Source: a virus. From it: a stretch of DNA of 64,000 bases. Below are positions 1 to 64,000 of the stretch, piece after piece; within the stretch, counting starts at the first letter, position 1, and every line of letters starts with the position of its first letter. The notes under the pieces were generated by a model, which was not told the origin of the DNA, did no database searches, and worked only from the letters and a program-made list of their open reading frames with translations. The position numbers and the translations under genes are program-made. The stretch is from IMG/VR virus record IMGVR_UViG_3300045988_154248. One strand, 5' to 3'.

Positions 1-485
1 CTGTCGGAATCCAAAAACTTACAATTTATCAAGATTTTTGGGATGAACATAGAGATTATATTGAACGTGACGAAAATGGCAAGATTATTGGTATGTATGC
101 TGATTATTATGATTCGTCTGTTATCCCAGTCGAACCATCAACACCTGGAGAAATTGCCGGTATAAATAAAAAAATTATAGCATCTTCTACCAATGTAAAA
201 GTTGGTGGCAGTTATAAATTGTTTACTATAAAAATACTAGACGAGGATCACAATGACATATCTGATCAATATAAAGGCGGAGAATTTACTTGGAAATGCT
301 CCGTAGAAAATAATGAATTATCTGATTATGTATCGTGGTCAAAATCTGGTTGTAAATATAATCAAATTAAAATGAAATTTATCAACGATCGAAATTATTT
401 AGGGAAATTATTATTAATATCATGTGATGTTTCTTTAAATAATAACATTATTCGAGTAGCTGAAAATTTTGAAATTACTGTATAG
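1..485 (+). CDS. virion-module protein, C-terminal part (gene begins upstream of the window)
   Basis: The frame of ORF 93..485 stays open back to nt 3 (VGIQKLTIYQDFWDEH...), so the listed Met is probably internal. No motif recognised. Co-oriented and packed with downstream structural genes. Confidence 0.45.
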   Translation, partial: VGIQKLTIYQDFWDEHRDYIERDENGKIIGMYADYYDSSVIPVEPSTPGEIAGINKKIIASSTNVKVGGSYKLFTIKILDEDHNDISDQYKGGEFTWKCSVENNELSDYVSWSKSGCKYNQIKMKFINDRNYLGKLLLISCDVSLNNNIIRVAENFEITV

Positions 486-496
486 GGGGTATCTGA

Positions 497-1138
497 ATGA
501 ATAAAATAAATGAATACTCCTTTCATACAAAAGATGATATGCTTAATAAATTACGCGCATATACACATAATCCAGATGATGATAATATTCGTATCAAAAA
601 TCAAGTATATCAAATATTATTACACTGTCCAGAATTACTGTATGCAATTCATGATGCAGAGTTGGAATCCGAATTATTTGACGATGATGGAAATTTAAAC
701 GTTGATGCAGATGGAGAACCATTGGGTGAGTGGGATCGTTATTTTGGTGAAAATGCCCATATCCGTCCATACATATTTTTCCCAGAAACAGAAACAGATT
801 CTAGGAATTATGTATGTTATCAAACAAGTTTTAGTGACTTAGCAAGATATAATAATTCTGTAAAAACACTTCTTCTTACTTTTACAATATTTATCCATGA
901 AAAAGATGTTATAGATGATCTTACTGGTTTACCAAGACATGATCTAATTGCTGCAATATTGCGAGATAGATTTGCATGGATTGGAACTGAGGTTGAAAAT
1001 CCGATTCCATCTTTGGATAAAGAATCAACGATGGATAATAATTATCTTGTGCGTACTTTGCAATATCAAATTATTACACCAAACAATATTACAAAAACAG
1101 AGAATGGTAAATCCTTCTATAGTAATAAAAGGTGGTAA
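497..1138 (+). CDS. hypothetical virion-module protein
   Basis: 213-aa ORF starting 12 nt after the previous stop, with GGGGG SD-like purines upstream. No motif recognised. Confidence 0.5.
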   Translation: MNKINEYSFHTKDDMLNKLRAYTHNPDDDNIRIKNQVYQILLHCPELLYAIHDAELESELFDDDGNLNVDADGEPLGEWDRYFGENAHIRPYIFFPETETDSRNYVCYQTSFSDLARYNNSVKTLLLTFTIFIHEKDVIDDLTGLPRHDLIAAILRDRFAWIGTEVENPIPSLDKESTMDNNYLVRTLQYQIITPNNITKTENGKSFYSNKRW

Positions 1139-1141
1139 ATT

Positions 1142-1975
1142 ATGGGGTTTGCGAATAATGATCTTGTACAAAGTGCAATTGAAGCACAGATAGCAAATGA
1201 AGAAAATAAAGAAGAAGAATATTTAGATTTTAATCCTCTTCAACTATATTTTGGAGATGATTATGTAGTGAATGATAAAATCACAATTCATCAGCCATCA
1301 ATTCAAGACTATATAACATACGGAGAAGAAAATATACAATCTGTTATTTATCCATTTATTTCAAATACAACAAAATGTCGTTTACAACTTTGGAACAATG
1401 GAATTGACTGGAATGATATCACAAATCAGCAATTGTTTTCCATTTTAATCAAAAGTATTGATTTGGAATATTCAAAACTGATGTTTGGTGACATTGATTT
1501 TCATGGTTTTTCTTTCTTTACCGAGGAAAAAGATGGAAAAGAAAGTGTTATTTTATATAATCCTATTCAAGACATAAAGATTGACGAACCAACACGAATT
1601 AAAATGTGTAAATATATTCAATATATGTTTCATACATTTCCGCCAGAAGAGGAATTTACTTCTAGTAAGACTCTCAAAAGAGATCTCATTAATAGAGACA
1701 AACAGAATTTGCTGGCGATGAAAAGAGACAGTTCTTTAAAACCACCAAGTCTATTATCCATGATTTCTTTCTATCTGAATCACCCTGGATCGAAATATAA
1801 AAAGAATGAACTACGCAATGTTGGAATTGTGGAATTCTATGATAGTGTACAAAGACTTCAAATTTATGAATCAACACATGCTGTCATTAATGGCAGTTAT
1901 TCTGGATTTGTTGATACATCAAAAATTCCAAAAAATGAATTTAATTTCATGCGAGATCTTAAAGGATCTGCATGA
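1142..1975 (+). CDS. hypothetical virion-module protein
   Basis: 277-aa ORF starting 4 nt after the previous stop, consistent with translational coupling. No motif recognised. Confidence 0.5.
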   Translation: MGFANNDLVQSAIEAQIANEENKEEEYLDFNPLQLYFGDDYVVNDKITIHQPSIQDYITYGEENIQSVIYPFISNTTKCRLQLWNNGIDWNDITNQQLFSILIKSIDLEYSKLMFGDIDFHGFSFFTEEKDGKESVILYNPIQDIKIDEPTRIKMCKYIQYMFHTFPPEEEFTSSKTLKRDLINRDKQNLLAMKRDSSLKPPSLLSMISFYLNHPGSKYKKNELRNVGIVEFYDSVQRLQIYESTHAVINGSYSGFVDTSKIPKNEFNFMRDLKGSA

Positions 1976-2009
1976 TTTTTTTATACAAAATTTTAAGGAG
2001 GAAAAACAA

Positions 2010-2804
2010 ATGAGTTTTAAATTAGGTGACAAAATCTATAAAGAGATTCTATACTTTTATGCAGAAGATAAAGGTACTGGTATTCCACAATATGTACTCA
2101 CTCAATTAAGTGATGCAAATATTGAAATCACTGCTGAATCTACAGATGTTACCGATAAAAATGGTAATCTTGTAAAGAAGATTTGGAAGTCTAAAGCAGG
2201 TACTTTTTCTGCAACAAATGCTTTTGTTAACACCAATATCATTGCTGCATCTTCTGGATCTCAGCCAATCTTCGCATCCAAAAGTGGTAAAGTTAAAATG
2301 CCAAGACTGATGCATGTTAAAAATGGTGTTAAAACCGTTACGATTACCGGATATGTAGAAGGTTCTGTAAAAGTAGCTCAGTATTTTGGCGATGGTTCTA
2401 TTGGAAAAACATATACTATGGATACGACTGCTGCTGCAGATAAATTTTCTATTGCGAAAGAAGATGCTGTACTAACTCTTCCACTAGATGAAGACGCAGA
2501 AATGTTCTTTATTCGTTATGATCGTGAAGTAGAGACAGGTGCCGTAATCCACAATAGAGCAGATAAATTCCCAACATCTGTATACGCAATTATGAAAGCT
2601 ACATACTACAATCCATGTAAGAAAAATGATCTAAAAGCAGATTATATTGTAATGCCATCATTCCAGGTATCCCCGGAAACCACTGTTCCAGTTAGTGCTG
2701 ACACTGCAACCATGGATTTCAAAGGCGATCTAGAGATCGAATATTGTGGAGATGACAAGATTCTGTATAGCGTTTACGATGCTGATGAGGTCGACGAAGA
2801 CTGA
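2010..2804 (+). CDS. major tail (tube) protein candidate
   Basis: AAGGAGG SD at 1995-2001 followed by ATG 2010; the 1806 start in the ORF track overlaps the previous gene. The call rests on size, acidic C-terminus and position upstream of the tape-measure gene, not on a hard motif. Confidence 0.5.
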   Translation: MSFKLGDKIYKEILYFYAEDKGTGIPQYVLTQLSDANIEITAESTDVTDKNGNLVKKIWKSKAGTFSATNAFVNTNIIAASSGSQPIFASKSGKVKMPRLMHVKNGVKTVTITGYVEGSVKVAQYFGDGSIGKTYTMDTTAAADKFSIAKEDAVLTLPLDEDAEMFFIRYDREVETGAVIHNRADKFPTSVYAIMKATYYNPCKKNDLKADYIVMPSFQVSPETTVPVSADTATMDFKGDLEIEYCGDDKILYSVYDADEVDED

Positions 2805-2827
2805 TTCTAATCAGAAGGGAGAAACAA

Positions 2828-3181
2828 ATGGCAAATAACAGAGTATGCCTTACTTGTGGTAAGGCTTATGAGTATTGCGGATATTGTCCTACGAGCAAGA
2901 ATCTCCCGATGTGGATGAATCTGTTTGATACAGAAAATTGCAAAAATGTTTTTGAAACTGTAAGCGATTACGCTCAAGGTGCAATAAGTAAAGAAATAGC
3001 AGCTACAAATCTATCATTGTGTGATTTATCAAAAGTTTCTACCTACAAGGAAAATATCAAAAAACTTGTATCAGAAATTATTGATAATAAGAATGATAAA
3101 AAAGTTACTGCGACTAAAAAAAGAGAACAAGCTGTAAAGATTGTTCCAAAATCTAAAGTGAATAAAAATAGTGTTGATTGA
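2828..3181 (+). CDS. small Cys-rich (CxxC...CxxC) protein in the tail-chaperone position
   Basis: GGGAGA SD then ATG. The N-terminus CLTCGKAYEYCGYC is zinc-ribbon-like. Lies directly after the tube gene. Confidence 0.4.
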   Translation: MANNRVCLTCGKAYEYCGYCPTSKNLPMWMNLFDTENCKNVFETVSDYAQGAISKEIAATNLSLCDLSKVSTYKENIKKLVSEIIDNKNDKKVTATKKREQAVKIVPKSKVNKNSVD

Positions 3182-3193
3182 TATATGAGAATT

Positions 3194-3236
3194 ATAGGGG
3201 TACGTATATATCAATTATACGCACCCCTATTTTTTA
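3194..3236 (+). terminator. rho-independent terminator
   Basis: ATAGGGGTACGTATA / TATACGCACCCCTAT stem followed by a T-run. Confidence 0.7.
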
Positions 3237-3269
3237 CGCTTATATATCAGGAAGGAATAAAAGGAAAAA

Positions 3270-3455
3270 ATGAAGTTTGACAAAGAATACGCGACTTCTT
3301 TTGTTGACGAGTATAAATATCTAAAAGAATACGGTATTCGTTATGAATTCGTAAAGGTCGATGATACCGGAAAAACTGTTTGGAAATATAAAAAGACACC
3401 GGAATTATTTGAAGCATTGAAAAATTTTTACATCAACAATGAATATTATGATTAG
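3270..3455 (+). CDS. small conserved phage protein, paralog of 11110..11286
   Basis: MKFDKEY...YLKEYGI.YEFVK...KYKKTPELFEALKNFY aligns along its whole length with the intron-1 ORF MKKFDKEY...YLQSKGIEYSFVK...KYTKTPELFLALVSFY. Possibly DUF5659-like, from memory only. Confidence 0.5.
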   Translation: MKFDKEYATSFVDEYKYLKEYGIRYEFVKVDDTGKTVWKYKKTPELFEALKNFYINNEYYD

Positions 3456-3466
3456 CAGGTGTGACT

Positions 3467-4573
3467 ATGAAAATTTATTTAGATAATGCTGCCACTACTC
3501 CATTAAATCAAGAGACAAAAGATTATATTATATCTATTTTAGACGATTATTATAATCCATCCAGTGCTTATCAGGAAGGAAGAAATATTCGAAACAAGAT
3601 TAACGAAGCAAGAAAAAATATTGCTGATTTTATTCATGCAGATGAAAGTAATATTTTGTTTACTTCTGGAGGATCGGCTTCTAATGCGTTAGCAGTCAAA
3701 GGATATAAAGACCAAAATGACTGTGTTATTCTGTACTCTCCTATTGCACATAAATCAATTTTAAATTATGTAAAAACAGTTAGAAATGCTATTCCATTAA
3801 AAGTAGATACGCATGGATTTATTGATCTTATGGATTTGAAAGAATTGTTAGCTATATATAATAAAAGAAGTTTTGTAGTTATTGACTATGCCAATAGCGA
3901 GATAGGAACAATTCAATATGTAAAAAAGATAATTGATTTAGTCCATTTTTATAACGGGACAATTTATGTTGATTGTACTGGATCTATTAGTCAAATTCCA
4001 CTGGATGTCAAGAAATTGGATATTGATATTGCAGGGTTTTCTGCGCATAAATTAGGATCTTTAAAAGGGTGTGGGGTTTTATATAAAAAGGATAATATTC
4101 AATTGTCTCCTATTATATATGGTTCACAAGAACATGGACTTTTTGGTGGAACAGAGAACACACTTGGCATCTTAACTCTAGGATACGTTGTAAAGCATTA
4201 TAATTATGATCACTGTACATCAGAAAAACGAAATTATCTCGTGCAAACACTATCAGGATTAGTTCCAAATTTTTTTGTTGTTGGCTCTTATAATAATAGA
4301 CTACCATATAATTTATTTTTGTGTTTTGAAGGAGTATCTGGCGAAGCATTAATGACCTTACTTCATGAATATGGTGTAATTGTATCTACTGGGTCTGCTT
4401 GTAATTCCGGAAGTTTGAAATCATCTGATACCTTACTTGCCATCGGAATGAAAGAAAAATATATTCATAATGGTATCCGTTTAACTTTGTGCGGATCAGA
4501 AACAAAAGAAGAATTAGATTACATATGTAACCAAATAAAAAATTGTGTCATGACATTGAGGAACTTAACGTAG
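3467..4573 (+). CDS. cysteine desulfurase (NifS/IscS-like class V aminotransferase)
   Basis: N-terminal YLDNAATTP; PLP-lysine context FSAHKLGSLKGCG; catalytic Cys loop STGSACNSG. ATG 3467 follows an AGCAGGTG SD; GTG 3461 is the alternative start. Confidence 0.8.
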   Translation: MKIYLDNAATTPLNQETKDYIISILDDYYNPSSAYQEGRNIRNKINEARKNIADFIHADESNILFTSGGSASNALAVKGYKDQNDCVILYSPIAHKSILNYVKTVRNAIPLKVDTHGFIDLMDLKELLAIYNKRSFVVIDYANSEIGTIQYVKKIIDLVHFYNGTIYVDCTGSISQIPLDVKKLDIDIAGFSAHKLGSLKGCGVLYKKDNIQLSPIIYGSQEHGLFGGTENTLGILTLGYVVKHYNYDHCTSEKRNYLVQTLSGLVPNFFVVGSYNNRLPYNLFLCFEGVSGEALMTLLHEYGVIVSTGSACNSGSLKSSDTLLAIGMKEKYIHNGIRLTLCGSETKEELDYICNQIKNCVMTLRNLT

Positions 4574-4645
4574 GTTGCTCATGGTTATGGGCGTAAAAGT
4601 GTATTATCACTCTCCTATCATATCAAAATTATGGAGGGTAAAACT

Positions 4646-4906
4646 ATGAGAAATATTAATTGGCTCGTTAGAGTAAAAAATAAAATGTTCTGGATTTCAT
4701 TAATTCCAGCGGTAATCGTACTTATTCAAACTATTGCTGCAGTATTTGGTTTCACAATTGACTTGAGCGAGTTTGGAGACAATTTAGTTAACGTTGTTAA
4801 TGCAGTGTTCGTAGTATTGGCAATTTTAGGTATTGTAATTGATCCTACGACAGCAGGTGCTGGTGATTCAGAGAATGCTATGACTTATACAGAGCCAAAG
4901 GCTTAG
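4646..4906 (+). CDS. holin (phi-LC3/Dp-1-like class)
   Basis: INWLVRVKNKMFW, two hydrophobic helices, then DPTTAGAGDSENAMTYTEP, a pattern I recognise from Gram-positive phage holins. GGAGGG SD precedes ATG 4646. Confidence 0.65.
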   Translation: MRNINWLVRVKNKMFWISLIPAVIVLIQTIAAVFGFTIDLSEFGDNLVNVVNAVFVVLAILGIVIDPTTAGAGDSENAMTYTEPKA

Positions 4907-4922
4907 AAAGTGTAGGTGTAAC

Positions 4923-5600
4923 GTGGAACCTATACGTGATTTTTTTGGCATAGACTGGAAGGCGTTCGGAATAACAATCTTTGTAGCGTTGCTAGGATTC
5001 CAGGCAATTATTCAAGTATTACATTGGTTTTTATTTGAATTCTTGGGCATTGAAACAAAAGCAATGCGCGAGAAAAAAGAAGAACATGAATTGCTTATAA
5101 ATACAGCAAAAGAGGTAAAAGAACTTTCAAAACAACGTGAAGAAGATGTTGGACAGTCAATAAAACATGATAAAAAAATACAAGAAAATTTAGATCAATA
5201 TATGGAAGAGATCCGTAAAGCTATCACGGATACACAAAATATTGTGAATACATATTCTGAGAATAGAATCCATGATAGAAAGCAAAGTATACAAATCCAG
5301 CAGGAATTAAAAGATAACATATCTCAAATTGTTAAGTCAGACGAAGAAGAACAAGAGCAAATAAAAAATTTAATTCAGGCCCAAAAAGAATCTTTAGCGA
5401 ATCACATTAATCAAAAATATAAATCCTATCTTTCTAATAATGGAATACCAGAAGATGAGGTTGAAGAATTTATTAGCCTTCATGCGACATATAACGCCAT
5501 AGGCGGAAACCATACGGGAGATGCAAAGTTTAATTATTGTATGGAACATCTTCCTGTTGTACCAGTTGAGGTAAAATTAAGATTTAACGAAAAGAAATAA
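4923..5600 (+). CDS. N-terminally membrane-anchored coiled-coil protein
   Basis: GTG start after a GTGTAGGTG purine run. One TM helix (GITIFVALLGFQAIIQVLHWFLF) followed by a Lys/Glu-rich coiled coil. Confidence 0.45.
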   Translation: MEPIRDFFGIDWKAFGITIFVALLGFQAIIQVLHWFLFEFLGIETKAMREKKEEHELLINTAKEVKELSKQREEDVGQSIKHDKKIQENLDQYMEEIRKAITDTQNIVNTYSENRIHDRKQSIQIQQELKDNISQIVKSDEEEQEQIKNLIQAQKESLANHINQKYKSYLSNNGIPEDEVEEFISLHATYNAIGGNHTGDAKFNYCMEHLPVVPVEVKLRFNEKK

Positions 5601-5632
5601 TTTGAAAGATGAATTTCATCGAAAGTAAAAAG

Positions 5633-5663
5633 TGACCGTGAACTATTAAAATGCTCACGGTCA
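5633..5663 (+). terminator. hairpin, possible terminator
   Basis: TGACCGTGA ... TCACGGTCA 9-bp perfect stem 33 nt after the stop. No clean U-tract. Confidence 0.4.
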
Positions 5664-6051
5664 TTAAAAGAAAGAAGGTCTTATATGTTTCGAAAATTAT
5701 ACAACAAATTTATAAACATGATTGTTGAAAAAATAAAACAATCAATATATAAAGACATGAAAAGTGATTATGATAAGTTGTTAATCAAAGATTAATCACC
5801 GTTTGTTTGAGAGGTGAAACAATATATTTGGATTTATAATATGCTTAAAATTTGGAGAAAAAGCAAAAACATTAGGATTTGGAAAAATCCTTAGATATAC
5901 TAACGCTTGCATCCGTAATATGTAAATTAACAGCGGAGAAGATTTCTATAAAAAAAGAATATGTCATATGAAAAAGCTGTAAATTTTATAACAGATAGTA
6001 TCAATGAAGTAAATCTTAAAATAAAAGAATAATTATAATATTTAAAAGGAA

Positions 6052-6522
6052 GTGATTACAATCGCTAGATCTAAATTTAACGTAGATAAGGACACAAGCA
6101 AACGTACTTATAATAACATAACTTTTGATTCAATTTTAGAAATGAAATATTATCGAGATGTGCTTTGCCCATTAGTGGAGAGTGGCGATGTGGTGGATTA
6201 TGAATTACAGAAGCCATATGAGCTACAACCAAAGTTCAAACACGACGGAAAAACTGTTCAGCCAATAAAATATGTGGCTGATTTTTTTATTGTCTATAAG
6301 GATGGACATGAAGAAGTTATTGACACTAAGGGATGCCCTGACAGTGTTGCACTGATTAAAAGAAAACTATTCTGGTACTGCTATCCAGATGTTAACTATA
6401 AATGGATTTGTTATTCCAAGATCGACGGAGGATGGCAGGAATACGAGATCGTGAAAAAGAATCGGGCAGAAAGGAAACGTAAGAAAAAAGAAACTCAAGA
6501 GGTAAACAATGTACTCCAGTGA
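6052..6522 (+). CDS. DUF1064-like PD-(D/E)xK nuclease (RecU/resolvase-like)
   Basis: FDSILEMKYY...IKYVADFFIVYKDGHEEVIDTKG matches the FDS.E...Y / Y.aDF.v / D.KG pattern of DUF1064 proteins. Basic C-terminal tail. Confidence 0.55.
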   Translation: MITIARSKFNVDKDTSKRTYNNITFDSILEMKYYRDVLCPLVESGDVVDYELQKPYELQPKFKHDGKTVQPIKYVADFFIVYKDGHEEVIDTKGCPDSVALIKRKLFWYCYPDVNYKWICYSKIDGGWQEYEIVKKNRAERKRKKKETQEVNNVLQ

Positions 6523-6694
6523 AATAGATGATATTTTAAAAAAGAGAAATTATTGTTTGCCGTCACACTTGTATTTCAAAATAGTAGATAATTCTTCTCA
6601 AATTTGTCAGGTGAAGTATGATGCTTATTCTGATAAATATAGTATTCATACAGATGACGGATATCATTGGGAAGTTAGAGTTTATCAGGAATAA
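6509..6694 (+). CDS. hypothetical protein
   Basis: 61-aa ORF overlapping the previous stop by 14 nt. Confidence 0.4.
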   Translation: MYSSEIDDILKKRNYCLPSHLYFKIVDNSSQICQVKYDAYSDKYSIHTDDGYHWEVRVYQE

Positions 6695-6708
6695 AAAGGA
6701 GAAAATAA

Positions 6709-7311
6709 ATGATTACAAAATATGTAAAAATTAAACCGGTTATTACACTTGCAGATGAGAAAAAAGCAATTGACTTCATTGTAGATTATATGTTTGAAGG
6801 CGGTGAGTATACACCGTGGAATAAGGAAGCTGCACTTATTACTGCTATTGCTGTTTATTTTATTGACGGTGTTGAATTTGAAAAAGACGATGTAATCTAT
6901 GATTGTGTTATGCAAGATCAAAATCTTCATGCGCATGTAAATAAATTTTTCTATAATGTAGATAAATCAGATAAGAAAAATGATATTAATTTTACGTATA
7001 TCAATACCAAAAACCATGTGATGGAAAGTGTACAAAAGATTGTAGATTTTAAACTACAAAAAATGATTCATTGTACGGATGAAAAACATGAAATGTATAC
7101 GGAAATTGCAGAAATGGCAAATGCTGTAGCAAATATTGGACGAAATGTTCAGATTGCTGCAAAACCTGTTCTTGAAAATCCAGAAAGCATTGGAATGATT
7201 ATGAATATTCTTAAAAAAATGAATGAAAGTAAAATGCTTAACGCAAAAGCAATTCGAGATGTGATGGTTGATACCGTAATGGATGTACAGAAAAGAATGA
7301 CAGGAAAATAA
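6709..7311 (+). CDS. hypothetical protein (possible tail assembly chaperone by position)
   Basis: AAAGGAGA SD then ATG. 200 aa, acidic. Lies upstream of the tape-measure gene. Confidence 0.45.
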   Translation: MITKYVKIKPVITLADEKKAIDFIVDYMFEGGEYTPWNKEAALITAIAVYFIDGVEFEKDDVIYDCVMQDQNLHAHVNKFFYNVDKSDKKNDINFTYINTKNHVMESVQKIVDFKLQKMIHCTDEKHEMYTEIAEMANAVANIGRNVQIAAKPVLENPESIGMIMNILKKMNESKMLNAKAIRDVMVDTVMDVQKRMTGK

Positions 7312-7396
7312 TAAATAAAGCAAGAATACATTAAATCTTCTGGCAGTCAAATGCCAGGAGATTTTTTAATTTATCAATATGGAGGTGGTGGTAAAA

Positions 7397-7864
7397 ATGG
7401 GTAATATAACAAAGGAACTACAAAAGCTACTGAAAGATTACAATAAAAAAGTATTACAATCTGTTCCTACAATGGCACGTCAAATTGCAACTGATACAGA
7501 ACCAGAATATAGAAAAATTATTAATGAATCAATTAATCAATATTATGCAACACACAAAGGAGACTTTAGTGAGGGTAGATTAGAAAACATGACTGGCAAT
7601 ATAAGTGCTGAAGGTTCATCTATAATTTTTGAAGATACAGAAGAAAACGTTCCAAATTATCACGGATTCTGGGGACAAGAACTAACAAACGAAGGTGTGT
7701 TTGATTTGATGTATTTAAAGGGTGAACATGGTAATGGTAAGTGGCATCTTGTAGATACTACTCCTCCACCATTTGATTATGTTGAGCAAGAACTGGTCAA
7801 TGGTAGATTAGATAAAATCATTGATAATTCAGTACATAAAGTGCTTGATAATATAGAATTATAA
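7397..7864 (+). CDS. hypothetical protein
   Basis: GGAGGTGGTGG SD then ATG 7397; the track start 7379 lies inside the SD. Confidence 0.5.
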   Translation: MGNITKELQKLLKDYNKKVLQSVPTMARQIATDTEPEYRKIINESINQYYATHKGDFSEGRLENMTGNISAEGSSIIFEDTEENVPNYHGFWGQELTNEGVFDLMYLKGEHGNGKWHLVDTTPPPFDYVEQELVNGRLDKIIDNSVHKVLDNIEL

Positions 7865-7877
7865 AGGTGGTGAAAAA

Positions 7878-10718
7878 ATGCCAAAACAACATACAATTAA
7901 CCTCGAAGCTGTTATAAAAGCTGCACTGGATAAAAATAGCGAAAAAATAATCGATGATTTTGAGAAGAAAATCACTGAACCAAAAGAGATTAATATCAAA
8001 ACAGATAAAGCATCTAAACAGGTTAAGAAGCTGTCTGATGAGATTGAAAAAGAACAAAAGAAACATACTCAAACGTCTAGAAAAAGAAATAAAACTAAAA
8101 CAGCTACTGAACAAAGTACTCCAAAAAACGCAGATAAGTATGTACAATCAACAATATATGATAAAAAAGGACGTCCATCTACTTCTCATTCGTATACGTA
8201 TGCTGATGGAAAACAACAATCTTATAACAAGAATGGTAAGTTAACATCTGAGAAGCAGACCGTTGTTGATCTTCAAAAAGCATATTCTCAGTTAAATAAA
8301 GACGTAACAGAATATTATTCATTAAAGACAAAAGAAGCAAAAGGCAAAGTAGCCACAGAGGATAAACAGTATGTTAAAGGTCGGATTTCTGATTTAGTTA
8401 ATGAAATGTCTGCAAACCGAAAATATATTGCAGATGTAAAAAAGCAAGGTTTTTACAATGATGAATTGGAGCAAAAAGCTTTTAATCATTTTCGTAGAAA
8501 AGCTAATGGCTACAACACGTATGTCGATGAGAAAAATGCTACAATCAAAGCTTATGGAAATGATGACAATACTGCTATTCGTCAGGGACAGCGTTCGAAA
8601 CAACTAAGTAATTATGCTGGACAATCCACAGATGCAATTGAAAGAGCAAGAACGCTTGATACAACTATAACAGGTTTGGAAAAAGAATTATCAAACCTTG
8701 TTTCTTCTGGCGCATCAATGGATCAAATTAAGTCAAAATTTGATGAATGCACTTCTGCTGGTAAAGAATTTAAAAATGTCATGACCCTAGTCAATAGCAC
8801 TATGGAGAAAACATCTAAAAAAGATACCGTTGTTGGAGATTCAAATGCCGCAAAGCTTCAAAATGCCATTGATAAAAAAGTAGCTCAAGCAAAAACACTT
8901 GTATCAGATAGTTCTATAAAACAATTTGACGCAAAAATTGAAAAGATTAAATCTCAGTACGCTGGACAAGATGGTTCTGCAGACGTTTTATCATCTTTAG
9001 AAAAAACAGTGAATACCATACATGACAAACAGGCTAGTATAAAAGCAGAATTAGCAAAAGGATCTTCTGGAAATTTAACACAAATTGCTTCGGATGCTGA
9101 TATTTTGAATGCAAAGCTTAATGAAGTTGAAACTACCGCGAAAACGCTTGGAACTTCACTTTCAAAAAATCTAGATGGTACCACACTTCAGAGAACTATT
9201 GATAAAATTGATAATCTTGTAAAAAATTCCGACGGTTTTGCAAGCAAATCGCAATTAGAAAAATTAAAAACTCTACGAGATTCTTATACTAATAGTGATT
9301 CTGGAATTACAAAAGCTGTCAACTATGATAATTCTAAAATTATTTCTGGCATCGAGCAGGAAATTAATGCTCGTAAAAAATTAGCAGAAGCTCAGAAAGA
9401 ATTGCAAACTGGTACATATTCTGCGAATGAAGCCAATTATAAAAATGCTCTTTCCAAATATGAAGGGCAAACTTCTGAATCTCTAACTCGTGCAAGAGAA
9501 AGTTTAAAACAATTCAAAGAGATCCGTGAAGACTTTGAAAAGTCTATGAAAGACATTAAGGTTTCTGATCTTAGTGACGAAGAGTTTGAACGTTTAAGTA
9601 AGAATCTTCAGAATATGACTGAAGAGGAAGAAAAATATAAGACAGCGATGAAACAGGTCAAGGCAGAGGAAACTGCTACTCTAGCACCTGGTGTCGCCCT
9701 TCGTGCGTCAAACGAGATGCAGTCTTATATTAACAACAACAGCAAGGCATGGAAGAAATATAAGGCACAACTCGAAGAAGTTCGTGATGCCTATAAAAAT
9801 GTAACAACAGAAGGACAAAAGTTAGAAGTTGACGCTAAAGCTAGGGATTTGAAAGCAAAAATTTCTGCTGATGGATTAACAGGTGCAAGTTTTTGGCAAG
9901 ATACAAAACGTGCTGTTAATCAAATTGCTCAATTCACTGGAATTTACGGCATGTTGCAGAATGTCGTTATGGAAATTCCATCAAAGGTTGTTTCTAATGT
10001 AAAGGAAATTAATGATGCTCAAATTGAATTAGCAAAAGTTGCAAGTGATGCATCGGAGAGTCAATTAAGTCAGTACTGGGATAAGGCTGCTGAAAGTGCC
10101 AAGAAATATGGTGCTACAGTTAGTGATGTAATTAGCAGTACTGCGGATTGGAAACGTCTCGGAGCTTCTCTTGATGACGCAAAAGAATTGTCTGACATGA
10201 CTACTCTTCTGCAACGTGTCGGAGATAACATGACCCAGGAAACATCCTCTTCTGGTCTAATTAGTGCATTGAAAGGTTTTCAACTAAAAGCAGATCAAGC
10301 ACAACATATCGTAGATGTGGCAAATGAGGTAGCCAATACGCAGCCTATTGATACAGCAGGTATTTTTGAAGCAATTGAAAGATCTGCATCATCTCTAAAA
10401 GCCGCTGGCAATACGTATGAACAGGGTGTTGCGCTTGCCAGTGCAGCGAATAGTGTAATTCAAAATCCGGAAAAAATCGGGACAGCACTAAAAACGATCT
10501 CAATGCGCATAAGAAGCGCCGAAACAGATCTTGAAGAAGCCGGTCTTGACACTGAAGGAATGGTAACTTCTACTGCCAAGCTTCGAAAAGAAATGCTTGC
10601 ACTTAGTGGCGTAGATATTCTGAAAGACAAAGATACTTTTAAGTCTACTTATCAAATTCTTGATGAGTTAGCAAATAAATGGTCTGATTTAACAGACATC
10701 CAGCAGGCAGACTACACT
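7878..10718 (+). CDS. tail tape-measure protein, coding segment 1 of 4
   Basis: AAAGGTGGTGA SD then ATG. Coiled-coil N-terminus, then a TP901-type TMP core (ADWKRLGASLDDAKELSDMTTLLQRVGDN...GTALKTISMRIRS...WSDLTDIQQA). The frame runs into a stop 27 nt after the conserved sequence ends. The 3' boundary is approximate. Confidence 0.75.
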
Positions 10719-11109
10719 TGCCTGTATGTACAGAAATGTGCATAAGAGAACACATCTAAAACCAGTAAAACCTAATGCTCTATCACTACAATATGGATGA
10801 AACATGCTGATATGAATGTAACGAAAGTAAAACAACGATAGAGATTCTATATGGTCAAAAGCCTAAGTAGAAATTTTGCTAATTATTTTAAATTAGAAAT
10901 GGTAGCTTGGTCGCAAAGTCCCGAATAGGGATGTGTCAAACGAGTACCCCAACGTCAGGGGGGAGAAATCCTTAATGTAGGGCTTAATCGCTAAATGAAG
11001 TCTGAAATGGTGTGACTGCTATTATTCTTAAGATGAATAATGTGGTTAAAAAGTACTCTGATCTTATATGCGAGTATAAGAATTATTATTGAAAAGAGAA
11101 TTTTATTTT

Positions 11110-11286
11110 ATGAAAAAATTTGATAAAGAATACAGTACTCAATACGTACCTGAGATGAAATATCTTCAATCAAAAGGTATTGAATATTCTTTTGTAAAAG
11201 ATATTCAAGGAGTGACGACATATAAATATACGAAGACACCAGAGTTATTTTTGGCTTTGGTGTCTTTTTATATGGAGAATAAATAA
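11110..11286 (+). CDS. small conserved phage protein, paralog of 3270..3455
   Basis: See 3270..3455. Located inside intervening sequence 1. Confidence 0.5.
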   Translation: MKKFDKEYSTQYVPEMKYLQSKGIEYSFVKDIQGVTTYKYTKTPELFLALVSFYMENK

Positions 11287-11319
11287 AAATACGAAAGGAT
11301 AAATAATAGGTGATAAATA

Positions 11320-12687
11320 ATGGCAAGACAAAAATATACATATGAACAAGTTTACAATGAATTTGACAAAAGAGGTTATGATTTAGTATCAGAAGAATAC
11401 CATAACGTTTCTGAACATCTGGAATATATCTGCAGAAAACATAAAGACAAAGGTATCCAGAAGATAACATTTTCAAAACTTCATTCAGTGAATAGAGGTT
11501 GTTATTATTGTGGTAGAGAACGAACTGAAAATGCGCATGTGAAAGAATTAGATCCTGAATATGACAAACAATTGTGTGAATCGAAAAATTTTACATATAT
11601 TGGATCGAGAAAAGAAAATCATATTTTTGTTATTGATTTTATTTGTAATAATCATAAAGATCTTGGGATTCAGTCTATGCGTCGCAATAATATGAAAAGG
11701 CAAATTAAAGGATGTCAGTATTGTTCAGGGAAAAATTTACCAGAATGGTATATTATGAAAAAGAAAGATGAAGTAAATCCAAATATTATATTAATTGATC
11801 CATATAAAAACATGACTACAAGAATGAAATGTCTTTGCAAGAAACATAATTTTTTGCATAATAAAACCATGCAGGAAATTTTAGGTGGAAAAGGTTGCTA
11901 TTATTGTGGTCTTGAAAAACTAAGTAAACAAATGTTTTTGTCAGATGATCAAGTCAATGAAAATATTCATAAGAAAAATCCACATGTTGATGTTATAAAA
12001 TATAATGGCGCAGATATTATTTCTGAATGGTACTGTAATAAGCACCAAAAATCATTCAGTAAGTGCTATGTTACTTTGCTTTATTGTGATAGTGGATGCG
12101 ATGAATGTTATAAAGAATTAATTAGAGATAGATATGGTTTGGGTCAGTTAGAGTTTAAGAAAAAAATAAAAGAAATTCATCCAACATTACAAGTTATAGG
12201 CAAATATATAAATAATACCACTCCAGTAGATTTATATTGTCAAAAACATGATTGTTATTTTTCAACAGATCCATCTTCTGCATACAAAAGATTATCTTGT
12301 TGTCCTAAATCTAGAGTCACTTATAAAGAAGAATATGTATGTAGTTTGTTAGAAAAATGGGGTTATTCTATTACTAGACAAAAGAAATTTGATGACTGTA
12401 AGGATAAAAACGTTCTTCCGTTTGATTGTTATTTAAATGATTTTAATGTATTGGTGGAATATGATGGAGAAGGGCATTACAAACCTGTAATGTTTGGAGA
12501 AGAATCCTATGAAGAAGCCGTAGAAAAATTTCATTATACGCAAAAACATGATCAAATGAAGAATGAATATTGTGAAGTAAATAATATTCCTCTTATTAGA
12601 ATTCCTTATTATGAGTTCGATGATGTAGAATATTATCTATATGATAATTTATGTAAACTTGGTGTTATAGAAGAAAATTTTCAATAA
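11320..12687 (+). CDS. intron-encoded endonuclease candidate (zinc-ribbon repeats plus Vsr/DUF559-like PD-(D/E)xK domain)
   Basis: Four to five repeats of the pattern C.KH......(G)C..C (CRKHKDKG...GCYYCG; CNNHKDLG...GCQYCSG; CKKHNF...GCYYCG; CNKHQKS...GCDEC; CQKHDC). C-terminal FDCYLNDFNVLVEYDGEGHY...NIPLIRIPY resembles Vsr-like nucleases. Confidence 0.55.
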   Translation: MARQKYTYEQVYNEFDKRGYDLVSEEYHNVSEHLEYICRKHKDKGIQKITFSKLHSVNRGCYYCGRERTENAHVKELDPEYDKQLCESKNFTYIGSRKENHIFVIDFICNNHKDLGIQSMRRNNMKRQIKGCQYCSGKNLPEWYIMKKKDEVNPNIILIDPYKNMTTRMKCLCKKHNFLHNKTMQEILGGKGCYYCGLEKLSKQMFLSDDQVNENIHKKNPHVDVIKYNGADIISEWYCNKHQKSFSKCYVTLLYCDSGCDECYKELIRDRYGLGQLEFKKKIKEIHPTLQVIGKYINNTTPVDLYCQKHDCYFSTDPSSAYKRLSCCPKSRVTYKEEYVCSLLEKWGYSITRQKKFDDCKDKNVLPFDCYLNDFNVLVEYDGEGHYKPVMFGEESYEEAVEKFHYTQKHDQMKNEYCEVNNIPLIRIPYYEFDDVEYYLYDNLCKLGVIEENFQ

Positions 12688-12747
12688 TAATTGGTATAGC
12701 TTTAAGCGAGGGCTATATTAACAAAAGAAATATGAAGTGTAACTGAG

Positions 12748-13083
12748 TTGATCGCCGGTAAAAATCAAGGCAATGTAATGAGCGCCCTTATGAGCCAGTA
12801 CGATATTGCTCGTCAAGCGCTTAATACTGCTATGAATGATTCCGAAGGCTCCGCCGAAAGGGAATTAACTAATTACCAAAAGGGTATCGATTACAGTCTT
12901 GAAAGATTCAAGGCTACATTTCAAGAATTTTCAACTTCTGTTCTATCATCAGACACTTTCAAGGCTGTCATAGATAGCGGAACACAATTCTTAGAAATTC
13001 TTACTAAAATTACTGAAACACTTGGGCCACTTGGCACAGCTTTAACAGCACTTGGTGGTTTCAAATTTATATCAAGCATAGGT
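12748..13083 (+). CDS. tail tape-measure protein, coding segment 2 of 4
   Basis: LIAGKNQGNVMSALMSQYDIARQALNTAMNDSEGSAERELTNYQ is the canonical continuation of the TMP core. No SD or credible start of its own. Confidence 0.7.
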
Positions 13084-13904
13084 TAGCCAAAATCCTGGCT
13101 ATAGTTTATCGTAAACTGGCTTATCAATGCGGAGAATATCATAGCAATGGAATGATATTTCAACGTAGGGAGATTAGTGCTTGTAAAAAATAAATAGAGG
13201 ATTAATTCGTCGAATTCGCTATTCTGCAATAATGCAGTGAAATGGATGAAAATTCCGCGAGAACGCACGAGCCAACCTGACTACGTATAGTAATATGTGA
13301 AACGTTAGCAGCAATTATGGAATTAAAGATAATATCATAATGACGAGCGAAACATATGAAAGTTAGGAGGAGTAGAGAGAACACCCTTCCTCCAGCGTAT
13401 ATAATGCCATAGTTTATATGCGTTGAATGCATGTTCCACGGTACGCGAAAGTTGTGATGCTTTCTCATCACACGCCAGCTTCTATCCTATTTCTGGCGTT
13501 GTTGGAAAATAATAGGAAAATTATATAGATATTTATCGTCAAATTACAATAACAATGGGGGATGTGAAAGTATGGGATCTAAATCTAAATTAGTATTTGA
13601 AACATTAGAATCTGATCCAGATGGTATTATTGATGCAAGCGAGCAAATATTAAATGTTCAAGGTACTCAGTTTTTACCGTTTACCTGAAATGTGCCAGTA
13701 AACATTGCATTGAGGAGAGTATGGAAATACAACTTCCCAGCACTCTCCTCTTCCACTTCTATAACATTTTCAACAAAAATGCCACAAAGAATAACAACGC
13801 TATCGCCCACCAGGGCCATGGCTGCATACTTCTTCTGACTCTACCTTTCCATGACATATCTTTTATTTTTTCCTTTGTCTAAAAATAAGTTTTAATGAAA
13901 GCAG

Positions 13905-14228
13905 GTGATTATTATCAATATTCAGCAAACAGCAAACAAGATAGAAACAAGAATTGTGTCTTCAGATAAATTAAATTCACAAAATATGTCATATGTATAT
14001 ATTGATTCAGATAATCAAATATATGTACGAGAAGGAATACTGCAGAATGATATTGATATATTATCTGCTGTATTAATGCAAAGAAAAGTCGATAGTCGTA
14101 TTAAAAAAACATATTTTGATATTGTAGACTCATTGAAAACGAATCAAGTATCTAAAAATCAATTTGAGTCTCTATATAAGATGGTTCTTGTAAAATATTA
14201 TGGTAAGAATGAAGAAAGTACATTGTAG
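13905..14228 (+). CDS. small protein convergent with protease 1 (MIIINIQQTANK N-terminus)
   Basis: 107-aa ORF behind an AGCAGGTGAT SD. Its first ~12 codons and 5' flank are repeated at 14887-14923. The 3' end overlaps the protease ORF by 31 nt. Confidence 0.4.
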   Translation: MIIINIQQTANKIETRIVSSDKLNSQNMSYVYIDSDNQIYVREGILQNDIDILSAVLMQRKVDSRIKKTYFDIVDSLKTNQVSKNQFESLYKMVLVKYYGKNEESTL

Positions 14229-14866
14229 TTTTCGCATTCTCCAAGACCAACTTCTTTTTCTTTATATGAATAGCTTGATTGTTCAATCCCTACTAAATAA
14301 TATTGGCTATCACGATTAATAAATATCGGTGATCCGCTTGATCCACTAAAGCATTCCATATCCACAAGGAAACGTTCCAATCCATTAAATTTTGATTTTA
14401 GAGGTGTCGCAATAACGCCACTTCGAATAAGTGGAGTGATAAAATTATCAGACTGAAATGATAACGGATATCCAATCATTAACGCATATTCAATTGAAGA
14501 TATTGGAAAATCTTCCGTTATAATATCTTCTTTTGTAATCCAAGATATTTTTAGCTTTCCTACATATTCTGGTGAATCGATTAGATCATTTATTCCAATT
14601 ACTGCAACGTCATATTGTGGATGTAAATATGGTTGGATACGTATTTCATTGTTTAGAAGATTCACTTGATCGTTTTGCTCAATAGGGACAGAAAACAAAG
14701 CGTTTTTCATATTCTCAAATATATGCCTATTCGAGACTAATGCATAATTTTCTCGATTATTTGCATGGTATTTATAGAAAAATCCTGTACCAATTTTACA
14801 TTCATCATTTTCTTTTAATACAGTAATTTTTGTTACAGTATGAATCAAATTCTCTTTTGTAAGCAT
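14198..14866 (-). CDS. trypsin-like (S1/chymotrypsin-fold) serine protease 1
   Basis: AAGGAGAAG SD. His in LVSNRHIF, Asp in YDVAVIGI, Ser in FSGSSGSPIF (GxSGxP). Confidence 0.7.
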   Translation of the reverse strand: MLTKENLIHTVTKITVLKENDECKIGTGFFYKYHANNRENYALVSNRHIFENMKNALFSVPIEQNDQVNLLNNEIRIQPYLHPQYDVAVIGINDLIDSPEYVGKLKISWITKEDIITEDFPISSIEYALMIGYPLSFQSDNFITPLIRSGVIATPLKSKFNGLERFLVDMECFSGSSGSPIFINRDSQYYLVGIEQSSYSYKEKEVGLGECENYNVLSSFLP

Positions 14867-14894
14867 ATTTTACTTCTCCTTAATTAGAAAGCAG

Positions 14895-15236
14895 GTGATT
14901 ATTATCAATCAAACAGCAAACAAAACAGATCATCAGGAATCTATACAAACAATACACACAATAGAATTAACCACTAATGAGTATAATACAATCAAATATT
15001 TTTTTGAAAATATGGAGTCTTTATATAACTATGGACTGATTGATAAGGAAATTGTCCCATATAAAATTTTCTCCAATGCAAAAAATCATTTTATGAAAAA
15101 GCCAAAAATTACAATTACTAATTTAAAAATGACAAAAGCTTCAGATACTATTACTCATCTAGTTTGTGGTGATCAAAGTGTTAAATCTGTTTATCAAATA
15201 GCTACTTCTCCGTCACAAGAGGATATTGTTCTCTAA
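14895..15236 (+). CDS. small protein convergent with protease 2 (MIIINQTANK N-terminus)
   Basis: 113-aa ORF behind the same AGCAGGTGAT SD repeat. Overlaps the protease 2 ORF by 35 nt. Confidence 0.4.
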   Translation: MIIINQTANKTDHQESIQTIHTIELTTNEYNTIKYFFENMESLYNYGLIDKEIVPYKIFSNAKNHFMKKPKITITNLKMTKASDTITHLVCGDQSVKSVYQIATSPSQEDIVL

Positions 15237-15936
15237 TAAAATCAAGTATATAAAACGCATATACTTCCTGAGAAAGACCAAGACTTTCTTCATACTTCTT
15301 TTCAAATTCGTCTGTAGTAATTTTAAGAGAACGTATTTTAGCAGAATGATGTATGCCAAGTAGTTTGTATTTTTCATTAACTTTGATATAAACTGGGCAT
15401 CCACTTAAACCTTCTTTGGTATTGGCATAAGTGAAGAATCCGTTTTGAAAGTTGAACTGAATAGATGATGCAGTATTTCCTTTAATAATAAAAGGATACG
15501 CTAAGATTGTGTACCCTAATGCTGCTTGATAGCCAACGAGATAGACATCTTCCAAATCATTAAAACTTGATCTGTCATCATTTAAAATAATGTCTGATTC
15601 TTCTATAAAATGAAAAATTATATTGTATTTATTCAAGGCCTTGATTATTGTATTTGTTATATCGACATAGGCGATATCAAGAGAAGGATGTTTTATAGGA
15701 GAGACAGTTATATTAAAAGTTATACCTGACATTTCTTCGTTTTCGTCTATAGTGGATATAACAAAAGATATATTCATAATATTTTTGTCAAAACAATGAC
15801 CGCAAGAACAAAGGAAATATGATTCTCCTTGAGATGTTGCTAATTTTATGATAAAACCAGTAAAAGAGTGTCTTGGTTCTTCAGTATTATCAGCAATAAA
15901 TACTGTTGTATATTTCAAGTCATTTACACTAATCAT
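15202..15936 (-). CDS. trypsin-like (S1/chymotrypsin-fold) serine protease 2
   Basis: GAGAGGAAAA SD. His in SCGHCF, Asp in LDIAYVDI, Ser in EGLSGCPVY. Confidence 0.65.
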   Translation of the reverse strand: MISVNDLKYTTVFIADNTEEPRHSFTGFIIKLATSQGESYFLCSCGHCFDKNIMNISFVISTIDENEEMSGITFNITVSPIKHPSLDIAYVDITNTIIKALNKYNIIFHFIEESDIILNDDRSSFNDLEDVYLVGYQAALGYTILAYPFIIKGNTASSIQFNFQNGFFTYANTKEGLSGCPVYIKVNEKYKLLGIHHSAKIRSLKITTDEFEKKYEESLGLSQEVYAFYILDFIREQYPLVTEK

Positions 15937-15969
15937 ATCAATTTTCCTCTCTTATGTTTTATGGTTATC

Positions 15970-16533
15970 TTAAAAATCATACCCACAATTCTTACAGTGA
16001 AATTGTTTGCCGATTTTCTCTGATGCAATGCCAAACATATTTGTAGACAGCATACGTTTGAATATACCGATTTTCTCGATATTTGTAGATTGACACACTG
16101 GACAGTGAGGTTGGTTGGCAGATGTTGGATTTTGATAGTTGTTCTTTTCTCTATATTGTTTTAACCGCTCTTCTTCTTCATGACGTCTTTTGTTATATGC
16201 ATTCTCATCAAATTGATTTTCCACATTAAGATCTTTTAGGTCATTAAGAATGCTTTCTTTGTCACACCCGTGATGATTTAACAAATCTACCATTTCATAC
16301 TTAGTTTGTATAAATGGAACGCGACAATATTTACAGTTAACTCTTCTACAATGACCAGCATAATTAATTTCATGAACCCCACATCTCGGACAGATAAAAC
16401 CTCTAGTAAAATCATTAATATTATTTTCTTCTAGATATTTTTTGATTGGTCGTCCACAATGAGGACAAGTTTCAGCATAGATGCTAACTTCTCTATCACA
16501 ATCTGGGCAATATATCAAATTTTGAAATCCCAT
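15970..16533 (-). CDS. multi-zinc-ribbon protein
   Basis: GGAGGA SD then ATG 16533. Four CxxC pairs (CPDC..CPHC, CPRC..CKYC, CPVC..CKNC) separated by an acidic/basic linker. Confidence 0.55.
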   Translation of the reverse strand: MGFQNLIYCPDCDREVSIYAETCPHCGRPIKKYLEENNINDFTRGFICPRCGVHEINYAGHCRRVNCKYCRVPFIQTKYEMVDLLNHHGCDKESILNDLKDLNVENQFDENAYNKRRHEEEERLKQYREKNNYQNPTSANQPHCPVCQSTNIEKIGIFKRMLSTNMFGIASEKIGKQFHCKNCGYDF

Positions 16534-16620
16534 ATTACATCCTCCAATGCACATTAAATTAATTACATTATATCATAATTATTATATAAATCCAACATTA
16601 TACAATAATTTTATTCGCAG

Positions 16621-19600
16621 TTAAAAAATTTAGGTGATTTATTTGGTAGTTTTGGAGAATTAAACTTACTGAGAAATAAATATGGAAAAAACGCAACATT
16701 TGATACATTAAGCAGTACACTACAACAGTCTTTTAACGAGTCTTTTAAAGTTGGGAAAAATGGAATTAGTGAATTTTCCACAGAGCAAATTAAAACTAAA
16801 GCATCTGTAATGGGATTAAATGATGCGTTGACAAAACAAGCATTATCTCTTGCGAATGACGCTGGTTTATATCAAAAAGCTGCGGCAGGTAATCTTACAT
16901 TTAGTAAGGCTATAGAATTAAATATAAATAATGCAAGCGATTTAGTTGATGCCTTGATGAGTAGTAATTCTGAAGTCTTAAAAAAATATAAAGATAACGA
17001 TATTGCTGATATGATAGCTAATTCAGGTGAAAAAGGCAGCGCGGCATATAATGAGTTTGTTAAAGATCTCATCGATAAAAATCAAGATTTAGGGGACTCA
17101 ATCGTTGAATTAGCACCCAAAGTAGAAACTACAAAATCCGCATTTTCTGGTTTATCAAACTATTTTAAAGGACTTTTTGCTACATTTACAAATCCGATTT
17201 TCCTTTTAACGACAGCCGTTACCGTAGGGGTTGCGGCATGGCAAGGCTATAACCAATCTGTCCAGGAATCCATCCAGCACACGAAAGACTCAATAGCAGA
17301 AATAGAGGAACGTAATAAGTCTATTGACGACAATATCAGTAAAGCACAGGAACTAAGGGATTCCCTTGATTCCGGTACTCTTACAGAGCAAGAAGCTTAT
17401 AACACGAAGAGTCAATTGCTTGATATCCAAAGTCAATTATCTGATTCTTATGGAGAACAGGCGGATGGAATTGATCTGGTAAATGGTAAGCTGGATGAGC
17501 AGATCGAGAAGATGCAGCAGCTCAAAGTTGAAAATGCGAAAAGCTGGCTGAATGATTCGGATAATGAGAAGAATTACGAAAAAGCTAAGAAGAAGATGAC
17601 CAAAGATGATTATGAGTCATTCTTTGGAAATACACCTACTTTATCTTTACTTGGTAATGCACCAGAAAAAGCCGACTATACAAATTCAGACGTATATAAA
17701 GATGCACTGAAACGTTATCAAAATAGCAAATCCCAGATCGAAGAAATCCAGAAAGCAGCAGAAAAAGCCGGACTAAAACAGTATACAAGTACAAGCACAG
17801 GTCAGTTCCAGCTTGGTTTTGAAAATGAAACAGTAACAGGAGCAGATGAAAAATTAAACTCCTTCCTCGCTACTGTTAAAGAACTGAAACGGCAGTTTGA
17901 TGATGAGGGTAAAAATACTGATTACTTTGATAATATCATCAGTTCCGCCGAAGATGCCGAATCTTCTTATAAGGATATTTTAGACAAGCATCAAGAAGTA
18001 TATCAAGAGTATCTGAAAAACTCCATGCTTGCAGAGGGTTATGGTAATAATAAGCCAGCCACAGTATACCAGCAATATGCGGATGCTGTAGATAAATATA
18101 ATGAAGCCCTGCAAAGTGGAGATACATCTAAGGTCGAAGCAGCGAAAACTGCATTAGATGGCGTAAAAGATTCCGTAGATAATATTGTCAGTAGAGATTC
18201 CGGAAAAAAATACAAGGAACTGTTTGATGAGATTGCAGATGGTATTGACACAGCATCCGAAAAAACTTATGAGTTCAAAGAACGCTTATCCGGTAAAGGT
18301 ACAGATAAATTAAACAATACTGTGCTTTCTAAGCTCAAAGAGTTGAAGAATTACACAGATATTGACCTCAAGAGTATCAATCTTGATACAAGTGATGTTG
18401 TTGCTGGTAAAGATGCTCTACGCATGGCAGTAAACGAAGCAATGGATCTTGACATTGTTTCCGATGATTCTGCTGAAAGTGTGGCAAAAGTTGTTGATCT
18501 CTTAACGGATATGGGTATGACGGCAACCGTATCCATGAATCAAGTGGATGATTCCTTCTCAGAAGTCAATACTACCATTCAGCAAGCACAAGCAAATCTG
18601 GAAACGCTCAAGACGATTATGTCTGAATCTGTTTCGGGAGCAGGTATTTCTGCCGATAATGTGAAAGCATTTAAAGAAATGTTCGGAGATGATGCTGCGC
18701 GTGCTTTGGAGAAAACCGCAGACGGTTACCATATCAATCGTGAAGAGCTTGCAAAATTACAGGCGCAACAGTCAGAAATGAACAAAGCGGATTATCTTTC
18801 CGGTTTGGCAGATCAGCAGGAAGCTCTGAGACAAATCGAGGAGCAGATCGCCGATGCAATGGTAAAAGGTCAAGATGTCAGCGGCTTACAGGCACAGCGC
18901 GAAGGTATTTTGGATAATATTTCCTCTCTGGAGGATCTAGCATATCAGTATCAAACTGCTACTTCTGCTTATCAACAATGGCAGGATGCTATGTCCGGTG
19001 GTGAAGAAGGTAATATGTATGATTCCATCCAGGGTAACATGGAATCCATCAAAGATCTCTACGACAAAGGACTTGTGGGAGAAAACAAATTCCGAGAGTT
19101 TGTTGACCTTATGTCCAATAAGGATCTGACCAATGCCAGTGTGGATGAAATCGTTGCGGCTTATGAAGAATCCTATCCGAAGATGGAACGTTATTTTACA
19201 GAAGGACAGGAAGGATGTCAAGCATTCTTACAAGATATATCCAACCTTAATTCTGAATGGGCGCACATGAATGAAGATGGTTCATGGGAGATTAATTTCG
19301 GAGTCGGAAACGATCAAGAGATTGCGGATGCATTAGGAATTGATGTGGAAGCTGTACAATCAGTACTAAGAAAACTGCATGATTTTGGCTTTGACATCGA
19401 CCTCGATCAGCCGGTTAAATCTTTGGAACAACTAAAGACAGAAGCTCAATCAGCCAAAGAAGCTCTTGATGGAATGGGTGAAACTTCTCTTGATAGCATC
19501 AATTTGGACACAGATTCATTCAGTGAAATCACAGATGATATTGACAAGGTTAAGGAATATATTCAGCAGATCAATGATGCTGATTTGGAGCCAGAAGTTC

Positions 19601-22492
19601 GGACAGAGAGACTGGAGCAAGCCAATAATATTCTTGATTATCTGGTACAGAAACAGCAAGAGGCTGGACATACAGATATTATCATTGATGCGGATGCAAG
19701 TTCTGTCGATCAAAAGATCTCTGATCTGAAGAGTCAACTGGAGCAATTCAGAAACGAAGACGGTACGATTCCTGTTAATGCCGATACACAAGATGCTGTC
19801 AACAGTCTGCAATCTTTGTATGCTACGAAGCAAAATCTTGAAAATACACCAGCTATTCTACAGGTTGATACTTCGCAGGTTGACGGAGAACTGGGCAATG
19901 CGATCGGAAAATTACAGGAATATCAGAATGCTGTAGAGATTCTGAATGCACAGAACACGATGAAAACACAGGGCATCGACATTGATACCACAGATGCACA
20001 GCAGAAAGTACAACAGTTGGCAGGACAGCTACAGAATCTTGATGCTGATACGACAGCAAAGTTAGGTCTTGACGATACTGATTTTCAGTCGAAACTTTCT
20101 AATATTGCTACTCATCCGATTGATGTAGGAATAGGGGTAAATCTTGATCCGAATGCTCTTGCCGACGTCTCTGCAAAGATTTCTGGAATTACGCCAGAAT
20201 TACTTGTAAAAGCTGGTGTAAACGAAGAGGCGATTGTAAATTATACGCCGAAAGATAAGGACGCTACGGTCAAATACAAAGTTGACCATAGTGCGATTGA
20301 CAGTTATGATCCGGAAGACAAAAATGCTACGGTTACTTACGGTGTGGTTGTTTCTGGACTTGAAAATCTACCAGGTAATAAAACAAGAAGTCTGACTTAC
20401 AATATTAAGACTAATGGTACGGCTCCAAAAGTAAATGGTACGGCACATGCTATAGGAACAGCTCATGCGGCAGGTACTGCAAGCCGTAATTGGGGGCTTG
20501 CTCACAATGAACCACATGCGCTTGTAAATGAATTGAAACCAGAAGCAATCGTTCGGGATGGTAAGGCGTTTATCTTGAATGGCGGAGATCCTACTTTTGC
20601 AAATCTGAAGAAAGATGATGTTGTATTCAACGGTGATCAGACGGAGCAGTTGCTTGAACATGGTTATGTTACCGGTTCTCATGCACAACTTGCAGGTGGT
20701 GGTTATTCTTTAGGTAGTGCGTTCTCTGGAGGATCGGGAAGATTTAATGTTGGAAGTTCTGGAACAAAAGCTGATTCTTCCACATGGGAAGACGAAAAGA
20801 AACAGAATAATACCAGCCCTAACTCATCTTCTGGTAGCAGTAGTCGTAAAAACAGTGGATCATCTTCTGGTGGTTCAACTCGATCACCTTCCGGTGGAAG
20901 TTCTGGTGGCTCTTCATCCTCTTCTGATGCAAAGTCAACAACAGAAGAAGTAGTTGATTTTATCAAAATTATGCTCTCCCGTCTGTCCCGTATGACAGAG
21001 CTTGCAACTAATGCAATCGAACGTGCAGTAGGTCTTGCAAATAAACAAGCAGCCGCAGCAGATGCAATCGGTAAAGCAACGAATGAAATGGTTCATAACC
21101 AACGTGCAGCAGATGCTTATTTGGCAAAAGCTAATAGCATTAGTTTGTCTGATGCTTATAAGAACCAGATCATGAATGGTAGTATTAATATAGATACCAT
21201 CACAGATGAAGATCTGAAAAAGAAAATTAGTGACTTCCAAAGCTATTATGAATCTTACTTATCTGCAAGAGACAATGCGTTAAAGCTCGAAGATAAAATT
21301 ACCGAACTCGCTGAAAAACGTCTGGAAATCATTGAAAAAGAATATGATGCGATCGTAGACATCAACGATGCGATAAAAACCGTAGCCGATTCCAAAATTT
21401 CTCTCAACGATGCGCTGGGCGTGGCGATTGACAATCCAGACAATTATGCTAATCTGAATAATTCAATCAAAGCACAGGAAGATACTTATAATCAGCTGAC
21501 GAAAAAGCTTTCCGATTATCAGAAAGAGATGGAGTCTCAACTTTCCAGCGGCTTGATGCAAAAGGGTTCTGATGCCTATAATTCTGCGCTAAAAAATATT
21601 CAAGATTTTACAGCTAAGATTTATGATGCTTCTACCAGCCTTCTTGAACTACGGGATAAATTGGATCAGATTAAAATTGATACTATCCAGAATGTAATTG
21701 ACGGAATCAAACGTAATTCGGATATTACGGAGAAATATATTTCTTACCTGCAATCTCAGAATCGTGATGTGCCAGAGAATCTATACACTGACCGTATAGA
21801 TAATAATAACGCTCAGGTACAGCAGAATCTAAAGCAGATGGAAATATACCGGAAGAAACAGGCGGTTCTTGATGTCAATTCTAAATCGTATCAAGATTAT
21901 GCAGAAAAGATTCAAACGCTAAAAGAAAATACTTTGGAACTGATTACGGACAATGAATCTCTTCAAGATAGTATCTATGAGCTACGATTTAAGCCACTTG
22001 ACGATGCTATCCAGAAGTACAGTGACCTTGAAGATGAGCTGAAAAGTTTCCGTGACCTTCTGAATGATGATGCATTCCTTGATAAGCAAGGACGTATCAC
22101 GGAAGATGGATTGGCACAGATTGCTCTCTTACAACAGAGTATTGGTACGGCAAAACAAAAAATTGCAGATTATACCACGGGCCTGCAAAAACTAAAAGAG
22201 TCTTATGACAATGGGGTTATTTCCTTAACGGAATATAATGACAAGTCAAAAGATTACCGTGAAGGTATTCAAGGTTCGATTGCAGATGTGAAATCATATC
22301 AGGACAGTCTGGTTGATCTGTATAAGAATGCTATGAGTACAGAGGTTGATTATCTAACCTCTATTGTAACGAAGAGACAAGAGGCGCTTCAAGCAAAAGC
22401 TGACTATTATTCCTATGATAAATCAATATCCAAAAAGAGCAATGATATTAATGTTATTAAAGCACAAATCATGGCTTTAGAAGGGGTGAAAT
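16621..22492 (+). CDS. tail tape-measure protein, coding segment 3 of 4
   Basis: The frame is open from 16609, upstream of the listed Met at 16810, and has no SD. Long coiled-coil with one TM-like segment (IFLLTTAVTVGVAAW), a Gly/Ser-rich stretch (20790-20930) and a conserved LVNELKPEAIVRDGKAFILNGGD block. The 3' boundary is approximate. Confidence 0.7.
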
Positions 22493-23075
22493 ATTTGCTC
22501 CTATAAAATCTATTTAATTGCGGGAAGTCCCCATAAGGTTTAATTGGCTACAACGTAACCAGAAACGGTAGGCGTGAATGCGGTAGAGTTTTAAACTTAC
22601 AGTCCATTATTAGATAGAAACCATAAAAATAATTAAACTAGGGATAACCGAGTGTGCAAGTCACTCAGACGCAGCGAACTTCCTAAGTCAGAAATGATAT
22701 GGAAGACGTTCAGAGACTAACCCATATTGGGTGGCGCAATGCCTTAATGGAAGACTGCAAGCGATTGGCGGTCGAAAAAATATAGACTATTTGAATATTA
22801 AGTGATATTATAATTTTGAGGTGTGTTCTTTCCTATAATTAGTGATGAACAGATAGAACACAGTGTAGATACAACCAAAGAGACTCTCGAACACACATAT
22901 GAGAGAAGTAAGTAGAAGAAAAGACAACGAAATAGAACAATAAAGAAGATTGTGCAAGTTTGTAGAAGTTATACGAACCATCGTTCGCATGTTTGTGAAT
23001 TTTGCGAATAGATTTTTCTCTTGGGATTGCATATAATAAAGTCAAGAAAACCGTAAAGTTTTCTTATAATTAGTG

Positions 23076-23174
23076 GTTACGAAGCCATAAAATCGTATTA
23101 ATAGATGTTACGAAGCATGTAAAAAATCGTATTAATAGATGTTACGAAGCATGTAAAAAATCGTATTAATAGCG
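23076..23174 (+). ncRNA. ToxI/antiQ-like antitoxin RNA: three tandem 31/34/34-nt repeats
   Basis: GTTACGAAGC(C/ATG)...AAAATCGTATTAATAGAT repeated head-to-tail at 23076-23106, 23107-23140 and 23141-23174, immediately upstream of the ToxN-like gene. Confidence 0.7.
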
Positions 23175-23197
23175 GAGCTGGTTACAGCTCCTTTATT
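23174..23197 (+). terminator. terminator between the antitoxin repeats and the toxin gene
   Basis: GGAGCTG-GTTA-CAGCTCC hairpin then TTTATT. This is the position of the attenuating terminator in toxIN/abiQ loci. Confidence 0.6.
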
Positions 23198-23213
23198 ACT
23201 ATTAGGAGAAAAT

Positions 23214-23774
23214 ATGAAGTGGATTAATGTAGACGAAAAGTATACAGATTATCTTAGAAGTCACGAAGGAAGAATTCCTATGACCAATTATGGCACAGAT
23301 AAATACAAGCCATTTTTCGGTGTGCTGTTTGAAACAAATGGTTTGTATTATATTACACAGGTATCACATCCACGGGAAAAACATAAACGCTTGACACAAC
23401 AAAAAGATTTTTACAAAATATTTGATCCAGATAATACAACAAGATTAATAGCGGTTGTTAATCTTAATTACATGTTCCCAATTCCAAAAGAATGTACAAG
23501 TGCATTTGTTAAAAAGAATATAGGAACATATCGTACATTTAAATCAGAGAAAGCAAAAAGTCAATATATTAATTTGCTTGATAAAGAATTAAAAGTAATC
23601 AATAAAATGGATTTAGGAACAAAAGCATTGCAGTTGTATCATTTAAAATATACAGATCCTAACAGTACCGTTTCAAAAAGATGTATTGATTTTAAGGATA
23701 TGGAAAAATGGGCAAAGTTATATATTGAAACGTTAAATAATACAGAAACTACAGAACAACCCAAGGAGCAGTAA
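23214..23774 (+). CDS. toxN: ToxN/AbiQ-family type III toxin (endoribonuclease)
   Basis: MKWINVDEKYTDYLRSHEGRIP...KPFFGVLFETNGLYYITQVSHPREKH...IAVVNLNYMFPIP aligns with ToxN as I recall it: MKFYTISSKYIEYLKEFDDKVP...KAFIGIVLEIQGHKYLAPLTSPKKWH...LGLINLKFMIPI. AGGAGAA SD. Confidence 0.8.
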   Translation: MKWINVDEKYTDYLRSHEGRIPMTNYGTDKYKPFFGVLFETNGLYYITQVSHPREKHKRLTQQKDFYKIFDPDNTTRLIAVVNLNYMFPIPKECTSAFVKKNIGTYRTFKSEKAKSQYINLLDKELKVINKMDLGTKALQLYHLKYTDPNSTVSKRCIDFKDMEKWAKLYIETLNNTETTEQPKEQ

Positions 23775-23928
23775 ATCTACTGCTCTTTTCTTATACCTCA
23801 AATCTTAATTACAATCCCTCAAATAAAATTCAAATAGAAGATATAGTCCCATGCCATACGAAAGTATGGGGAGCAGTTATGCTCTTGTCCACGTAGCGAG
23901 TGGATGAAAAGAAAATGAAATAACCTCG

Positions 23929-25409
23929 ATGCTCAATCTCAAGTTAAGAAATTGAAGCAACAGCTTTCAGAAGCAGAGCAAGATTTAGCCGATACTAAGC
24001 GTGACCATGCAAATGATATGCAGTCTCAAGGTTACGATAAGCTCAGTGAAGATCTGAAAACTTCTCTTGATGATACCGAGTACGAAATTAGTCATAATGC
24101 TGACAAACAGCTTGAGATCATCAATTCTATGCTTGACAAAGCCGTGTCCTCTTATCAAGAAGCATATGGCAAAATCAACTCTATCATCAAAAATACTGGC
24201 TGGGTAGGTAGTACGGATTTTAACAATACCCAGTCTGATCTAAGCACAGAGACAGGTGTTAAGAATCAAAATTCCAACGCATCACAGTCTCAGTCCAGTG
24301 CAAATAAAAATCCATCCAGTACCGCATCTGGTACAAAAACTGATCCAATCAACAGTAATTCAAAAGCAAACAGTGATCTTGCGGATCAATTAGTTAAACC
24401 GGAAGATACAACGAATCGTAAGGTTGCGGAACTAAAGGTGTCTCCTACTTCTACTACACTGAAAGAGGGTAAATCCACAAGTATTACTGCTACAATCAGA
24501 CCGAACGATGCAGCTAATAAGACTCTTGCTTGGAAATCAAGTAATGAATCCATTGCTACTGTATCCAATGGTACGGTAAAAGCAAAGAAAGCAGGTTCCT
24601 GCACGATCACTGCTACTACTACTGACGGCAGCGGTTTATCTGCGAAAGTATCTGTTAAAGTCAATGCGAAACCAAAACCACCAAAGCCACAGCCGAAACC
24701 ACAACCAGCAAAAACTGGTGGAGATGGAATTCCTCGTGTTGGCGATGTCGTAACGTTCACAGGATCTTATTATAATGATTCCTGGGGTATGGCTCCAAAA
24801 GGTAGTAGATTTTCCGGTCAGCCTGGTGCTGTTGTTATTGACTCTTACACGGCTAGGGAATATGGCGGAAATGGACGTACTACTGGTGATTTTAAGATCC
24901 ATATCAAGAGTGCGCATGATCCTAATTATAGTGATCTTGGATGGGTGCGTCTTAGCCAGATTAGTGGTTATGAAAAGGGTACGGATCGTATTCATGGTGA
25001 TCAGCTTGTATGGACAAATGAAAATAAAGACACCAAACATCATGGCGTTTCAGAATTAATCTATCGCAAGAAAGATGGTGCTGTCCTTACACCTGTTCAA
25101 GATGGAGATTCTATTCTACCAGCAGATTTTGTAAGTAATTTGATTAAATTAAGTGCAATTGATCCTAAAGAATTCGGTATGAATGTAAGTACTACGCCAA
25201 ATCTGGTACAGACGAACATTCCTCAAAATATCAGCAATGTTGGAAATGTAACGGTAAAAAATCATTATGATTCATTACTCACAGTTGAAGGTAATGTTGA
25301 TAGGGATGCTCTGCCTGGATTACAGGAAATTCTTGAAAAGTCTTATCAGTATACAAGTAAACAGATCGTGAAAGATGCAAGAAAAGTTGGTATTAGACCA
25401 TCAAGATGA
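23929..25409 (+). CDS. tail tape-measure protein, coding segment 4 of 4
   Basis: The frame is open from 23919 with no SD. A coiled coil continues, then a Big_2-like Ig domain (VSPTSTTLKEGKSTSITATIRPNDAANKTLAWKSSNESIATV), a PKP linker and a C-terminal block typical of TMP ends. The 5' boundary is approximate. Confidence 0.7.
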
Positions 25410-25484
25410 CAAGCTATGGGAGGGTACTGTCAAAGGTACTCTCCTATTTCTATAACTATAACAAAATTTTTTGGAGGTGAGAAA

Positions 25485-26573
25485 ATGGCAAAAGAATTTA
25501 AAGATTTTACGTTTATGGGAAAGAAACTGAGTGATTTAAGTGTGAAATACGTATCTGTGGATTTTGATGGTGATGCAGATGTGAATATGGCAATGGAGAG
25601 GGATATGGAGACTGGAGATGCAAATCGTTATAAAGTGGAGCCGAATTACTTTTACGATAAGTGGAACGATACATTAGAATTCGAGCTTGATATTATTAAA
25701 GATCCATGCAAATTCACGAATCAAAATGATGCAGTAATTACAAAATCCGAACGTCGTGAAATCACGAGATGGCTAACTTCTTCTCACTTTCCAGAATGGT
25801 TAACTTTTTCGGGAACGGGCGATTCAGCAGATGATACAATTCGCTATTTTGGCTGGTTTAATAATATCGAATCTTACTCCGTTAATGCTCAAACATTTGG
25901 ATTAAAATTATATTTTAAATGCACAACGCCCTTTGGTTATACTGATAGTCTCGTAACAAGTGTATCATGTACCACATATAAAAATATTTTAATTGCCAAC
26001 AATAGTGACGAACTGAATAGTTATATCTATCCATCAATTGACATTATTCCAAAAGCAAATGGAGAAATATATATCTGTAATATGTCTGATGCGACAATTA
26101 ATCAGACGGGAACTCTCTCCTCTTCTAATACGAATTATCAGAGTCAACTGGTATCGCTGGTAAACACATATGCAAAATCAAACGCTTGTACCGTAGAATT
26201 CACGATTTCAGATTCTACAAAAGATATCGATTGGCATTGTAATAATACGCTCGCAAATTTTAAATTGGTTGATGTCTATGGTAACGAAACTTATCACACA
26301 GTATTTTACCGTACTGATTCCAAAGTATATTACATAATTGAAAATGGATTAATGCGGATGTCTGTATCCAAAGATTTAAAAGTATATCTTGATTGTCAGA
26401 AACTTACTATTAACGATGAATTAGGGAGAATGGTAACTTACGATAAATTAGGTATTACTGATGTAGCTTATATGTATTGGCTGCAGCTTTTGAACGGGAA
26501 CAATTCTCTTCTATTTTATGGTAATTGTGATTTTAAAGTTAAACATATTGAGTCTCGAAAGGTTGGTGGATAA
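25485..26573 (+). CDS. distal tail protein (Dit) candidate
   Basis: GGAGGTGA SD then ATG 25485. Sits immediately after the TMP and before Tal. The N-terminus (FTFMGKKLSDL...) is typical of siphovirus tail-component proteins. Confidence 0.6.
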   Translation: MAKEFKDFTFMGKKLSDLSVKYVSVDFDGDADVNMAMERDMETGDANRYKVEPNYFYDKWNDTLEFELDIIKDPCKFTNQNDAVITKSERREITRWLTSSHFPEWLTFSGTGDSADDTIRYFGWFNNIESYSVNAQTFGLKLYFKCTTPFGYTDSLVTSVSCTTYKNILIANNSDELNSYIYPSIDIIPKANGEIYICNMSDATINQTGTLSSSNTNYQSQLVSLVNTYAKSNACTVEFTISDSTKDIDWHCNNTLANFKLVDVYGNETYHTVFYRTDSKVYYIIENGLMRMSVSKDLKVYLDCQKLTINDELGRMVTYDKLGITDVAYMYWLQLLNGNNSLLFYGNCDFKVKHIESRKVGG

Positions 26574-26575
26574 AC

Positions 26576-29500
26576 GTGAATATAATTTTTAATCGTTATA
26601 ATGAGCCGATCCAGGGACATGTATATTTAGGAACACCAAATGGTAAAATTCTATGTGCTATTAATGGAATTGAAGAGAGTACGTTTAAGCTCACGTCAAA
26701 ATTTAATAATACATTTGAATTGACGTTTGACTTGAATGAAAATATTCTTATTCAAGATGGAAAAGGTCTTTCTAAATTAGTTCATTCCAATGTATATGAT
26801 CTTGTTGGATGGCTTATGCGTGTTTATGTCGAAAATGTTGGTTGGTTCATCATGGAACATCCGAAAATTACTGACGATGGTATGAAGCAAATCAAAACAA
26901 TCACATGTCAATCCGCAGAAATCGAGATGCAACAACACGATCTCAAGAATTTTAAAATCAACCAGGGAACAACAGATTCCTACGAGATGTTAGCAGATAA
27001 TAATGTGGAGAAAATAGATGATGTAGAATTTGCTAAAGAACAAATCAAATTTCACAATCCTCAAAATCCGCAACTTAGTTTGATTGATTTAGCCCTAAAA
27101 GCCGCTGGCATGAAAGGCTGGTCTGTTGGGGAAATTGATTCAACCCCAAAAACATATCGGACATATAAAGATGGAAAATATGTCGAAACTACTACTCTTC
27201 TATCTAACGAAATTGGTGCGTTTGATGTTGAGAGTCAGGACTTGTATTCTTTCTTTACACAAGATATGGCTAAATATTTTCAGTGTGTATTTGTATTCGA
27301 CTTTTTGCATATGAAAATAAGTGCTTATCATCCTGAGAATTATGGCAAGAGTACAAACGTAAATATTAATTTTCGAAACCTGCAACAATCTCAAGAAATA
27401 ACAGTTGATGATAGCACTTTATTTACACGATATTATGTACAAGGTGCAGATGATCTTGGCATTACTTATGTCAATTTTGGTTCAAATTATATTGAAAATA
27501 TTGATTATTACTTAAACGAAAAATACTTCTCTCCTCTTTTAATTATTAAATATAAACTGTGGAAAGAAGACTATGAAGAAGCTCGTATATTATATATAGA
27601 AGCAACTCGTCAATATAATGAACAAATGAAAGTCGTAACAGAGCTATATGATCGCGTTCCATTGGATGATTGTTCTACGGATTGGAGTACTTTTACAGAT
27701 GATGAATTGAAAGAAGCTCAGGCTAATTACCAGGCACAACTTAAAGGATATGAACAATTTTACGTTGATGACGATGGAAATTTCGATGAGAATGCATTAA
27801 AAAATTCTTCTGATGCTAATGACTATTATCAGATTAAAAATGTTATTCTTCCATCCATTCAGATTGAAATGGATAATCGTCAACTACCAACAGATGATGA
27901 TAATGCCGATTATGTGGATTCTTACAAAACAAATTGGAAATTATATGGTTTGGATGAATTGAAAGTCAAATTGCAAGAATATAAAAACACTATCGAAACT
28001 TGTAAAAAAGGCGGATATGATCAACCATATACAGAGGATTCATCTCATACTAAAGATGTTCACGACACAATGTACGCAAAATATCTTGATGCTCAAAACC
28101 AATTAGATTCAAATTATGTTGGAGGATGTCAAGAGGCATATGATCAGCGACAATCTGAAATTGATGCAGCAAACGAGATATTAAATAGTTATAACAAAAC
28201 TCGTACAGATCTAGTAAAACAGATTTCAAAGGAAACCTGGAGTGGTGTTGTTGCTGCTGATAATTCGGGATATATTCTCGATGAGGCGGGGAATTATATA
28301 ACGGATGAAGCCGGTAGAAGAATATATTGCGACACACAAAAGTTACAATTTACAGAGCGTGATCTTACCGAGTTGTCAAAAGTGTATTATGACGGAGATT
28401 ACTCAAATGAGAATATGTTTTTAACAGATTCAGACGACCAAGTATCTGCTATTGATGAGCAACTTAAGCTTCTAGATGCTGCTATTGACGATTTGTACAT
28501 AGCATCTCATCCCCAATATCAGTTTACCACATCTCTTGATAATTTCTTAGCCTTGGCTGATTACGAAGATTATATAAAAAATATAAATCAGGGTGACTAT
28601 CTATGGTTGACCGTAGATAATAAGGTAGTAAAACTTCGTGTAGTTGAAATACAATATAATCCGCTTATAGCAGATAATAGTATTCAAATAACATTTTCTA
28701 ATATGATACAAGGACGTAGTAGTAGAAATGACTTATCATACGTTCTAAACACACCATCAAATGCAAGTAAATCTTCCGCATCTGGTTCATCTAATAATTT
28801 CTTAAACAATGAAGGGATCACTCTTACAGCAGGCCTCATTCAAAAACTCATTTCCAATGGCGCATTTAAAAATGGCGTTTCTCAAATAATCAATAATGAA
28901 TTTGCTGGTATGTTGGCTGGCGGTTCTATTTCGCTAGAAGAACTTAATGCAAAAATCATTAAAGTAACCGATTTGTACGGTAAAAATGGATATTTCGAAT
29001 ACCTACAAGCAAAACTTATTACAGCAGGAAGAGTCGTTGCCGACAGTGCTGATTTTAAAGAATTATCTGCTCTTGCTGCTACCATCAAATCTGCTATCAT
29101 TGGTGCTTCATCCACGGAGACAGGTATCGTAATTAATCTTACAACTGAAAATGCCACGATGAGCGAAGCGATGATCAAGGATCTTATTGCCAAATATATC
29201 ACCGTTAATGAACTTAAAGCTGGCGACATCTATACAAATAAAATCAAGATTTTATCTGAAAATGGTACGCTCAGAATTCAAGATAATACGTTCTCAATCT
29301 ATGATGAAGATGGTAATGTAGTAGTTCAGCTTGGAGAAGATAAAAACGGAAATTACGGATTAATCATATCAGATTCCAAAGGATCTGTCTTGTTAGATTC
29401 ACAAGGGCTGCACGAGGGTATTGTTCCTGATGATTTCATTAAAACGGATATGATTGCAGATGGTCAAATTACAGAATCTAAGATTGACAAGACCACCATG

Positions 29501-32392
29501 CGTGACTGGACTATGCCTGACGGATCTAAAGTGTTTGATGTATCACATCTTTGGGACGGCGATGATAGTTTCGGAAAATCTTATAACACGATCAAATCAA
29601 CCGTATCTGCGACATCTAAAGAACTTGGAGATTTATCGGACAAAGTAGATCAATTAGGAAATGGTTATACTGTTGTTTTATCTAACGAAACCCAAAATAT
29701 CCCATGTACATCTGACGGAATAACTGCGACTAGTTTTCTTATCGAAATTCCATTCTATGGTTATGAGGGAATTAAACAGGCAGTATGTACCGTGACTGTT
29801 GGTGAATTACCAGATGGAATTACTCTCGCGGAAAATACTGCTGCTACTTCTACTGCACCAGGTAAAATCACCTTGAATGTAGCAAAAGGTAAAACACTTG
29901 GTAACAAATCTCTTCTAACAGGAACGATTGTTTTTACATGTATCGTTTCAGGAAAGAAAATTTCTAAAAAATTCACATGGATTAAATCTCTCGCTGGTAA
30001 AGATGGATCGCAAGGTATTCCAGCGCCTACATACTATACGTGGATTCGTTATGCAGATACTCCGACCAGTGGAATATCATCTGATCCAACCAATAAAACA
30101 TATATTGGTATTGCGTATAATCAGACTTCTCAAACACCTAGTTCAAACTATTCTGATTATCAATGGTCAAAATTTCGCGGAGATGACGGTGCAAGTATAA
30201 AAGGCGATGACGGAAAAACGCTATATGTATGGATTAAATATGCAGATGACGCAAAAGGTACAAATATGTCAGATGCTCCCGAAGGTAAAACTTACATGGG
30301 TATGGCATGGAATAAATCCACATCAAAAGAGAGTACTAATGCTGCGGATTATTCCTGGTCACTAATTAAAGGCGCAGACGGTAAAGATGGAAAAACCCCA
30401 GTAAAAGGCGTTGACTATTTCGATGGCGTGTCTTCCTATGTATGGATTAGATATGCAACGGACGCTAAAGGAACTGGGATGACAGCTATTCCATCCACAA
30501 CAACGGGCTATATCGGAACAGCTACTACTACAACAGCTGTTGCTCCAACAAATGCTAGTGCGTATGTGTGGGCTAAATATATTGGAGAAAAAGGCGCTAA
30601 AGGTGATGGTGGTTATATTCATATTGCTTATGCTAACTCTGCTGATGGAAAGACAGGATTCGATACGACAATCGGTACTGGGAAATCTTATATTGGACAG
30701 TATACGGATAACATCGAAGATGATAGCACGAATCCAAGCAAATATACATGGAGTTTGATCAAAGGTGCTGACGGAAAGACATTATATACATGGCTAAAAT
30801 ATGCTGACTCTCCTACTTCTGGTATGTCAGACAGTCCGGCTGGAAAGACGTACATGGGTATTGCTGTTAATAAAACATCTATAACTGAAAGCAGTAACTA
30901 TTCTGATTATACTTGGTCGCTGATCAAAGGTACAGATGGAATTAGTGTTAAGGGCGATAAAGGTGATACGGTATATATCTGGGTTAAATATGCAGATGAC
31001 GCAAAAGGTAATGGCATGTCTGAATATCCAGATGGCAAAAAATATATTGGTCTTGCCTATAACAAAACCACCGCAACAGAAAGTAATAATGCTTCTGATT
31101 ACATCTGGTCGTTAATTCAGGGTGAAGATGCTGTTCTTTATGAAATCGAACCATCTGTTGCAGTAATCAAAAAATGCACTCTTGATGTATGTTCTATTAC
31201 TGACGAATCTGGAAATCGAATTGTTGATGAACAAGGAAGATTTCTCTCTGCTTATTTCTTGACTGATTCTCTTTCACCGAACAAAATCACATTTACGGCC
31301 TATAAACAAGTCGGAAGTAAAACTCGTGCCATATATGCATGTAGATTTATTATCCAGGAATCTTTAAATGGATTATCTTGGTCAACAAAATACACGTCTT
31401 CCGAAGACGAAACGAGTGTGTCATACACTCCAAGCACCCTTAAATTACAACAAATTAAGTGTGTAATGTATCGTGCTGGCGGCATAACTGAACAGTTAGA
31501 TTCTCAGACTGTGCCTGTTATTCAAGATGCTGAAGGCTATGATTCTGTGATTCAGACATTTACGGATACTTTTGCATCTGTTGAGTTAAAAGTTGATAAC
31601 AATACAAAAGCTATTACATTAAAAGCAGAGCAAAAAGATATAACTAATGCTATTAATAATTATGATAACACAACAGTTAAGGACATTCGCAATCGCCAAA
31701 CAGAACAAAAAGTCAATATCGACGGTATTTCAACAAAAGTATCTGATATTGAAACAACTATTAATGGATCTGTCGATGGCACAAAAACAGGTCTTATAGA
31801 AAAGGTTACGCAAGTAACAACCAAGGCCGGAACAATTGAAGCTAATCTCAAAAATAATTATACCACAACTGCAGGTATGAATACACAGATCAGCAACTCA
31901 ATTGCTGCTAGTGCAGATAAGATTAAGGTCACTCTTGCTGATGGAAAGACGGAATCTACTCTCAAAGCCGCTTTAGGAGAAATTCAGAAGAGTGTAAAAG
32001 ATAATGCAGGAAATATTTCAACAGTCACCCAAAAGGCTAATAGCATTGAAACTAAGGTTGCAAACCAAGGAAATGACATTGCGAATCTTAAAGTTGATGC
32101 AAAAGCCGTCGAGACGTTGGTTGGAAGTTCTGCTGGTACAACTGATGTTGTTCAAAAAGCAACAGATTTTCGAAAGACGATTACAGATGCTGCCGGAAAT
32201 GCAAATCTTGCTCTTAGCACCGCGAATTCAAATAAAAATATTATTTCAAACATGAAAGTTGGAGCTGCAAATACAATTCGCAATTCCAATGATCTTATTT
32301 ACGATTTATATTTTATGGTTGCCAGTCTACGTGACGAAAGTGGTAATCGCATAGTAGCTGAAAATGGCGATTATTTAGTTGCATATTATTAA
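26576..32392 (+). CDS. tail-associated (Tal)/host-recognition protein, 1938 aa
   Basis: The start overlaps the Dit stop region. The N-terminal region resembles phage minor structural protein/anti-receptor N-termini. Long fibrous C-terminal part with internal repeats. Confidence 0.7.
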   Translation: MNIIFNRYNEPIQGHVYLGTPNGKILCAINGIEESTFKLTSKFNNTFELTFDLNENILIQDGKGLSKLVHSNVYDLVGWLMRVYVENVGWFIMEHPKITDDGMKQIKTITCQSAEIEMQQHDLKNFKINQGTTDSYEMLADNNVEKIDDVEFAKEQIKFHNPQNPQLSLIDLALKAAGMKGWSVGEIDSTPKTYRTYKDGKYVETTTLLSNEIGAFDVESQDLYSFFTQDMAKYFQCVFVFDFLHMKISAYHPENYGKSTNVNINFRNLQQSQEITVDDSTLFTRYYVQGADDLGITYVNFGSNYIENIDYYLNEKYFSPLLIIKYKLWKEDYEEARILYIEATRQYNEQMKVVTELYDRVPLDDCSTDWSTFTDDELKEAQANYQAQLKGYEQFYVDDDGNFDENALKNSSDANDYYQIKNVILPSIQIEMDNRQLPTDDDNADYVDSYKTNWKLYGLDELKVKLQEYKNTIETCKKGGYDQPYTEDSSHTKDVHDTMYAKYLDAQNQLDSNYVGGCQEAYDQRQSEIDAANEILNSYNKTRTDLVKQISKETWSGVVAADNSGYILDEAGNYITDEAGRRIYCDTQKLQFTERDLTELSKVYYDGDYSNENMFLTDSDDQVSAIDEQLKLLDAAIDDLYIASHPQYQFTTSLDNFLALADYEDYIKNINQGDYLWLTVDNKVVKLRVVEIQYNPLIADNSIQITFSNMIQGRSSRNDLSYVLNTPSNASKSSASGSSNNFLNNEGITLTAGLIQKLISNGAFKNGVSQIINNEFAGMLAGGSISLEELNAKIIKVTDLYGKNGYFEYLQAKLITAGRVVADSADFKELSALAATIKSAIIGASSTETGIVINLTTENATMSEAMIKDLIAKYITVNELKAGDIYTNKIKILSENGTLRIQDNTFSIYDEDGNVVVQLGEDKNGNYGLIISDSKGSVLLDSQGLHEGIVPDDFIKTDMIADGQITESKIDKTTMRDWTMPDGSKVFDVSHLWDGDDSFGKSYNTIKSTVSATSKELGDLSDKVDQLGNGYTVVLSNETQNIPCTSDGITATSFLIEIPFYGYEGIKQAVCTVTVGELPDGITLAENTAATSTAPGKITLNVAKGKTLGNKSLLTGTIVFTCIVSGKKISKKFTWIKSLAGKDGSQGIPAPTYYTWIRYADTPTSGISSDPTNKTYIGIAYNQTSQTPSSNYSDYQWSKFRGDDGASIKGDDGKTLYVWIKYADDAKGTNMSDAPEGKTYMGMAWNKSTSKESTNAADYSWSLIKGADGKDGKTPVKGVDYFDGVSSYVWIRYATDAKGTGMTAIPSTTTGYIGTATTTTAVAPTNASAYVWAKYIGEKGAKGDGGYIHIAYANSADGKTGFDTTIGTGKSYIGQYTDNIEDDSTNPSKYTWSLIKGADGKTLYTWLKYADSPTSGMSDSPAGKTYMGIAVNKTSITESSNYSDYTWSLIKGTDGISVKGDKGDTVYIWVKYADDAKGNGMSEYPDGKKYIGLAYNKTTATESNNASDYIWSLIQGEDAVLYEIEPSVAVIKKCTLDVCSITDESGNRIVDEQGRFLSAYFLTDSLSPNKITFTAYKQVGSKTRAIYACRFIIQESLNGLSWSTKYTSSEDETSVSYTPSTLKLQQIKCVMYRAGGITEQLDSQTVPVIQDAEGYDSVIQTFTDTFASVELKVDNNTKAITLKAEQKDITNAINNYDNTTVKDIRNRQTEQKVNIDGISTKVSDIETTINGSVDGTKTGLIEKVTQVTTKAGTIEANLKNNYTTTAGMNTQISNSIAASADKIKVTLADGKTESTLKAALGEIQKSVKDNAGNISTVTQKANSIETKVANQGNDIANLKVDAKAVETLVGSSAGTTDVVQKATDFRKTITDAAGNANLALSTANSNKNIISNMKVGAANTIRNSNDLIYDLYFMVASLRDESGNRIVAENGDYLVAYY
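30030..31130 (+). repeat. six tandem ~55-aa coding repeats within Tal
   Basis: Repeats of Y.W(I/L)(K/R)YAD...G(M/I)S..P.GK.Y(I/M)G(I/M/L)A.NK....ES.N..DY.WSLIKG.DG, e.g. LYVWIKYADDAKGTNMSDAPEGKTYMGMAWNK... and LYTWLKYADSPTSGMSDSPAGKTYMGIAVNK... Confidence 0.75.
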
Positions 32393-32397
32393 TTTTA

Positions 32398-32430
32398 TTA
32401 CTCCTCATTGATTTGAGGAGTAACTTTTAT
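32398..32430 (+). terminator. rho-independent terminator after Tal
   Basis: Perfect 10-bp stem TTACTCCTCA / TGAGGAGTAA with a 6-nt loop, then CTTTTAT. Confidence 0.65.
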
Positions 32431-32447
32431 AAGGAGGTAATACACTT

Positions 32448-32933
32448 ATGGCAAGTGATAAAATGTTAGGTAGTTTTGATCAAAAATCTGCACCAGAAGA
32501 TAATGATCTTTTGGTAGAATACGATGCTGCTGCATCGAAAGTTAAGAATGTGAAGTTCGGAGGTGTGTGGAACTGGATAGTTAAGAAATTGACATCCGCC
32601 GTAATTAATGAGTTACAAACATCAAGTAAGAATGTAGTGGGGGCTATTAATGAATTAAATAGTAAGAAAGCGATTTGCACCACTGGTTGGGAAAACGGTA
32701 ATGCAAAATCTATTTTTGAAATATTTTCGCCAACTTCTCCAAATGGTATTTATAGTTATTATAATATTAAAGATATTCCATTTTATCATTCTCCTACAGA
32801 TGCCTATGTAACAATAATAAAAGGACATGAGTTAATTATTGCTTTTAATGAACAGAGTATTTTTATAACAGGAAGTTCAAGAAATACATGGACAAAGGAA
32901 TGGCATTCTATCAAGCTTGGTATCCTATCTTAA
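32448..32933 (+). CDS. tail fibre / receptor-binding protein: constant N-terminus (to 32666) fused to the currently expressed variable cassette V1
   Basis: AAGGAGG SD then ATG. Constant part ...VVGAINELNSK ends exactly in the crossover motif AAATAGTAAG (32657-32666). V1 (32667-32933) ends ...RNTWTKEWHSIKLGILS. Confidence 0.75.
   Translation: MASDKMLGSFDQKSAPEDNDLLVEYDAAASKVKNVKFGGVWNWIVKKLTSAVINELQTSSKNVVGAINELNSKKAICTTGWENGNAKSIFEIFSPTSPNGIYSYYNIKDIPFYHSPTDAYVTIIKGHELIIAFNEQSIFITGSSRNTWTKEWHSIKLGILS
32657..32666 (+). repeat. crossover site 1 (end of the constant region)
   Basis: gaaTTAAATAGTAAGaaa, read as L-N-S-K in the fibre frame. Confidence 0.7.
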
Positions 32934-32941
32934 ATAGTAAG
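32932..32941 (+). repeat. crossover site 2 (direct orientation, head of cassette V2)
   Basis: tatCTTAAATAGTAAGaca. It supplies the TAA stop of V1 and, in the +1 frame, N-S-K of V2. Confidence 0.7.
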
Positions 32942-33664
32942 ACATTATTACATAATGCAGGTGGTCATAACTCTATCTTCAGAGGTAAGAACTTAGGTAC
33001 ATCTTACACATCTGCGATGTCTAAGGCTATTCAGGCGGGTACATTTGATGACCTGTATGTAGGTGATTACCTTACAATCAACGGTACTGTATATCGAATC
33101 GCTGGATTCAATCTTGGAAAACAGATTGGAGGCAACGCATCTATGGGTAACTGCATGTGCCTCGTTCCTGACTCTGCTCTGTATAGCGCACAGATGCACA
33201 ATACGGATAGTGGTCAGTATACAGAAGGTTCTGCTGCAAATACAACAACCGGTGCATATGCAAATTCTGATATGAGAACCACCAACCTTGCACAGGCAAC
33301 TCAGAAGATTGTGAACGACTTCGGTTCTACTCATGTAATGTCTTACAGAGATATCCTGCCGAACGCAACCGCTAACGGACAGGCTTCTGGATGGGCTTGG
33401 TATGACTGTAAAGTTGAACTGATGTCTGAGGTTATGGTGTACGGAACAACTGTATGGGCTAATAGCGGATATGAAGTTGGATGTATCAACTCTCAGCTCC
33501 CACTGTTCGCTCTCGCTCCTGAATATATTCACCGTCGCTTCGTCTATTGGCTCCGTGGTGTTGGGAGTGCGACTTCCTTCGCTTCTGTGAGCAACGCCGG
33601 TTATGCGACCAACACCAACGCTTCTTTTTCTTATGGTGTTCGTCCGTTTTTCTTCGTTAATTAA
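32932..33664 (+). CDS. silent fibre C-terminal cassette V2 (244 aa, lectin-like)
   Basis: The in-frame N-S-K entry (LNSKTLLHNAGG...) has no SD; the Met at 32888 lies inside V1. The C-terminus ...YWLRGVGSATSFASVSNAGYATNTNASFSYGVRPFFFVN resembles the WLRS...GVRP signature of DUF6273-type domains, from memory. Confidence 0.6.
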
Positions 33665-33803
33665 GATTTTTACGTGCATAGAAACGGGAATAATAGCTAT
33701 TGACTGCGGATTTAATTGGTTTATATTTTTCAAGTATTTGATGAGAGAATATGGGAATGTGGTAATAGAAATTGCCAAAATTTCCCAAGGAGGTAGGTTA
33801 ATA

Positions 33804-34802
33804 TTGACAAAATTAGAAAATATTCTCGAGCAAATACTTGAAAAATTACAGGATAGCTTAACGCATGAACAGCTTTCGGAATTAGAAAGCACTATGGTTA
33901 TTGCATTCCACGGAATCGAGGTACAAGAAGAACACACTCAGTTAGTAACATCAGAGCGTACATGGGAGAAGATTCTTCGGATGTATTGTGCCGCAAAGCG
34001 TGTTGAAAATTGCTCCGAAAGAACTATTAAAGGTTACAGTCGATGCATTATTCAGTTTTTCACGCAGATCAACAAGAAAATAAATAACATAACTACGAAT
34101 GATATTAGATATTATTTGGCATTTTTTCAAGAAACGCATCATACTTCTATTGTATATCTTGATAACATACGTAGGTATCTTAATTCATTTTTTACATGGG
34201 CTGCGGATGAAGGATATATACAATCAAATCCTATGCGAAAACTCAAGAAAATGAGAGTACCTACTAAACTTAAAAAAACATTTTCAGCAGCAGAGATGGA
34301 AGAACTTCGTTGCAGTGCAAACTCTCAGAGAGATATTGCAATTATGGAATTTTTATATTGTACTGCTACTCGTATTGGAGAGGCAGTTAGCGTTAATCGC
34401 TCGGATATTGATTGGCAAAGAAAAGAATTAATTGTTTATGGAGAAAAGGGCAAGAAAGAACGTACTGTTTATTTGACAGATCGCTGCATTTATCATCTTA
34501 AAAAATATCTTGATGAAAGAAAAGATACAAATGAAGCTTTATTTGTATCCTCAAAATCTCCACATAAGCGACTTGGAGTTCAGGCAATTCAGTCTATGTT
34601 GGCAGCGTTAGGTAAAAAGACAAATATTCACGTACATGCTCATAAATTTCGAAGGACGTTACTTACGGATGCAGGAAAACGTGGTATGCCATTACAAGAG
34701 ATTCAGGTCTATGCAGGACACGCCAAGCCAGATACAACGATGCAATATGTAATGGTTCAACAAGAACGTGTTAAATCGAATTTTATGAAAAATATTGCAT
34801 AA
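33804..34802 (+). CDS. tyrosine recombinase (XerC/D-Rci-like), candidate shufflon invertase
   Basis: CAAGGAGGT SD then TTG 33804. Core-binding domain (ERTIKGYSRCIIQFF...YLNSFFTWAADEGYIQSNP). Catalytic residues: ATRIGE (Arg), HKFRRT (HxxR), GHAKPDTTMQY (His...Tyr). Confidence 0.8.
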   Translation: MTKLENILEQILEKLQDSLTHEQLSELESTMVIAFHGIEVQEEHTQLVTSERTWEKILRMYCAAKRVENCSERTIKGYSRCIIQFFTQINKKINNITTNDIRYYLAFFQETHHTSIVYLDNIRRYLNSFFTWAADEGYIQSNPMRKLKKMRVPTKLKKTFSAAEMEELRCSANSQRDIAIMEFLYCTATRIGEAVSVNRSDIDWQRKELIVYGEKGKKERTVYLTDRCIYHLKKYLDERKDTNEALFVSSKSPHKRLGVQAIQSMLAALGKKTNIHVHAHKFRRTLLTDAGKRGMPLQEIQVYAGHAKPDTTMQYVMVQQERVKSNFMKNIA

Positions 34803-34956
34803 TTTTTATAAATAGTCTAATAAAAATACCCTTATTTTTTGATCGCCCATTGGACGGTCTATTTATCGTGTATGTATATATTGATATTTTGCAATTTTGT
34901 AGGTTGCATGTTTTTATTCTTGTATTTATATTAAATCCGCAGTCTATAGAATTATT

Positions 34957-35266
34957 TTAACCAAATAATAATCCATTCACTTTGTAAAAGGACTCCAATT
35001 TGGAGTTTCCGTTAAAAGTAATTTTACCCAAATCTGTATTAATAGCAATACTTGACGTATCGGTATTTGACGCAGTGAAAGAAAGTAGTTTCATAGACCA
35101 TTTTGTTCCATAATTGATAACAATCGAAAAATACACACCACTTCCAATATTACCGGAAATCAATAATAAACCGATAGCGGTGTCCGATATATTATATTTG
35201 ATCGTTGCTGTTTTGTCATTTATTGTCGTATTAACGTCTATTGGTTTGATTCTTGTCTTACTATTT
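34957..35266 (-). CDS. silent fibre C-terminal cassette A
   Basis: Minus-strand reading from the site: AAT AGT AAG ACA AGA... gives NSKTRIKPIDVNTTINDKTATIKYNISDTAIGLLLISGNIGSG...NGLLFG*, open in the N-S-K frame. No SD or start. Confidence 0.6.
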
Positions 35267-35524
35267 TATTGAGCTGTAAAATATTTCCATTCAGTCCAAC
35301 TGTCAGTATTTCTTTTTCTTCTGATGGCAATCTTATCATGTCCAAAAGAAAATGCTAATTGAGCGGTGTAATTACCGGTACCTAAATTCTGTTGGATAAC
35401 AAAACATGCGTTTGACCCAAGTCCACTTGGTAATCCTATTGGATTAATTTTTGTATCTAATATGGGGCATTTCGGCGGATTGTTTAGATCAGTGATATTG
35501 TTCACATATATTGCCTTACTATTT
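35266..35524 (-). CDS. silent fibre C-terminal cassette B
   Basis: NSKAIYVNNITDLNNPPKCPILD...NTDSWTEWKYFTAQ*, in frame with the site. The stop abuts site A. Confidence 0.6.
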
Positions 35525-35834
35525 AATTAACACTGCAGCAGAAAATCTATATAAAGTATTTTGTGTCGAACTTCCAATTGTTATTTGACCATCCAGCTCA
35601 ATTGAACCAAACATACAATACGGATCAGTTGGCATACTTCCTACTTGAAATATGATCTGTGTTACATTGATGGCATTAATATCATTTATCTTAGCTAAAA
35701 CATACTGGATGCCTGTATTTTGTGCAGTCACATAACCTTCTACTATTAATACTTTTCCGTATGAAACAGCAGATATATGCCCTTGGTTTGATCCATACAA
35801 AATGTCATAACTTTTAATTTCCGTTTTACTATTT
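35519..35834 (-). CDS. silent fibre C-terminal cassette C
   Basis: NSKTEIKSYDILYGSNQGHISAV...AAVLIK*. The stop is the TAG of the AAA-TAG-TAA reading of site B. Confidence 0.6.
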
Positions 35835-36104
35835 TATCTATACGTATATACATAACAACAGAATGTAAAGTTAATGCTAGTATTCATAATGAGTTTATTG
35901 CCATTCAACGTTACAGAATTTATCCTTGAATTTTCTTTTATTGAATAAATATGTCCAGCCGATGCATCATAAAATGTTGAAAATAAATATAAAGCACATC
36001 CATCATATGGATGAGAAAAAGATAGTAATCCACATGAAAGAGGAACTAATTCTATTTCTTTCACTCCGTTTTCGAAAGTCGTTCCGATAACAGTTTTACT
36101 ATTT
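35834..36104 (-). CDS. silent fibre C-terminal cassette D
   Basis: NSKTVIGTTFENGVKEIELVPLSCG...CYVYTYR*, in frame with the site. Confidence 0.6.
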
Positions 36105-36422
36105 TATTCTTCTTTCACGATTGCATTTTTTATGTTTTCATAATAGATAATGATAACAGCATTTGCATACTGTGGAAAATTTGAAAACTTTACATTTTGT
36201 ATAGAATCATTATCGTTACACTTTATTGTGACATCACCTGTTTTTAATGTATTATTTATTTTCCCAATAGTACCTGTTAAAAATGTTGAACCTCCGAATA
36301 ACGCGAATGGAGCATATGATATGTCGTTATTTCCTTCTTTATTTATAGAAATAGTTACCGACTTTATATTGGCTCCAGAAGTTCTATATATCAATAAATT
36401 ATTAAAGACTTGATTACTATTT
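36104..36422 (-). CDS. silent fibre C-terminal cassette E
   Basis: NSNQVFNNLLIYRTSGANIKSVT...NAIVKEE*. The site variant is AAATAGTAAT. Confidence 0.6.
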
Positions 36423-36679
36423 AATGCCAATTGCCCCACGTACCATCACTAAAATCATATATTCTTATGCTAACATTCCATACAATAGAATATCTCACGG
36501 CATATTGTATTTTAATTCCGTCTTGCATAGATCCAATGCAAAATATAAAATACATATTAGCGTCTGGTTTGTTTAAAGCAGAAGAAAATGCAATAGCAGA
36601 TTCTCCGATAGGTAAATCATTACAATCTTTATATTTTCCTTCGCCATAAATTTGTTGTAAACACAATCTCTTACTATTT
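36421..36679 (-). CDS. silent fibre C-terminal cassette F
   Basis: NSKRLCLQQIYGEGKYKDCNDLP...YDFSDGTWGNWH*, in frame with the site. Confidence 0.6.
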
Positions 36680-36975
36680 AACTTATAGTCACAAGATCAA
36701 GGCAGATTAAAAATGCTGCGCTCCATGGACCAAGTGTCACTTTTAATGTTGCCAAAGAAGCATCAAGTACGGGTGGTGCTGCAGATCCAGTTCCTTTTGA
36801 TATTTCTGCCACTCCCGATATCCTTCCTGTTATGTATGCAGAGGTATTGCGGTTGTTATCAATTAGTAAAAACGAAGTCATATGACTGTTTACACCACCC
36901 CACTTTACGCTTACTGTTTTGGCAGAGTCATTACTATATATAATATAACTATTGGCATTGAACCGCTTACTATTT
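36678..36975 (-). CDS. silent fibre C-terminal cassette G
   Basis: NSKRFNANSYIIYSNDSAKTVSVKWGGVNSHMTSFLLIDNN...LVTIS*, checked codon by codon with no stop. Confidence 0.6.
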
Positions 36976-37006
36976 AATTAAAGTGAACGAAAATCTGGAA
37001 AATTCA

Positions 37007-37282
37007 TTATATTTTCTTCCAAGTACACCAATTGTTTATGTCTGTAATCATGGATCGATAGAAAATATTCTCATGGTTTCCAGGTAGGATAATTTGTGTT
37101 ACTCTACCAATAGATTCTGCAAAAATGAAAACAAAACAATTAGTACAATGTTGTTCTGTTGGCTCGTTCTTTACTCGTAGATTACCTGATAAATAATATA
37201 CGTTCGAAGATGTTAAATTGTTAATCAATATCATGCAACGCAATTGCATTTTTCAAAATCTTTTGAAAACATCTTACTATTT
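37007..37282 (-). pseudogene. fibre C-terminal cassette H, frameshifted relative to its crossover site
   Basis: The N-S-K frame reads NSKMFSKDFEKCNCVA* and stops. The 80-codon ORF (MQLRCMILINN...NNWCTWKKI*) is in another frame, and one extra A in the A5 run (plus-strand T-run 37249-37253) would join them. Confidence 0.55.
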
Positions 37283-37286
37283 TTAT

Positions 37287-37590
37287 TTATTGCATTGCAA
37301 AAAAGAATATCTTTGTTATTGTTTCATCATTAGTAATATGAGATGTAAAGTTCCACCCATTTCCATCGAGTGAAAAAATAATACCGGATATCTTAATTGA
37401 TGATTGATCATAAACAATTTTTTGCACTATAGCAGAATAGCCTTTAAGGTGATTTTTCCAACTTCCGCAGATGTTAAAGATCCCGTTGTTTTGCCATCTT
37501 GTCTTAGATATAATCAAATTAATAAGTGATTCAATATCATTGCTTTCCTGTTGTGGAATATTTTTTGTTTTTGCTTGGAGATTACTATTT
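37287..37590 (-). CDS. silent fibre C-terminal cassette I
   Basis: NSNLQAKTKNIPQQESNDIESL...ITKIFFFAMQ*, in frame with the site (variant AAATAGTAAT). Confidence 0.6.
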
Positions 37591-37741
37591 AACATCATAT
37601 ATGCCAATTTTTTGCGTTTCTTTATTAAATATAACCTGTATATTTCCTGCCTTTTCGGTATAAAAAACAAAACCAAATTGATTATCATTCCAAGACTGTA
37701 TAATGATTTTTTTTATATTAAAGAATGCCGTCTTACTATTT
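37585..37741 (-). CDS. silent fibre C-terminal cassette J (short, 51 aa)
   Basis: NSKTAFFNIKKIIIQSWNDNQFGFVFYTEKAGNIQVIFNKETQKIGIYDVK*. The stop is the TAG inside site I. Confidence 0.5.
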
Positions 37742-37859
37742 AATCCACCAGATGAAACTCTGCTTTCATCCTATTTTTGTTCCTCAATTTTCCTTGAAAA
37801 CACTGGGTTTTTTTGAAACCCGTGAAAGATAATATTGACCATTTTCAATCACTAAGGAG

Positions 37860-38771
37860 GTGATTACTATTTATACTTTAATTCAAGAATCTGTTACTGG
37901 TCTAAATGGCGAAAAAGTAACTTGTGGACATCTCAGCTGTAATGAAAAAAGCACACTACGTTTAAATGATGTTCTTCGGAATTCAGGAGATTATACATTC
38001 CAGATGAAAATCAAGGCGAAAGCTGCATCTACTGTTCAACTAAGTATTGGGACATTAACAGAAAACTTTTCAGTCACTACTTCTTTTCAACAATTTAATA
38101 GAGTATGCAAAAATATCAACACTGCTACACATAAATATATCGAAATCACATTTCCTTCAGGTGATTATTGGTTCTACAATATGCAACTTGAAATGGGAAA
38201 CCTCCCAACTGCTTGGTCTTTATGCTTAGACGATTTAAACGATGCAATTGGAGCGCAATCTACATGGATCGAACAGACTACGCAAAAAATAAGTTTGTTT
38301 GCACAAAAAAATGATGTAAACGAAGCAAAGGCTGAAATGAGGGTCGAAGCAGATGGAATGATTTCAGAAGCTTTAAAATCTTATGTTACAAGTGATGATT
38401 TTGGAGACTATAAAACAGAAACAAAAACAAGATTTGAACAAACGGATAACCAGTTCGGATTTTATGTACAAAAAGATACATATGACGGGCTGAACAGTAC
38501 AGTCAATAATTTGAAATCGAATCAGGAAAATTATTTTCAATTTGATGCAAATGGTTTAAAAATAGGAAAGAAAAATAATCCATACCAGGTTGTTATAGAT
38601 AATGAAAAATATCAGATGTTAGGAAATGGACAGCCACTTATGTACATTCAATATGGTGAGCTTAACATTCCTGATGTTATTATTACCCATCAGCTTAGAA
38701 TGTTAGGATATTCTTTTACTCTTGATTCAGCTGGAAATACGAATTGTCAGTTTGTCGGAACGGGAGGTTGA
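37860..38771 (+). CDS. tail/baseplate protein (303 aa)
   Basis: AAGGAGGTGAT SD overlaps the GTG at 37860. N-terminal beta-rich domain, then a coiled segment. Co-oriented with the downstream fibre-like gene. Confidence 0.5.
   Translation: MITIYTLIQESVTGLNGEKVTCGHLSCNEKSTLRLNDVLRNSGDYTFQMKIKAKAASTVQLSIGTLTENFSVTTSFQQFNRVCKNINTATHKYIEITFPSGDYWFYNMQLEMGNLPTAWSLCLDDLNDAIGAQSTWIEQTTQKISLFAQKNDVNEAKAEMRVEADGMISEALKSYVTSDDFGDYKTETKTRFEQTDNQFGFYVQKDTYDGLNSTVNNLKSNQENYFQFDANGLKIGKKNNPYQVVIDNEKYQMLGNGQPLMYIQYGELNIPDVIITHQLRMLGYSFTLDSAGNTNCQFVGTGG
37863..37872 (-). repeat. outermost crossover-like site K, overlapping the translation start region of the next gene
   Basis: ggtgATTACTATTTAtac is identical over 11 nt to sites E and I. 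Read from the fibre frame it gives only NSNHLLSD*. Confidence 0.4.
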
Positions 38772-38774
38772 TAA

Positions 38775-40619
38775 ATGGGATCATTTTCTACAAACGCTTA
38801 TGGTGAAGGTCGTTATTATACCTTTACATATTCTACAAGCCAGGATCAAGTCAAAAACACAACAACTTTAAACTGGACGTTATCGTGTGCAGGTGGTGTA
38901 TCTTGGTATGCTGAAAGAACTTTAATTCTAACAATTGATGGAAGTAATGTCGTAAGCAAAACAGATCGTGTAGCTCGTTATGCAGGAAATATCGCGTCAG
39001 GTTCTAAAACATTTACACACGATGCAAATGGAAATAAATCTATTTCGGTAAAAATTCAAGCAGCTGTTGAGACTTCAAGTATCACATGTTCTGGTAGTTC
39101 CACTATTACTTTTCCACAGATTAAAAGGAAATCAACTTTTGGAACTGTAAGTGGAAATACAATTGGCGGTACAGTAACGATTAATATTAATAGAAACAAT
39201 TCTTCATTTACACATTCTCTTTGGTATAAAGTTAAAGAAAATGGAAGTTGGGTTGAGGCGGTTAAAAACGTAGCAACTTCTGGCTCCTTTACTCTTCCAA
39301 TGTCTATTTGTTCGAGTATACCAAATGATAATAGTGTGTATATCGGCTTATGTATTCAGACATTTAACGGAAGTACGGAGATAGGAAACTCCTACTCCTC
39401 TATTACTGCTTATGTTCCATTATCTGCTGCACCAACAGTATCATTTACATTAAGCGATAATAAAGGATATTCTGGTACATATGGTGGATATGTACAAAAC
39501 AACTCTGCATTACATATAGCCACTACAGCCACAGCAAATAATTCTGCGACTATCAAAACAATCACAGTTAAAGCCACCATTAGTGGAACTACGTATACAT
39601 ATTATGGAAGTAGTGTTAATATATCTCTTCCAACATCCGGTACTTGGACAATATCCGTTTCTGCTACGGATAGCAGAGGAAAATCAACAACAGCGGCTTC
39701 TCAATCAATTACAGTTCTCGCATATAGCAATCCAACAATTACAGCTTTATCGGCAAGACGAACGGATTCTTCTGGAAATGCAACATCAAACGGCTCATAT
39801 TTACAAGTTATATTCTCAGCCACTGCAACAAGTCTGAATAGTAAAAACACAACAACGTTTCAGATAAAATATAAAAAGAAAAGCGTTTCTTCTTACACTT
39901 CCGCCACCCTATCTTCTTATCAAAATAAATATTCAGTTTCTGGTGGTTCATATATTTTCCAAGCAGAAACATCTTCTGGTTATGATATTCAATTAGTTGT
40001 CACAGATAAATTCAAAACAGTAATTTCTCAAACAACTGGTAATTCCGTTTCAAAGGTATTCTCTTTCTTTAAAAACGGATTAGGTATAGCTTTTGGAAAA
40101 GTTGCTGAAGCTGAGGCTATTGCCGAATTTGATTGGAAAATCAAAGCGAATAAAGGATTAACAGTCAGTGGAACCGATATTAATGTGTTAATTAATAATG
40201 CCGTACAGAAATTATATCCTGTAGGGCATATTTTAATGTCTACCAATTCTGCCAATCCATCTACTTATTTAGGTTTTGGAACTTGGGTTGCATGGGGATC
40301 TGGACGAGTACCTGTCGGTGTCAATTCTTCTGACACTGATTTTAGTACAGTAGAGAAAACAGGTGGTGCAAAAACTGTTAATGTATCACACTATCATACT
40401 GAATCAATCGGAGCAGATTCTGGTTATATGTATTTGTCTGCTGGAGCGAACGGTGGTTTGTTTGGATCAGGAGTAAGATCCAATGTTGGGAACATGAGCT
40501 GGAAAGGAACTGTCAATACTAGTGCTGTGCGTTTAAATAATACTAATACAGCTGGAAGTACGACATTAAATAACTTGCAGCCATACGTAACATGTTACAT
40601 GTGGAAAAGGACTGCATAG
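38775..40619 (+). CDS. tail fibre/baseplate protein (DUF859-like N-terminus, tail-collar-like C-terminus)
   Basis: N-terminus ...YYTFTYSTSQDQVKNTTTLNWTLSCAGG..YAERTLILTIDG resembles siphovirus DUF859. C-terminus LYPVGHILMSTNSANPSTYLGFGTWVAWGSGRVPVG...LQPYVTCYMWKRTA fits the phage tail-collar pattern. Confidence 0.6.
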   Translation: MGSFSTNAYGEGRYYTFTYSTSQDQVKNTTTLNWTLSCAGGVSWYAERTLILTIDGSNVVSKTDRVARYAGNIASGSKTFTHDANGNKSISVKIQAAVETSSITCSGSSTITFPQIKRKSTFGTVSGNTIGGTVTININRNNSSFTHSLWYKVKENGSWVEAVKNVATSGSFTLPMSICSSIPNDNSVYIGLCIQTFNGSTEIGNSYSSITAYVPLSAAPTVSFTLSDNKGYSGTYGGYVQNNSALHIATTATANNSATIKTITVKATISGTTYTYYGSSVNISLPTSGTWTISVSATDSRGKSTTAASQSITVLAYSNPTITALSARRTDSSGNATSNGSYLQVIFSATATSLNSKNTTTFQIKYKKKSVSSYTSATLSSYQNKYSVSGGSYIFQAETSSGYDIQLVVTDKFKTVISQTTGNSVSKVFSFFKNGLGIAFGKVAEAEAIAEFDWKIKANKGLTVSGTDINVLINNAVQKLYPVGHILMSTNSANPSTYLGFGTWVAWGSGRVPVGVNSSDTDFSTVEKTGGAKTVNVSHYHTESIGADSGYMYLSAGANGGLFGSGVRSNVGNMSWKGTVNTSAVRLNNTNTAGSTTLNNLQPYVTCYMWKRTA

Positions 40620-40847
40620 TTATTGTGGTTTATTTAGATACCATTTCATTTCGTTCCAATAATACATTAATTGGATTTGATATGATTGATCTTCGATTTC
40701 ACATTTACATACAAAGCAAATATGAGAAATATATTTATTTTGTGAAATCAAATTCACTGGAATTGCTCCATAATCTTTGTAACGAAAATATAATGGGATA
40801 ATCTTCCCGTTGGTATCAAACGATGCAATAACTGGTATAGAAATCAT
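40620..40847 (-). CDS. small opposite-strand protein (moron-like)
   Basis: AAAGGAG SD then ATG 40847 (MISIPVIASFDTNGK...). The longer track ORF has no SD. Confidence 0.4.
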   Translation of the reverse strand: MISIPVIASFDTNGKIIPLYFRYKDYGAIPVNLISQNKYISHICFVCKCEIEDQSYQIQLMYYWNEMKWYLNKPQ

Positions 40848-40978
40848 ATTATAACTCCTTTGTTTATATGTAAAATCAGATATTTGAAAATATTTTACTA
40901 CCATTATAACAGAAAAGAATGTTAATGTCTCTATTATGATAACTTCAGTTATTGCATAACTTAATAAAAGGAGAACAT

Positions 40979-41923
40979 ATGAATACGCAAATTTTAAGAT
41001 TGCCGAATGGCACAACAAAAAATATGTATGTATATCTTATTGGTGAAGATGAAAGTACAATTCAATTTATTGACCAAGACTATGCCGACATAAAACAATT
41101 TTTTGGAACAGAAATTATTGATTATATAGATATTGTTGACGAAGACAATAAACTTCTTGATTCTTTTAACATTTATCAAAAAGTATCTTCTATCATATGT
41201 ACTACGGATGTAGTTACAGAATATGAGCCACGTTTGGTACAAGAAGCATATGATGAAACAGTAACAGACAAAAATGAAGAAACGGATACAATTACAGAAA
41301 CAGTTATTCATCATGATGCGATATATCAGGATGTAGCAAAATACAGAACTACAGATGTGATTATTGTAAAATTAGCAAAACCGTCTATTCGTGAAGAAGT
41401 TGAAAATATCAAATCTGTTGTTGGTATCGTAAATACCAATAGCATGAGCCTTGAAGAGTTTCGTGATTATTATAAGGAACAAATCGGCAAACAATGTACT
41501 GCTGCTATTGAGAGTGGATTAGCTATCGAAACGAGTCTAGGAAAGCAACACTTTTCGTATACTATTGAAGATCAGAGTAATATGAAAGATCTTGTTATGA
41601 CGGCTGAATTGACGGATTTTACTCTTCCACTTCCTTATCATGCAAATGGCGAACTTTGTGCTTTATATCAACCTACGGACATTTTAAAAATTTATATGTC
41701 TTTAAGTGCTAATAAAACATATCATACAACATATTGCAATGTGTTAAACGCAATGATTAAAGATGCGAAAGATATTGAGTCTATTAAAAAGATTACATAT
41801 GGTATGGAAATTACGGATGAGAAATATACAGATATTATCAAGACGGTGACTGATTCAAAAGACGCTCTGCTTGCAGCAGTTGAAAAGAAACTTGAGTCTC
41901 TCACTAAAACGGACGTTGCATGA
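40979..41923 (+). CDS. hypothetical tail-module protein (DUF4376/XkdW-like C-terminal region, from memory)
   Basis: AAAGGAGAA SD then ATG 40979. Acidic, 314 aa. Confidence 0.45.
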   Translation: MNTQILRLPNGTTKNMYVYLIGEDESTIQFIDQDYADIKQFFGTEIIDYIDIVDEDNKLLDSFNIYQKVSSIICTTDVVTEYEPRLVQEAYDETVTDKNEETDTITETVIHHDAIYQDVAKYRTTDVIIVKLAKPSIREEVENIKSVVGIVNTNSMSLEEFRDYYKEQIGKQCTAAIESGLAIETSLGKQHFSYTIEDQSNMKDLVMTAELTDFTLPLPYHANGELCALYQPTDILKIYMSLSANKTYHTTYCNVLNAMIKDAKDIESIKKITYGMEITDEKYTDIIKTVTDSKDALLAAVEKKLESLTKTDVA

Positions 41924-42396
41924 TGAGGAAATTAAATCGTATATTTTCTAAAATTCTATGTCATATCTTTATTTTTCTCCTTTCTGGAACAGTCTATTAT
42001 GGAATGGAAATCTTATTTAAAAAATCTCATACATCACATTGGTCTATGTTCTTACTCGCAGGTTTTGCGGGTTTATTTTTTATTGATGGATTAAATGACT
42101 TATTTTCATTCGAAATGGATTACTTGCTGCAAATTTTAATCTGTACTATTGCTATCACGGCAGGTGAATATGTAGTCGGTATTACTCTTAATCAGAATTA
42201 TACTATATGGGATTACAGAAACATGCCATTTAACATTAGTGGACAAGTATGTCTGCCGTTTTGTTTTATATGGATGTTTTTGTCTGCGATTTTTATTCCA
42301 TTTTTAGACTGGGTAGAATGGGCAATCTTTGATCATAAACAATCTGAAAAACCTTATTATAAGATTTTCGGAAAAACAGTTTTTACATTTAAATAA
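41920..42396 (+). CDS. multi-pass membrane protein upstream of the endolysin (holin-like or accessory)
   Basis: Start overlaps the previous stop (ATGA). Four hydrophobic helices. Resembles DUF1113/CmpB-like membrane proteins often found next to clostridial lysins, from memory. Confidence 0.5.
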   Translation: MMRKLNRIFSKILCHIFIFLLSGTVYYGMEILFKKSHTSHWSMFLLAGFAGLFFIDGLNDLFSFEMDYLLQILICTIAITAGEYVVGITLNQNYTIWDYRNMPFNISGQVCLPFCFIWMFLSAIFIPFLDWVEWAIFDHKQSEKPYYKIFGKTVFTFK

Positions 42397-42452
42397 TTTG
42401 ATGGGAGGTATCTATATTGGCATCTCCCATTTTTTATGTTGGAGGTGATTTT

Positions 42453-44210
42453 GTGACAGAAAAAGAATTCGTTGAAAAAATAGGTAAGCTTGCCGCCGAA
42501 GATATGAAGACAAGTGGAATTTTAGCATCAGTTACTACTGCCCAGGCTTGCTTGGAATCTGGATACGGAACAACAGAATTGGCAAAGAATGCAAATAATT
42601 TATTCGGAATGAAAACAAGTCTCTCTGGTAACACATGGACTTCTGCTTGGGATGGAAAGAGTAAATATACGAAGAAAACAAATGAGCAAACCAAAGATGG
42701 GAAAGTTTATGTTGTAACTGCTGATTTTCGAAAGTATGCAGATATCCTGACTAGTATCAAAGACCATTCCTATTATCTCAATGGAGCGATGAATGGAAAA
42801 GTAAAAAGATATGCGGGTTTATCTGGTTGCAAAGACTACAAAACAGCAACGCAGATCATAAAAAATGGTAGATATGCAACAGATGTTAAATATGTAGATA
42901 AAATTTGTAGTTTGATCGAACGATGGGATTTAACTCGTTTTGATAAACTCGGAAGGGAGAATTCGAATATGAATATTATTGACGTTACAAATGCAAGCAG
43001 ACCTTATGTCCCACAATGGGGAAATCAAAAACAATATATTGTAGTTCATTATCTTGGAGTAGCAGGGCAAAATAATAAAATTAATTCAGATGGATGTGGC
43101 GCGCATTACTATATTTATTGGGATGGTACGATTTATAAAGCAGCAGACCATAATGCTATCCTTTGGCAAGTAGGCACTGCAGGATACTATACTCAAAAAC
43201 ATCCATATGCAAGGAATAGTAACTGTATCGGAATCGAGATGTGTCCTAAGTGTGATGGATCTGGAAAATATGCAGAAGATCCAACATGGTATTTTACAGA
43301 AGCAACGCAAAATGCTTGCGTACAATTAGTAAAATATTTGATGGGACAACTTGGTGTAGGTGCGGATCATGTACTTAGACATTATGATGTTGTTAACAAA
43401 TATTGTCCTGCTCCATATGTTACTAACAATAAATATAAAACTTCTTGGACATGGAGCGAATTTAAAGCAAAGCTAGGTTCTACTTCTACTCCTACTGTTG
43501 CACCGTCCACACCAGCACAAACAAAAACATATAAAGTTGGTATGTATAAGGTAAATTGTGATCTTCATATCAGATCGGATGCAACTGTTAATTCAAAAGT
43601 TGTCAATACTATTCGAGATCGTGGCGAGTATACTATAACAGAGATTAAGAATAATTGTTGGGGTAAACTAAAATCTGGAGCTGGCTGGATCAATGTTTCG
43701 GATGAATATTGTACGTATGTTGGTGTAGTAGCCACTGCAAATAAACCAGTGCCTAAACCAACCGTAAAGCCAGCTACACCTGTATACAAAGTAGGAAAAT
43801 ATAAAGTTAATTGTGATGCTTTAACAATTAGAAGCGATGCATCCAGCAAGGCAAGCGCAACTGGAAGCATTCGTGACAAAGGAACTTATAATATCACTGA
43901 AATCAAAAATACATACTGGGGTAAGCTAAAATCAGGTGCAGGTTGGATTTGCATTGACAAAGATTTTTGTACCTATGTCGGTGTTTTGGATAAGCATAGC
44001 ACTGTTGTAAATAAAGAATTTCAAATTGCAGTTAAGGAAAATGGCATCAGAGTTCGTGCTTCTGCTGGTCTAAGCGCTAGAATTGCTATTGGTTCTTGCC
44101 CTATTGGAACATATACTATCACAGAAACAAAAACTGCTGATGGATATACATGGGGTAAATTGAAATCTGGTGCAGGATGGATAGCAATTGAATGCTGTGT
44201 TAGATTATAA
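42453..44210 (+). CDS. bifunctional endolysin: glucosaminidase + N-acetylmuramoyl-L-alanine amidase + three SH3 repeats
   Basis: GGAGGTGAT SD then GTG 42453. AQACLESGYGTTELAKNANNLFGMK (glucosaminidase). IVVHYLGVAG...GIEMC...LRHYDVVNKYCPAPY (amidase_2). Three repeats of YKV..(Y)KVNCD.L.IRSDA...WGKLKSGAGWI. Confidence 0.85.
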   Translation: MTEKEFVEKIGKLAAEDMKTSGILASVTTAQACLESGYGTTELAKNANNLFGMKTSLSGNTWTSAWDGKSKYTKKTNEQTKDGKVYVVTADFRKYADILTSIKDHSYYLNGAMNGKVKRYAGLSGCKDYKTATQIIKNGRYATDVKYVDKICSLIERWDLTRFDKLGRENSNMNIIDVTNASRPYVPQWGNQKQYIVVHYLGVAGQNNKINSDGCGAHYYIYWDGTIYKAADHNAILWQVGTAGYYTQKHPYARNSNCIGIEMCPKCDGSGKYAEDPTWYFTEATQNACVQLVKYLMGQLGVGADHVLRHYDVVNKYCPAPYVTNNKYKTSWTWSEFKAKLGSTSTPTVAPSTPAQTKTYKVGMYKVNCDLHIRSDATVNSKVVNTIRDRGEYTITEIKNNCWGKLKSGAGWINVSDEYCTYVGVVATANKPVPKPTVKPATPVYKVGKYKVNCDALTIRSDASSKASATGSIRDKGTYNITEIKNTYWGKLKSGAGWICIDKDFCTYVGVLDKHSTVVNKEFQIAVKENGIRVRASAGLSARIAIGSCPIGTYTITETKTADGYTWGKLKSGAGWIAIECCVRL

Positions 44211-44354
44211 TAAATACATGCGTGAAATAAGAAAAGCCACCCTCATCAGGCAGCCAGAAAAGAAATTTTTCTTTTTTCACCATCATATGAAACAACCGTT
44301 TCATCAGTGCAAAAATAGTATATCATATAAGATAAAATGATGCAATAATTTTAT

Positions 44355-44392
44355 GGGGAATATCAATTAATTTTGGTATTCCCCATTTTTTT
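44355..44392 (+). terminator. terminator hairpin (possibly bidirectional)
   Basis: GGGGAATA ... TATTCCCC stem followed by ATTTTTTT. It abuts the tniQ stop codon. Confidence 0.55.
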
Positions 44393-45875
44393 ACGCTTTT
44401 TTATTATTTTTCTGTATTTTTAGATACGTTTCAGGATATCTGTATTGTAGTATATTCATGGCTTTTATCATATTTTTTTCTATTACGTGTACCATACCCT
44501 TTAATTCGCTATATGAAATATAATCGCTGTCAATTTGATCGACAATATATTTTATTTTATCGACCCAATAATCCTCTATTGGTTTTTCTTTTGTTTTAAT
44601 ATACTTATAGCATTGTGGCATATAATAAAAATCATTTCTTCTGATGTCTTGACAAATTTGTTGCATGAAAGCATTAAATCCTCCTACAGTTAATCTTCTA
44701 ACTTTGTCAGAATTCTTAAAATATAAGTCAATATAATATTCAATTTTAGGATAATACTTTTTATCTAATTCAGAATACCTCTTTCCTTTAGGCGGTATAT
44801 TCCTACTGCTACTATGTGCATAATTTTGGCTTATTATTTTTTGTTTTTCAACTTCATATTGACCGTTAATTATTTTACTTACATTACAAGGTAAAATATG
44901 ATATTGTTTTGCAAGCTTGTTTATGCCGTTATCTTTTGTATACTCTGATCGAATTCTTTCGACTAATTCCGAATCAATTTGTTTCGCCGTTTTGCATACA
45001 AAAATATCAGATATTTGTATATCTAAAAATAATAATATATGAATTGTTCTAAGTGGATTCGCTTTATTTGAAAATATATCTTGCATTTTCTTAATCTGAG
45101 AATTCTTTTCTATACTATTCTCTAACAAGTATTGTTCAAAATCATTAATAAATGCTGACTTATGTTGTAGCCACGAAAGTTGATTTATATACCGTTTTTG
45201 AATTAATTTTTTATAGAATACATCAAACATCGTAATACCGTTTTTAAGACTCTGTTTTCTTACTACTAATTGATATAGGTATTTTGCGGTATTTATTTCA
45301 CCGATGGTTCCCATATTATACGAATAATCATCATCAATACAATTTTCAGCTGCATGAAAATTAATTATTCTTGAATTATTAACATTAATTGACGAATCTT
45401 TAAGTTTACATCCGTGAATTACACAAACATTAATTTCTGGAATTTGATGAAAAGCATTCCAATATGTTTCGTGATATTGCTCTCTATTTTCTTTTGCACA
45501 TAATGGACAATATTTTAGAAATATTTTTTGATGTTTATGTTTTGGTCTTAATGGAAGATATTCTGTAAAACTCTTGTCATTTGATATGAACTTTCTCAAC
45601 GCATCTTCTTTGTTTGATTTGTTTAAAAATAAAGACCAATAGAAAAACATAGTGTGATTATAATATAAATCATTAACTATATAATTTTTCGACATAAAGG
45701 AATACAATGTGTCACTCGGTTCATTCACATAAAATATTTCGATGTATTCATGCGGTTGTTTAAACACGATTTCTTTAAAAGATTGATTATTCTGTACATT
45801 TATATCTTGTTTCAATCTTGAATACACGCTATAGAATAATTCATGTTCATATATTTTTGGAAAGTAATTTATCAT
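44391..45875 (-). CDS. tniQ: TniQ/TnsD-family target selector
   Basis: N-terminal FPKIYEHELFYSVYSRL (TniQ signature). Zn motif CPLCAKEN...CVIHGC. C-terminal HTH-like GINKLAKQYHILPCNVSKII. Start overlaps the tnsC stop. Confidence 0.75.
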   Translation of the reverse strand: MINYFPKIYEHELFYSVYSRLKQDINVQNNQSFKEIVFKQPHEYIEIFYVNEPSDTLYSFMSKNYIVNDLYYNHTMFFYWSLFLNKSNKEDALRKFISNDKSFTEYLPLRPKHKHQKIFLKYCPLCAKENREQYHETYWNAFHQIPEINVCVIHGCKLKDSSINVNNSRIINFHAAENCIDDDYSYNMGTIGEINTAKYLYQLVVRKQSLKNGITMFDVFYKKLIQKRYINQLSWLQHKSAFINDFEQYLLENSIEKNSQIKKMQDIFSNKANPLRTIHILLFLDIQISDIFVCKTAKQIDSELVERIRSEYTKDNGINKLAKQYHILPCNVSKIINGQYEVEKQKIISQNYAHSSSRNIPPKGKRYSELDKKYYPKIEYYIDLYFKNSDKVRRLTVGGFNAFMQQICQDIRRNDFYYMPQCYKYIKTKEKPIEDYWVDKIKYIVDQIDSDYISYSELKGMVHVIEKNMIKAMNILQYRYPETYLKIQKNNKKA

Positions 45876-47077
45876 AATTCTACCTCTTCTACAGTAAAAG
45901 TATTTTTAATAAGAGTTAAAAGATTACAATTATTAGACTGCGAATGATCATACAAATTCGCAATACTAATTCCGTCTGGATGTTTAATTATTATATTTTC
46001 AACGGGTTTCTTCATGGACGATTTAATCTTTTTTTGTATTCTTTCTGGATGCATGGACGCCGTTTCATTATATGATGCATTGAAAATATTAATGTTTAAT
46101 TCTTCTGTGCCACTCATAATAGCTAGTTCTTGAGCCTTGTAGAATAGCGATACAACCGTTGACGTTACTCCATTAGAATGTGAATATAACCAATTTATAA
46201 GCTTCTCAGATGGTTCTGTATACTGCTGTACATATTGAAAATGCAACAACTTATTACAGAAATGTATAAAAGCATCATCGTAATCCGTTTGTAGATATCG
46301 CAATCCAATTGTCCTTCTCTCTAAATGAGGAGCGCTTTCGAACCAATGCAAACATTCCGGTGTTCCCACCATACAGATACTAATTCCGCTGCTATTGATG
46401 ATTTGTGTCAACGATCCAATAAGCTTTTCGCCATTTTTATTGTTGACAACATTCTGAATTTCGTCAACAATTAATACGCCAACATGATTTAAACATATTT
46501 GACTAACAAAACCAATCAGTCTATCTATTGTATATCGTTGTGCTATTTGCAAATAATCTCCGTCTAGTGTAGCATCAAGAATACGAACAATTTCTAATAA
46601 CAGACTTTTTACAGATGAGTCAAATGGGCATTGTACGAGTATAAATGGAGCAATTCTTTGGTACGGATCAGTTGTTTCAATAAATTTGTTTCCAGAAATC
46701 AATGATATTGCTCTGGTAATAGCACTACTCTTCCCTATGCCAGAAACTCCAATGATTGTAAACGAATCAGCACCACCTATAATACCATTATACGTTTGTA
46801 TGGTGTTTGTTGTATTTTCGATTCTTTGCTGTTTTACCATCATATCATTTTCTTTTTTCTTAATCGACCTGAGTAATGCCATATACAATTTATTATATAC
46901 ATCAACAGATAATTGTGATGGAATATAAATATCATATAATTCTGATAACGCCAGAAGACGAGTTGGCATTGTTTCATTGGCAATGTTTATATTATAGTTT
47001 GGTAATATCTGCAATTGATTTATCAGCTTATCGCCACATAAAAAATCAGGCAATTGTGAAAGTAATTTACCGTTCAT
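45872..47077 (-). CDS. tnsC: TnsC/TniB-like AAA+ ATPase
   Basis: Walker A GVSGIGKSS, Walker B VLIVDEIQ. ATGA overlap with the tnsB stop. Confidence 0.8.
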   Translation of the reverse strand: MNGKLLSQLPDFLCGDKLINQLQILPNYNINIANETMPTRLLALSELYDIYIPSQLSVDVYNKLYMALLRSIKKKENDMMVKQQRIENTTNTIQTYNGIIGGADSFTIIGVSGIGKSSAITRAISLISGNKFIETTDPYQRIAPFILVQCPFDSSVKSLLLEIVRILDATLDGDYLQIAQRYTIDRLIGFVSQICLNHVGVLIVDEIQNVVNNKNGEKLIGSLTQIINSSGISICMVGTPECLHWFESAPHLERRTIGLRYLQTDYDDAFIHFCNKLLHFQYVQQYTEPSEKLINWLYSHSNGVTSTVVSLFYKAQELAIMSGTEELNINIFNASYNETASMHPERIQKKIKSSMKKPVENIIIKHPDGISIANLYDHSQSNNCNLLTLIKNTFTVEEVEL

Positions 47078-48807
47078 CTTTTAACTCCTCCCCTAGCAAT
47101 CAATTCAATCTCATTCATCAGATCAATCTTCGCCTGTCGTGCATTGATTTGTTCAGAACGTAGTGTTGTTTTGCTCTGTTCTTTGATCTGTTCCACTTCA
47201 TCCAATTTTCTATTCTTATATCTGCTTTCAACCAATTCAAAAGGAATAAACTCGCCCTTCTCTACTGTCCATACTACAGATACATCATCTGGATCGTAAG
47301 CAACCTTAACATCTCCACCTTGCAGGAATCTTTCGGCGCAATCATCCCGTTTATACCGCATCCCATTTACCACTAGACCACGCCTAGTGAATGTCCCAAT
47401 GGTACGTGGGAGCAGATATAGGATTATTTTCGCGGTGTCATGCGGGAATGGAATTAAATTTGCGCCTGGTTGCTGTCTTCCCCATTCCCATATACTGGCT
47501 GCATATGGCTTTACTCCGTCTTCGATCATGGATTGTGTGTAAGGGAATCTTTCTATGAGCCGTTGGCTGTTGTAGTAGATAATACAACGCAGGATGATCT
47601 TTTCGAAATCAAACATTGTCAAACAGGCATCCAATCTGTAATCTCTTGCACCTCGTTCTTGGAAGTCTGGATCAATCACGCCTTTACCCTTAAGAAGAGG
47701 TTTATACATGGATTGAATGATGTCAAAGAATTTCTCTACTGCTCCTTTTAACTCTGGCCTGTAAGGTGGAAGATTTACCATAGTCACACCTGTTTCTGTA
47801 ATCTGTGCAAAGGATTCTGAAGTATACTCGCGTCCCATATCTGTTACAAAGATAGCTGGCAACTCTTGCACGTTCCACTGGGATTTTTCTAGTGAGATGC
47901 CGAACTTTCTACACCATTCTGTTTTGTCTGTAAGGATATTTTGGAGCAGATGACATAAACTCTTTGTATCGTTATTCCATGAGAGAACATAGCCATAACA
48001 CATACTGCTGTAAGCATCAATACAAGTAGTTAGGATCGGGCGACCTTTTAAGGTTCCTGTCTCGTCTATGAGGTAGATGTCACATACAGTTGAATCGAAC
48101 ATACCCGTCCCTATGTTGGTTGCAAACTCACGGATACCATCTCCTAGCAAGGGACGATTGTTCCGCTGATAATTTGACAGTCCATCTCTGGAAATATAAT
48201 AAGTTTGGAGCTTCTTGGTTTTCCGGTAAAAGTATCGAAACTGATAAAAGGATGGATGATCGGATAGTAACTGTCCCATGCTGTCACAATACTTTTCTTT
48301 CAGCATCATCTCATATGCTGTAACAAGACTGTTTTGTCTGCGTGTATAGAAGAACTTATTCAATGCCCATCTCATGTTTTTCTCATCTTTAGTCAGTACC
48401 TTTTCTTTCGTATGAACTTTTGGTGCAAGTACAGTGACGGTCTGAAAGATTAGATACTGATACAGATAGCGGCGGATGGTCTGCTTACTAATGTTATGCT
48501 CCTCTGAGATGGAAGAGATGATGTTTGCAGTTGCTGTACTGTCTCCTAAGTGGTACAGGATTGGTGCAATCAGAGTGTATCTCTCATGCGCAATGCGCAT
48601 TTGATCAGATGTAAGCTCCTGTTCGGCTGGTGGAGTGATGTTAAGCGCGTCATATAAATGCTTCTCTGGCAATGGGGTATATTGCGTTCTGAGCGTCCAG
48701 AATGGCATTTTCGGATGGAGACAGTCAATTACAAGGGTCTGGTTATCTGATGTCTTTAAAATTCTGTAGAACGTGTTATTGATATAGGCTATTTCAGCTT
48801 TCTGCAT
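47074..48807 (-). CDS. tnsB: TnsB-like DDE (Mu/rve-type) transposase
   Basis: HTH N-terminus. Catalytic core CDIYLIDE...IFVTDMGREY...PYRPELKGAVEKFF. Confidence 0.85.
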   Translation of the reverse strand: MQKAEIAYINNTFYRILKTSDNQTLVIDCLHPKMPFWTLRTQYTPLPEKHLYDALNITPPAEQELTSDQMRIAHERYTLIAPILYHLGDSTATANIISSISEEHNISKQTIRRYLYQYLIFQTVTVLAPKVHTKEKVLTKDEKNMRWALNKFFYTRRQNSLVTAYEMMLKEKYCDSMGQLLSDHPSFYQFRYFYRKTKKLQTYYISRDGLSNYQRNNRPLLGDGIREFATNIGTGMFDSTVCDIYLIDETGTLKGRPILTTCIDAYSSMCYGYVLSWNNDTKSLCHLLQNILTDKTEWCRKFGISLEKSQWNVQELPAIFVTDMGREYTSESFAQITETGVTMVNLPPYRPELKGAVEKFFDIIQSMYKPLLKGKGVIDPDFQERGARDYRLDACLTMFDFEKIILRCIIYYNSQRLIERFPYTQSMIEDGVKPYAASIWEWGRQQPGANLIPFPHDTAKIILYLLPRTIGTFTRRGLVVNGMRYKRDDCAERFLQGGDVKVAYDPDDVSVVWTVEKGEFIPFELVESRYKNRKLDEVEQIKEQSKTTLRSEQINARQAKIDLMNEIELIARGGVKR

Positions 48808-49138
48808 CTGTTACAATCCCCCAATCTTGAACGTGATGGGCAAGCCAGTAGGAATGTGATATGTCCAGAAGTTTAATTGTAAGTGGCTTGGGCTTGGTCA
48901 GATGACTTCGTTCTACGCACTCTCGGACATATTGTGTACCATCCTGTCGGGTGATAAGGAAGTCTGTGGTATAGTCTTCATCTTCGAGTGGCGCATTGCA
49001 TTGGAAAGATTGAACAGATGGATCGGTTTCCAGTTTGTCTGCATAAACAGATTGGATGGTATTGTAGCATCGGCAGATCGTGTCACATTTAGAGAGAGAC
49101 TTTTTCTCACAGCGTCCTTTGTAGTTTTTCTTGTACAT
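48794..49138 (-). CDS. tnsA: short TnsA-like endonuclease (N-terminal catalytic domain only)
   Basis: 114 aa. SVQSFQCNA...YTTDFLITRQDGTQYVRECVERSHL fits the TnsA N-domain layout (E...D...E/QxK region), though the expected Lys is not obvious. Overlaps the tnsB start by 14 nt. Confidence 0.55.
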   Translation of the reverse strand: MYKKNYKGRCEKKSLSKCDTICRCYNTIQSVYADKLETDPSVQSFQCNAPLEDEDYTTDFLITRQDGTQYVRECVERSHLTKPKPLTIKLLDISHSYWLAHHVQDWGIVTDAES

Positions 49139-49160
49139 AGTGTACCTCCTTTGATTTTAT

Positions 49161-49340
49161 GTGTCGAAAAAGTTACCCAAAAATGAATTATGTGTGTTTC
49201 GAAAAGTACCCAAAAATGCTTGTTTTTGGGCGTGTGTAAGAATAAGTACCCAAATCCTGTTGTTTTTGGTAAAATCTGGGAAAGCACGAATCCAGTGTTT
49301 ATGCGGGTTCCCAGATTTTTTAATATTTATCATTACACAT
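49161..49340 (-). repeat. Tn7-like right-end: 3-4 TnsB-binding-site-like repeats and a TGTGT tip
   Basis: Direct repeats TGTGT..CGAAAA(A)GT(T)ACCCAAAAATG at 49161-86 and 49193-219. A related copy TGTGTAAGAATAAGTACCCAAATCC lies at 49233-58 and a degenerate GGGTTCCCAGATTTTTT at ~49303-20. The sequence ends ...CATTACACA at 49340, which reads TGTGTAATG inward. Confidence 0.5.
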
Positions 49341-49644
49341 CCCCAAAAATAGAGTAAAAAATATACTATGTTTCAAGGCAACCTCCTTGAGCCTAAAAAG
49401 GGCAAAACTGTTGGTTCTGCCGCTGATATGACTATAGAATATTTAATAGATATTTTGACATATATTTTCGTGTAAACTTTTCCGACCGGAAGGTTTTGTC
49501 TATGTTTGGAAAGGGCTGATGAGAAATGGATATGGGATAGATACAAGCAGATGAAATCACAGTTTCATCGGAAAATTTCAAAATTGCCAATCCCAAAAAC
49601 CCAGTATTTAAGCCTTTTTATCTGTGCATAATTTGTTATTAACG

Positions 49645-49700
49645 TAAAAAAAGACCTCATAACCACATTTCTATGGTTACAAGGTCTTCATTTTGTTATT
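49645..49700. terminator. bidirectional terminator
   Basis: AAGACCTCATAACCA ... TGGTTACAAGGTCTT stem flanked by an A-run upstream and a T-rich run downstream. Confidence 0.7.
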
Positions 49701-49889
49701 TTTCAATTACTCCGGCTTGTGTCCGGGCTGATGATCGGGGTAAGGGACAGTTGGAAGCTGGTCGGTGATCTGTTAGCGAACGGCTAGAGGATCAGTGACT
49801 TTGCCCTTTTGAGGATCAACTGGATTGCCCTGGGACATAGAGAAAACCTTGTATGGGGATATTATAACCTTGGATTCTCTCCATGTCAA

Positions 49890-50555
49890 CTATCCTACCA
49901 CTCTAACATCGGCATAATACATACCGGAATTAAGAGCTTCTGAATGGCTGTCAACATAAATATCAACGCATCCACTTGGCACTCCACGATCTTCTACAGT
50001 GTAGATCTGACCGTTAATTTCTACTTTAGTTCCAAACGGTAAATCAGCCATGGCAACTGTTCTGCCAGCTACAGGATATGTACCAGATGCCGTTGGACTG
50101 CCAGCCCAGGAACCATTGCAGTTTGCACATCCGCAGTAATGAGTGATTCGATATGCACCAAGACTGTAGCAGGAATAAGAAGTTGTCTCTACGAATTCCG
50201 TCTCAATTGGTTCAGCCTGTTGAATAGGCTCTGAGATAAGCGGGGTATCAGAAAGATATTCATTTGACATATAGAATACATTATCACCAATCTGTACTTT
50301 TGCCCAGTTGCCCTCTGTGATGTCAAGCACCTCTACTGATGCTCCATATGGAAGAGCGCCAATTTTCTGAGACTCAACAGAATCACCTGTTCGATAATTA
50401 AGACCGATGCTAGGTTCAACATATTTAGTCTCTGCATTAGCCAGTGTTGGAGTGAGTAATACGGTTAGTAGAGTTACAGTAGTTGTTAGTTTTTTCTTAA
50501 AATTATTCAATGGTTTAGACCTCCTGACTTTCGTATACTTGGACTTCTTTCGCAA
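49890..50555 (-). CDS. secreted SH3 + 3D-domain cell-wall-binding/hydrolase protein
   Basis: Signal peptide (...LLTPTLANA/ETK). SH3-like GDSVESQKIGALPYGASVEVLDITEGNWAKVQ. 3D-domain-like C-terminus YRITHYCGCANCNG...GRTVAMADLPFGTKVEINGQIYTVEDRG. Confidence 0.7.
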   Translation of the reverse strand: MRKKSKYTKVRRSKPLNNFKKKLTTTVTLLTVLLTPTLANAETKYVEPSIGLNYRTGDSVESQKIGALPYGASVEVLDITEGNWAKVQIGDNVFYMSNEYLSDTPLISEPIQQAEPIETEFVETTSYSCYSLGAYRITHYCGCANCNGSWAGSPTASGTYPVAGRTVAMADLPFGTKVEINGQIYTVEDRGVPSGCVDIYVDSHSEALNSGMYYADVRVVG

Positions 50556-50754
50556 GCTCTGCTGCTAGTTCACCTTCATAGGTAAAATCAATTGGCTGAT
50601 TTAGAGCAAGGCTGAAGATACCCATAATGGATTTTGCATCAACAACATATCTTCCAGATACAAGTGTTGCATCTCCTGGATATTTGCTGACAGTTACGAC
50701 AAACGCTTTTACTTTATCAACGTTGTCAAGAACGATTTGTTTTTGTAGTTTCAT
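50515..50754 (-). CDS. HPr/Crh-like protein lacking the His15 site
   Basis: AAAGGAGAA SD then ATG 50754. VVDAKSIMGIFSL matches the HPr Ser46 region (NLKSIMGVMSL). The position equivalent to GIHARPA reads NVDKVKA. Confidence 0.6.
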   Translation of the reverse strand: MKLQKQIVLDNVDKVKAFVVTVSKYPGDATLVSGRYVVDAKSIMGIFSLALNQPIDFTYEGELAAELAKEVQVYESQEV

Positions 50755-50777
50755 TGTTTTGTTCTCCTTTGCATAAT

Positions 50778-50978
50778 TTATATTTTGCAACAATACCCAC
50801 ATGAGGTATTGGTACATTCATACCATTCTTCCCATCCAGCTCCCATGTAATCATATTTTTGGAACTGAGGAAGCATAATTGATTCGCAGCGTGGACAAGT
50901 TAATATTCTCTCATCCACTGCTGCACATTGAGCATCCCATGCCCAATTTTCTTCTCTATATTGTAGATCGTCGTCCAT
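50778..50978 (-). CDS. small zinc-ribbon protein
   Basis: ATG 50978 lies one nt after the dUTPase stop. CPRC...CTNTSCGYCC. Confidence 0.4.
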   Translation of the reverse strand: MDDDLQYREENWAWDAQCAAVDERILTCPRCESIMLPQFQKYDYMGAGWEEWYECTNTSCGYCCKI

Positions 50979-50979
50979 A

Positions 50980-51735
50980 TTAGTTTTTACCTGTACTTCC
51001 AAAACCACCACGACTTTTTCCACTTAGCTCTTTAACAGTTTCGAAATGAATTTCTGGCTGTTTTTTCATAATACGGAATTGGCAGATACGATCATTTTTA
51101 TGAATAACTGTATCTTCCATAGCAATTACTGGATATTTCCAACAGTCCTGTGGCCCACTGTAAGAGTTATCAACGATCCCAATCGAGTTACATTGCATAA
51201 TCTTAAAATTCTTATATGTACTGCTTCTAGGTGCAATGTGCGCTTCATATCCATCAGGAAGTTTCATTCCAACGCCAAGAGAAATAAGTCTAAATTCACC
51301 TTTTTTGAGATGTACGTCTTCTGCAGCTCTTAGGTCAATCCAATCACCATTTTGAATAGGTGCGATTGGTTCTATATCTGCAAAGTATTTAATTTTAATT
51401 GTTTCTGTATCCATAGTATTTTTCTCCTCTTCTTTTGTTTTCTTTAGGATTTTTTGATTCATCATAGTTTTTATGATACGATTAATTTTTCTATCAATCT
51501 CTTTTACGATCTTGTTATTACCATATTCTCTGTTGTAATAAGGAACGTAAAGCTGATTGTGGTCTGAGTCGAACACTTGATAGAATACGTCCTGTTCCTC
51601 AAGATCAATATATAGACGAAACTCAATCGTATTTTTATATACACTCCTTCGATAACAGCCAAAGGAGAATCCATTCTTTCTGAGCTTATTATTGGAGAGA
51701 TCTGCTACCAATTGATAATTGTTTAAGTCAAGCAT
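50980..51735 (-). CDS. dut: dUTPase with in-frame 107-aa N-terminal extension (or internal start at 51414)
   Basis: The C-terminal 144 aa carry trimeric dUTPase motifs (APRSSTYKNF, GIVDNSYSGP, RGGFGSTG). GAGGAGAA SD precedes the internal ATG 51414. The upstream 107 codons are open and in frame. Confidence 0.8.
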   Translation of the reverse strand: MLDLNNYQLVADLSNNKLRKNGFSFGCYRRSVYKNTIEFRLYIDLEEQDVFYQVFDSDHNQLYVPYYNREYGNNKIVKEIDRKINRIIKTMMNQKILKKTKEEEKNTMDTETIKIKYFADIEPIAPIQNGDWIDLRAAEDVHLKKGEFRLISLGVGMKLPDGYEAHIAPRSSTYKNFKIMQCNSIGIVDNSYSGPQDCWKYPVIAMEDTVIHKNDRICQFRIMKKQPEIHFETVKELSGKSRGGFGSTGKN

Positions 51736-52406
51736 ATAGATACCTCCTTGCTTAGATACTTGAGAAAATCATCCCATTGTTCCTCAGAATGGATAAATTC
51801 TTTACCTTTAAGCATCTTTTTACACATCAGTTTTTTAATTGTCTCAGACTTATATTGTTTCATTTTTTGCATACGCTCAAAGATGTAATTGGATGTAGCA
51901 CGGGATATGATAAGAAATTTATCTTTTGGTACATCTTTTACAACCTGTTTATACTGTTCCAGATCCGATTCTGGGATTTCATATTTTTGTTTTGGAAGAT
52001 TTCTGGTTGAGAATGGAGAAATATCTGCTCCATGTGTAGACGCTTTAAGAAGTGTTGCAATGTAAGAAATGTCTCTTGGATGAAAATGAAATTCAATTTC
52101 TTCATCATTTTCCATGATATGTTTTACTGTTCCTTCGGACAATAGTTGAGGATAAAGTTCTTCGTATGGGATTTTATCTTCAATTTGAAGTTTATCTAAC
52201 GCAATTGCTCTAAGAATGTTATGACCTCTTCCAATTGATGGAATGTATGCAACAAGGTCATTTCTGCCATAATAATAGATTTGATTACCGTATTGACACT
52301 TAATATAAATATCATCCGTATCAAGATTTCCTTTATCGTCTCGTGGAAAATCATTTGTATCATGATCCAGATTAGCCATTAGACGATATGTTCCTTTGTA
52401 TTTCAT
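51723..52406 (-). CDS. hypothetical protein
   Basis: 227-aa ORF, co-oriented and overlapping the next gene by 13 nt. Confidence 0.5.
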   Translation of the reverse strand: MKYKGTYRLMANLDHDTNDFPRDDKGNLDTDDIYIKCQYGNQIYYYGRNDLVAYIPSIGRGHNILRAIALDKLQIEDKIPYEELYPQLLSEGTVKHIMENDEEIEFHFHPRDISYIATLLKASTHGADISPFSTRNLPKQKYEIPESDLEQYKQVVKDVPKDKFLIISRATSNYIFERMQKMKQYKSETIKKLMCKKMLKGKEFIHSEEQWDDFLKYLSKEVSICLT

Positions 52407-52432
52407 TAGTGGACTTGGCGTAATATCACCTC

Positions 52433-52708
52433 CTAATATTCTTCGTACAGTGTTTCGCTGCTAACTGGAATTTTATTCTTTTCAGATTGTTTAACTGCTT
52501 TAAGAGCTTCTTTTCGATCAAAGAAAATCGTCTTGCCAATATTATCATAGCTGAAAAGATATGCTATTTTAGTACGTTTTTCCATGCCACAGAACCATCT
52601 ATTTTCTTCATCAATAGTACGAATTTTAAGCTCGTATACATCGTATAAGCCTAATGTTGGCATGATTCTGGCGTAGTATAAAATGTCGTTTTTATGTAGT
52701 TGTGTCAT
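52433..52708 (-). CDS. hypothetical protein
   Basis: 91-aa ORF whose start abuts the nrdG stop. Confidence 0.45.
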   Translation of the reverse strand: MTQLHKNDILYYARIMPTLGLYDVYELKIRTIDEENRWFCGMEKRTKIAYLFSYDNIGKTIFFDRKEALKAVKQSEKNKIPVSSETLYEEY

Positions 52709-53256
52709 TAGTTATCCTCATATAAAATAATTTTATTTTGAGCAAGAGTTTTTTGTACATCAATTACTCTTTGGTTTGATGATCCACACCAATGTAAAGA
52801 GACATCACGTAGTTCTTTTTTGTACCGACCGTCAACAATGACATCACATAAAGAGATTAGTTTTCTTGTTTGTTTCAGACGTTTATCTCTTTCTGGATTA
52901 AAATCACCAGTTATAACAGGCCAGATTAATTGTTCAAATTTGTAGCCTGTGTATAACCATATCGTTTTATTCGGATATTGTTTTTTGATTTTTTGTGTAA
53001 TATCTAATACAGTTTCAATATTAGATTCAAACATTGGATCTCCACCACTCCAAGTAATGCCACTAATATAGTCTTTTGATATTTGATCCATAACTTCTTG
53101 TTCTGCATCATTATTAAATTCAATGCCACCGTGTGGATTCCAGGTTTGAGGATTTTGGCATTCTGAACAATGATGGCTACATCCAGATACCCACACAACA
53201 ACTCTTAATCCGTCTCCATTATTTTGGTCTGGATATGTAATATTGTGATAATTCAT
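52708..53256 (-). CDS. nrdG: anaerobic ribonucleotide reductase activating protein (radical SAM)
   Basis: DGLRVVVWVSGCSHHCSECQN (CxxxCxxC cluster). Size and position downstream of nrdD. Confidence 0.85.
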   Translation of the reverse strand: MNYHNITYPDQNNGDGLRVVVWVSGCSHHCSECQNPQTWNPHGGIEFNNDAEQEVMDQISKDYISGITWSGGDPMFESNIETVLDITQKIKKQYPNKTIWLYTGYKFEQLIWPVITGDFNPERDKRLKQTRKLISLCDVIVDGRYKKELRDVSLHWCGSSNQRVIDVQKTLAQNKIILYEDN

Positions 53257-53310
53257 ATTTCTCCTAACAGGGCTGGAAATAATACATCCAGCCCATATAA
53301 TATTTAATGA

Positions 53311-55473
53311 TTACATGCTTACCCTGTCCTTGATTTCTGCATTCTTTGCTTCGTTATAGCGAGTTTGACCGTGAACTCTTGTAAATCCTAAGTACCCGTT
53401 CATTCTGTCAATCTTTGTGATCATCTTACTACCACATTTTGGACAAATATCCATTTCTACTTGCTGATATCCGCAATCTTCGCAATAACACATTGCAAGA
53501 TTTACGCCTTCGTAGAAACCTTTATCCATTGCTCTAAGCACAAGTGTCTTAATTGCTTGTTTGTTGTATCCAAGATTATATCTGCAATATTGAATCTTGC
53601 CGCCATTAAATAGATTCCAGAATCTTCCTTCCTTATCTTGTTTTTCAATCGGATTCATATCTTCTGATACATGGCAATGGAAACTATTGCTTACATATTC
53701 TTTGTCGGATACGTTTTCAATAATCCCATAAATTTTACGGAATTGCTCTACCTGCAAACCACAAAGTGACTCTGCGGGCGTACCGTAAATTGCATATAAA
53801 ATATGGTCTTCTTCCTTGATTCTGTTTGTGTAATCATTGATATACTGCATGACCTCTAAGGCAAATTGCCCATCTTCTCTAATAGATTTTCCATTATAAA
53901 GCCTCTGAAGTTCATTCAGTGCAGTGATACCATAACTCATTGTCATTGGAGGAAGAATAGATTTAATTTTATCATCTGGATTTAGATGTCCACCTAAAAA
54001 ACCACCTTCACAGAAAGCAACCGGATTAACACTGGCATGAAGCTCTCCAATGTAATCATAGGTTCTTTTATGTAATCCACGAACAAGTTCAAGATAGTAA
54101 TCTAATACTTCATAAAAATCTTTTGACTCTCTACGAGCTTTTGCAAGAATCATTGGAAGATGCAAGGAAACAACCCCAAGATTAAATCTTCCTTTAAAAA
54201 TTGGTGTATCATTTTCATCTGCTGGATGCATACCACCACGTTCATACCATGGACTAAGAAAAGCCCTACACCCCATAGGACTAACCACTTTTTTATATTT
54301 TTTATACATTTCTGCTACATATCCATCGCCAGTTAAAGATAACCAATCCGGATACATAGTTTTTGCGCTGCAATCAATTCCTGCATTAAACACATCTGCA
54401 CTCGGATATTTATCCGATCCATCACCATGCAATTCTTTGTCATATAGAAATACGATTTTAGGGAACAATACAGGACGTTTAAATCCTTTTTTACCCTGTC
54501 CGTCCTTATGTACATTAAGAAGCGTAATTGCAGCCATTTTGCCGAATTTAGACGTAGCAAGACCAATAGTTATCGTAACGAATGGATAATCCCCTCGACT
54601 CGAAGAAACCGAGTTCAATTTATATTCAATTCCTTGCCAACCTTGTTCAAAGTCACGATGTACTTTATTGGTTGCATATTTATCTGCTATATCATTGAGT
54701 AAATCATTATCGAATTCTGAATCTACACAAAAAGATATGTCTTTAAATTCATCAAAATATTTTCTATATGATTTTTCTGCATATGGTTCAAGAATCTTAT
54801 CTGCTTCTGGAACGGTAAAACCACCATATTGTTGCGCTGCTGTTGATAAAATAATATCTCCCATAACATCAAAAGCCGTATCCAAATAGTTTGGCTCATT
54901 ATACCAAATGTTACCCATTTCAAAACCGTTTTTCATAACATCCCCTACGTTAAAAAGGCAACAATTAATCGTATCGAGTCGAGCAGACCTATCATGGATA
55001 TAAATATATCCATCTTTTGCTGCTTGTTTTTCTGCATATGTTAAAAAGAATTTTTTATATAATTCACTATTCAGCTCGTTGAAAATCAGGCTTCGCTTCG
55101 TTGCAACAAGGGCGCTGTCTGTGTTGGCATTGCTCTTGTCTCCGATGTAGCGGATGGACTGGCTACGCTCATATACTTTATCCATCATATGTACAAAATC
55201 TTTTTTGTAATTCCGATATTCTTTATACATTTTGGCTACTTTTGGGTAGTCTTCTTCCAATACAGCTTCGACGATATTATGCATATCATAAATTTCGATG
55301 CTTGTATCATCATCGTAGTTTTCTTCGATTTCTTCCCAAACATCATTCAGGATTTTTTCATAGTCTTGATTACTTAGTTCAACCATTGCTCTTCTTGCAG
55401 CTTTATTGCAAGCATCAATGATTTTTTGCTCTTGATATTCTTCAATTGTTCCATCTTTCTTTACTACTCTCAT
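53311..55473 (-). CDS. nrdD: anaerobic ribonucleoside-triphosphate reductase
   Basis: ATP-cone N-terminus (VVKKDGTIEEYQEQKI). C-terminal Zn site CEDCGY...CPKCGS and glycyl-radical motif RMNGYLG. Confidence 0.9.
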   Translation of the reverse strand: MRVVKKDGTIEEYQEQKIIDACNKAARRAMVELSNQDYEKILNDVWEEIEENYDDDTSIEIYDMHNIVEAVLEEDYPKVAKMYKEYRNYKKDFVHMMDKVYERSQSIRYIGDKSNANTDSALVATKRSLIFNELNSELYKKFFLTYAEKQAAKDGYIYIHDRSARLDTINCCLFNVGDVMKNGFEMGNIWYNEPNYLDTAFDVMGDIILSTAAQQYGGFTVPEADKILEPYAEKSYRKYFDEFKDISFCVDSEFDNDLLNDIADKYATNKVHRDFEQGWQGIEYKLNSVSSSRGDYPFVTITIGLATSKFGKMAAITLLNVHKDGQGKKGFKRPVLFPKIVFLYDKELHGDGSDKYPSADVFNAGIDCSAKTMYPDWLSLTGDGYVAEMYKKYKKVVSPMGCRAFLSPWYERGGMHPADENDTPIFKGRFNLGVVSLHLPMILAKARRESKDFYEVLDYYLELVRGLHKRTYDYIGELHASVNPVAFCEGGFLGGHLNPDDKIKSILPPMTMSYGITALNELQRLYNGKSIREDGQFALEVMQYINDYTNRIKEEDHILYAIYGTPAESLCGLQVEQFRKIYGIIENVSDKEYVSNSFHCHVSEDMNPIEKQDKEGRFWNLFNGGKIQYCRYNLGYNKQAIKTLVLRAMDKGFYEGVNLAMCYCEDCGYQQVEMDICPKCGSKMITKIDRMNGYLGFTRVHGQTRYNEAKNAEIKDRVSM

Positions 55474-55640
55474 TTCTCCACCTCCTCATGAATTTCTTCT
55501 TTCTTCCAAGTGTAATTGCAGCAGTTATTCATTTGCTCCAATTCTTCATCAGCACTCTTGGAAATTTTACACAACGACATTACAGTTGTGCAAAACCCAA
55601 TCCCAAGAACTGCTCCAAGTACCACATAAAGTACACTCAT
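55470..55640 (-). CDS. small membrane protein (56 aa), not in the ORF track
   Basis: AGGAGGT SD then ATG 55640. MSVLYVVLGAVLGIGFCTTVMSLC... has one TM helix. Its TGA overlaps the nrdD ATG (ATGA). Confidence 0.45.
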   Translation of the reverse strand: MSVLYVVLGAVLGIGFCTTVMSLCKISKSADEELEQMNNCCNYTWKKEEIHEEVEK

Positions 55641-55653
55641 TATTAGTTACCTC

Positions 55654-55851
55654 CTACCTTTTGATATATCCTTGACCACCATCTCTGCATTTAATACAGA
55701 TATGGCTACAAGGCGATTCACTGTAATTTGATTGTCTTGTTACAGCTTCAATGATATATTCTCTGTCTTGTCCTTCGATTTCTACAGTAATAAAATCATC
55801 TCCCATTTGTTTTAGTGTACGGCATAGCTCGCCGCTTGTTCCAATATACAA
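55654..55851 (-). CDS. hypothetical protein
   Basis: 65-aa ORF in operon context. Confidence 0.4.
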   Translation of the reverse strand: MYIGTSGELCRTLKQMGDDFITVEIEGQDREYIIEAVTRQSNYSESPCSHICIKCRDGGQGYIKR

Positions 55852-55869
55852 TGTCTAATTTTCTTCCTT

Positions 55870-56433
55870 TCATAATAGTAAATGTGCAATATCCGTCCAA
55901 TTCATTAACCTCTTTCCAGCCCAATCTTTATTCCAACTATAAATATCCCCAAAACAATATTTTTCTTGAGCATTACTTGTTTCTAACATATGTACCGAAT
56001 CATCAATAAGAATGCCATCGCTCATATCTATATGTGATTTATCTTTGTATTTTTTCATATTTACACCAATAAATTCTGGATAGAAAAGATACTGATTAAT
56101 CCACTGTTCTTTTTGTTTTAAGTTTGGAGAATAACCCATGCTAACAATTTTTACCTGATATACTTTTCCAAGTTCATCAATAATTTCATGTGCATCTGGC
56201 ATAAATTCCAGTTCATAAAAGAATCGTGGTGTGTTAAAGTATGTATTAATGTATTCCTTAGATGTACAGGTCAATTCTTTAAAATCATATGAGTTAATCT
56301 CCCACCAATTAACATGATGGAATTTCTTATAATATTCAAAGTCTTCGTTGTATAGGGACACAATCGTTTTGATCGTGTCCACTAGCGTATTATCGAAGTC
56401 AATATAGATCGTTTTAATATCTGGTCTATACAT
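55870..56433 (-). CDS. HAD-family 5'(3')-deoxyribonucleotidase-like protein
   Basis: IYIDFDNTLVD (DxDxT nucleophile motif) and C-terminal GILIDDS. NT5C-like size. Confidence 0.6.
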   Translation of the reverse strand: MYRPDIKTIYIDFDNTLVDTIKTIVSLYNEDFEYYKKFHHVNWWEINSYDFKELTCTSKEYINTYFNTPRFFYELEFMPDAHEIIDELGKVYQVKIVSMGYSPNLKQKEQWINQYLFYPEFIGVNMKKYKDKSHIDMSDGILIDDSVHMLETSNAQEKYCFGDIYSWNKDWAGKRLMNWTDIAHLLL

Positions 56434-56983
56434 TGTTTTTATTCAAATCCTTTCGAATAATGTTTATCATTTTTTCTACAGAAGTTTCCAATGACCTGTC
56501 ATTGAGAATACGATAATCAATTAGATTAGATTTTTCAAAATTGCTGAACGAATCATTTTCTGCAGCATAGTTCTGTTTCCATGAATCATAGTCACCACGT
56601 TTCTTTGCACGTTCTTCTGCAGTTGTATATGGGGTTGTAATATAGATAGATACTAGACGGACATCTATATCTCTTGTTTTGAGTTTAAGTGTATATAATC
56701 CGACTGGATCAATGATATAGAAATTAGAATTTAAGATTTGCTCTTTTGTTGCAAAACTGCAATATCCAACTCGATCTGTATATGCCACCATGTTTGGTTT
56801 ATATTTTTCAACGTCATCAGGTGAAATAAAAATATGATCTGAATTATCAACTGTTTCGCCTGGTCGTATAGATCTGGTTGTATAAGATTTAAGAACCGTC
56901 ATATTTAATTTCTTAGCAGCTTCTTTGGCAATAGAGGATTTGCCAGAAGAAGTTCTGCCAAGGATACAATATAGTGTGTGCAA
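56426..56983 (-). CDS. guanylate kinase-like (d)NMP kinase
   Basis: P-loop GRTSSGKSS and SYTTRSIRPGE..D...HIFISPDD (the guanylate kinase S.TTR..R.GE pattern). Confidence 0.6.
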   Translation of the reverse strand: MHTLYCILGRTSSGKSSIAKEAAKKLNMTVLKSYTTRSIRPGETVDNSDHIFISPDDVEKYKPNMVAYTDRVGYCSFATKEQILNSNFYIIDPVGLYTLKLKTRDIDVRLVSIYITTPYTTAEERAKKRGDYDSWKQNYAAENDSFSNFEKSNLIDYRILNDRSLETSVEKMINIIRKDLNKNNV

Positions 56984-56989
56984 AAGGAA

Positions 56990-57610
56990 TCACTCCTCTC
57001 CATGTAAACTGTAGAAGTATTCGTTATATAAATCATATCTTTTCTGAATATTTAGCCAATCCATTTCTTTGTTGTTCTCTCTGAGCCATTTCTGAAAACG
57101 GGAAAAGAATCCACACTGTGTAAATTCAGGGCATCCTGCTCTATAAATACAATTTGGAACAAGAATATTTGATTCGAGTGGATGATTTTTATGTAATTCA
57201 ATCTTAAAATCTTCCGCCAATTCTTTTGCTTCATCAGTTGCTGCTCCACATAATCTTTTTCTCCAAGAATCAATAACATTTTGCATATTTGCATATCCAT
57301 CAAAATTAACAGGCGCATCTTGTGGTTTTCCTGATCTTGGAATATCATCTTTTAATCTATCATCTCGTTGAGTACTAATAAATTTTTCAAACTTATGTCT
57401 GCTCCATTCTGTACTAACCCAGTATGGAATTTTTTTCCACGACCAATCAAATTCAAGTAATCTAATTGGCGAATGTTCAGACACAAGTAGTTTACTCATC
57501 CATTTTTCTGTGGCATCTTTGTCAGTAAACTCTTTGTTATCTGTAGTTCTGCAATGATTTTTCACTCGTTTCCAGTCATCATTAATCCAATTAAAAATTG
57601 TTATTCCCAT
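56990..57610 (-). CDS. ThyX-like flavin-dependent thymidylate synthase (divergent)
   Basis: GGAGGT SD then ATG 57610. EHSPIRLLEF...WSRHKFEKFISTQRDD resembles the ThyX H.S..E and RHR(x7)S.R motifs, with Lys replacing the second Arg. Confidence 0.5.
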   Translation of the reverse strand: MGITIFNWINDDWKRVKNHCRTTDNKEFTDKDATEKWMSKLLVSEHSPIRLLEFDWSWKKIPYWVSTEWSRHKFEKFISTQRDDRLKDDIPRSGKPQDAPVNFDGYANMQNVIDSWRKRLCGAATDEAKELAEDFKIELHKNHPLESNILVPNCIYRAGCPEFTQCGFFSRFQKWLRENNKEMDWLNIQKRYDLYNEYFYSLHGEE

Positions 57611-57612
57611 TT

Positions 57613-57867
57613 TTATACCTCCCATAATGTCATATCATTTTTAAAATTATCAAGAACTTTTTCATCATCTGTTAAAATCTCCACATACGCAGGTGCGTCA
57701 ATCGCAACGCTTAGTACACCCATCAGAGATTTAGCATCAAGAACAAGTCTTCCGTGAATATAATTGATATCCCAATCTTTATATTCTCCACATTTAGCTA
57801 CGAATAAACTTGCATTGTTTACTGTTTTAAGACAGATTTTAATTTTGCGATCATTCATATTTTTCAC
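57613..57867 (-). CDS. second HPr/Crh-like protein lacking the His15 site
   Basis: LVLDAKSLMGVLSV (Ser46 region). The His15-equivalent region reads TVNNASL. Confidence 0.55.
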   Translation of the reverse strand: MKNMNDRKIKICLKTVNNASLFVAKCGEYKDWDINYIHGRLVLDAKSLMGVLSVAIDAPAYVEILTDDEKVLDNFKNDMTLWEV

Positions 57868-57875
57868 CTTCTTTC

Positions 57876-59909
57876 TTAGCTGATGTATTCTAGGAATTCA
57901 TCTTCACTCATAATTTTTACACCAAGGCTCTTTGCTTTCGTATTTTTACTTGACGTAGAATTAACATCATTATTGATCAATGCAGTAACCTTCTTCGAAA
58001 TCGATCCAGATACTTTTCCACCTAGAGATTCAATCTTCTCTTTGAGTGCATCTCGATTCTCGAAATGTTTCAAACTACCGGTAACAACAAATGTTTGTCC
58101 CGTCAAATCTTGTCCGCTACTTGTTTTGAGAGATACTTTCTTTGGCGTTTCGAATGTAAATTCTTTACCAAGTTCCCACACGTTACTACATTCTCTATTG
58201 AAATATTCATCAAGTGAATTAATAATAGAATCTCCAATGCCAGGAATATGAGAAAAGAATTTTGCACCTGGATGCGTCATATCTCGTACAAAACTTTCGA
58301 ATTGATAATCTTCCGCCTCGGCAATAACTTTACTTGCTGTTTTGCCAACAAGAGGAATTGATAATGCATATAAAAATCTATCCAGTGTGGTATTTCTGCT
58401 CTTTTCAATTGAATCAAATAGTTTGGAAACTGATTTCGAACCGAAACCATCAAGATTTTTCATTTGTTTTTCGTACTTGGTGAGATAATAGATGTCTTGG
58501 ATAGAATTTAACCATCCTAGAGAAATGAATTTTTGAATTGTCGCTTCAGATAAACCATCAATATTCAGTGTGTTTCTACTAACTGCATGAGTTAGTTTGC
58601 CAAGTAATTTGCCCTTACATTCAGGGTTTGTACACCATAGAACTTCTGAATCGTTTTCTTTAATGATTTTAGTTGGTTCGCCGCATACTGGACATTTATC
58701 AGGAATATGAATAAAAGATTTTTCCATATCCTTTTCAAATCCATCTGAAATGAACTCTTCTGCCCAACGCAATTGGGGAATTATAAGATTGGCTTTAAAT
58801 ACGCCAATTCTTTGTCCTCTGAATGGACGAGGCATTAGTTCTCGCATGACAGAAATATTATGTAAAGAAGCTCTCTCTACAGTACTCCCTTCAGTTTCCA
58901 CAGGTTCAAATACTGCAGTCGGTGTTAGAATACCCGTCTTACCCATTGTGAATTCGATATCTTTCAATGTAGTTTCTACGGAATCGTTTTTTACTTTAAA
59001 TGCGATACCATTCCTGTTGTGGTGTTCTGTACTACCAAGAGACTTACCGTATTCTACATCTTCAAATTTAAATACAACCCCATCTTGTGGAAGGTGCTTT
59101 TCTGCAGCAAGACTAATAAAATTATCAATTTTACATTGTAGCTCTTCATTTTGATAATACTTTAAACCTAATACTTCACACGGAACAATACTAAACCCTA
59201 GCTTCCCTGCTTCAAGTAATCTGAAATAAAAACTATCATGTGCTTCATAATCGTTATTGCTAATTGCTAGAATAGGATCAACTTCTTCTACCACTTCCCA
59301 GGCATACCAACTTAGTTTTCTGTCTTTGACGACCGATGTATCCAAACTTGAAAGTGTTCCTGCAGTAAGATTACGGCTATTTTTATATTCTCCATTTTTA
59401 TTGATCTCTTCAAAGTCATCAAGCTTGATTAAAGCTTCACCATCGATAACATATTTGCCCTTTTTATTAATACGTAGTGGAACATTCATAAACTGTTTTA
59501 CATGCTGTAAAATATCATTTCCTTCTGTACCATTGCCACGAGATTCCGCCCCGATTAATTCACCATCTTGGTAAATCAATCTACAACTAATACCATCAAG
59601 TTTAATAGAAGCTACAATATCGTGTCCTGCTGCAAATTTTTTGATTTCTTCTACAGAGTGGCATTTGTCAAGACTTAACATAGGAGTCTCATGTTTTACT
59701 TTGATAAGTGATTTTAGTACTGCTCCACCAACTCTATTGACTGGGCTGTTCGGAAATACTGTATTTGCTTCTTCTTCCAATTGCTTTAATTCAAGTAACT
59801 TTGAATCAAATTCGGCGTCACTCATAAGTGTTGTTCCTGATCCATAATAAGAATCTGATGCCCTATTCAGATCATGAATCAGTTCTTTCATTCGTTTGAT
59901 CTTATCCAT
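57876..59909 (-). CDS. ligA: NAD-dependent DNA ligase
   Basis: Adenylation motif KLDGIS. Zn finger CPVCGEP...CTNPECKGK. HhH region. BRCT C-terminus GQTFVVTGSL. Confidence 0.9.
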   Translation of the reverse strand: MDKIKRMKELIHDLNRASDSYYGSGTTLMSDAEFDSKLLELKQLEEEANTVFPNSPVNRVGGAVLKSLIKVKHETPMLSLDKCHSVEEIKKFAAGHDIVASIKLDGISCRLIYQDGELIGAESRGNGTEGNDILQHVKQFMNVPLRINKKGKYVIDGEALIKLDDFEEINKNGEYKNSRNLTAGTLSSLDTSVVKDRKLSWYAWEVVEEVDPILAISNNDYEAHDSFYFRLLEAGKLGFSIVPCEVLGLKYYQNEELQCKIDNFISLAAEKHLPQDGVVFKFEDVEYGKSLGSTEHHNRNGIAFKVKNDSVETTLKDIEFTMGKTGILTPTAVFEPVETEGSTVERASLHNISVMRELMPRPFRGQRIGVFKANLIIPQLRWAEEFISDGFEKDMEKSFIHIPDKCPVCGEPTKIIKENDSEVLWCTNPECKGKLLGKLTHAVSRNTLNIDGLSEATIQKFISLGWLNSIQDIYYLTKYEKQMKNLDGFGSKSVSKLFDSIEKSRNTTLDRFLYALSIPLVGKTASKVIAEAEDYQFESFVRDMTHPGAKFFSHIPGIGDSIINSLDEYFNRECSNVWELGKEFTFETPKKVSLKTSSGQDLTGQTFVVTGSLKHFENRDALKEKIESLGGKVSGSISKKVTALINNDVNSTSSKNTKAKSLGVKIMSEDEFLEYIS

Positions 59910-60111
59910 TTACCGATTTCTCCCCACACATTTCTTTTAAATATTCAAGCAATTCATTGTCTTCCAGATAATAAATATCAATATGTTTACATCCATCCAG
60001 CCATTTTTTAAAACCATCCCAAAATTGACCAATTCTCCAATCTGGTCTATATGTCATGTGTAATCTTGTTACTTCATTATAAAAATTATATAATCTATTT
60101 GGATCTCTCAT
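59902..60111 (-). CDS. hypothetical protein
   Basis: 69-aa ORF overlapping the ligA start. Confidence 0.45.
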   Translation of the reverse strand: MRDPNRLYNFYNEVTRLHMTYRPDWRIGQFWDGFKKWLDGCKHIDIYYLEDNELLEYLKEMCGEKSVNG

Positions 60112-60128
60112 ATTTTCTTTCCTCTCGA

Positions 60129-60446
60129 CTATTCTGTGATTTCTACAAATGTATTTGTTTCTGGTTCATACTTATATGGAAGACCATTTGGCGCAAAATA
60201 TGGTGATGGTGTTGTTGAAGCTCGACCATATCCAATTGATCCGTTCCAAAAATACACGATTTTTGTTGTACTATCATAATATAAATATCCACCAATGTTA
60301 ATTAAATTATCGGTTCCAAGAGATTTTACTGTTACAGTATCGTTCGTTTTTACATTTGCTTGTGCTGATTCTACTCTACATCCTGAAAATGATAGTAAAA
60401 TACTGACACACAAAAATATTAGTAATTTGTTTTTCATAGATTTCAC
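60129..60446 (-). CDS. lipoprotein
   Basis: Signal peptide with lipobox LLSFSGC. Confidence 0.55.
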   Translation of the reverse strand: MKSMKNKLLIFLCVSILLSFSGCRVESAQANVKTNDTVTVKSLGTDNLINIGGYLYYDSTTKIVYFWNGSIGYGRASTTPSPYFAPNGLPYKYEPETNTFVEITE

Positions 60447-60727
60447 CCATTTTCAAAACTGCTTTTTAACACACTTTTTTTAATTAATTCATAAACAATA
60501 TCAAGATAATCTCTTTTATCGCTATATCTGCAATTGACATTTTTATGGATTCTTGGATCGTCCTTTATCCAATCATTTTCCCCAAAGTATACATTACTCA
60601 CAAAAAGCATCTTAGACCCTCGTGCTACACAAAGATAATAACACTCTGTATCTCTTGGCATTCCTTTACATTTTTTAAATCCGAATTTTTCAAATTCTTT
60701 TGCTGGTACTGTCGGAATTAGCATCAT
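60443..60727 (-). CDS. hypothetical protein
   Basis: 94-aa ORF with ATGA-type overlap with the downstream gene. Confidence 0.45.
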   Translation of the reverse strand: MMLIPTVPAKEFEKFGFKKCKGMPRDTECYYLCVARGSKMLFVSNVYFGENDWIKDDPRIHKNVNCRYSDKRDYLDIVYELIKKSVLKSSFENG

Positions 60728-61190
60728 CTATTACCTTTCTTGTAAATTTATATTCTTCACCAAATTGATCAGTTGATTTATAATTCCATCGTCCTAAATT
60801 AAACAACTGCTCTTTGTACCCATAACGTTTAAGCCATTTTTTATTAATTCTCTTCTTATGATGTTTTCTTGCTTGGATTTTCTTGACATACAAAATATTA
60901 ACTTGATCTGGCGTCTTAGAAAGATCAGCGCTAAGAATTGCTGGATTGATCTTTGATATATTTGCTGAAAACGAAAGAGTTCTTTCATCTTTTGTAATGA
61001 TTGGTTTATACCTTATATAATCATGACATTGTTCGACTGTATTTCGTGTTATATTGATCTCTTGTATGTCATCAAAGAAACCTATTTTTTTCTTTGATTT
61101 TGGGTCTACTATGGTAATCCCACCACATACACGCTCATTCATGCAATAATTAATATTCATTATTCTCTCCGTCATCTTCTGGTGGAGCAA
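60690..61190 (-). CDS. hypothetical protein
   Basis: 166-aa ORF. The start is uncertain; internal Met codons exist. Confidence 0.4.
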   Translation of the reverse strand: MLHQKMTERIMNINYCMNERVCGGITIVDPKSKKKIGFFDDIQEINITRNTVEQCHDYIRYKPIITKDERTLSFSANISKINPAILSADLSKTPDQVNILYVKKIQARKHHKKRINKKWLKRYGYKEQLFNLGRWNYKSTDQFGEEYKFTRKVIDDANSDSTSKRI

Positions 61191-61365
61191 GCTCCAAACC
61201 TAAGATTTGTCCTACTTCATATGCAGCATACGATGTGCCACAAGATTCTCCATCAAAGAAACAATCATAATAATTTCCTTCTGAACGCTGTGGTGTAAAT
61301 CCACATGCATATGGATCATAGTTTTTATTGACCCATTCTTTTAATTTTTCAATAATTTCTTCCAT
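61150..61365 (-). CDS. hypothetical protein
   Basis: 71-aa acidic ORF. Confidence 0.4.
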   Translation of the reverse strand: MEEIIEKLKEWVNKNYDPYACGFTPQRSEGNYYDCFFDGESCGTSYAAYEVGQILGLELAPPEDDGENNEY

Positions 61366-61433
61366 AGTCGATTCCTCAGTGTATTACCTTATTTTGATTA
61401 TAATAGTAAAGATAAATGAAACCAAAAATTCAT

Positions 61434-61763
61434 CTAGTCATTACTTAATTTACTTCCTCTCATAATCCTATAGTATTTTGGCTCATTGTTTGAGTTCCAT
61501 TGTGTTACATATGGATCTATACACAAATATGCAATCGTGTCAAATTCATCTTTTGTGATTTCTTTGAAATTATCTTTCTCAATAAATGATGCAAGCATCT
61601 TTGATTTTAATTCGAGTGTTGAAAATCCTAAGTACAATCCATATTTTGTTACAATAAAATGCTCTCCATCAAACCTCTCGACTTTAAATACTTCTGCTTC
61701 CCCATCTTCTCTGTTGAGTTCTCTTTCAAAATATCTTCCTACGTAATTTTCAAAATTTTTCAT
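61434..61763 (-). CDS. hypothetical protein
   Basis: 109-aa ORF behind a GGAGAT SD. Confidence 0.45.
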   Translation of the reverse strand: MKNFENYVGRYFERELNREDGEAEVFKVERFDGEHFIVTKYGLYLGFSTLELKSKMLASFIEKDNFKEITKDEFDTIAYLCIDPYVTQWNSNNEPKYYRIMRGSKLSND

Positions 61764-61776
61764 CGTTTTATCTCCT

Positions 61777-62775
61777 TTACTTGTTCTCCATCATTTTTCT
61801 GAATTCATAATATTTTTTTGTGTATTCATAAGAATCCTTAAAAATATTTGTTACAGCTTTATATAATTTTGGTTCATACTTTTGGATTATTTCTAATTCA
61901 TTCTCAAAATCTCTGCCATAAGGACAGCCACAGCAACCAGTGCGTTTTAAACCATATTCCAAGTAACAATCACTATGAATAATTCCATATGCTTTCTCAT
62001 AATCTTCTTTATCTGAATTTTTATACCAGAACAAAGGTCTATAATTGTCAATGTCGTTATTATCATCAAAGCATGATTTGTATGCTGTTGATCTAGCACC
62101 ACCTTCAGCTTTCCTGATACCTATAATCTGTAAGTCAAATAATTTGCCATCTATTCCATACTTTACAATGTTATGCGCAACATTTTTCTTTGCATATTTA
62201 CAACACTTGTTTGAAATATTAAACGTTGGAGGATTTGCAATCATAAATTCTTTCAACCATTTGTTTCTTGTAATATTGAAACAACTGTCGTTACCTTTGC
62301 TGCAACACCACCATTCCAAGGCAGACTTACATTTTGGATATTTCTTATATAATGTGTCAAAATCTTCATCTTCCCATTGAAAATTATGTTTTTGTAATCT
62401 TTGGATAAATTCACTGACTTGTTTTGATAAAAACGGTTGTCCATATTCCTTGCAGGACGTTGGAATAGGTTTTATAGCCCTATAAGAATGAAACGTAATA
62501 TCATATTTTTCTTCAAGATATTTTAAATGTTCTTTTGTGGCTTGATATTCTAATCCAGTATCAAACCATACATAATCTACTTTATTGTCTTTGTCACATC
62601 TCCAAACGATATCTAACATCACATCACTGTCTGAACCGCCTGAAATTGAACAAATGATTTTCTCATACTTATCATTGTTGATAATTGCCCATGCACGAAT
62701 CAAATTATCACAAATCGTTTGATTTACAGGACAACCATTTAATAGTTCCTCAATTGTATTAGCTTTCTGTACCAA
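61777..62775 (-). CDS. PP-loop ATP pyrophosphatase of the PAPS-reductase/DndC-like family
   Basis: SISGGSDSDVM (SGGxDS PP-loop). C-terminal Cys cluster TGCCGCPYG. TTG start behind a GAGGAAAG SD. Confidence 0.7.
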   Translation of the reverse strand: MVQKANTIEELLNGCPVNQTICDNLIRAWAIINNDKYEKIICSISGGSDSDVMLDIVWRCDKDNKVDYVWFDTGLEYQATKEHLKYLEEKYDITFHSYRAIKPIPTSCKEYGQPFLSKQVSEFIQRLQKHNFQWEDEDFDTLYKKYPKCKSALEWWCCSKGNDSCFNITRNKWLKEFMIANPPTFNISNKCCKYAKKNVAHNIVKYGIDGKLFDLQIIGIRKAEGGARSTAYKSCFDDNNDIDNYRPLFWYKNSDKEDYEKAYGIIHSDCYLEYGLKRTGCCGCPYGRDFENELEIIQKYEPKLYKAVTNIFKDSYEYTKKYYEFRKMMENK

Positions 62776-62981
62776 TATGTACTTTCCTCACTGAAAAATA
62801 TTTCATTTCAATGAGGTAAAGCCATACTCTTTAAAAATGAGTCTTGTTCATTTTTTCGTGGGTGTCTTTTTACGCCACTACCACATCACTTTTTCGATTT
62901 ATATTAACCAATGATCCGTCTTTTATAAATCATCGTGACAACCTTCGCTGCACAAAGGTATTAAATACATATGGTGAAAAG

Positions 62982-63338
62982 CTAACCAATTGGTAGTACA
63001 GCTTCGCAAAATCTTTCTATGTTGTTTATTTCACAATTTACCATCTTGTGATTTGGATTATCATTATTATAATCTCTCATAAACATATCGAGCCAGAAAT
63101 CAAAATACTCATCATCTGCACTTGAATCCATTACTGCATATCTATCAACTGTTTTATAATTACCTTTTTCTGTAAGATAAGATAAATTGACTTTATATAC
63201 CGGCAATGTAATTTTTGTTTTCAAGAAATTCTTTGGATGTATATTTCTTAGTTTTTCTTTTAAATCTGAATCATAAATTTCAAATACGTCAATTCCTGTC
63301 CTTAGAGAACAGTTTTTAAAAAACTCACTCGGATGCAC
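62982..63338 (-). CDS. hypothetical protein
   Basis: 118-aa ORF with GTG start behind an AAAGGTGGTGA SD. Flanked by two long non-coding spacers. Confidence 0.45.
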   Translation of the reverse strand: MHPSEFFKNCSLRTGIDVFEIYDSDLKEKLRNIHPKNFLKTKITLPVYKVNLSYLTEKGNYKTVDRYAVMDSSADDEYFDFWLDMFMRDYNNDNPNHKMVNCEINNIERFCEAVLPIG

Positions 63339-63594
63339 TACTTTTCACCACCTTTCAAACTGAATGAAAAATTAATTTCATAATTAGAAGCACGTTCATT
63401 TCCGTACTTCATGAGAGCATCCTTATCCCTGACTACGTGAGGGTTGCGGTTTGTTCCAGAGTATTATATTCTGAATTCACAGGTTCAACTCATACACCCA
63501 TCGGTTGACTGAAATATTGCTAACAGTCTTCACCTTTACCTTTTCACCATCTCAGACTTTCAGTTCCTTTCACCGCATTTATCTTTTTATTATT

Positions 63595-63780
63595 TTATTT
63601 CCAATTAAAATACGGAGTATATCTTCCACAGAAAAGATTGCAGCATCTTTCCTTATATACAAACTTATTATTCTCTAACACACATTCTCTAACCATAGAT
63701 TTTCCGCACATCGGACATTTCTTTGTGATTTTACTATTTTTATTGCCAATCTTTACTTCATATCCAAGTAATTCATGCAT
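63595..63780 (-). CDS. small zinc-ribbon protein
   Basis: CPMCGK...CCNLFCGRY. Confidence 0.4.
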   Translation of the reverse strand: MHELLGYEVKIGNKNSKITKKCPMCGKSMVRECVLENNKFVYKERCCNLFCGRYTPYFNWK

Positions 63781-63802
63781 AAATTAATTACCCCCATGAC
63801 AT

Positions 63803-64000
63803 TTATTCTCTTATCTCAAATAATTTTTCCACTGCTTTTACACGCTTGTTATTATCAATTGTTCTTTTTACTTCTTGTTCCCAAATACAATCCCATCCTG
63901 AAGGTGCTTTATGTTCACTAACCAGAACAATATTCTTTTCGCTCATTTTTTCCGCCCAATTCCAAAATCTATCATAATCAAAGTTTTTGCTTGTACCATA
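63803..64000 (-). CDS. DNA adenine methyltransferase-like protein, C-terminal fragment (continues beyond the window)
   Basis: The minus frame is open from the window edge: ...NIVLVSEHKAPSGWDCIWEQEVKRTIDNNKRVKAVEKLFEIRE*. This resembles the V.SEY.AP.DF..IW..E.....EKLF tail of phage Dam-type enzymes, from memory. Confidence 0.45.
   Translation of the reverse strand, partial: YGTSKNFDYDRFWNWAEKMSEKNIVLVSEHKAPSGWDCIWEQEVKRTIDNNKRVKAVEKLFEIRE

Follow-up and report, generated by a model that had tools for sequence, protein, structure and literature searches.

The region at 7878-25409 of a 64,000-nucleotide viral DNA (IMG/VR record IMGVR_UViG_3300045988_154248, hereafter the window) most probably holds one tape measure protein (TMP) gene of 3,513 codons, interrupted by three group I introns, in a large phage of the siphovirus type whose hosts are Clostridia of the human gut; we put the probability of this reading at about 85%. 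Relatives of this phage were located in Lachnospiraceae and Oscillospiraceae genomes. As judged from the sequence, the split in the TMP gene is real and all three insertions have group I intron architecture. The exons, all on the plus strand, lie at 7878-10708 (exon 1, with a 3′ end CAG CAG GC that splits an Ala codon), 12735-13083 (exon 2, 349 nt, beginning A AGT GTA ACT GAG), 16618-22487 (exon 3, 5,870 nt, beginning CAG TTA AAA) and 23918-25409 (exon 4, of which the first nucleotide, A, completes a GU/A Val codon and the stop is at 25407-25409). Every insertion opens with an in-frame stop or meets one soon after, and joining the exons gives an open reading frame of 10,542 nt and 3,513 aa, in frame. 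Profile matches and an ORF check placed the four segments, their frames and the three insertions where the earlier note on this DNA had put them. Its junction coordinates needed correction, as did its total of 3,509 in-frame codons; the sum is in frame, but the junctions proposed there give 3,511 aa. A tail of approximately 0.5 μm is an extrapolation from the size of the TMP.

Exon 1 matched PF10145 and the PHROG TMP family phrog_4211, and exon 2 also matched phrog_4211. As segment 1 covers positions 239-832 of this profile and segment 2 positions 837-942, the two are contiguous. A single alignment to the uninterrupted TMP of Bacillus phage Tsamsa (3,123 aa) runs through both junction 1 and junction 2, alignments to three contigs uninterrupted at junction 1 (L011, L014, and L015) cross that point, and two contigs (L060 and L061) align across junction 3 with 0 gaps in 150 aa. 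Exon 3 is homologous to the part that comes next in the uninterrupted Tsamsa, L018 and L047 TMPs; the shared features include a transmembrane stretch and a D-L-V-N-G-K-L-D motif. Exon 4 carries a Big_2 Ig-like domain (Pfam). These matches support the four segments as pieces of one TMP gene.

Were none of the insertions to splice, the segments would be separate genes, or a decaying pseudogene in a defective prophage, and gene callers do list the fragments as separate ORFs in public assemblies. We consider this very improbable. Segments 2-4 have no start codons with ribosome-binding sites, as had been noted earlier: exon 2 has no Shine-Dalgarno sequence and an in-frame TGA immediately 5′, the frame of segment 3 is open from 16609 with ATG 16810 as its earliest in-frame start codon, and that of segment 4 opens at 23919. 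Junctions 1 and 3 both split codons, rejoin the sequence of uninterrupted homologues gap-free and exactly restore conserved residues. The frames are intact in dozens of divergent contigs (60-200 kb), and extensive compensatory changes preserve the helices, both within the introns and between intron and exon.

In every intron a guide sequence base-pairs with the exons on either side (forming P1 and P10), the last nucleotide is G, and the core contains a P3/P7 pseudoknot. This pseudoknot, together with P4-P6, P8, and P9, is supported by compensatory changes across related gut-phage contigs, in which the same insertion sites are empty, hold an ORF-less 439-nt intron, or hold an intron plus endonuclease. 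Cross-junction alignments, P1/P10 pairing, covariation and these site variants all support the earlier proposal of one TMP gene with three group I introns. The earlier note had also suggested a search with Rfam RF00028, and its 50-bit gathering score was reached by none of the three introns. Introns 1 and 2 gave no match even at E up to 10, the 5′ part of intron 3 scored 19.7 bits (E 0.26), and one relative of intron 1 scored 24.1 bits (E 0.0018).

Rather than being spliced from RNA, the insertions might be removed as DNA through site-specific excision or transposition, or be skipped by ribosome bypassing, which we regard as very unlikely. Integrase and transposase-like genes occur elsewhere in the window, but no recombinase lies inside or adjoining the insertions. 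There is short inverted complementarity near the insertion ends, but it is accounted for by one internal guide sequence that forms both P1 and P10, and the topology of the conserved cores, with the P3/P7 pseudoknot and terminal G, is that of group I. Insertions of 1.4-3.5 kb also far exceed known translational bypassing.

For RNA splicing, the favored reading, junction 1 was set using uninterrupted homologues and three intron variants. It lies at 10708/12735 and not, as first proposed, at 10718/12748. The spliced product would read ...DIQQASVTELIAGK..., with the same length and motif as in uninterrupted homologues; ASVTELIAGK is exactly restored, and the residues DYT are intronic. Intron 1 (10709-12734, plus strand, 2,026 nt) was assigned to an IA2-like group I family through homologue comparison, intron variants and compensatory changes. 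P1 forms between its guide GCCUG (10720-10724) and CAGGC (10704-10708) at the end of exon 1, and in P10 ACACUU (10714-10719) pairs with exon AAGUGU. The core consists of P3 (10751-10756/11009-11014), P7 (GAGUA 10942-10946/UACUC 11054-11058), P8 (11020-11027/11035-11042) and P9 (11063-11068/11075-11080), with the terminal G at 12734. The variants seen in relatives also pair in P3, P8, and P9. P7, P3, and P10 show compensatory changes among relatives: P7 becomes GACUA/UAGUC, and P10 is AAGCGU/AUGCUU and AAGUUU/AAACUU in two other junction 1 intron variants. The earlier note had described junctions compatible with U(-1) and omega-G for introns 1 and 2. Both terminal Gs were found, as was the U.G pair of intron 2, but given the position of junction 1, exon 1 ends in C and not U. 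The resulting C-G, where a U.G pair is near-universal, counts against the intron reading.

Intron 1 carries a 455-aa homing endonuclease gene (11320-12687, plus strand) that matched phrog_559 “HNH endonuclease” (E 3e-51), as well as phrog_9084 “homing endonuclease” and phrog_7140 “intron encoded nuclease”. It is preceded by a 65-codon ORF (11089-11286, plus strand) and placed in the loop of the hairpin following P9, which is the classical selfish arrangement. At the same site, contigs L004 and L007 have the ORF-less 439-nt form, an otherwise identical intron without the endonuclease cassette. Intron 1 also shares 72-91% nucleotide identity over 150-370 nt with introns elsewhere in the TMP and with another junction 1 variant.

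Intron 3 (1,430 nt, plus strand, IA2-like group I), previously placed at 22493-23928, occupies exactly 22488-23917, as determined from structure counts and the gap-free junction alignment to L060 and L061. P1 pairs exon AGGGGU (22482-22487) with GCUCCU (22497-22502), with U.G at the splice site, and all four P1 variants among relatives pair. The P10 strand is at 22492-22496, P3 at 22509-22515/22778-22786, P7 at 22713-22719/23844-23849, P8 at 22787-22796/23828-23837, P9 with a GAAA loop at 23854-23869, and the terminal G at 23917. In 13 sequences, 99.7% of cells were paired and 21/46 pairs had changes on both sides (slid controls 33-48% paired). The textbook core strings reported earlier were borne out, as the group I “R” string GTTCAGAGACTA (22708-22719) and “S” string AAGATATAGTCC (23838-23849) are both exact and occur once each in the 64 kb, inside intron 3.

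P8 of intron 3 closes a cargo loop that holds a putative complete ToxIN/AbiQ type III toxin-antitoxin cassette, on the plus strand, in the order promoter-like region, antitoxin repeats, terminator hairpin, ribosome-binding site and toxN. The toxI-like antitoxin RNA array (23076-23172) has 2.9 tandem copies of a 34-nt unit (Tandem Repeats Finder score 168, 100% matches) and is followed by a terminator-like hairpin at 23174-23191. The 186-aa ToxN/AbiQ-family toxin gene (23214-23774) matched PF13958 (E 6e-43), PADLOC AbiQ (E 5.5e-21) and the solved ToxN structure PDB 4ATO (E 3.5e-8). By eye, a further terminator-like hairpin was seen on the sense strand just 3′ of toxN. An index of public assemblies has the identical toxin protein in 270 blocks and, among the matches listed, this protein lies between the same two TMP fragments in 8/8 places; the ToxN/TMP arrangement recurs across many independent assemblies. 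Across relatives the junction 3 cargo is ToxN, a PBECR4 nuclease, an NYN RNase or a PemK/MazF toxin, and endonucleases are also found there.

Intron 2 (13084-16617, plus strand, 3,534 nt) was delimited by structure counts and conserved ends. Its group I ribozyme core occupies the first ∼450 nt, at about 13084-13520, with ∼3 kb of cargo behind. In P1 the exon end AUAGGU (13078-13083) is matched by the guide GCUUAU (13119-13124), which places a U.G pair at the splice site, and the P1 loop contains a terminator-like hairpin (13084-13101). The core includes P3 (13197-13201/13388-13392), the P4 5′ strand (13206-13210), P7 (13377-13382/13433-13437) and P8 (13395-13403/13415-13423). Conservation of its first 480 nt is ∼98% in 14 loci and 70% in another 6. 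The 3′ end (...UUCG/CAG), preceded by the cargo, is also conserved among relatives, and no close intron-less homologue pinned its exact nucleotide. The P10 strand UAAACUG (13112-13118), which adjoins the guide, can base-pair with the CAG UU(U)A conserved at the 3′ junction. Given this pairing, G16617 is the likelier 3′ splice site than the originally proposed G16620, which we keep as an alternative.

Junction 2 also allows a different reading, namely that only introns 1 and 3 splice and the 3.5-kb insertion is a ribozyme relic or a fixed accessory-gene island. In the latter case the TMP would be made as two polypeptides: the first, of ∼1,060 aa, would stop at UAG 13084, and the second would supply the C part. 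The UAG stop is followed immediately by the terminator-like hairpin, the cargo is antisense (3-7 kb in relatives), Rfam gave no match for this region, and the interruption is old and widespread. The 3′ splice site, ∼3.1 kb past the core and beyond the antisense genes, also counts against an intron. Six nt 5′ of the exon 3 start given in the earlier note, an in-frame TTG or ATG is present in most relatives, but the window has TCG there, with no Shine-Dalgarno sequence and no start codon before 16810. The core is, moreover, under clear structural selection: in 10 sequences of three divergent types, 96.5% of cells were paired and 20/64 pairs had changes on both sides (slid controls 30-43% paired). 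P1 covaries with the exon (relatives pair UGGAU or UAGAU with GUCUA), a U.G pair precisely where the exon ends is invariant (10/10 sequences), the P10 strand beside the guide matches the 3′ junction, and uninterrupted homologues continue through this point. We therefore regard an unspliced junction 2 as unlikely, and splicing of all three introns as the better reading.

The cargo of intron 2 is encoded mostly on the minus strand. A trypsin-like peptidase (14198-14866) is a PDC-S45 defense candidate (PADLOC E 4e-40; Pfam Trypsin_2; phrog_7688 E 1e-32), a second, diverged PDC-S45-like peptidase lies at 15202-15936 (PADLOC PDC-S45 E 7e-19; phrog_7688), and a zinc-ribbon protein (Pfam zinc-ribbon matches) at 15970-16554, all three on that strand. 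A minus-strand promoter-like site (16624-16597) overlaps the 3′ splice site. All 12 loci examined have zinc-ribbon homologues, 16 copies altogether, at the right-hand edge of their junction 2 insertion, and the cargo across relatives comprises PDC-S45 peptidases, a SocA/Panacea antitoxin domain, a PD-Lambda-2_B-like protein or DUF4145. Neither these genes nor the ToxIN cassette of intron 3 and the homing endonuclease of intron 1 had been mentioned in the earlier note.

From the anatomy and covariation of the introns, we infer splicing in vivo along the following lines. The late transcript would pass through all three introns, the internal guide sequence of each would pair with the upstream exon end (P1), and the nucleotides directly 5′ of the guide would pair with the downstream exon start (P10). 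The P3-P9 core would then fold, and two transesterifications would excise the intron with its terminal G and join the exons in frame. The sense-strand terminator-like hairpins of intron 3 and of the start of intron 2 (13084-13101) could truncate late transcripts unless read through, and an active ToxN might cleave the pre-mRNA within toxI, both of which weigh against this reading. The antisense genes of intron 2 would be read from the promoter-like site at its right edge. Cargo may be expressed independently, perhaps in the prophage state or at an early stage of infection, with a possible role in abortive infection, inter-phage competition or addiction, and the intron would offer it a harmless insertion site within an essential gene.

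TMP introns themselves are already known; the unusual part is cargo beyond a homing nuclease (ToxIN and the PDC-S45 candidates). Group I introns occur at three positions (IVS1-3) in TMPs of Bacillus cereus-group prophages (Tourasse and Kolsto, 2008; PMC2504315), and in the TMP of Vibrio phage ICP1 splicing of an HNH-endonuclease intron was shown by RNA-seq and RT-PCR (PMC10448857). The earlier view that three introns in one structural gene is unusual was thus overstated, all the more as one relative has at least five interruptions in the gene. That number, and the at least eight TMP insertion sites of this phage family, also set it apart from those systems. Shared with them are the TMP host gene, the group I mechanism (with splicing inferred here), variants with and without homing endonuclease, and alternative insertion sites around a conserved minor-tail domain. 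In contrast to them, the cargo in two of the introns here is something other than an endonuclease (ToxIN and antisense defense-candidate genes), and one intron measures 3.5 kb, with up to 7 kb in relatives.

The predicted cassette of intron 3 resembles ToxIN/AbiQ-antiQ type III systems (PF13958; structures 2XD0 and 4ATO) in its ToxN-family toxin, the tandem array (34 nt × 2.9) directly upstream, the terminator hairpin between repeats and toxin gene, and the A-rich tract in the repeat unit. It differs in its location, which is a phage and not a plasmid or chromosome and, within that phage, the P8 loop of a group I intron that interrupts a structural gene. Owing to this position, the antitoxin repeats and toxin mRNA would also be part of the late pre-mRNA and the excised intron.

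Phage IA2 group I introns include those of T4 td, nrdB, and nrdD/sunY, the SPO1 DNA polymerase gene, and Twort orf142, which has three. Introns 1 and 3 share with these the P7.1/P7.2-type hairpins between P7 and P3′, a GNRA-capped P9, and the GUUCA(G/A)(A/C)GACUA and AAGAUAUAGUC consensus or a compensated variant. ORFs are likewise looped out of peripheral helices, and the cargo of intron 2, as in sunY, sits 3′ of the core. Unlike them, intron 1 has C-G and not U.G where cleavage would occur, the core of intron 2 has diverged (P7 GAAC/GUUC, with the canonical R and S strings absent), its antisense multi-gene cargo is not known as a feature of those introns, and the Rfam gathering score is not reached by any of the three here.

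Prophage “morons” and defense hotspots are variable accessory or defense islands at fixed positions in phage genomes. Junctions 2 and 3 resemble them in holding variable cargo at a fixed position, with its own promoter-like sites and often on the opposite strand to the late genes. The hotspot here is, however, not intergenic but the interior of a self-splicing-type intron within essential coding sequence.

The split gene for the tape-measure protein (TMP) sits within the structural module of a phage of 34% G+C, with head and tail genes upstream of the region and distal-tail, host-recognition and endolysin genes downstream. It consists of four open segments on the plus strand (7878–10745, 12748–13086, 16609/16810–22506 and 23919/23952–25409), the third of which begins with 63 open codons that contain no in-frame start codon. 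Segment 1 matched PF10145 and positions 239–832 of phrog_4211, the PHROG TMP family, and segment 2 matched positions 837–942; because these are consecutive positions of the same profile, the two segments are adjoining pieces of one domain. In tblastn searches of GenBank phages, a single alignment to the uninterrupted TMP of Bacillus phage Tsamsa (3,123 aa) crossed junctions 1 and 2, and junction 1 was also crossed by single alignments to the TMPs of Brevibacillus phage Sundance and a human-faecal contig. Megablast of the region against GenBank phages gave no match. The three gaps hold a 455-aa homing-endonuclease-like ORF, three minus-strand genes, and a ToxN ORF following 34-nt tandem repeats, respectively. 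Joining the exons (7878–10708, 12735–13083, 16618–22487 and 23918–25409) gives an ORF of 10,542 nt encoding 3,513 aa, with IQQASVTELIAGK, FISSIGQLKNLG and MALEGVNNLD as the predicted junction-spanning peptides. The predicted product would be one polypeptide of about 390 kDa and, should the ruler rule apply, the tail would measure about 0.5 micrometre. An earlier note had interpreted the segments as one TMP gene split by three group I introns. That interpretation stands, with splicing inferred, and the junction coordinates were corrected from homologues and P1/P10 pairing.

Junction 1 had been placed at 10718|12748, a model that leaves the protein one residue short of every uninterrupted homologue (QQASLTELIAGK and QRASVTELIAGK in the closest). 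This site is occupied by three different introns, in the window and in the related loci L017 and L013. In all three the upstream exon ends in CAGCAGGC, the downstream exon opens with AAG(U/C)(G/U)U, the joined product is AS(V/L)TELIAGK and the intron has a terminal G. Comparison of the three introns with uninterrupted alleles therefore places intron 1 at 10709–12734. The models 10718|12748, 10718|12745 (‘DYTE’) and 10713|12740 (‘DLTE’) were rejected, since only 10708|12735 yields AS[V/L]TELIAGK in the three variants together with the terminal G; it is also the sole model with a canonical adjacent P10 and P1 guide sequence. The 5′ side of junction 2 was kept at 13083|13084, where an in-frame UAG forms the first three nucleotides of intron 2. 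Continuity at junction 2 was found only in distant homologues, and the protein comparison fits acceptors after G16617 and G16620, both in frame, alike. We prefer G16617 over the previously proposed 16620, which is retained as the alternative, because UAAACUG, directly 5′ of the guide, can be read as P10 with the complementary CAGUU(U)A at the conserved 3′ junction. For junction 3 (22487|23918), the spliced sequence aligned without gaps across 150 residues to the related loci L060 and L061.

Intron 3 (22488–23917) is, as judged from sequence comparison, a canonical group I intron carrying cargo in P8. P1 (AGGGGU/GCUCCU) places U22487·G22497 at the cleavage site, and P10 (AAAUA/UAUUU) lies directly 5′ of the guide. 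P3 is formed by UCUAUUU (22509–22515) and AAAUAUAGA (22778–22786), P7 by G-GACUA (22713–22719) and UAGUC-C (23844–23849), and P8 by CUAUUUGAAU (22787–22796) and AUUCAAAUAG (23828–23837); a GAAA-capped P9 is followed by two further hairpins and the terminal G23917. P4–P6 were read by eye only. Two hairpins lie between P7 and P3′, as in IA2 introns. Relatives supply five sequence types of this intron, and when 13 sequences of the cargo-free core were aligned, 99.7% of cells were paired and 21 of 46 pairs had changed on both sides, against a pairing of just 33–48% in controls with the structure slid by 1–3 columns. P1 covaries with the exon (GGGGU/GCUCC, GGUGU/GCACC, UCGGU/GCCGA), and all four variants in relatives pair. 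Of the textbook group I core strings noticed earlier, the R and S consensus strings are matched exactly. The P3/P7 core is kept by compensatory changes, and P8 and P9 belong to the same covarying core. Rfam's group I model, RF00028, scored 19.7 bits on intron 3 (E 0.26, 22478–22810), below its gathering score of 50 bits, and the two halves of the core are separated by the roughly 1 kb that P8 encloses. Its placement of P7′ at 22782 was rejected, as AUAGACU cannot pair with AGACUA and the element is P3′.

Intron 2 (13084–16617) has a complete predicted ribozyme at its 5′ end. Its first ~480 nt are ~98% identical in 14 loci and ~70% in six others, with locus L011 still more diverged. In P1, exon AUAGGU pairs with GCUUAU (UGGAU or UAGAU with GUCUA in relatives); all 10 sequences compared keep the U·G exactly where the exon ends, and the pair at −2 is compensated. 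The P1 loop holds a hairpin, UAGCC/GGCUA (UAGCU/AGCUA in relatives), which was rejected as P1 itself since it would give the exon an in-frame stop. P2, P8 and a P9 hairpin are present, together with P3 (GAGGA/UCCUC), P4 (UUCGU/ACGAG; UUCAU/AUGAG in L011), P5, P5a, P6 with three different sequence pairs, and P7 (G-GAAC/GUUC-C; GAGC/GCUC in L011). Another P7 candidate (GACUA 13273/UAGUU 13411) was discarded: it is not conserved and its 3′ half falls inside the P8 loop. Over the core, 96.5% of cells were paired, with both-side changes at 20 of 64 pairs (slid controls 30–43%) and compensatory changes in each of P4, P5, P6, P7 and P8. A covarying P3/P7 and P4-P5-P6-P8 core accompanies P1 with its U·G, P10 and a terminal G. 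RF00028 gave nothing on 13050–13620, the intron 2 core, at E up to 10, nor did it match a same-site relative with canonical R and S strings at E up to 10. Two loci, L017 and L050, carry a different ribozyme at this site, with the canonical strings CAGAGACUA ... AUGUAUAGUCC. A terminator-like hairpin at 13255–13270 (−) lies within the intron 2 core, on the complement of the P5/P4 strands, and could halt antisense cargo transcripts before they leave the intron.

Intron 1 has a textbook guide, ACACUU-GCCUG (10714–10724), that aligns both exons, pairing with nucleotides 1–6 of exon 2 (AAGUGU, P10) and with the five that close exon 1 (CAGGC, P1); the other junction 1 variants, in L017 and L013, show covariation of P10. 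Members of the same intron family occur at several other TMP sites and as another junction 1 variant (72–91% identity over 150–370 nt), some of them with canonical UUCAACGACUA ... AAGAAAUAGUCU strings. Direct alignment of four family members only, with variants read without a formal pair count, gave a core of P7 (GAGUA/UACUC, GACUA/UAGUC in relatives, a compensated double change), P3 (CACAUC/GGUGUG, CAUAUU/AGUAUG in one relative), and P8 and P9 as hairpins of its own, ending in the terminal G. In loci L004 and L007 the copy at junction 1 is a 439-nt intron without an ORF; in the window an endonuclease cassette (11320–12687, +; 455 aa, phrog_559, E 3e-51) occupies the loop of the hairpin after P9. 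The expected pair at a group I 5′ cleavage site is U·G. The earlier note had proposed a junction compatible with a U at −1; at the only fitting junction, no U·G wobble was found at the 5′ splice site and C10708 pairs with G10720. A C–G at this position is common to three independent junction 1 intron variants and, by a re-derived junction, appears to be shared by a related intron at another site in locus L027. Elsewhere in the window, AAGATATACTCC at 63614–63625 (−) is one base off the group I S consensus, with the TACTC variant as in intron 1 P7′, and an Rfam E-value scan of the surrounding 60500–64000 found nothing.

At the gathering threshold, Rfam returned nothing on the whole window or on seven related loci, and at the E-value threshold it returned only weak RF00028 matches, to intron 3 and to one relative's intron (an intron 1 family member, 24.1 bits, E 0.0018). 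The RF00028 search suggested earlier as a check of the three introns accordingly gave no gathering-level score for any of them.

We mapped the spliced protein onto ~80 related loci in IMG/VR, on contigs of roughly 60–200 kb. Interruptions were found at residues ~762/765, 818/819, 853/858, 871–879, 944 (junction 1), 951/952, 993/994, 1060 (junction 2) and 3016 (junction 3), and every one of these sites is uninterrupted in other family members. There are at least eight distinct insertion sites across the family. The TMP gene of one relative, IMGVR_UViG_3300029047_000006 (loci L025 and L064), is interrupted at least five times, more often than in the window: 311 nt without an ORF at 818/819, an ORF-less intron plus a further 1.8 kb at ~944, 543 nt at 993/994, 4.5 kb at junction 2 and 1.5 kb at junction 3. 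L004, L007, L015 and L051 likewise have more TMP interruptions than the window. In a Mexican faecal virome contig (L001, MT837120.1; 5090–7667), the ORF of a 38%-identical TMP also ends at the junction 2 position, and is followed by a GNRA-rich non-coding stretch and then by a minus-strand zinc-ribbon homologue at the contig end; the junction 2 arrangement therefore reaches distant relatives.

The P8 loop of intron 3 contains, in order, a promoter-like region, toxI repeats, a terminator, toxN and a second terminator-like hairpin. The repeat array (23076–23172; 34 nt × 2.9 copies, 100% matches) is set off by a terminator-like hairpin at 23174–23191, which is followed by a ribosome-binding site and toxN at 23214. 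The toxin belongs to the ToxN/AbiQ family (PF13958, E 6e-43 over the full profile; PADLOC AbiQ, E 5.5e-21; PDB ToxN 4ATO, E 3.5e-8), and the cassette has the full predicted anatomy of a type III toxin-antitoxin system. Exactly this ToxN protein was indexed in 270 blocks of public assemblies and lay between the same two TMP fragments in 8/8 of the matches listed; the arrangement is therefore neither chimeric nor rare. Among GenBank phages, tblastn with ToxN gave one weak match only, to a Clostridioides phage-plasmid. In relatives, the junction 3 P8 cargo is a PBECR4 nuclease, an NYN RNase (PADLOC HEC-09), a PemK/MazF toxin, a 427–500-aa endonuclease, or a hypothetical 188-aa protein behind the same promoter-like leader as in the window. 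Tandem repeats were searched for upstream of the relatives' non-ToxN toxin cargo and were not found. Two loci with the 188-aa ORF (L062 and L065) share the leader and hairpin with the window (L062 7090–7275 against window 23028–23213), after which come ~130 nt of non-coding sequence free of repeats, then a terminator hairpin and a ribosome-binding site, a layout resembling type III toxin-antitoxin systems but without tandem repeats. Some relatives carry endonuclease and toxin together, with the P3′/P8 strand duplicated. Such hybrid introns (L074 6549–9509, L071 3729–7062, and L087, ENA ERZ1310764) begin with a compact-type 5′ core, including the P8 5′ strand, and the endonuclease gene, and continue with a second copy of the P3′/P8 5′ strand, of the window type, and then the toxin (188-aa ORF, PemK/MazF or ToxN); they look like recombination or co-conversion products of two intron types.

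Intron 2 has ~3.1 kb of cargo between its core and its acceptor, with two trypsin-like peptidases and a zinc-ribbon protein encoded on the minus strand. Both peptidases match the defence candidate PDC-S45 (PADLOC, E 4e-40 and 7e-19). In relatives the junction 2 insertion ranges from 3.1 to 7.1 kb overall, with differing gene sets (a SocA/Panacea domain, a PD-Lambda-2_B-like HTH-M78 protein, DUF4145, DUF5067 and further zinc-ribbon proteins), and it always ends in a minus-strand zinc-ribbon gene and a promoter-like site overlapping the 3′ junction. Two small plus-strand ORFs (13905–14228 and 14895–15236) have similar N-termini (MIIIN..QTANK) and gave no family matches. Each converges on one antisense PDC-S45 peptidase gene and overlaps its 3′ end, a pairing also seen in L007, L023, L025 and L026; these ORFs could be the peptidases' partner genes.

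TMP relatives were present in genomes of Lachnospiraceae, Oscillospiraceae and Clostridiales, among them an isolate's 298-kb contig. Given these relatives in Clostridia and an integrase in the window, a temperate lifestyle is plausible. The tyrosine integrase (33603–34802, +; phrog_1, E 8e-50) lies between tail genes (26576–32392 and 37860–40619), with ORFs at 32448–33937 and an ORF-poor stretch at 34802–37287 (2.5 kb without an ORF of at least 120 aa); this could be a further inserted element, or else an oddly placed integration module belonging to the phage itself. Two adjoining genes at 45872–48807 (−) have PHROG matches annotated ‘DNA transposition protein’ and ‘transposase’ (phrog_296 and phrog_310, E 1e-32), which suggests that the phage genome contains a transposition module of the Mu or Tn7 type. 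A 156-aa ORF (6052–6522, +), flanked by structural genes and lying shortly before the TMP gene, has PHROG matches annotated ‘Holliday junction resolvase / endonuclease’ (phrog_190, E 1e-40); it could encode a homing-type nuclease of the free-standing kind.

We put at about one in two the probability that the TMP group I introns are exchangeable carriers of toxin-antitoxin, abortive-infection or defence-type genes in a widespread gut Clostridia phage family. Under this model, the intron 3 P8 loop would accept interchangeable small RNase toxins (ToxIN in the window; PBECR4, NYN and PemK/MazF in relatives), a 3′ extension of intron 2 would house a 3–7 kb antisense island, the ribozyme would keep an insertion in an essential gene from doing harm, and the cargo could spread between phages by intron homing. 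The late pre-mRNA and the excised intron would both include the toxI repeats and the toxN message, and the toxin-antitoxin balance could be coupled to late transcription or splicing. Internal terminators may limit late read-through, and the intron cargo may be inactive. If it is active, the introns would give phages a means of gaining and swapping competition or defence genes while essential genes stay undisrupted, and the questions become how a ribozyme tolerates inserts of 1–7 kb, internal terminators and antisense transcription, and whether ToxN processing of its own antitoxin repeats in the pre-mRNA affects splicing. Across hundreds of public assemblies gene callers report this TMP as four to seven ‘genes’, so that, unless the introns are modelled, any tail length or host range inferred for these abundant gut phages is wrong.

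Phage structural genes, among them the TMP gene, are well-known sites of group I introns, which in bacteria and phages are normally empty or carry a homing endonuclease. A literature search for such introns in connection with ToxN, with defence systems or with toxin-antitoxin cargo found nothing relevant. The TMP genes of Bacillus cereus-group prophages have introns at three positions (PMC2504315), and that of ICP1 has a spliced HNH intron (PMC10448857). With these published positions, and with at least five interruptions in one relative, the earlier view that three introns in one gene are unusual is overstated. Introns in a TMP gene are by themselves an ordinary, established class; what is new, and worth follow-up, is the exchangeable non-endonuclease toxin and defence cargo, together with a very long intron that holds antisense genes and the dense distribution of intron sites across this TMP family.

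Follow-up and report, generated by a model that had tools for sequence, protein, structure and literature searches.

A most likely self-splicing intron of a phage tape-measure gene carries hypervariable antisense cassettes of predicted serine proteases and convergent small ORFs

Introduction

How can a phage tolerate kilobases of unrelated genes, transcribed from the opposite strand, inside its essential tape-measure (TMP) gene? The question is raised by the DNA analysed here, a stretch of 64,000 nucleotides (IMG/VR record IMGVR_UViG_3300045988_154248, referred to as the window), in which the TMP gene is interrupted at positions 13084–16620. A first-pass annotation of the sequence described the interruption as an intron whose cargo comprises a zinc-ribbon gene, two protease genes, and two small ORFs; the interruption and all five ORFs are found at the positions that it gave. 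The explanation towards which we lean, with modest confidence, is a self-splicing TMP intron that houses hypervariable conflict cassettes, with early proteases and late partner proteins.

Results

The interruption of the TMP gene

Intron 2 of the TMP gene (13084..16620, + strand) is situated between exon 2 (12740..13083, +) and exon 3 (16621..22506, +). Exon 2 ends in GGT (U13083) and the intron ends in GCAG (G16620), so that U is the last base of the 5' exon and G the last base of the intron, in agreement with the U...G boundary rule, and the reading frame continues across the junction (SSIG/LKNLG). The junctions GGT/TAGCC...GCAG/TT are the same in every close relative, with 2.4–8.3 kb of variable cargo between them, and exon 2 stops precisely at the junction. 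Exon 3 codes from the first base onwards, as versions of only 47% identity differ by synonymous changes, and contains neither a Shine-Dalgarno (SD) sequence nor a start codon across 63 codons. Furthermore, distant TMPs are uninterrupted at the insertion site. The shared junctions, the coding exon 3, and the continuous distant TMPs together support the earlier placement of the cargo within a spliced interruption.

The neighbouring TMP introns follow the same boundary rule, and one of them, homologous to intron 1 of the window (about 10714–12739, containing an HNH ORF), matches Intron_gpI with an E-value of 8.7e-4. An Rfam search of intron 2 returned no intron family match at any threshold, and family profile searches detected no homing endonuclease in it, as the first-pass annotation had also stated. 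Judged from the sequence, positions 13084–16620 are most likely a self-splicing intron, most likely of group I type, in the tail TMP gene of a common human-gut phage of ~200 kb.

A conserved structured RNA (13084..13520, +), delineated by conservation and compensatory changes, occupies the 5' end of the intron. These first ~440 nt are 90–99% identical among 18 distinct copies with differing cargo. Compensatory G-C to A-U changes occur in the first hairpin (13086/13099, in L012) and in the long hairpin (A3 columns 223/281, in L031), and the motif AACGUAGRGAGAU is common to this region and the neighbouring introns. Candidates for P3 (ACGUAG/CUACGU), P4, P7 (CCUGA/UUAGG), P8, and P9 were tentatively assigned by eye; no clean version of the P1 helix could be drawn. 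The region is most likely a group I ribozyme core, though it lacks recognition by Rfam. At the far end of the intron, UCCAACA (16591..16597, +) is a possible partner of UGUUGGA (13500–13506), and this tentative pairing could close the cargo into a terminal loop. UCCAACA is present in all variant 3' tails; its conservation is ambiguous because it overlaps the -35 hexamer of the promoter described below.

The minus-strand transcription unit

A predicted sigma-A-type promoter (16567..16595, -) consists of TTGGAT, a 17-nt spacer, and TATAAT with a TG extended -10. The pattern TTGGAT-17-TGaTATAAT is retained in 3' tails that have otherwise diverged, and the same promoter precedes a zinc-ribbon gene and its array outside any intron in L056 and L057. 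The minus-strand genes are thus predicted to be an autonomous unit with its own conserved promoter, which supports the earlier proposal of transcription against the TMP gene. The promoter (16595–16567) had been overlooked in the first-pass annotation.

The first gene of the unit encodes a zinc-ribbon protein (15970..16533, -) of 187 aa; the open frame extends to 16554, and the start is probably ATG 16533, preceded by the SD GGAGGA (16545–16540). Six CxxC motifs, equivalent to three zinc ribbons, were counted in place of the four CxxC pairs reported previously, and the zinc-ribbon matches in Pfam are all below threshold. A member of this family adjoins exon 3 in every array, and homologues were found in this phage group only, one record bearing the name Fusicatenibacter. 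The last gene, likewise missed before, encodes a basic and hydrophobic 32-aa membrane peptide with a pI of 12 (13759..13857, -; MSWKGRVRRSMQPWPWWAIALLFFVAFLLKML). Nearly all arrays contain this gene, its copies differing mostly at synonymous sites, and in L008 it is a pseudogene; its SD is strong in most loci (AAGGAGGAT) and degenerate in the window.

Between these two genes lie those of the proteases P1 (14198..14866, -; 222 aa) and P2 (15202..15936, -; 244 aa), divergent paralogues with 27% identity (BLASTP, E 5e-16). P1 and P2 match the PADLOC family PDC-S45 (E 3.2e-40 and 7.6e-19, respectively), covering positions 17–215 of the 293-position profile, and phrog_7688 (E 1e-32 and 7e-11, respectively). 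P1 additionally matches Pfam Trypsin_2 with 29.6 bits (cut-off 27.6) and, more weakly, LmuA, RT-protease, and the Avs2 protease domain. In an alignment of 60 sequences that includes P2, the residues His48, Asp86, and Ser177 (P1 numbering) are invariant, and the triad of P2 aligns in the motifs GHCF, LDIAY, and GLSGCP; two divergent S1-fold (PA-clan) proteases with intact triads, as first described, are thereby borne out. The AF2 model of P1 has a pLDDT of 94.7, and its closest PDB structures are DegP, DegS, and DegQ (TM 0.60–0.67), while no relative of P1 was detectable in the PDB by sequence. Neither protease contains a signal peptide or a sensor domain. P1 and P2 are thus predicted to be compact, cytoplasmic serine proteases that resemble HtrA without its PDZ domain and belong to PDC-S45, a candidate anti-phage defence family for whose function a literature search found no published test.

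The small sense-strand ORFs

Each protease gene faces a convergent small ORF on the plus strand. S1 (13914..14228, +) overlaps the 3' end of P1 by 31 nt (14198–14228) and S2 (14904..15236, +) that of P2 by 35 nt (15202–15236), confirming the overlaps noted before. S1 comprises 104 aa from an AUC codon, or 107 aa from GTG 13905; S2 comprises 110 aa from AUC, or 113 aa from GTG 14895. A putative translation-initiation box (GAAAGCAGGTGATTATTATCAAT), comprising an SD and the AUC start, is found before S1 (box 1, 13897..13919, +) and again before S2 (box 2, 14887..14909, +) as an exact 23-nt repeat. The box matches the full anti-SD at 12 of 14 positions, lies 8 nt before the AUC at optimal spacing, and in the L008 paralogue an ATG occupies the position of the AUC. 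An AUC start is very unusual; AUC 13914 and AUC 14904 are nevertheless the most likely starts as judged from these features, in place of the GTG codons from which the ORFs had been counted as 107 and 113 aa. Box 2 begins 21 nt beyond the P1 start codon, whose last base is 14866, leaving no room between the two for a separate plus-strand promoter.

The open frames of S1 and S2 exceed chance expectation. They span 109 and 122 codons in spacer DNA of 25–27% G+C, and in 5000 dinucleotide shuffles of each AT-rich spacer a frame as long as S1 never occurred (0/5000) and one as long as S2 occurred twice (2/5000). S1 has 90.6% protein identity where P1 has 84%, and at the DNA level its region is also more conserved than P1, with 17 differences in 291 nt, too few for pN/pS to single out a frame; one variant has an in-frame 6-nt deletion. 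S2 and its L008 homologue differ at 58 of 330 nt (17% divergence) and by an indel of 3 codons, yet the frame is intact in both; the pN/pS is 0.36 in frame versus 0.43–0.45 in two other frames, without a clear frame preference. The AF2 model of S1 is poor (pLDDT 54.7). No S1 homologue below 86% identity was found, S2 relatives form only one cluster among 1.8 billion representatives, and searches returned for S1 and S2 neither homologues outside this phage lineage nor a family, PDB, or usable structure match.

A possible cognate partnership between the small ORFs and the proteases, of the toxin/immunity or substrate/inhibitor type raised in the first-pass annotation, is suggested by two observations. 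Large minus-strand genes of four unrelated families each face a small, convergent ORF on the plus strand, and S1 is intact in 15 loci, adjoining P1 in all 15. However, the S2 homologue of L008 (79% identical) has no adjacent protease, members of the S3 family adjoin either an HExxH protein or a 51-aa protease remnant, depending on the locus, no similarity to S1 is seen in the small ORFs that accompany P1 orthologues of 44–50% identity, and S1 and S2 are orphans beyond this lineage. We put forward as a hypothesis that S1 and S2 inhibit the proteases or confer immunity to them.

The cassette locus in relatives

Maps of 25 loci and the window exhibit constant ends and a variable middle. The constant ends are the host-type promoter with the zinc-ribbon gene by exon 3 and the membrane-peptide gene by the core, and the exchangeable middle consists of modules in which one large gene on the minus strand is combined with one small plus-strand gene convergent to it, with at least five unrelated small-ORF families at the same position. 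The cassette junctions coincide with the repeated initiation box. Other cassettes in the same slot of relatives include HExxH proteins, a Panacea-domain antitoxin pair, and a TA-toxin with HTH/M78 pair matching PD-Lambda-2_B (E 7.5e-31). The arrays of L015, L017, L020, and L029 carry no intact serine protease, and the proteases are therefore dispensable accessory genes. On the sense strand, the window retains a 38-codon remnant (13572..13688, +) of a 77-aa ORF that is intact in relatives, the N-terminus of the remnant being homologous to the 77-aa ORF of L002 and L003; a 332–338-aa sense-strand ORF (phrog_30306), located in relatives between the core and the 77-aa ORF, is absent from the window. 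Judged by gene content, the cargo is most likely a hypervariable accessory or conflict island housed in an intron, and the toxin-antitoxin and defence-type cassettes of relatives agree with the mobile accessory island proposed earlier. Since the cassettes are exchanged freely among related phages, the intron may act as a safe parking place for such genes. The phage contigs reach 196–207 kb and no prophage copy was found among the 185,579 species genomes searched, which suggests a lytic lifestyle.

Discussion

A model in which strand sets timing

In the favoured explanation, the first ~440 nt would act as the ribozyme core and the remaining ~3.1 kb as a cargo compartment; as the cargo would be spliced from the TMP mRNA, foreign genes could be tolerated without harm to the essential gene. 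Host RNA polymerase would transcribe the minus-strand unit from its own promoter, probably early or constitutively, yielding the zinc-ribbon protein, P2, P1, and the membrane peptide. Lacking a promoter and beginning at a weak non-AUG codon behind their strong common SD box, S1 and S2 would have the TMP pre-mRNA and the intron excised from it as their only templates, and would therefore be made late. Transcription of the sense strand at that stage would provide the small partners, the proposed protease inhibitors or immunity factors, and would also counteract the protease mRNAs, both by running convergently and by antisense pairing. The proteases themselves would serve as effectors of conflict with the host or with competing phages. 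The anatomy, conservation, family assignments, and cassette variability were established here; the coupling of strand to timing, with proteases early and partners late, is our inference, and the function of the partners and the targets of the proteases are hypotheses.

With the anatomy unchanged, the ~330-nt spacers after the proteases might instead act as RNA, as antisense or regulatory transcripts or as RNase III or transcriptional-interference sites, with the open frames and the SD-like box as by-products, for example of a ribosome-binding or recombination boundary sequence. The orphan status of both ORFs, the need for an AUC or AUU start, the poor S1 model, the weak frame discrimination by pN/pS, the coincidence of the box with cassette junctions, and the S1 DNA conservation, expected for a function at the nucleotide level, all point in this direction. 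We nevertheless regard it as doubtful, given that frames of such length (almost) never arose in shuffles, that the anti-SD match is ideally spaced and followed by a true ATG in the paralogue, that indels remain in frame, and that at least five unrelated small-ORF families occur at the position. It also seems unlikely that the proteases are offensive or counter-defence early enzymes degrading host defence or housekeeping proteins, with the small ORFs as unrelated late accessory genes. The prophage moron sites and defence-effector domains of the family, as well as the toxin-antitoxin or defence-type cassettes co-resident in relatives, speak against such a role, and the strict large/small convergent overlap would be left unexplained, even though a host-type promoter, the lack of signal peptide and sensor domain, the suggested lytic lifestyle, and an S2 homologue without protease would suit it.

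The two other alternatives concern the intron itself and virion assembly. A mobile island could have split the TMP gene, the pieces being translated separately or exon 3 being trans-spliced or recoded, with another role for the 5' 440 nt. The missing Rfam match and P1 helix, a 3' splice site 3.1 kb away under opposing transcription, and a weak plus-strand promoter-like site (16548–16576) would fit; however, such a split is improbable in view of the exon 3 coding sequence without SD or start, the exon 2 stop at the junction, the precise junctions identical in all relatives and obeying the U...G rule, the group I-like sister insertions in the TMP gene that carry a homing endonuclease, and the precedent of IStrons for a group I core splicing out kilobases of 3' cargo (PMC4227781). 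Scarcely credible is a morphogenetic function of the proteases as prohead, scaffold, or TMP-maturation enzymes. Their location within a structural gene and the proteolytic processing of many TMPs would suit such a function, but prohead and scaffold enzymes were rejected because the matches are to Trypsin_2, PDC-S45, and HtrA-like proteins rather than to any prohead-protease family; in addition, the genes are antisense to the late operon with their own promoter, and their variable presence contradicts it.

Comparison with known systems

Sheltered cassettes in a self-splicing intron, the explanation preferred here, resemble several known arrangements in part. IStrons combine a group I intron with an IS200/IS605 or IS607 element in Clostridia and Bacillus; their core is able to remove kilobases of 3' cargo by splicing, and those of group B are documented to have atypical geometry at P1 or the 5' splice site (PMC4227781). 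The intron of the window shares with them the candidate 5' ribozyme core, the kilobases of unrelated 3' genes with the 3' splice site at the far end, splicing that would leave the interrupted gene unharmed, and occurrence in Firmicutes. In contrast, its cargo is not a transposon and contains no TnpA or TnpB; it is an antisense operon with a promoter, among whose genes sense-strand ORFs are interspersed. Its mobility is presumably by homing or recombination, since the sole endonuclease candidate is the 332–338-aa ORF found only in relatives. Phage group I introns that encode homing endonucleases (T4 td, nrdB, and sunY; SPO1; TMP intron 1) likewise interrupt essential phage genes, have U...G boundaries, keep an ORF in a peripheral region, and cluster in one conserved gene segment, whereas intron 2 lacks an endonuclease and holds six genes, of which four lie on the opposite strand under a promoter of their own. 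A literature search found no described phage intron with such content, and we know of none.

The trypsin-like domain of P1 and P2 is common to PDC-S45, Lamassu (LmuA-protease), RT-protease (class XI), and Avs2 effectors, but P1 and P2 carry no fused sensor domain and reside in a lytic-type phage genome. Bacterial PDC-S45 members are single genes at prophage moron (accessory) positions and measure about 276–293 aa, whereas the window proteases (222 and 244 aa) are without the second-barrel insertion and the C-terminal helix region; no convergent small ORF was seen beside the two bacterial homologues inspected. With the HtrA family (DegS, DegP, and DegQ), the P1 model shares the chymotrypsin fold and the H/D/S triad, while P1 lacks the PDZ domain and signal peptide and has a sequence identity of only 16–19%.

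As in phage morons and hypervariable islands, the unit has its own promoter inside a late operon, its cassettes vary in presence among near-identical genomes and are exchanged at short boundary sequences, but it is situated inside an intron and not between genes. TA cassettes (PanA/PanT and PD-Lambda-2) are represented by the Panacea and PD-Lambda-2_B-like genes in the same slot of relatives, while no known TA family is matched by the genes of the window itself. Finally, rps3 and other non-endonuclease genes are housed in fungal mitochondrial group I introns, where an intron similarly shelters a gene that its mobility does not need; rps3 is one host gene, encoded on the sense strand and located in an organelle, whereas the phage intron described here holds an antisense, variable array of several genes.

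Probable intron 2 in the tape-measure gene

The tape-measure protein (TMP) gene is interrupted by intron 2 (13084–16620), which separates exon 2 (12740–13083) from exon 3 (16621–22506). The TMP reading frame stops at TAG 13084–13086 and resumes at 16621. With U13083 as the last base of the 5' exon and G16620 (omega-G) as the last base of the intron, the frame is restored as SSIG|LKNLG, and the ligated exon 2–exon 3 reading expected from these junctions is ...AGCATAGGT|TTAAAAAAT. The comparison set comprised 12 related loci obtained via protein look-ups and 24 via IMG/VR. The insertion site is identical in every close relative (...AGCATAGGT|TAGCC ... TTGCAG|TT(A/T)AAA), the U...G boundaries are the same in all relatives, and the distance between the junctions ranges from 2.4 to 8.3 kb across the close relatives. 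Exon 3 must be in coding frame from base 1 onwards: right at the junction, versions with a protein identity of just 47% differ by synonymous changes, and neither an SD sequence nor a start codon exists within its first 63 codons. Uninterrupted homologues align across the junction, including the TMPs of Tsamsa-like Bacillus phages, which are in one piece, and the more distant TMPs of loci L032 and L036, which are continuous ORFs.

Several other explanations of the interrupted frame were weighed. A group II intron was dropped, since neither GUGYG...AY boundaries nor a domain V match is present. Reading TAG as a sense codon in an alternative genetic code meets a TGA 21 codons on, and each exon is a long ORF under the standard code; this explanation was also dropped, as were recoding and bypassing. 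An exact-pattern scan of IMG/VR with a 26-mer from the intron core returned the same insertion site only, with no second site and no cargo-free copy, and a DNA search of the region against 50,697 phage records, in near and distant modes, gave no match.

Candidate ribozyme core and intron class

The first ~440 nt of intron 2, the candidate ribozyme core, show 90–99% identity among 18 distinct copies that are followed by differing cargo. One compensatory double change from G–C to A–U is located in the first hairpin and one in the long hairpin; because the copies are so similar, such changes occur at only 2/133 predicted pairs, and most other changes keep pairing through wobble pairs. The helices P3 (ACGUAG/CUACGU), P4, P7 (CCUGA/UUAGG), P8, and P9 were tentatively placed by eye in group I order, and a 7-bp helix of 13500–13506 with 16591–16597 could perhaps close the cargo into a terminal loop. 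A canonical P1 helix could not be drawn for intron 2; the best such pairing, AUAGGU/GGCUAU, contains a G–G mismatch and competes with the covariation-supported first hairpin. The Rfam model RF00028 for the group I catalytic core (P3–P9 with the P3/P7 pseudoknot) gave no match on 861 nt even at E ≤ 10. Rfam searches with gathering and E-value thresholds, covering the window including small sub-ranges and five related loci, likewise returned no family for intron 2.

The same TMP segment carries further insertions. Intron 1 (~10714–12739, plus strand) contains a 455-aa HNH or homing endonuclease (ORF 11320–12687; phrog_559, E 3e-51), and its inferred splice points, U10713 and G12739, would give ...DIQQADLTELIAGKNQ. 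It is homologous to an ORF-less 543-nt intron at another TMP site in L007, with 76% identity in the 5' part. The L007 intron possesses a clear J8/7-P7' element and matches Intron_gpI at a sub-threshold 23.5 bits (E 8.7e-4). At the equivalent of window 12886, exon 2 contains an ORF-less insertion of 543 nt in L005 and L007 and one of ~2 kb in L008, and L002 has a ~1.8-kb insertion near the equivalent of window 12760. Further insertions in the segment obey the U...G rule, and the motif AACG(A)UAGRGAGAU is common to intron 2 and other introns located there. With at least four intron sites, this short conserved stretch of the TMP gene is a hotspot. On the evidence of its junctions, its conserved core, and these neighbouring introns, intron 2 is treated here as a putative group I-type intron.

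In the more distant phage L001 (MT835469.1), whose TMP is 50% identical, a 3.5-kb interruption (12456–15929) at a comparable TMP position holds a different two-strand cargo, with a 114-aa ORF and a 248-aa DUF3800 protein on one strand and, on the other, ORFs of 301 aa and 113 aa, which suggests that intron cargo is a wider habit of this phage group. Downstream, the TMP exon-3 ORF ends at 22506, the next plus-strand ORFs start at 23214 and 23952, and the TMP C-terminal ORFs of relatives reach 1965–2456 aa; another interruption may lie near window 22506–23952.

As the first-pass annotation had noted, intron 2 contains no recognisable homing endonuclease: no LAGLIDADG, GIY-YIG, HNH, His-Cys, or PD-(D/E)xK domain was found among the ORFs in 13084–16620. 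A search of the ORFs for transposase domains (IS200/IS605 or IS607 TnpA, TnpB) was also negative. IStrons share the architecture of intron 2, with the core at the 5' end, kilobases of cargo, and a distal 3' splice site (PMC4227781), but the cargo of IStrons is a transposon, whereas that of intron 2 is without transposase.

The minus-strand unit

All five cargo ORFs reported by the first-pass annotation were confirmed at their coordinates in the ORF listing, together with the convergent 3' overlaps of 31 and 35 nt. The minus-strand genes are ordered as the Zn-ribbon protein, the serine proteases P2 and P1, and a 32-aa peptide. In the last 55 nt of intron 2, the minus strand carries TTGGAT-17 nt-TATAAT with a TG extended -10 (16595–16567), an element kept in 3' tails that have otherwise diverged. 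The same promoter stands ahead of the Zn-ribbon gene in L056 and L057, downstream of TnsB/TniB/TniQ genes and outside any intron; its conservation therefore reflects the promoter and not intron structure. The minus-strand genes form an autonomous unit with its own promoter.

The Zn-ribbon protein (15970–16554, minus strand) is a 194-aa cysteine-rich ORF in the ORF listing, probably starting at ATG 16533 behind a GGAGGA SD. It had been described with four CxxC pairs; six CxxC motifs, corresponding to three ribbons, are present instead. At the other end of the unit, the membrane peptide gene (13759–13857, minus strand) encodes 32 basic and hydrophobic residues (MSWKGRVRRSMQPWPWWAIALLFFVAFLLKML), resembling small membrane toxins or holin-like peptides. 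Nearly all arrays conserve this gene, and the differences among its copies are mostly synonymous. A perfect SD precedes it in the majority of loci and a degenerate one in the window; the L008 copy is a pseudogene. Just downstream, a perfect 9-bp inverted repeat (GAGGAGAGT ... ACTCTCCTC) lies at 13712–13750, followed by a T-run on neither strand, and could be a processing or termination site of the antisense unit.

Proteases P1 and P2

P1 (14198–14866, minus strand, 222 aa) and P2 (15202–15936, minus strand, 244 aa) are paralogues with 27% identity (E 5e-16). His48, Asp86, and Ser177 (P1 numbering) are invariant and in canonical order in a 60-sequence alignment including P2, and a GSSGSP motif is present, in agreement with the earlier description of two distantly related proteases with intact H/D/S triads. 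The PADLOC model PDC-S45 matches P1 (E 3.2e-40) and P2 (E 7.6e-19), both proteins match phrog_7688, and weaker PADLOC matches include the protease domains of LmuA, RT-protease, and Avs2. Against Pfam, P1 matches Trypsin_2 at 29.6 bits (gathering cut-off 27.6), and P2, which has no Trypsin_2 match, is tied to the family via P1, PDC-S45, and phrog_7688.

The AlphaFold model of P1 (pLDDT 94.7) adopts a double beta-barrel chymotrypsin fold and has 508 PDB matches at E ≤ 0.001, led by HtrA proteases, with the protease domains of DegP, DegS, and DegQ at TM 0.60–0.67. By its predicted fold and its triad, P1 is classed as a PA-clan serine protease. In contrast to the HtrA family, with its C-terminal PDZ and periplasmic or secreted location, P1 consists of the protease domain only and has neither a PDZ domain nor a signal peptide. 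PDB sequence searches with P1, the Zn-ribbon protein, and the small convergent ORFs S1 and S2 gave nothing meaningful. The PDC-S45 matches span profile positions 17–215 of 293 and do not reach the full ~290-aa architecture; compared with bacterial family members (~276–293 aa), P1 and P2 lack the second-barrel insertion and the C-terminal helix. The possibility that the small ORF supplies the missing C-terminal domain of PDC-S45 was rejected, as S1 and S2 are encoded opposite to the proteases and, in the alignment, P1 and P2 are simply compact versions.

In the sole paper naming PDC-S45, the family is a hypothetical defence system, a phage defence candidate encountered in a prophage, with no test reported. 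Two bacterial homologues inspected are single genes at prophage accessory positions, one at a tail-lysis junction in Macrococcus and one at a prophage end in Acinetobacter. The counter-explanation named in the first-pass annotation, that P1 and P2 are ordinary prohead or scaffold proteases, was rejected. There is no maturation-protease family match, and the arrays of four close relatives (L015, L017, L020, and L029) are without an intact serine protease, which argues against a morphogenetic function.

Small sense-strand ORFs

On the plus strand, S1 (13905–14228, 107 aa) and S2 (14895–15236, 113 aa) run into the 3' ends of P1 and P2, with overlaps of 31 nt and 35 nt, respectively. At a local G+C of 25–27%, frames as long appeared in 0 (S1) and 2 (S2) of 5000 dinucleotide shuffles. 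No family, PDB entry, or distant homologue was found for S1 or S2. An exact 23-nt repeat, GAAAGCAGGTGATTATTATCAAT, opens both ORFs and matches the full anti-SD at 12/14 positions; its GCAGG core is the counterpart of the consensus GGAGG. At a distance of 8 nt past this core lies an AUC (AUU in some relatives), and in the L008 module beside a P1 orthologue, an ATG occupies the AUC position and opens a called gene. A third small-ORF family, S3, uses the same initiation box. The S2 frame is kept against a homologue despite 58 differences in 330 nt and a 3-codon indel, with a pN/pS of 0.36; for S1, the differences are too few for pN/pS to decide, one variant carries an in-frame 6-nt deletion, and S1 is better conserved than P1 in the same genomes (90.6% versus 84.3% protein identity). 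Structure prediction of S1 alone reached a pLDDT of 54.7. S1 and S2 therefore probably undergo low-level translation that begins at a non-AUG codon.

The box ahead of S2 begins 21 nt past the last base of the P1 start codon, leaving S2 without room for a promoter of its own, and no convincing plus-strand promoter was found upstream of S1. S1 and S2 have no evident source of mRNA other than the TMP pre-mRNA or the excised intron, and endonucleases encoded in introns are usually expressed in this way.

Variable cassettes in related loci

Gene maps were drawn for the window and for the 25 related loci that allowed one or both TMP junctions to be located. The ends of the array are constant, with the promoter and the Zn-ribbon gene adjoining exon 3 and the membrane peptide adjoining the core, and the middle is variable. 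This middle is built of modules, each with a large minus-strand gene and a small convergent plus-strand gene: P1 with S1, P2 with S2, a 252-aa HELCH-motif protein with a 114-aa ORF, a 250-aa HELIH-motif protein with S3, and Zn-ribbon paralogues with a 66-aa ORF. The arrays also hold zinc-ribbon membrane proteins and a DUF5067 lipoprotein. Because the module junctions coincide with the initiation box and a 61-nt repeat at the 3' ends of Zn-ribbon genes, the arrangement fits module exchange by homologous recombination. The exon-3 type of the TMP shows no linkage to the cargo type; identical protease alleles accompany versions of exon 3 with 30%, 47%, and 94–98% identity.

The adjacent genes of the P1 and P2 modules are inherited together. 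S1 accompanies P1 in 15/15 loci, and S2 accompanies P2 in 6/7 loci with an S2-family ORF. Counting against strict cognate pairing, the S2 homologue of L008 has no P2 and no protease beside it, S3 adjoins different neighbours, and S1 has no homology to the small ORFs beside P1 orthologues of 44–50% identity. S1, S2, P1, and P2 match no known TA family.

In the same slot, relatives carry a SocA/Panacea antitoxin-domain protein with a 110-aa partner, or a toxin-of-TA-system protein (phrog_3066) with an HTH/M78 protein (PD-Lambda-2_B, E 7.5e-31). These conflict modules, together with the constant ends and hypervariable middle across the window and 25 loci, bear out the first-pass proposal of an accessory island. 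Directly after the core, at the equivalent of window 13517, a 332–338-aa sense ORF (phrog_30306) is present in L003/L004/L006, L012, L019, and L025. This ORF occupies the place expected of a homing endonuclease, has no Pfam match, and is absent from the window, which keeps a 38-codon remnant (13572–13688) of the ORF next after the phrog_30306 position. In L003, a drum RNA (RF02958, 71 bits, E 3.6e-11) lies on the TMP strand at 1384–1490, with the TMP gene on one side and a PBECR4-domain gene on the other; the window gave no match to this RNA.

The related contigs L056 and L057 (91% identical over TnsB and its upstream region) carry the same array of promoter, Zn-ribbon gene, convergent 66-aa ORF, and DUF5067 downstream of TniQ; the arrays are therefore housed in mobile elements of two kinds. 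Elsewhere in the window, TnsB-like (577 aa), TniB/MuB-like (401 aa), and third (494 aa) proteins are encoded on the minus strand at 44391–48807, right after the endolysin gene.

Possible role of the intron cargo

Phage introns are usually seen as selfish elements with a homing endonuclease at most, and literature searches on intron cargo of the present kind found nothing comparable. The closest known systems are IStrons, endonuclease-bearing phage introns, phage morons and defence hotspots, and the PDC-S45 family. Set beside them, intron 2 stands as a putative group I-type intron that gives safe harbour to an exchangeable, promoter-bearing array of cassettes on two strands. The multi-gene cargo lies on both strands within an essential structural gene and differs between otherwise near-identical phages.

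Host polymerase may transcribe the minus-strand unit early or constitutively, and expression of S1 and S2 would be confined to the production of the late TMP transcript. This late phase would oppose the protease mRNAs, by convergent transcription and duplexes of 31–35 nt or longer, and simultaneously provide S1 and S2. With the entire region removed by splicing, mature TMP mRNA would be insulated from the antisense traffic. As a hypothesis, P1 and P2 would act as conflict effectors, with S1 and S2 serving as their inhibitors or immunity factors.

A fuller reading, which we regard as rather unlikely in its entirety, joins the safe harbour to a strand-encoded timer. Antisense transcription driven by a host-type promoter would yield the protease effectors, serine or metallo, ahead of late expression or independently of it; their partners would come only from the TMP pre-mRNA or excised intron, so that the proteases would be switched off exactly as the virion proteins, TMP included, are made. 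The targets would be injected or newly made proteins of competing phages, amounting to TMP-linked exclusion at the protein level, or host defences. Given the same promoter-led arrays on the TnsB/TniB/TniQ element of related genomes, the cassettes would belong to a shared conflict-cassette pool colonising different self-neutralising mobile elements.

If this is confirmed, introns would count, beside inter-gene moron sites, P2/P4-type hotspots, and transposons, among the sites at which phages store and trade conflict genes and, like IStrons, would cost the interrupted gene nothing. The locus also offers an entry point to stand-alone PDC-S45-type proteases, which are common in prophages, with two paralogues each beside a candidate partner, and a possible regulatory principle in which sense genes available only from a late pre-mRNA are set against antisense genes with their own promoter.

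Phage lineage and host

The S1 and P1 clusters each include >100 contigs, up to 196–207 kb, from human gut samples, and the abundance of the lineage in human gut metagenomes gives the arrangement ecological relevance. A host and prophage scan of 185,579 species genomes returned nothing beyond TMPs of 35% identity, in MAGs of Clostridiales and Oscillospiraceae. A member of the Clostridia is the probable host. On the minus strand, the window also encodes an NrdD anaerobic ribonucleotide reductase (phrog_487, E 1e-225) and an NAD-dependent DNA ligase, at 53311–55473 and 57876–59909, both in keeping with a large phage whose gut host is anaerobic.

Follow-up and report, generated by a model that had tools for sequence, protein, structure and literature searches.

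Why would a phage keep an intact toxin-antitoxin module inside an intron of one of its own tail genes? The cargo of phage group I introns is thought of as homing endonucleases (transposases in IStrons), and type III toxin-antitoxin systems are regarded as abortive-infection modules of hosts or plasmids. The question is raised by a stretch of viral DNA of 64,000 nucleotides (IMG/VR record IMGVR_UViG_3300045988_154248; hereafter the window), for which a preliminary description had proposed that a complete type III module lies inside a group I intron. The searchable literature yielded no earlier case of a group I intron with toxin-antitoxin or defence cargo, one 2026 preprint (type III toxin-antitoxin, prophage, intron) lying outside this scope. 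The proposal is borne out by the ToxN profile, the ToxI array, the terminators, the intron helices and the gap-free splice product set out below, and we consider it rather probable that the intron, with its type III cassette in an extended P8 loop, is a conflict locus serving phage-carried abortive infection, exclusion or counter-defence.

Intron Boundaries and Splice Product

As shown in Table 1, the tape-measure gene is divided into two exons, and the 1430 nt between them are a predicted self-splicing group I (IA2-like) intron. The open frame of the upstream exon runs on to a stop at 22504-22506, within the intron, and the true beginning of exon 2 offers no start codon that has a Shine-Dalgarno sequence. 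Removal of 22488-23917 gives an in-frame product of 2389 aa with one terminal stop, colinear and without a gap with the uninterrupted tape-measure homologues P0121, P0122, P0145, P0156, and P0199; across the junction, these homologues read IKAQIAALEGSNNLADQARLKKLKQDL, and the splice product reads IKAQIMALEGV followed by NNLDAQSQVKKLKQQL. The predicted ligated exon junction, 22487 joined to 23918, is ...GAAGGGGT + AAATAACCTCG... and, in another span, ...GCTTTAGAAGGGGT + AAATAACCTCGATGCT....

Table 1. Features of the interrupted tape-measure gene and its cargo (positions in the window; a plus sign within a sequence marks the 5' splice site).
Feature	Position	Strand	Description and basis
Tape-measure upstream exon	16810-22487	+	ORF list; gap-free alignment to uninterrupted homologues
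P1	22483-22501	+	GGGGU+G (22483-22488) with UGCUCC (22496-22501); U22487-G22497 wobble at splice site
Group I (IA2-like) intron, predicted	22488-23917	+	1430 nt; 5' splice site after U22487, omega-G = G23917
P10	22492-22496 with 23918-23922	+	P1 loop UAUUU with first exon-2 bases AAAUA
J6/7 and P7 5' strand	22708-22719	+	GUUCAGAGACUA; GACUA 22715-22719; Rfam group I consensus
Hairpin	22753-22773	+	GACUGC-AAGCGAUUG-GCGGUC; between P3' and P8
P8 5' strand with inner extensions AUUAAG, UUUGAGG	22787-22822	+	CUAUUUGAAU = 22787-22796; opens cargo loop
Promoter-like element and 5' hairpin	23027-23065	+	ATTGCATATAAT; conserved in intron cassettes
TATAAT	23032-23037	+	Within promoter-like element
Cassette 5' hairpin	23044-23065	+	AAGAAAAC...GUUUUCUU; folds at -6.2 kcal/mol
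ToxI antitoxin RNA array, predicted	23071-23172	+	Three units and a partial unit
ToxI units	23071-23101; 23102-23135; 23136-23169	+	31 nt; 34 nt; 34 nt (the last two identical)
Intrinsic terminator/attenuator, ToxI-toxN	23174-23198	+	Scan; -16.7 kcal/mol
Shine-Dalgarno AGGAG	23204-23208	+	5 nt before toxN ATG; read from sequence
toxN	23214-23774	+	186-aa ORF, ATG start; predicted ToxN/AbiQ-family endoribonuclease toxin
Second terminator hairpin and U-run	23763-23795	+	Overlaps toxN stop codon; -14.2 kcal/mol
P8 3' strand, J8/7, P7 3' strand	23828-23849	+	AUUCAAAUAG 23828-23837; AAGAUAUAGUCC 23838-23849; Rfam alignment
P9, P9a, P9b and tail to G23917	23850-23917	+	Rfam; compensatory pairs in all three helices
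Tape-measure downstream exon	23918-25409	+	Coiled coil, Big_2 domain, C-terminal domain; ORF list, PHROGs

The two helices that would align the splice sites follow the exons from one intron to another. The P1 guide varies with the exon, being UCGGU+G/UGCCGA in locus L014, CUUGGU+G/CGCUAAG in L002, and AGGUGU/GCACCU in L026 (pairs counted in alignment columns 5-11 with 19-25 of the cargo-deleted introns); similarly, P10 is UGAAA/UUUCA in L002 and AAUAAU/AUUAUU in L026, and the 3' splice context of L088 is that of L002. Across four exon contexts, in different genes, the predicted P1 and P10 change together with the exons. G23917 is presumably placed like the terminal G of the Twort phage intron, whose 3' end we take the present one to resemble. 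Since only 22488 and 23917 fit P1, P10, the Twort-like omega-G and the gap-free homologue alignment, the intron is placed there; the ends given in the preliminary description, 22493-23928, are also in frame but lack P1/P10 support and give a product 2 aa shorter than the homologues.

Ribozyme Core and Location of the Cargo

The P7 pairing of GACUA (22715-22719) with UAGUC (23844-23848) is invariant in 10 introns, and the RNAalifold consensus of 10 cargo-deleted introns holds 101 pairs, 30 of them with compensatory changes, the cargo-enclosing P8 stem included; P6, P7, P8, and P9 are recovered in this consensus, J8/7 is conserved, and the assignment of P3 and P4 is by eye alone. P8 has ten base pairs (22787-22796 with 23828-23837), its extended stem folds at -23.6 kcal/mol, and its counterpart in L014 and L021, CUGUUUAUUA/UAAUAAACAG, differs by 5 compensatory pairs (columns 313-322 with 330-339). 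The hairpin at 22753-22773 shows compensatory changes in four of seven pairs (columns 278-284 with 294-300), and the closing helices are P9, CAUAC-GAAA-GUAUG; P9a, GAGCA/UGCUC; and P9b, UGUCCAC-GUAGCGA-GUGGAUG. The cargo had at first been placed downstream of the ribozyme core; Rfam, pair counts, and folding put it inside the core instead, in the P8 loop, between the P7 5' strand/P3' and J8/7-P7'-P9.

In an Rfam search of the whole window, nothing reached the gathering threshold and no group I match the E-value threshold; only a short-range search gave partial matches to Intron_gpI (RF00028), of 27.6 bits (E 1.4e-4, 23761-23870) and 19.7 bits (E 0.034), both below the gathering score of 50 bits, which counts against the main reading. 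The match is split in the window because of the 1-kb insertion in P8; the sister introns of L014 and L015 score 37.8 bits (E 3e-6) and 29.8 bits. Rfam found nothing on 10500-17000, searched for other interruptions of the tape-measure gene. The J8/7-like AAAAAAUAUAGACUA (22776-22790), taken up in a second Rfam alignment, was considered as the true J8/7-P7' and rejected: an A-A mismatch results when its UAGAC is paired with P7, the covarying cargo-enclosing stem comes after it, and the real AAGAUAUAGUCC follows at 23838-23849.

Could the stretch be no intron at all, and instead an intergenic island of accessory genes between two tail genes, with ribozyme-like motifs that are chance or relics? 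The unreached Rfam score would fit such an island, as would internal terminators, which are awkward in a transcribed intron, and locus L027, in which the tape-measure stop codon is followed by a free-standing ToxIN cassette and then by the next tail gene. However, uninterrupted homologues cross the junction gap-free, P1/P10 co-vary with the exon in four contexts and the core holds 30 compensatory pairs, and exon 2 lacks its own translation start, so that an island is highly improbable.

The ToxIN Cassette

In the P8 loop, a promoter-like TATAAT and a 5' hairpin come first; the ToxI repeats are next, separated by an attenuator terminator from the Shine-Dalgarno sequence and toxN, and a second terminator comes last. 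No sequence hallmark of ToxIN/AbiQ is missing and, judged by these, the module is a complete type III locus. The promoter-like element and 5' hairpin are kept upstream of ToxN, TenpN-like, and PBECR4 cargos and are similar in free-standing ToxIN loci. A consensus promoter scan did not call the element because it has no good -35 element, and a promoter of this kind counts against the main reading.

Tandem Repeats Finder reports 2.9 copies of period 34 at 23076-23172 (score 137, 100% identity over 2.5 copies). Repeat family and layout recur in about 50 homologous loci whose ToxN proteins are 39-100% identical; the ToxI repeats of 32-35 nt lie 36-80 nt upstream of toxN, in 2-3.4 copies per locus and in 6.1 copies in one. 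The units of this family were compared in a covariation test of a pseudoknot of two interleaved helices, using 108 distinct ToxI units: 90.6% of cells are paired, with double changes in six of nine pairs (79 cells), whereas none of 500 shuffles reaches 90.6% and slid controls reach 29-55%. The predicted ToxI pseudoknot is supported by this covariation.

The terminator between ToxI and toxN was picked up by the terminator scan (2 found, against 0.8 expected). It consists of GGAGCTG-GTTA-CAGCTCC (23174-23191) and then TTTATT, and its position is kept in L002, L027, and L030; the terminator after toxN, at 23763-23795, is common to the non-endonuclease cargo variants checked (ToxN, TenpN-like, PBECR4), and the sequence from about 23755-23764 onward is conserved in L016 and L017.

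The toxN product matches Pfam ToxN_toxin (PF13958) over the full profile (1-159 of 159) with 147.3 bits (cut-off 25) and E 5.8e-43, and the PADLOC AbiQ profile with E 5.5e-21; among solved ToxN structures, phmmer matches 4ATO (3.5e-8), 2XD0 (1e-6), and also 7D8O. An NCBI entry identical to the protein is annotated ToxN/AbiQ, and 376 homologues were retrieved. In sequence alignment only, its SHPR corresponds to TSPK of Pectobacterium ToxN, with a histidine aligned to Ser53 of that toxin; in a 13-sequence alignment of its clade, S51 is invariant and H52 nearly so. The exact protein is indexed in 270 blocks of a public-assembly collection, which indicates that this ToxN is intact and widespread, and tblastn gave a single distant match, in a Clostridioides phage, at 27% identity. 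The preliminary description had reported head-to-tail repeats of 31/34/34 nt, followed by a GGAGCTG/CAGCTCC terminator, a Shine-Dalgarno sequence, and a 186-aa ORF assigned to ToxN/AbiQ; the repeat units agree with it, scan, fold, and sequence recover the elements in that order, and profiles and solved structures concur on the ORF.

Phage, Host, and Free-Standing Copies

The host of this large gut phage probably belongs to the Lachnospiraceae or related Clostridia. The phage genome looks like one of roughly 205 kb, of uncertain lifestyle and not clearly a prophage: contigs that carry the phage cluster at about 200-209 kb, and one ToxN protein variant occurs on a 468-kb contig. The window also codes for NrdD, for a ligase, and for a Tn7-like element. 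GenBank phages yielded no megablast match to 22000-24500, and 185,579 GTDB species genomes hold no close copy, only relatives at 70% identity or less. Genomes of Lachnospiraceae and Clostridia commonly have ToxIN of this clade (61 loci found), and free-standing copies of the cassette adjoin tape-measure genes in other phage-like contigs.

A prophage with a nearby integrase was considered and dropped, given the absence of a close copy from the GTDB species genomes and the position of the only tyrosine recombinase of the window, beside inverted tail-fibre tip ORFs. The same observations bear on the idea that the phage is temperate and that the cassette is a 'moron', expressed from the prophage and protecting lysogens by abortive infection. 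Its promoter-like element and terminators could make expression independent of the late genes, bacterial genome assemblies include contigs with a free-standing cassette in a tail module (L027, L031), and the 468-kb contig might be read in the same sense; but no lysogeny module was seen in the 64 kb, the recombinase resembles a tail-fibre invertase, and the contig sizes converge on about 205 kb. We regard lysogen protection as very unlikely, and a classical lysogen-defence role may not apply here because lysogeny is unsupported.

Cargo Exchange in Sister Introns

The preliminary description had placed the module where a homing endonuclease normally sits, and sister phages agree with it: L014 and L021 share the tape-measure site and core of the window and have an ORF of 499 aa or 427 aa in the same P8 loop, that of L014 (499 aa) matching HNH and 'intron encoded nuclease' families. 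Its implication that the module is unique did not survive the survey of related phages, in which other RNase toxin cassettes were found in the slot and ToxIN was found free-standing as well. At this one site, the cargo of the P8 loop in sister phages is variously an HNH homing endonuclease, one of two TenpN-like type III toxins, an NYN RNase (NYN/HEC-09), or a PBECR4 nuclease with an orphan drum RNA ahead of it; two loci have a homing endonuclease and a toxin cassette together in the intron, and endonuclease-bearing sister or composite introns occupy this target in L014, L009, and L025. The layout of promoter, non-coding RNA, terminator, Shine-Dalgarno sequence, and ORF is common to all non-endonuclease cargos. 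No tandem repeats were found upstream of the NYN, PBECR4, and TenpN-like cargos. The 172-aa cargo, TenpN-like according to NCBIfam, was also tried as a ToxN and rejected (hhalign probability of 0.6% against the ToxN profile; no match among PDB sequences). Three diverged lineages have ToxN inside an intron (100%, 79%, and 59% identity), and these introns use two tape-measure target sites. Another 80 IA2-like phage introns either lack cargo or have an endonuclease-like one.

Cargo thus turns over sharply between nearly identical flanks, which points to a conflict locus. Tentatively, the P8 loop may be a swappable slot for cassettes of structured RNA, terminator, and RNase toxin, of at least five kinds (ToxIN, two TenpN-like toxins, drum RNA with PBECR4, and NYN/HEC-09), used as phage weapons or counter-weapons and mobilised by endonuclease-bearing or composite sister introns. 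If so, the orphan drum RNA would be the RNA antitoxin or partner of PBECR4 nucleases, defining a new type III-like toxin-antitoxin family, and some TenpN-like toxins would use non-repetitive RNA antitoxins.

A rival to the conflict reading is that only the ToxI RNA is selected, as an anti-defence decoy that keeps a host ToxN inhibited after host transcription has been shut off, with toxN captured along; the host ToxN would come from an abortive-infection ToxIN that shares the specificity group and is located on the chromosome or in a prophage. Blower et al. reportedly described such a case in 2012, Pectobacterium phage PhiTE escaping ToxIN with ToxI-like repeats. The ToxI repeat family is highly conserved across hosts, and the 34-nt unit of the window equals unit 3 of L030 and is one base from the unit of L034, the ToxNs in question being 66-74% identical; near-identical ToxI units beside ToxNs so far apart leave room for an anti-defence role. 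The 61 clostridial loci and the lack of a clear sign of lysogeny fit it too. A pure decoy, however, would be expected to lose its toxin, whereas many independent assemblies have an intact, full-length, nearly invariant toxN and all three intron lineages retain it, and the other cargos also retain intact nuclease ORFs. We therefore hold the decoy to be unlikely.

Proposed Mechanism and Its Difficulties

The P8 helix is extended into a long stem whose loop holds the sense-strand cassette. How a conflict locus of this kind might work can be outlined by analogy with ToxIN of Pectobacterium and Bacillus thuringiensis and with AbiQ. The cassette would be transcribed from its own promoter, the terminator keeping ToxI in excess of toxN mRNA. 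ToxN would cut the ToxI precursor at an A-rich stretch into 34-nt units, which would bind and inhibit it; once cassette transcription is shut off or its RNA degraded, labile ToxI would decay, and free ToxN would cleave cellular and phage RNAs and so abort the infection. The trigger would likely be a host response or another phage that competes or superinfects. Provided that splicing removes the cassette, the intron would give it a cost-free site in an essential late gene, from which it could spread by homing-type repair via the endonuclease-bearing or composite introns (L014, L009, L025).

Two points of this outline count against the conflict reading. The two sense-strand terminators (23174-23198 and 23763-23795) should truncate the tape-measure pre-mRNA unless they are leaky or overcome by late antitermination, and ToxN, by processing ToxI within the pre-mRNA, would separate the two exons ahead of splicing if the long P8 stem did not bridge the halves. 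If the reading is true, there is a mechanistic puzzle in a pre-mRNA that must be spliced and yet contains two terminators and an RNase toxin together with the RNA that this toxin can cleave.

As for biological role, abortive infection or competition, anti-defence, and addiction are the candidates. Selfish addiction would require no defence benefit: the cassette would stabilise the intron or genome, because upon its loss labile ToxI would be gone before stable ToxN and the cell would die. Toxin-antitoxin systems of type III and of other types can work by post-segregational killing, as is established for plasmid-borne ToxIN, and in the close phage group none of the 14 sampled loci is intron-less at the tape-measure site. 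Killing of this sort, however, needs dividing cells that lose a replicon, while in a lytic infection ToxI acts in trans for all genomes; the fast swap of toxin types between identical flanks resembles diversifying selection, not stabilisation; and homing with precise splicing explains the persistence of the intron more simply. Addiction is thus, in our estimate, quite unlikely, a shade more so than the decoy.

If the conflict reading holds, a ribozyme loop in an essential structural gene is both a neutral parking place and an exchange hotspot for conflict genes, and defence or toxin cassettes have a new route between phages. Phages with the same flanks, five toxin types, and presence or absence of a homing endonuclease would then form a natural allelic series in which the benefit of the module to the phage can be tested, and the orphan drum RNA motif would gain a directly testable function as partner of PBECR4 nucleases.

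Comparison with Known Systems

ToxIN of Pectobacterium atrosepticum (pECA1039) and Bacillus thuringiensis (pAW63) and AbiQ/antiQ of Lactococcus lactis share with the window cassette the layout of promoter, tandem repeats of 31-36 nt, terminator, and toxin; the B. thuringiensis locus also has 2.9 copies of 34 nt. A predicted ToxN_toxin family protein and a covariation-supported pseudoknot repeat RNA are found in the window as well. The known loci, however, are on plasmids or chromosomes, whereas the window cassette belongs to a phage, where it is flanked by a ribozyme helix and lies in sense orientation within the group I intron of an essential tail gene, and the solved ToxNs are only distantly similar to its protein (phmmer E 1e-6 to 3.5e-8).

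Among phage introns, those of T4 (td/I-TevI), SPO1 (I-HmuI), and Twort (orf142) are likewise inserted in essential phage genes, with a peripheral loop that holds an ORF and a core of the IA2-like kind (GUUCAGAGACUA, AAGAUAUAGUCC), and the P9 region and terminal-G tail of Twort are like those of the window intron. They carry a DNA endonuclease, whereas the cargo here is a cassette of RNA antitoxin and RNase toxin with a promoter-like element and two terminators, and this copy of the intron, unlike homing-endonuclease phage introns, encodes no mobility function. IStrons such as CdISt1 of Clostridioides difficile are group I introns fused to IS200/IS605 elements, and they offer an earlier example of a bacterial group I intron that splices despite a non-endonuclease cargo (see PMC10690162). 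Their cargo, transposase/TnpB, serves mobility, in contrast to the toxin-antitoxin or defence-type cargo of the window, which has no obvious mobility role.

Phage PhiTE, with its pseudo-ToxI, is likewise said to carry repeats of the ToxI type, but only antitoxin-like repeats, with no toxin and outside an intron, while the toxin gene of the window is intact and conserved. Finally, the defence hotspots of P2/P4-like prophages and satellites show the same near-identical flanks and fast turnover of defence-type cargos. The present hotspot differs from them in being the loop of a ribozyme helix within a structural gene of a large, probably non-integrated phage, and it is further set apart in that every non-endonuclease cargo is an RNase-type toxin behind a non-coding RNA and a terminator.

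The group I intron and its predicted splice sites

A complete ToxIN locus lies in the P8 loop of an intron, and removal of this intron restores the tape-measure gene of the phage. No sequence in the window reached the Rfam gathering score; a short-range search aligned 22478-22810 to Intron_gpI from P1 through P7 (GUUCAGAGACUA) and 23761-23870 to J8/7-P7'-P9 (GAAGAUAUAGUCC..., 27.6 bits, E 1.4e-4), and the sister intron of L014, one of the related loci (L002-L088: viral contigs, metagenomes and species genomes), scored 37.8 bits (E 3e-6). The sequence around ToxIN is identified by comparative prediction as a group I intron, and the related loci provide the decisive evidence for it. Copies of this intron are found in four exon contexts, with P1 co-varying with the exon; its exon and guide sides are GGGGU↓G and UGCUCC in the window, UCGGU↓G and UGCCGA in L014, CUUGGU↓G and CGCUAAG in L002, and AGGUGU and GCACCU in L026, with a U-G wobble at the splice site (arrow) in all four; P10 likewise changes with the exon (AAAUA/UAUUU, UGAAA/UUUCA, AAUAAU/AUUAUU). 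From these pairings, U22487 is the last base before the 5' splice site and G23917 is the terminal G (AAAAUG↓AAAUAAC); the 3' end resembles that of the Twort phage intron, ...GUAGCGAAAGCUGCAAGAGAAUG.

The spliced tape-measure ORF has 2389 codons with one stop, at its end, and the junction aligns without gaps to uninterrupted homologues (P0121, P0122, P0145, P0156, P0199 and others), reading IKAQIMALEGV↓NNLDAQSQVKKLKQQL in the window product and IKAQIAALEGSNNLADQARLKKLKQDL in the homologues. The boundaries 22493-23928 of the preliminary description were rejected because their product is two residues short and they lack pairing support; P1, P10 and the homologue alignment move them to 22488-23917. 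When RNAalifold was applied to ten introns with the cargo deleted, it recovered P1, P6, P7 (GACUA/UAGUC), the hairpin after P3', P8, P9, P9a and P9b, and compensatory changes were found in 30 of 101 pairs.

The stem directly 5' of J8/7 surrounds the cargo, with CUAUUUGAAU (22787-22796) pairing with AUUCAAAUAG (23828-23837), and in L014 and L021 it reads CUGUUUAUUA with UAAUAAACAG, giving five compensatory pairs relative to the window; inner complementary segments lengthen it, and the entire stem folds at -23.6 kcal/mol. By its position this predicted stem is P8, so the cassette sits inside the intron core and not downstream of it, as had been described. The same loop, at the identical target site, holds the endonuclease ORFs of L014 and L021, the former with matches to families annotated as HNH, homing endonuclease or 'intron encoded nuclease' (phrog_559, 3.5e-48; also phrog_9084 and phrog_7140). 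The statement that ToxIN takes the usual place of a homing endonuclease is here true to the letter. In 80 other IA2-like phage introns (J8/7...GUAGCGA pattern) an ORF is absent or endonuclease-like; among the introns compared, toxin cargo is restricted to this tape-measure intron lineage.

Features of the window and of related loci
Feature	Record	Coordinates	Strand	Remarks
ToxI array	window	23076-23172		Tandem Repeats Finder: period 34 nt, 2.9 copies, 100% identity across 2.5 copies
Terminator GGAGCTG-GTTA-CAGCTCC + T-run	window	23174-23191		terminator scan; fold -16.7 kcal/mol
Shine-Dalgarno AGGAG	window	5 nt before toxN start	+	read from sequence
toxN ORF	window	23214-23774	+	186 aa; ORF list
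ORF in intron leader	window	22808-23032	-	74 aa; between P8 and cassette promoter; similar versions in L017, L022, L025
HNH endonuclease cargo	L014, L021			499 aa (L014; phrog_559 and others); 427 aa (L021; homologous to L014's)
NYN RNase cargo	L015, L024	~3017-3792		203 aa; Pfam NYN 1.3e-13; PADLOC HEC-09 (candidate defence gene) 7e-18
PBECR4 nuclease cargo	L016, L018, L019, L020, L023, L026			Pfam 2.4e-20
drum RNA	L016	3083-3189		Rfam RF02958; same intron slot as window 23040-23200
drum RNA	L026	3022-3130		as for L016
TenpN-like type III toxin cargo	L017, L022	3140-3844 (L017)		172 aa; also in L025; NCBIfam NF047358 1.4e-19, under equivalog cut-off
TenpN-like toxin cargo	L013	106-576		156 aa; NCBIfam NF047358 1.1e-7, under equivalog cut-off
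Composite intron	L009	7703-10718		endonuclease + ToxIN
Composite intron	L025	1027-4001		endonuclease + TenpN-like toxin
Free-standing ToxIN cassette	L027	5444-6614		
Free-standing ToxIN cassette	L030	5711-6646		
Tyrosine recombinase	window	33603-34802		Phage_integrase 1.3e-30; region 32448-34802
Tn7-like set	window	44391-48807	-	TniQ 44391-45875; 401-aa ORF between; rve/Mu-transposase-C protein 47074-48807
Upstream tape-measure region	window	7878-16810		interrupted again
phrog_4211 segments	window	7878-10745; 12748-13086		consecutive profile parts (239-832; 837-942)
HNH homing-endonuclease ORF	window	11320-12687		phrog_559, 3.2e-51; splits the phrog_4211 segments
ORFs ahead of 1898-aa ORF	window	13087-16809	both	

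The ToxIN module

The ORF, Shine-Dalgarno sequence, three repeats and terminator claimed in the preliminary description are all present, and its ToxN/AbiQ assignment was borne out by Pfam PF13958 (147 bits, E 5.8e-43, profile positions 1-159 of 159). PADLOC AbiQ was also matched (E 5.5e-21), and the only meaningful matches in a PDB sequence search were the solved ToxN structures 4ATO, 2XD0 and 7D8O; the predicted product is a full-length ToxN/AbiQ toxin. An identical protein has already been deposited from uncultivated phages as 'Toxin ToxN / AbiQ' (UVX82473.1, DAO81412.1), so the novelty lies in the context and not in the gene, and in a public-assembly collection 270 blocks are indexed as containing exactly this protein.

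A total of 376 ToxN homologues were found at E < 1e-5, the majority in Lachnospiraceae. In a sample of 61 loci from species genomes plus further loci from metagenomes, some 58 upstream regions were distinct, and about 50 of them carry a 32-35-nt tandem array (consensus TAGAGGTTACGAAGCCTAYCAAAATCGTATTAA) of 2-3.4 copies (6.1 in one locus) whose end lies 36-80 nt 5' of toxN. Covariation within the repeats was analysed on 108 distinct units, which fit two interleaved helices, AGGU/GCCU and, within the loop of the first, UACGA/UCGUA, with 90.6% of cells paired and double changes in 79 cells; no shuffle out of 500 scored as high, and slid registers were only 29-55% paired. The predicted fold of the unit is an H-type pseudoknot. 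Unit 1 of the window conforms to the family as a UGG...CCA variant and units 2 and 3 as AUG...CAU variants, and on this alignment the window repeats are assigned to a genuine ToxI family.

Alternative cargos of the intron loop

The survey of related phages that had been proposed was made with the exon-2 protein against viral contigs and yielded 14 sister loci with exons 57-98% identical; their cargos vary, and an intron-less version of this site was found in none of the 14. The conserved 5' core ends at about 22800 and the conserved 3' part starts at about 23764. All non-endonuclease cargos share one layout, in which a promoter-like ATTGCATATAAT or equivalent is followed in most of them by a 5' hairpin and in all by a non-coding leader of 90-250 nt, a terminator (hairpin plus U-run), the Shine-Dalgarno sequence and the ORF; tandem repeats are confined to the ToxN cargos among the slot variants. 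The TenpN-like cargo of L017 has a leader of about 130 nt with a terminator at its end, and a search of this leader for direct repeats found none; a type III antitoxin lacking such repeats would be atypical. Upstream of the NYN ORF in L015 and L024 come a good extended -10 promoter, a short leader and a hairpin resembling a terminator.

In the PBECR4 cargo, the Rfam 'drum' RNA (71 and 51.8 bits, gathering score 43) forms the leader, located in the P8 loop directly 5' of the terminator, Shine-Dalgarno sequence and nuclease ORF. The discoverers of the motif reported that a terminator lies at its 3' end and that it shows a 'compelling association' with a protein close by (PMC5737381). Since this layout resembles that of type III toxin-antitoxin systems, it suggests that PBECR4 may have drum as its antitoxin or RNA partner.

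In the composite introns, endonuclease and toxin cassette travel together: behind a 5' core of L014 type come, in order, the HNH endonuclease (499 aa), a first J8/7-P7'-P9 copy, the window-type cassette, the second J8/7-P7'-P9 copy and the 3' splice site.

The same ToxIN cassette, from promoter and 5' hairpin through three ToxI units and the terminator to toxN, also occurs without an intron. In L027 it has a tape-measure-like ORF directly on one side and the following tail gene (DUF6558) directly on the other, and in L030 it lies in an accessory-gene region. Intron-borne ToxN is found in three diverged lineages, with 100%, 79% (L002-L006) and 59% identity (L088, Lachnospiraceae bacterium MD308), and at two different tape-measure target sites, so the association is a recurrent one and does not stem from assembly error; the description of ToxIN as intron cargo holds, but not as an isolated case.

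Phage lifestyle and other features

Independent contigs of the phage converge at 200-209 kb, and no close copy was found in 185,579 species genomes. The tyrosine recombinase adjoins variable tail-fibre-tip ORFs and looks like an invertase; these ORFs differ in size, content and orientation among otherwise near-identical phages (compare L007-L012, 19200-20561), with a minus-strand ORF of 314 aa in the window and a plus-strand ORF of 313 aa in L009 and L012. The region looks like an invertible host-range cassette and not a lysogeny integrase. A prophage is no more likely than a large, possibly virulent phage. Further genes of the window code for NrdD, an NAD-dependent ligase, an aminotransferase, an endolysin and a Tn7-like TniQ/transposase pair. 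The HNH ORF at 11320-12687 probably marks another intron; no Rfam group I match was found in the upstream tape-measure interruptions (10500-17000).

Possible mechanism and role

By analogy with the ToxIN and AbiQ systems that have been studied, the cassette would be transcribed independently, the terminator would fix the ToxI to toxN ratio, ToxI would be processed by ToxN into units that inhibit the toxin, and loss of ToxI would free the RNase. Two points pose problems for the mechanism: two sense-strand terminators lie within a pre-mRNA that needs completing, and by cleaving the ToxI array ToxN would sever the precursor between the exons. It might be speculated that the long P8 stem holds the cleaved halves together.

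That RNase cassettes replace one another between identical flanks speaks for a conflict function, and the favoured role is phage-carried abortive infection or exclusion aimed at competitors. The main rival is anti-defence, in which phage ToxI cross-neutralises a host ToxN; the window ToxI unit is indeed identical to, or one base from, units of loci whose ToxNs share only 66-74% identity, but the toxin ORFs are strictly conserved, which weakens it. One possibly relevant 2026 preprint aside, no toxin-antitoxin or defence cassette in a group I intron was found reported in the full-text literature. The component families are known and their combination is new, namely ToxIN in an intron context and an intron loop that, as read from the compared loci, serves as a slot where type III-like cassettes occur as multiple alleles.
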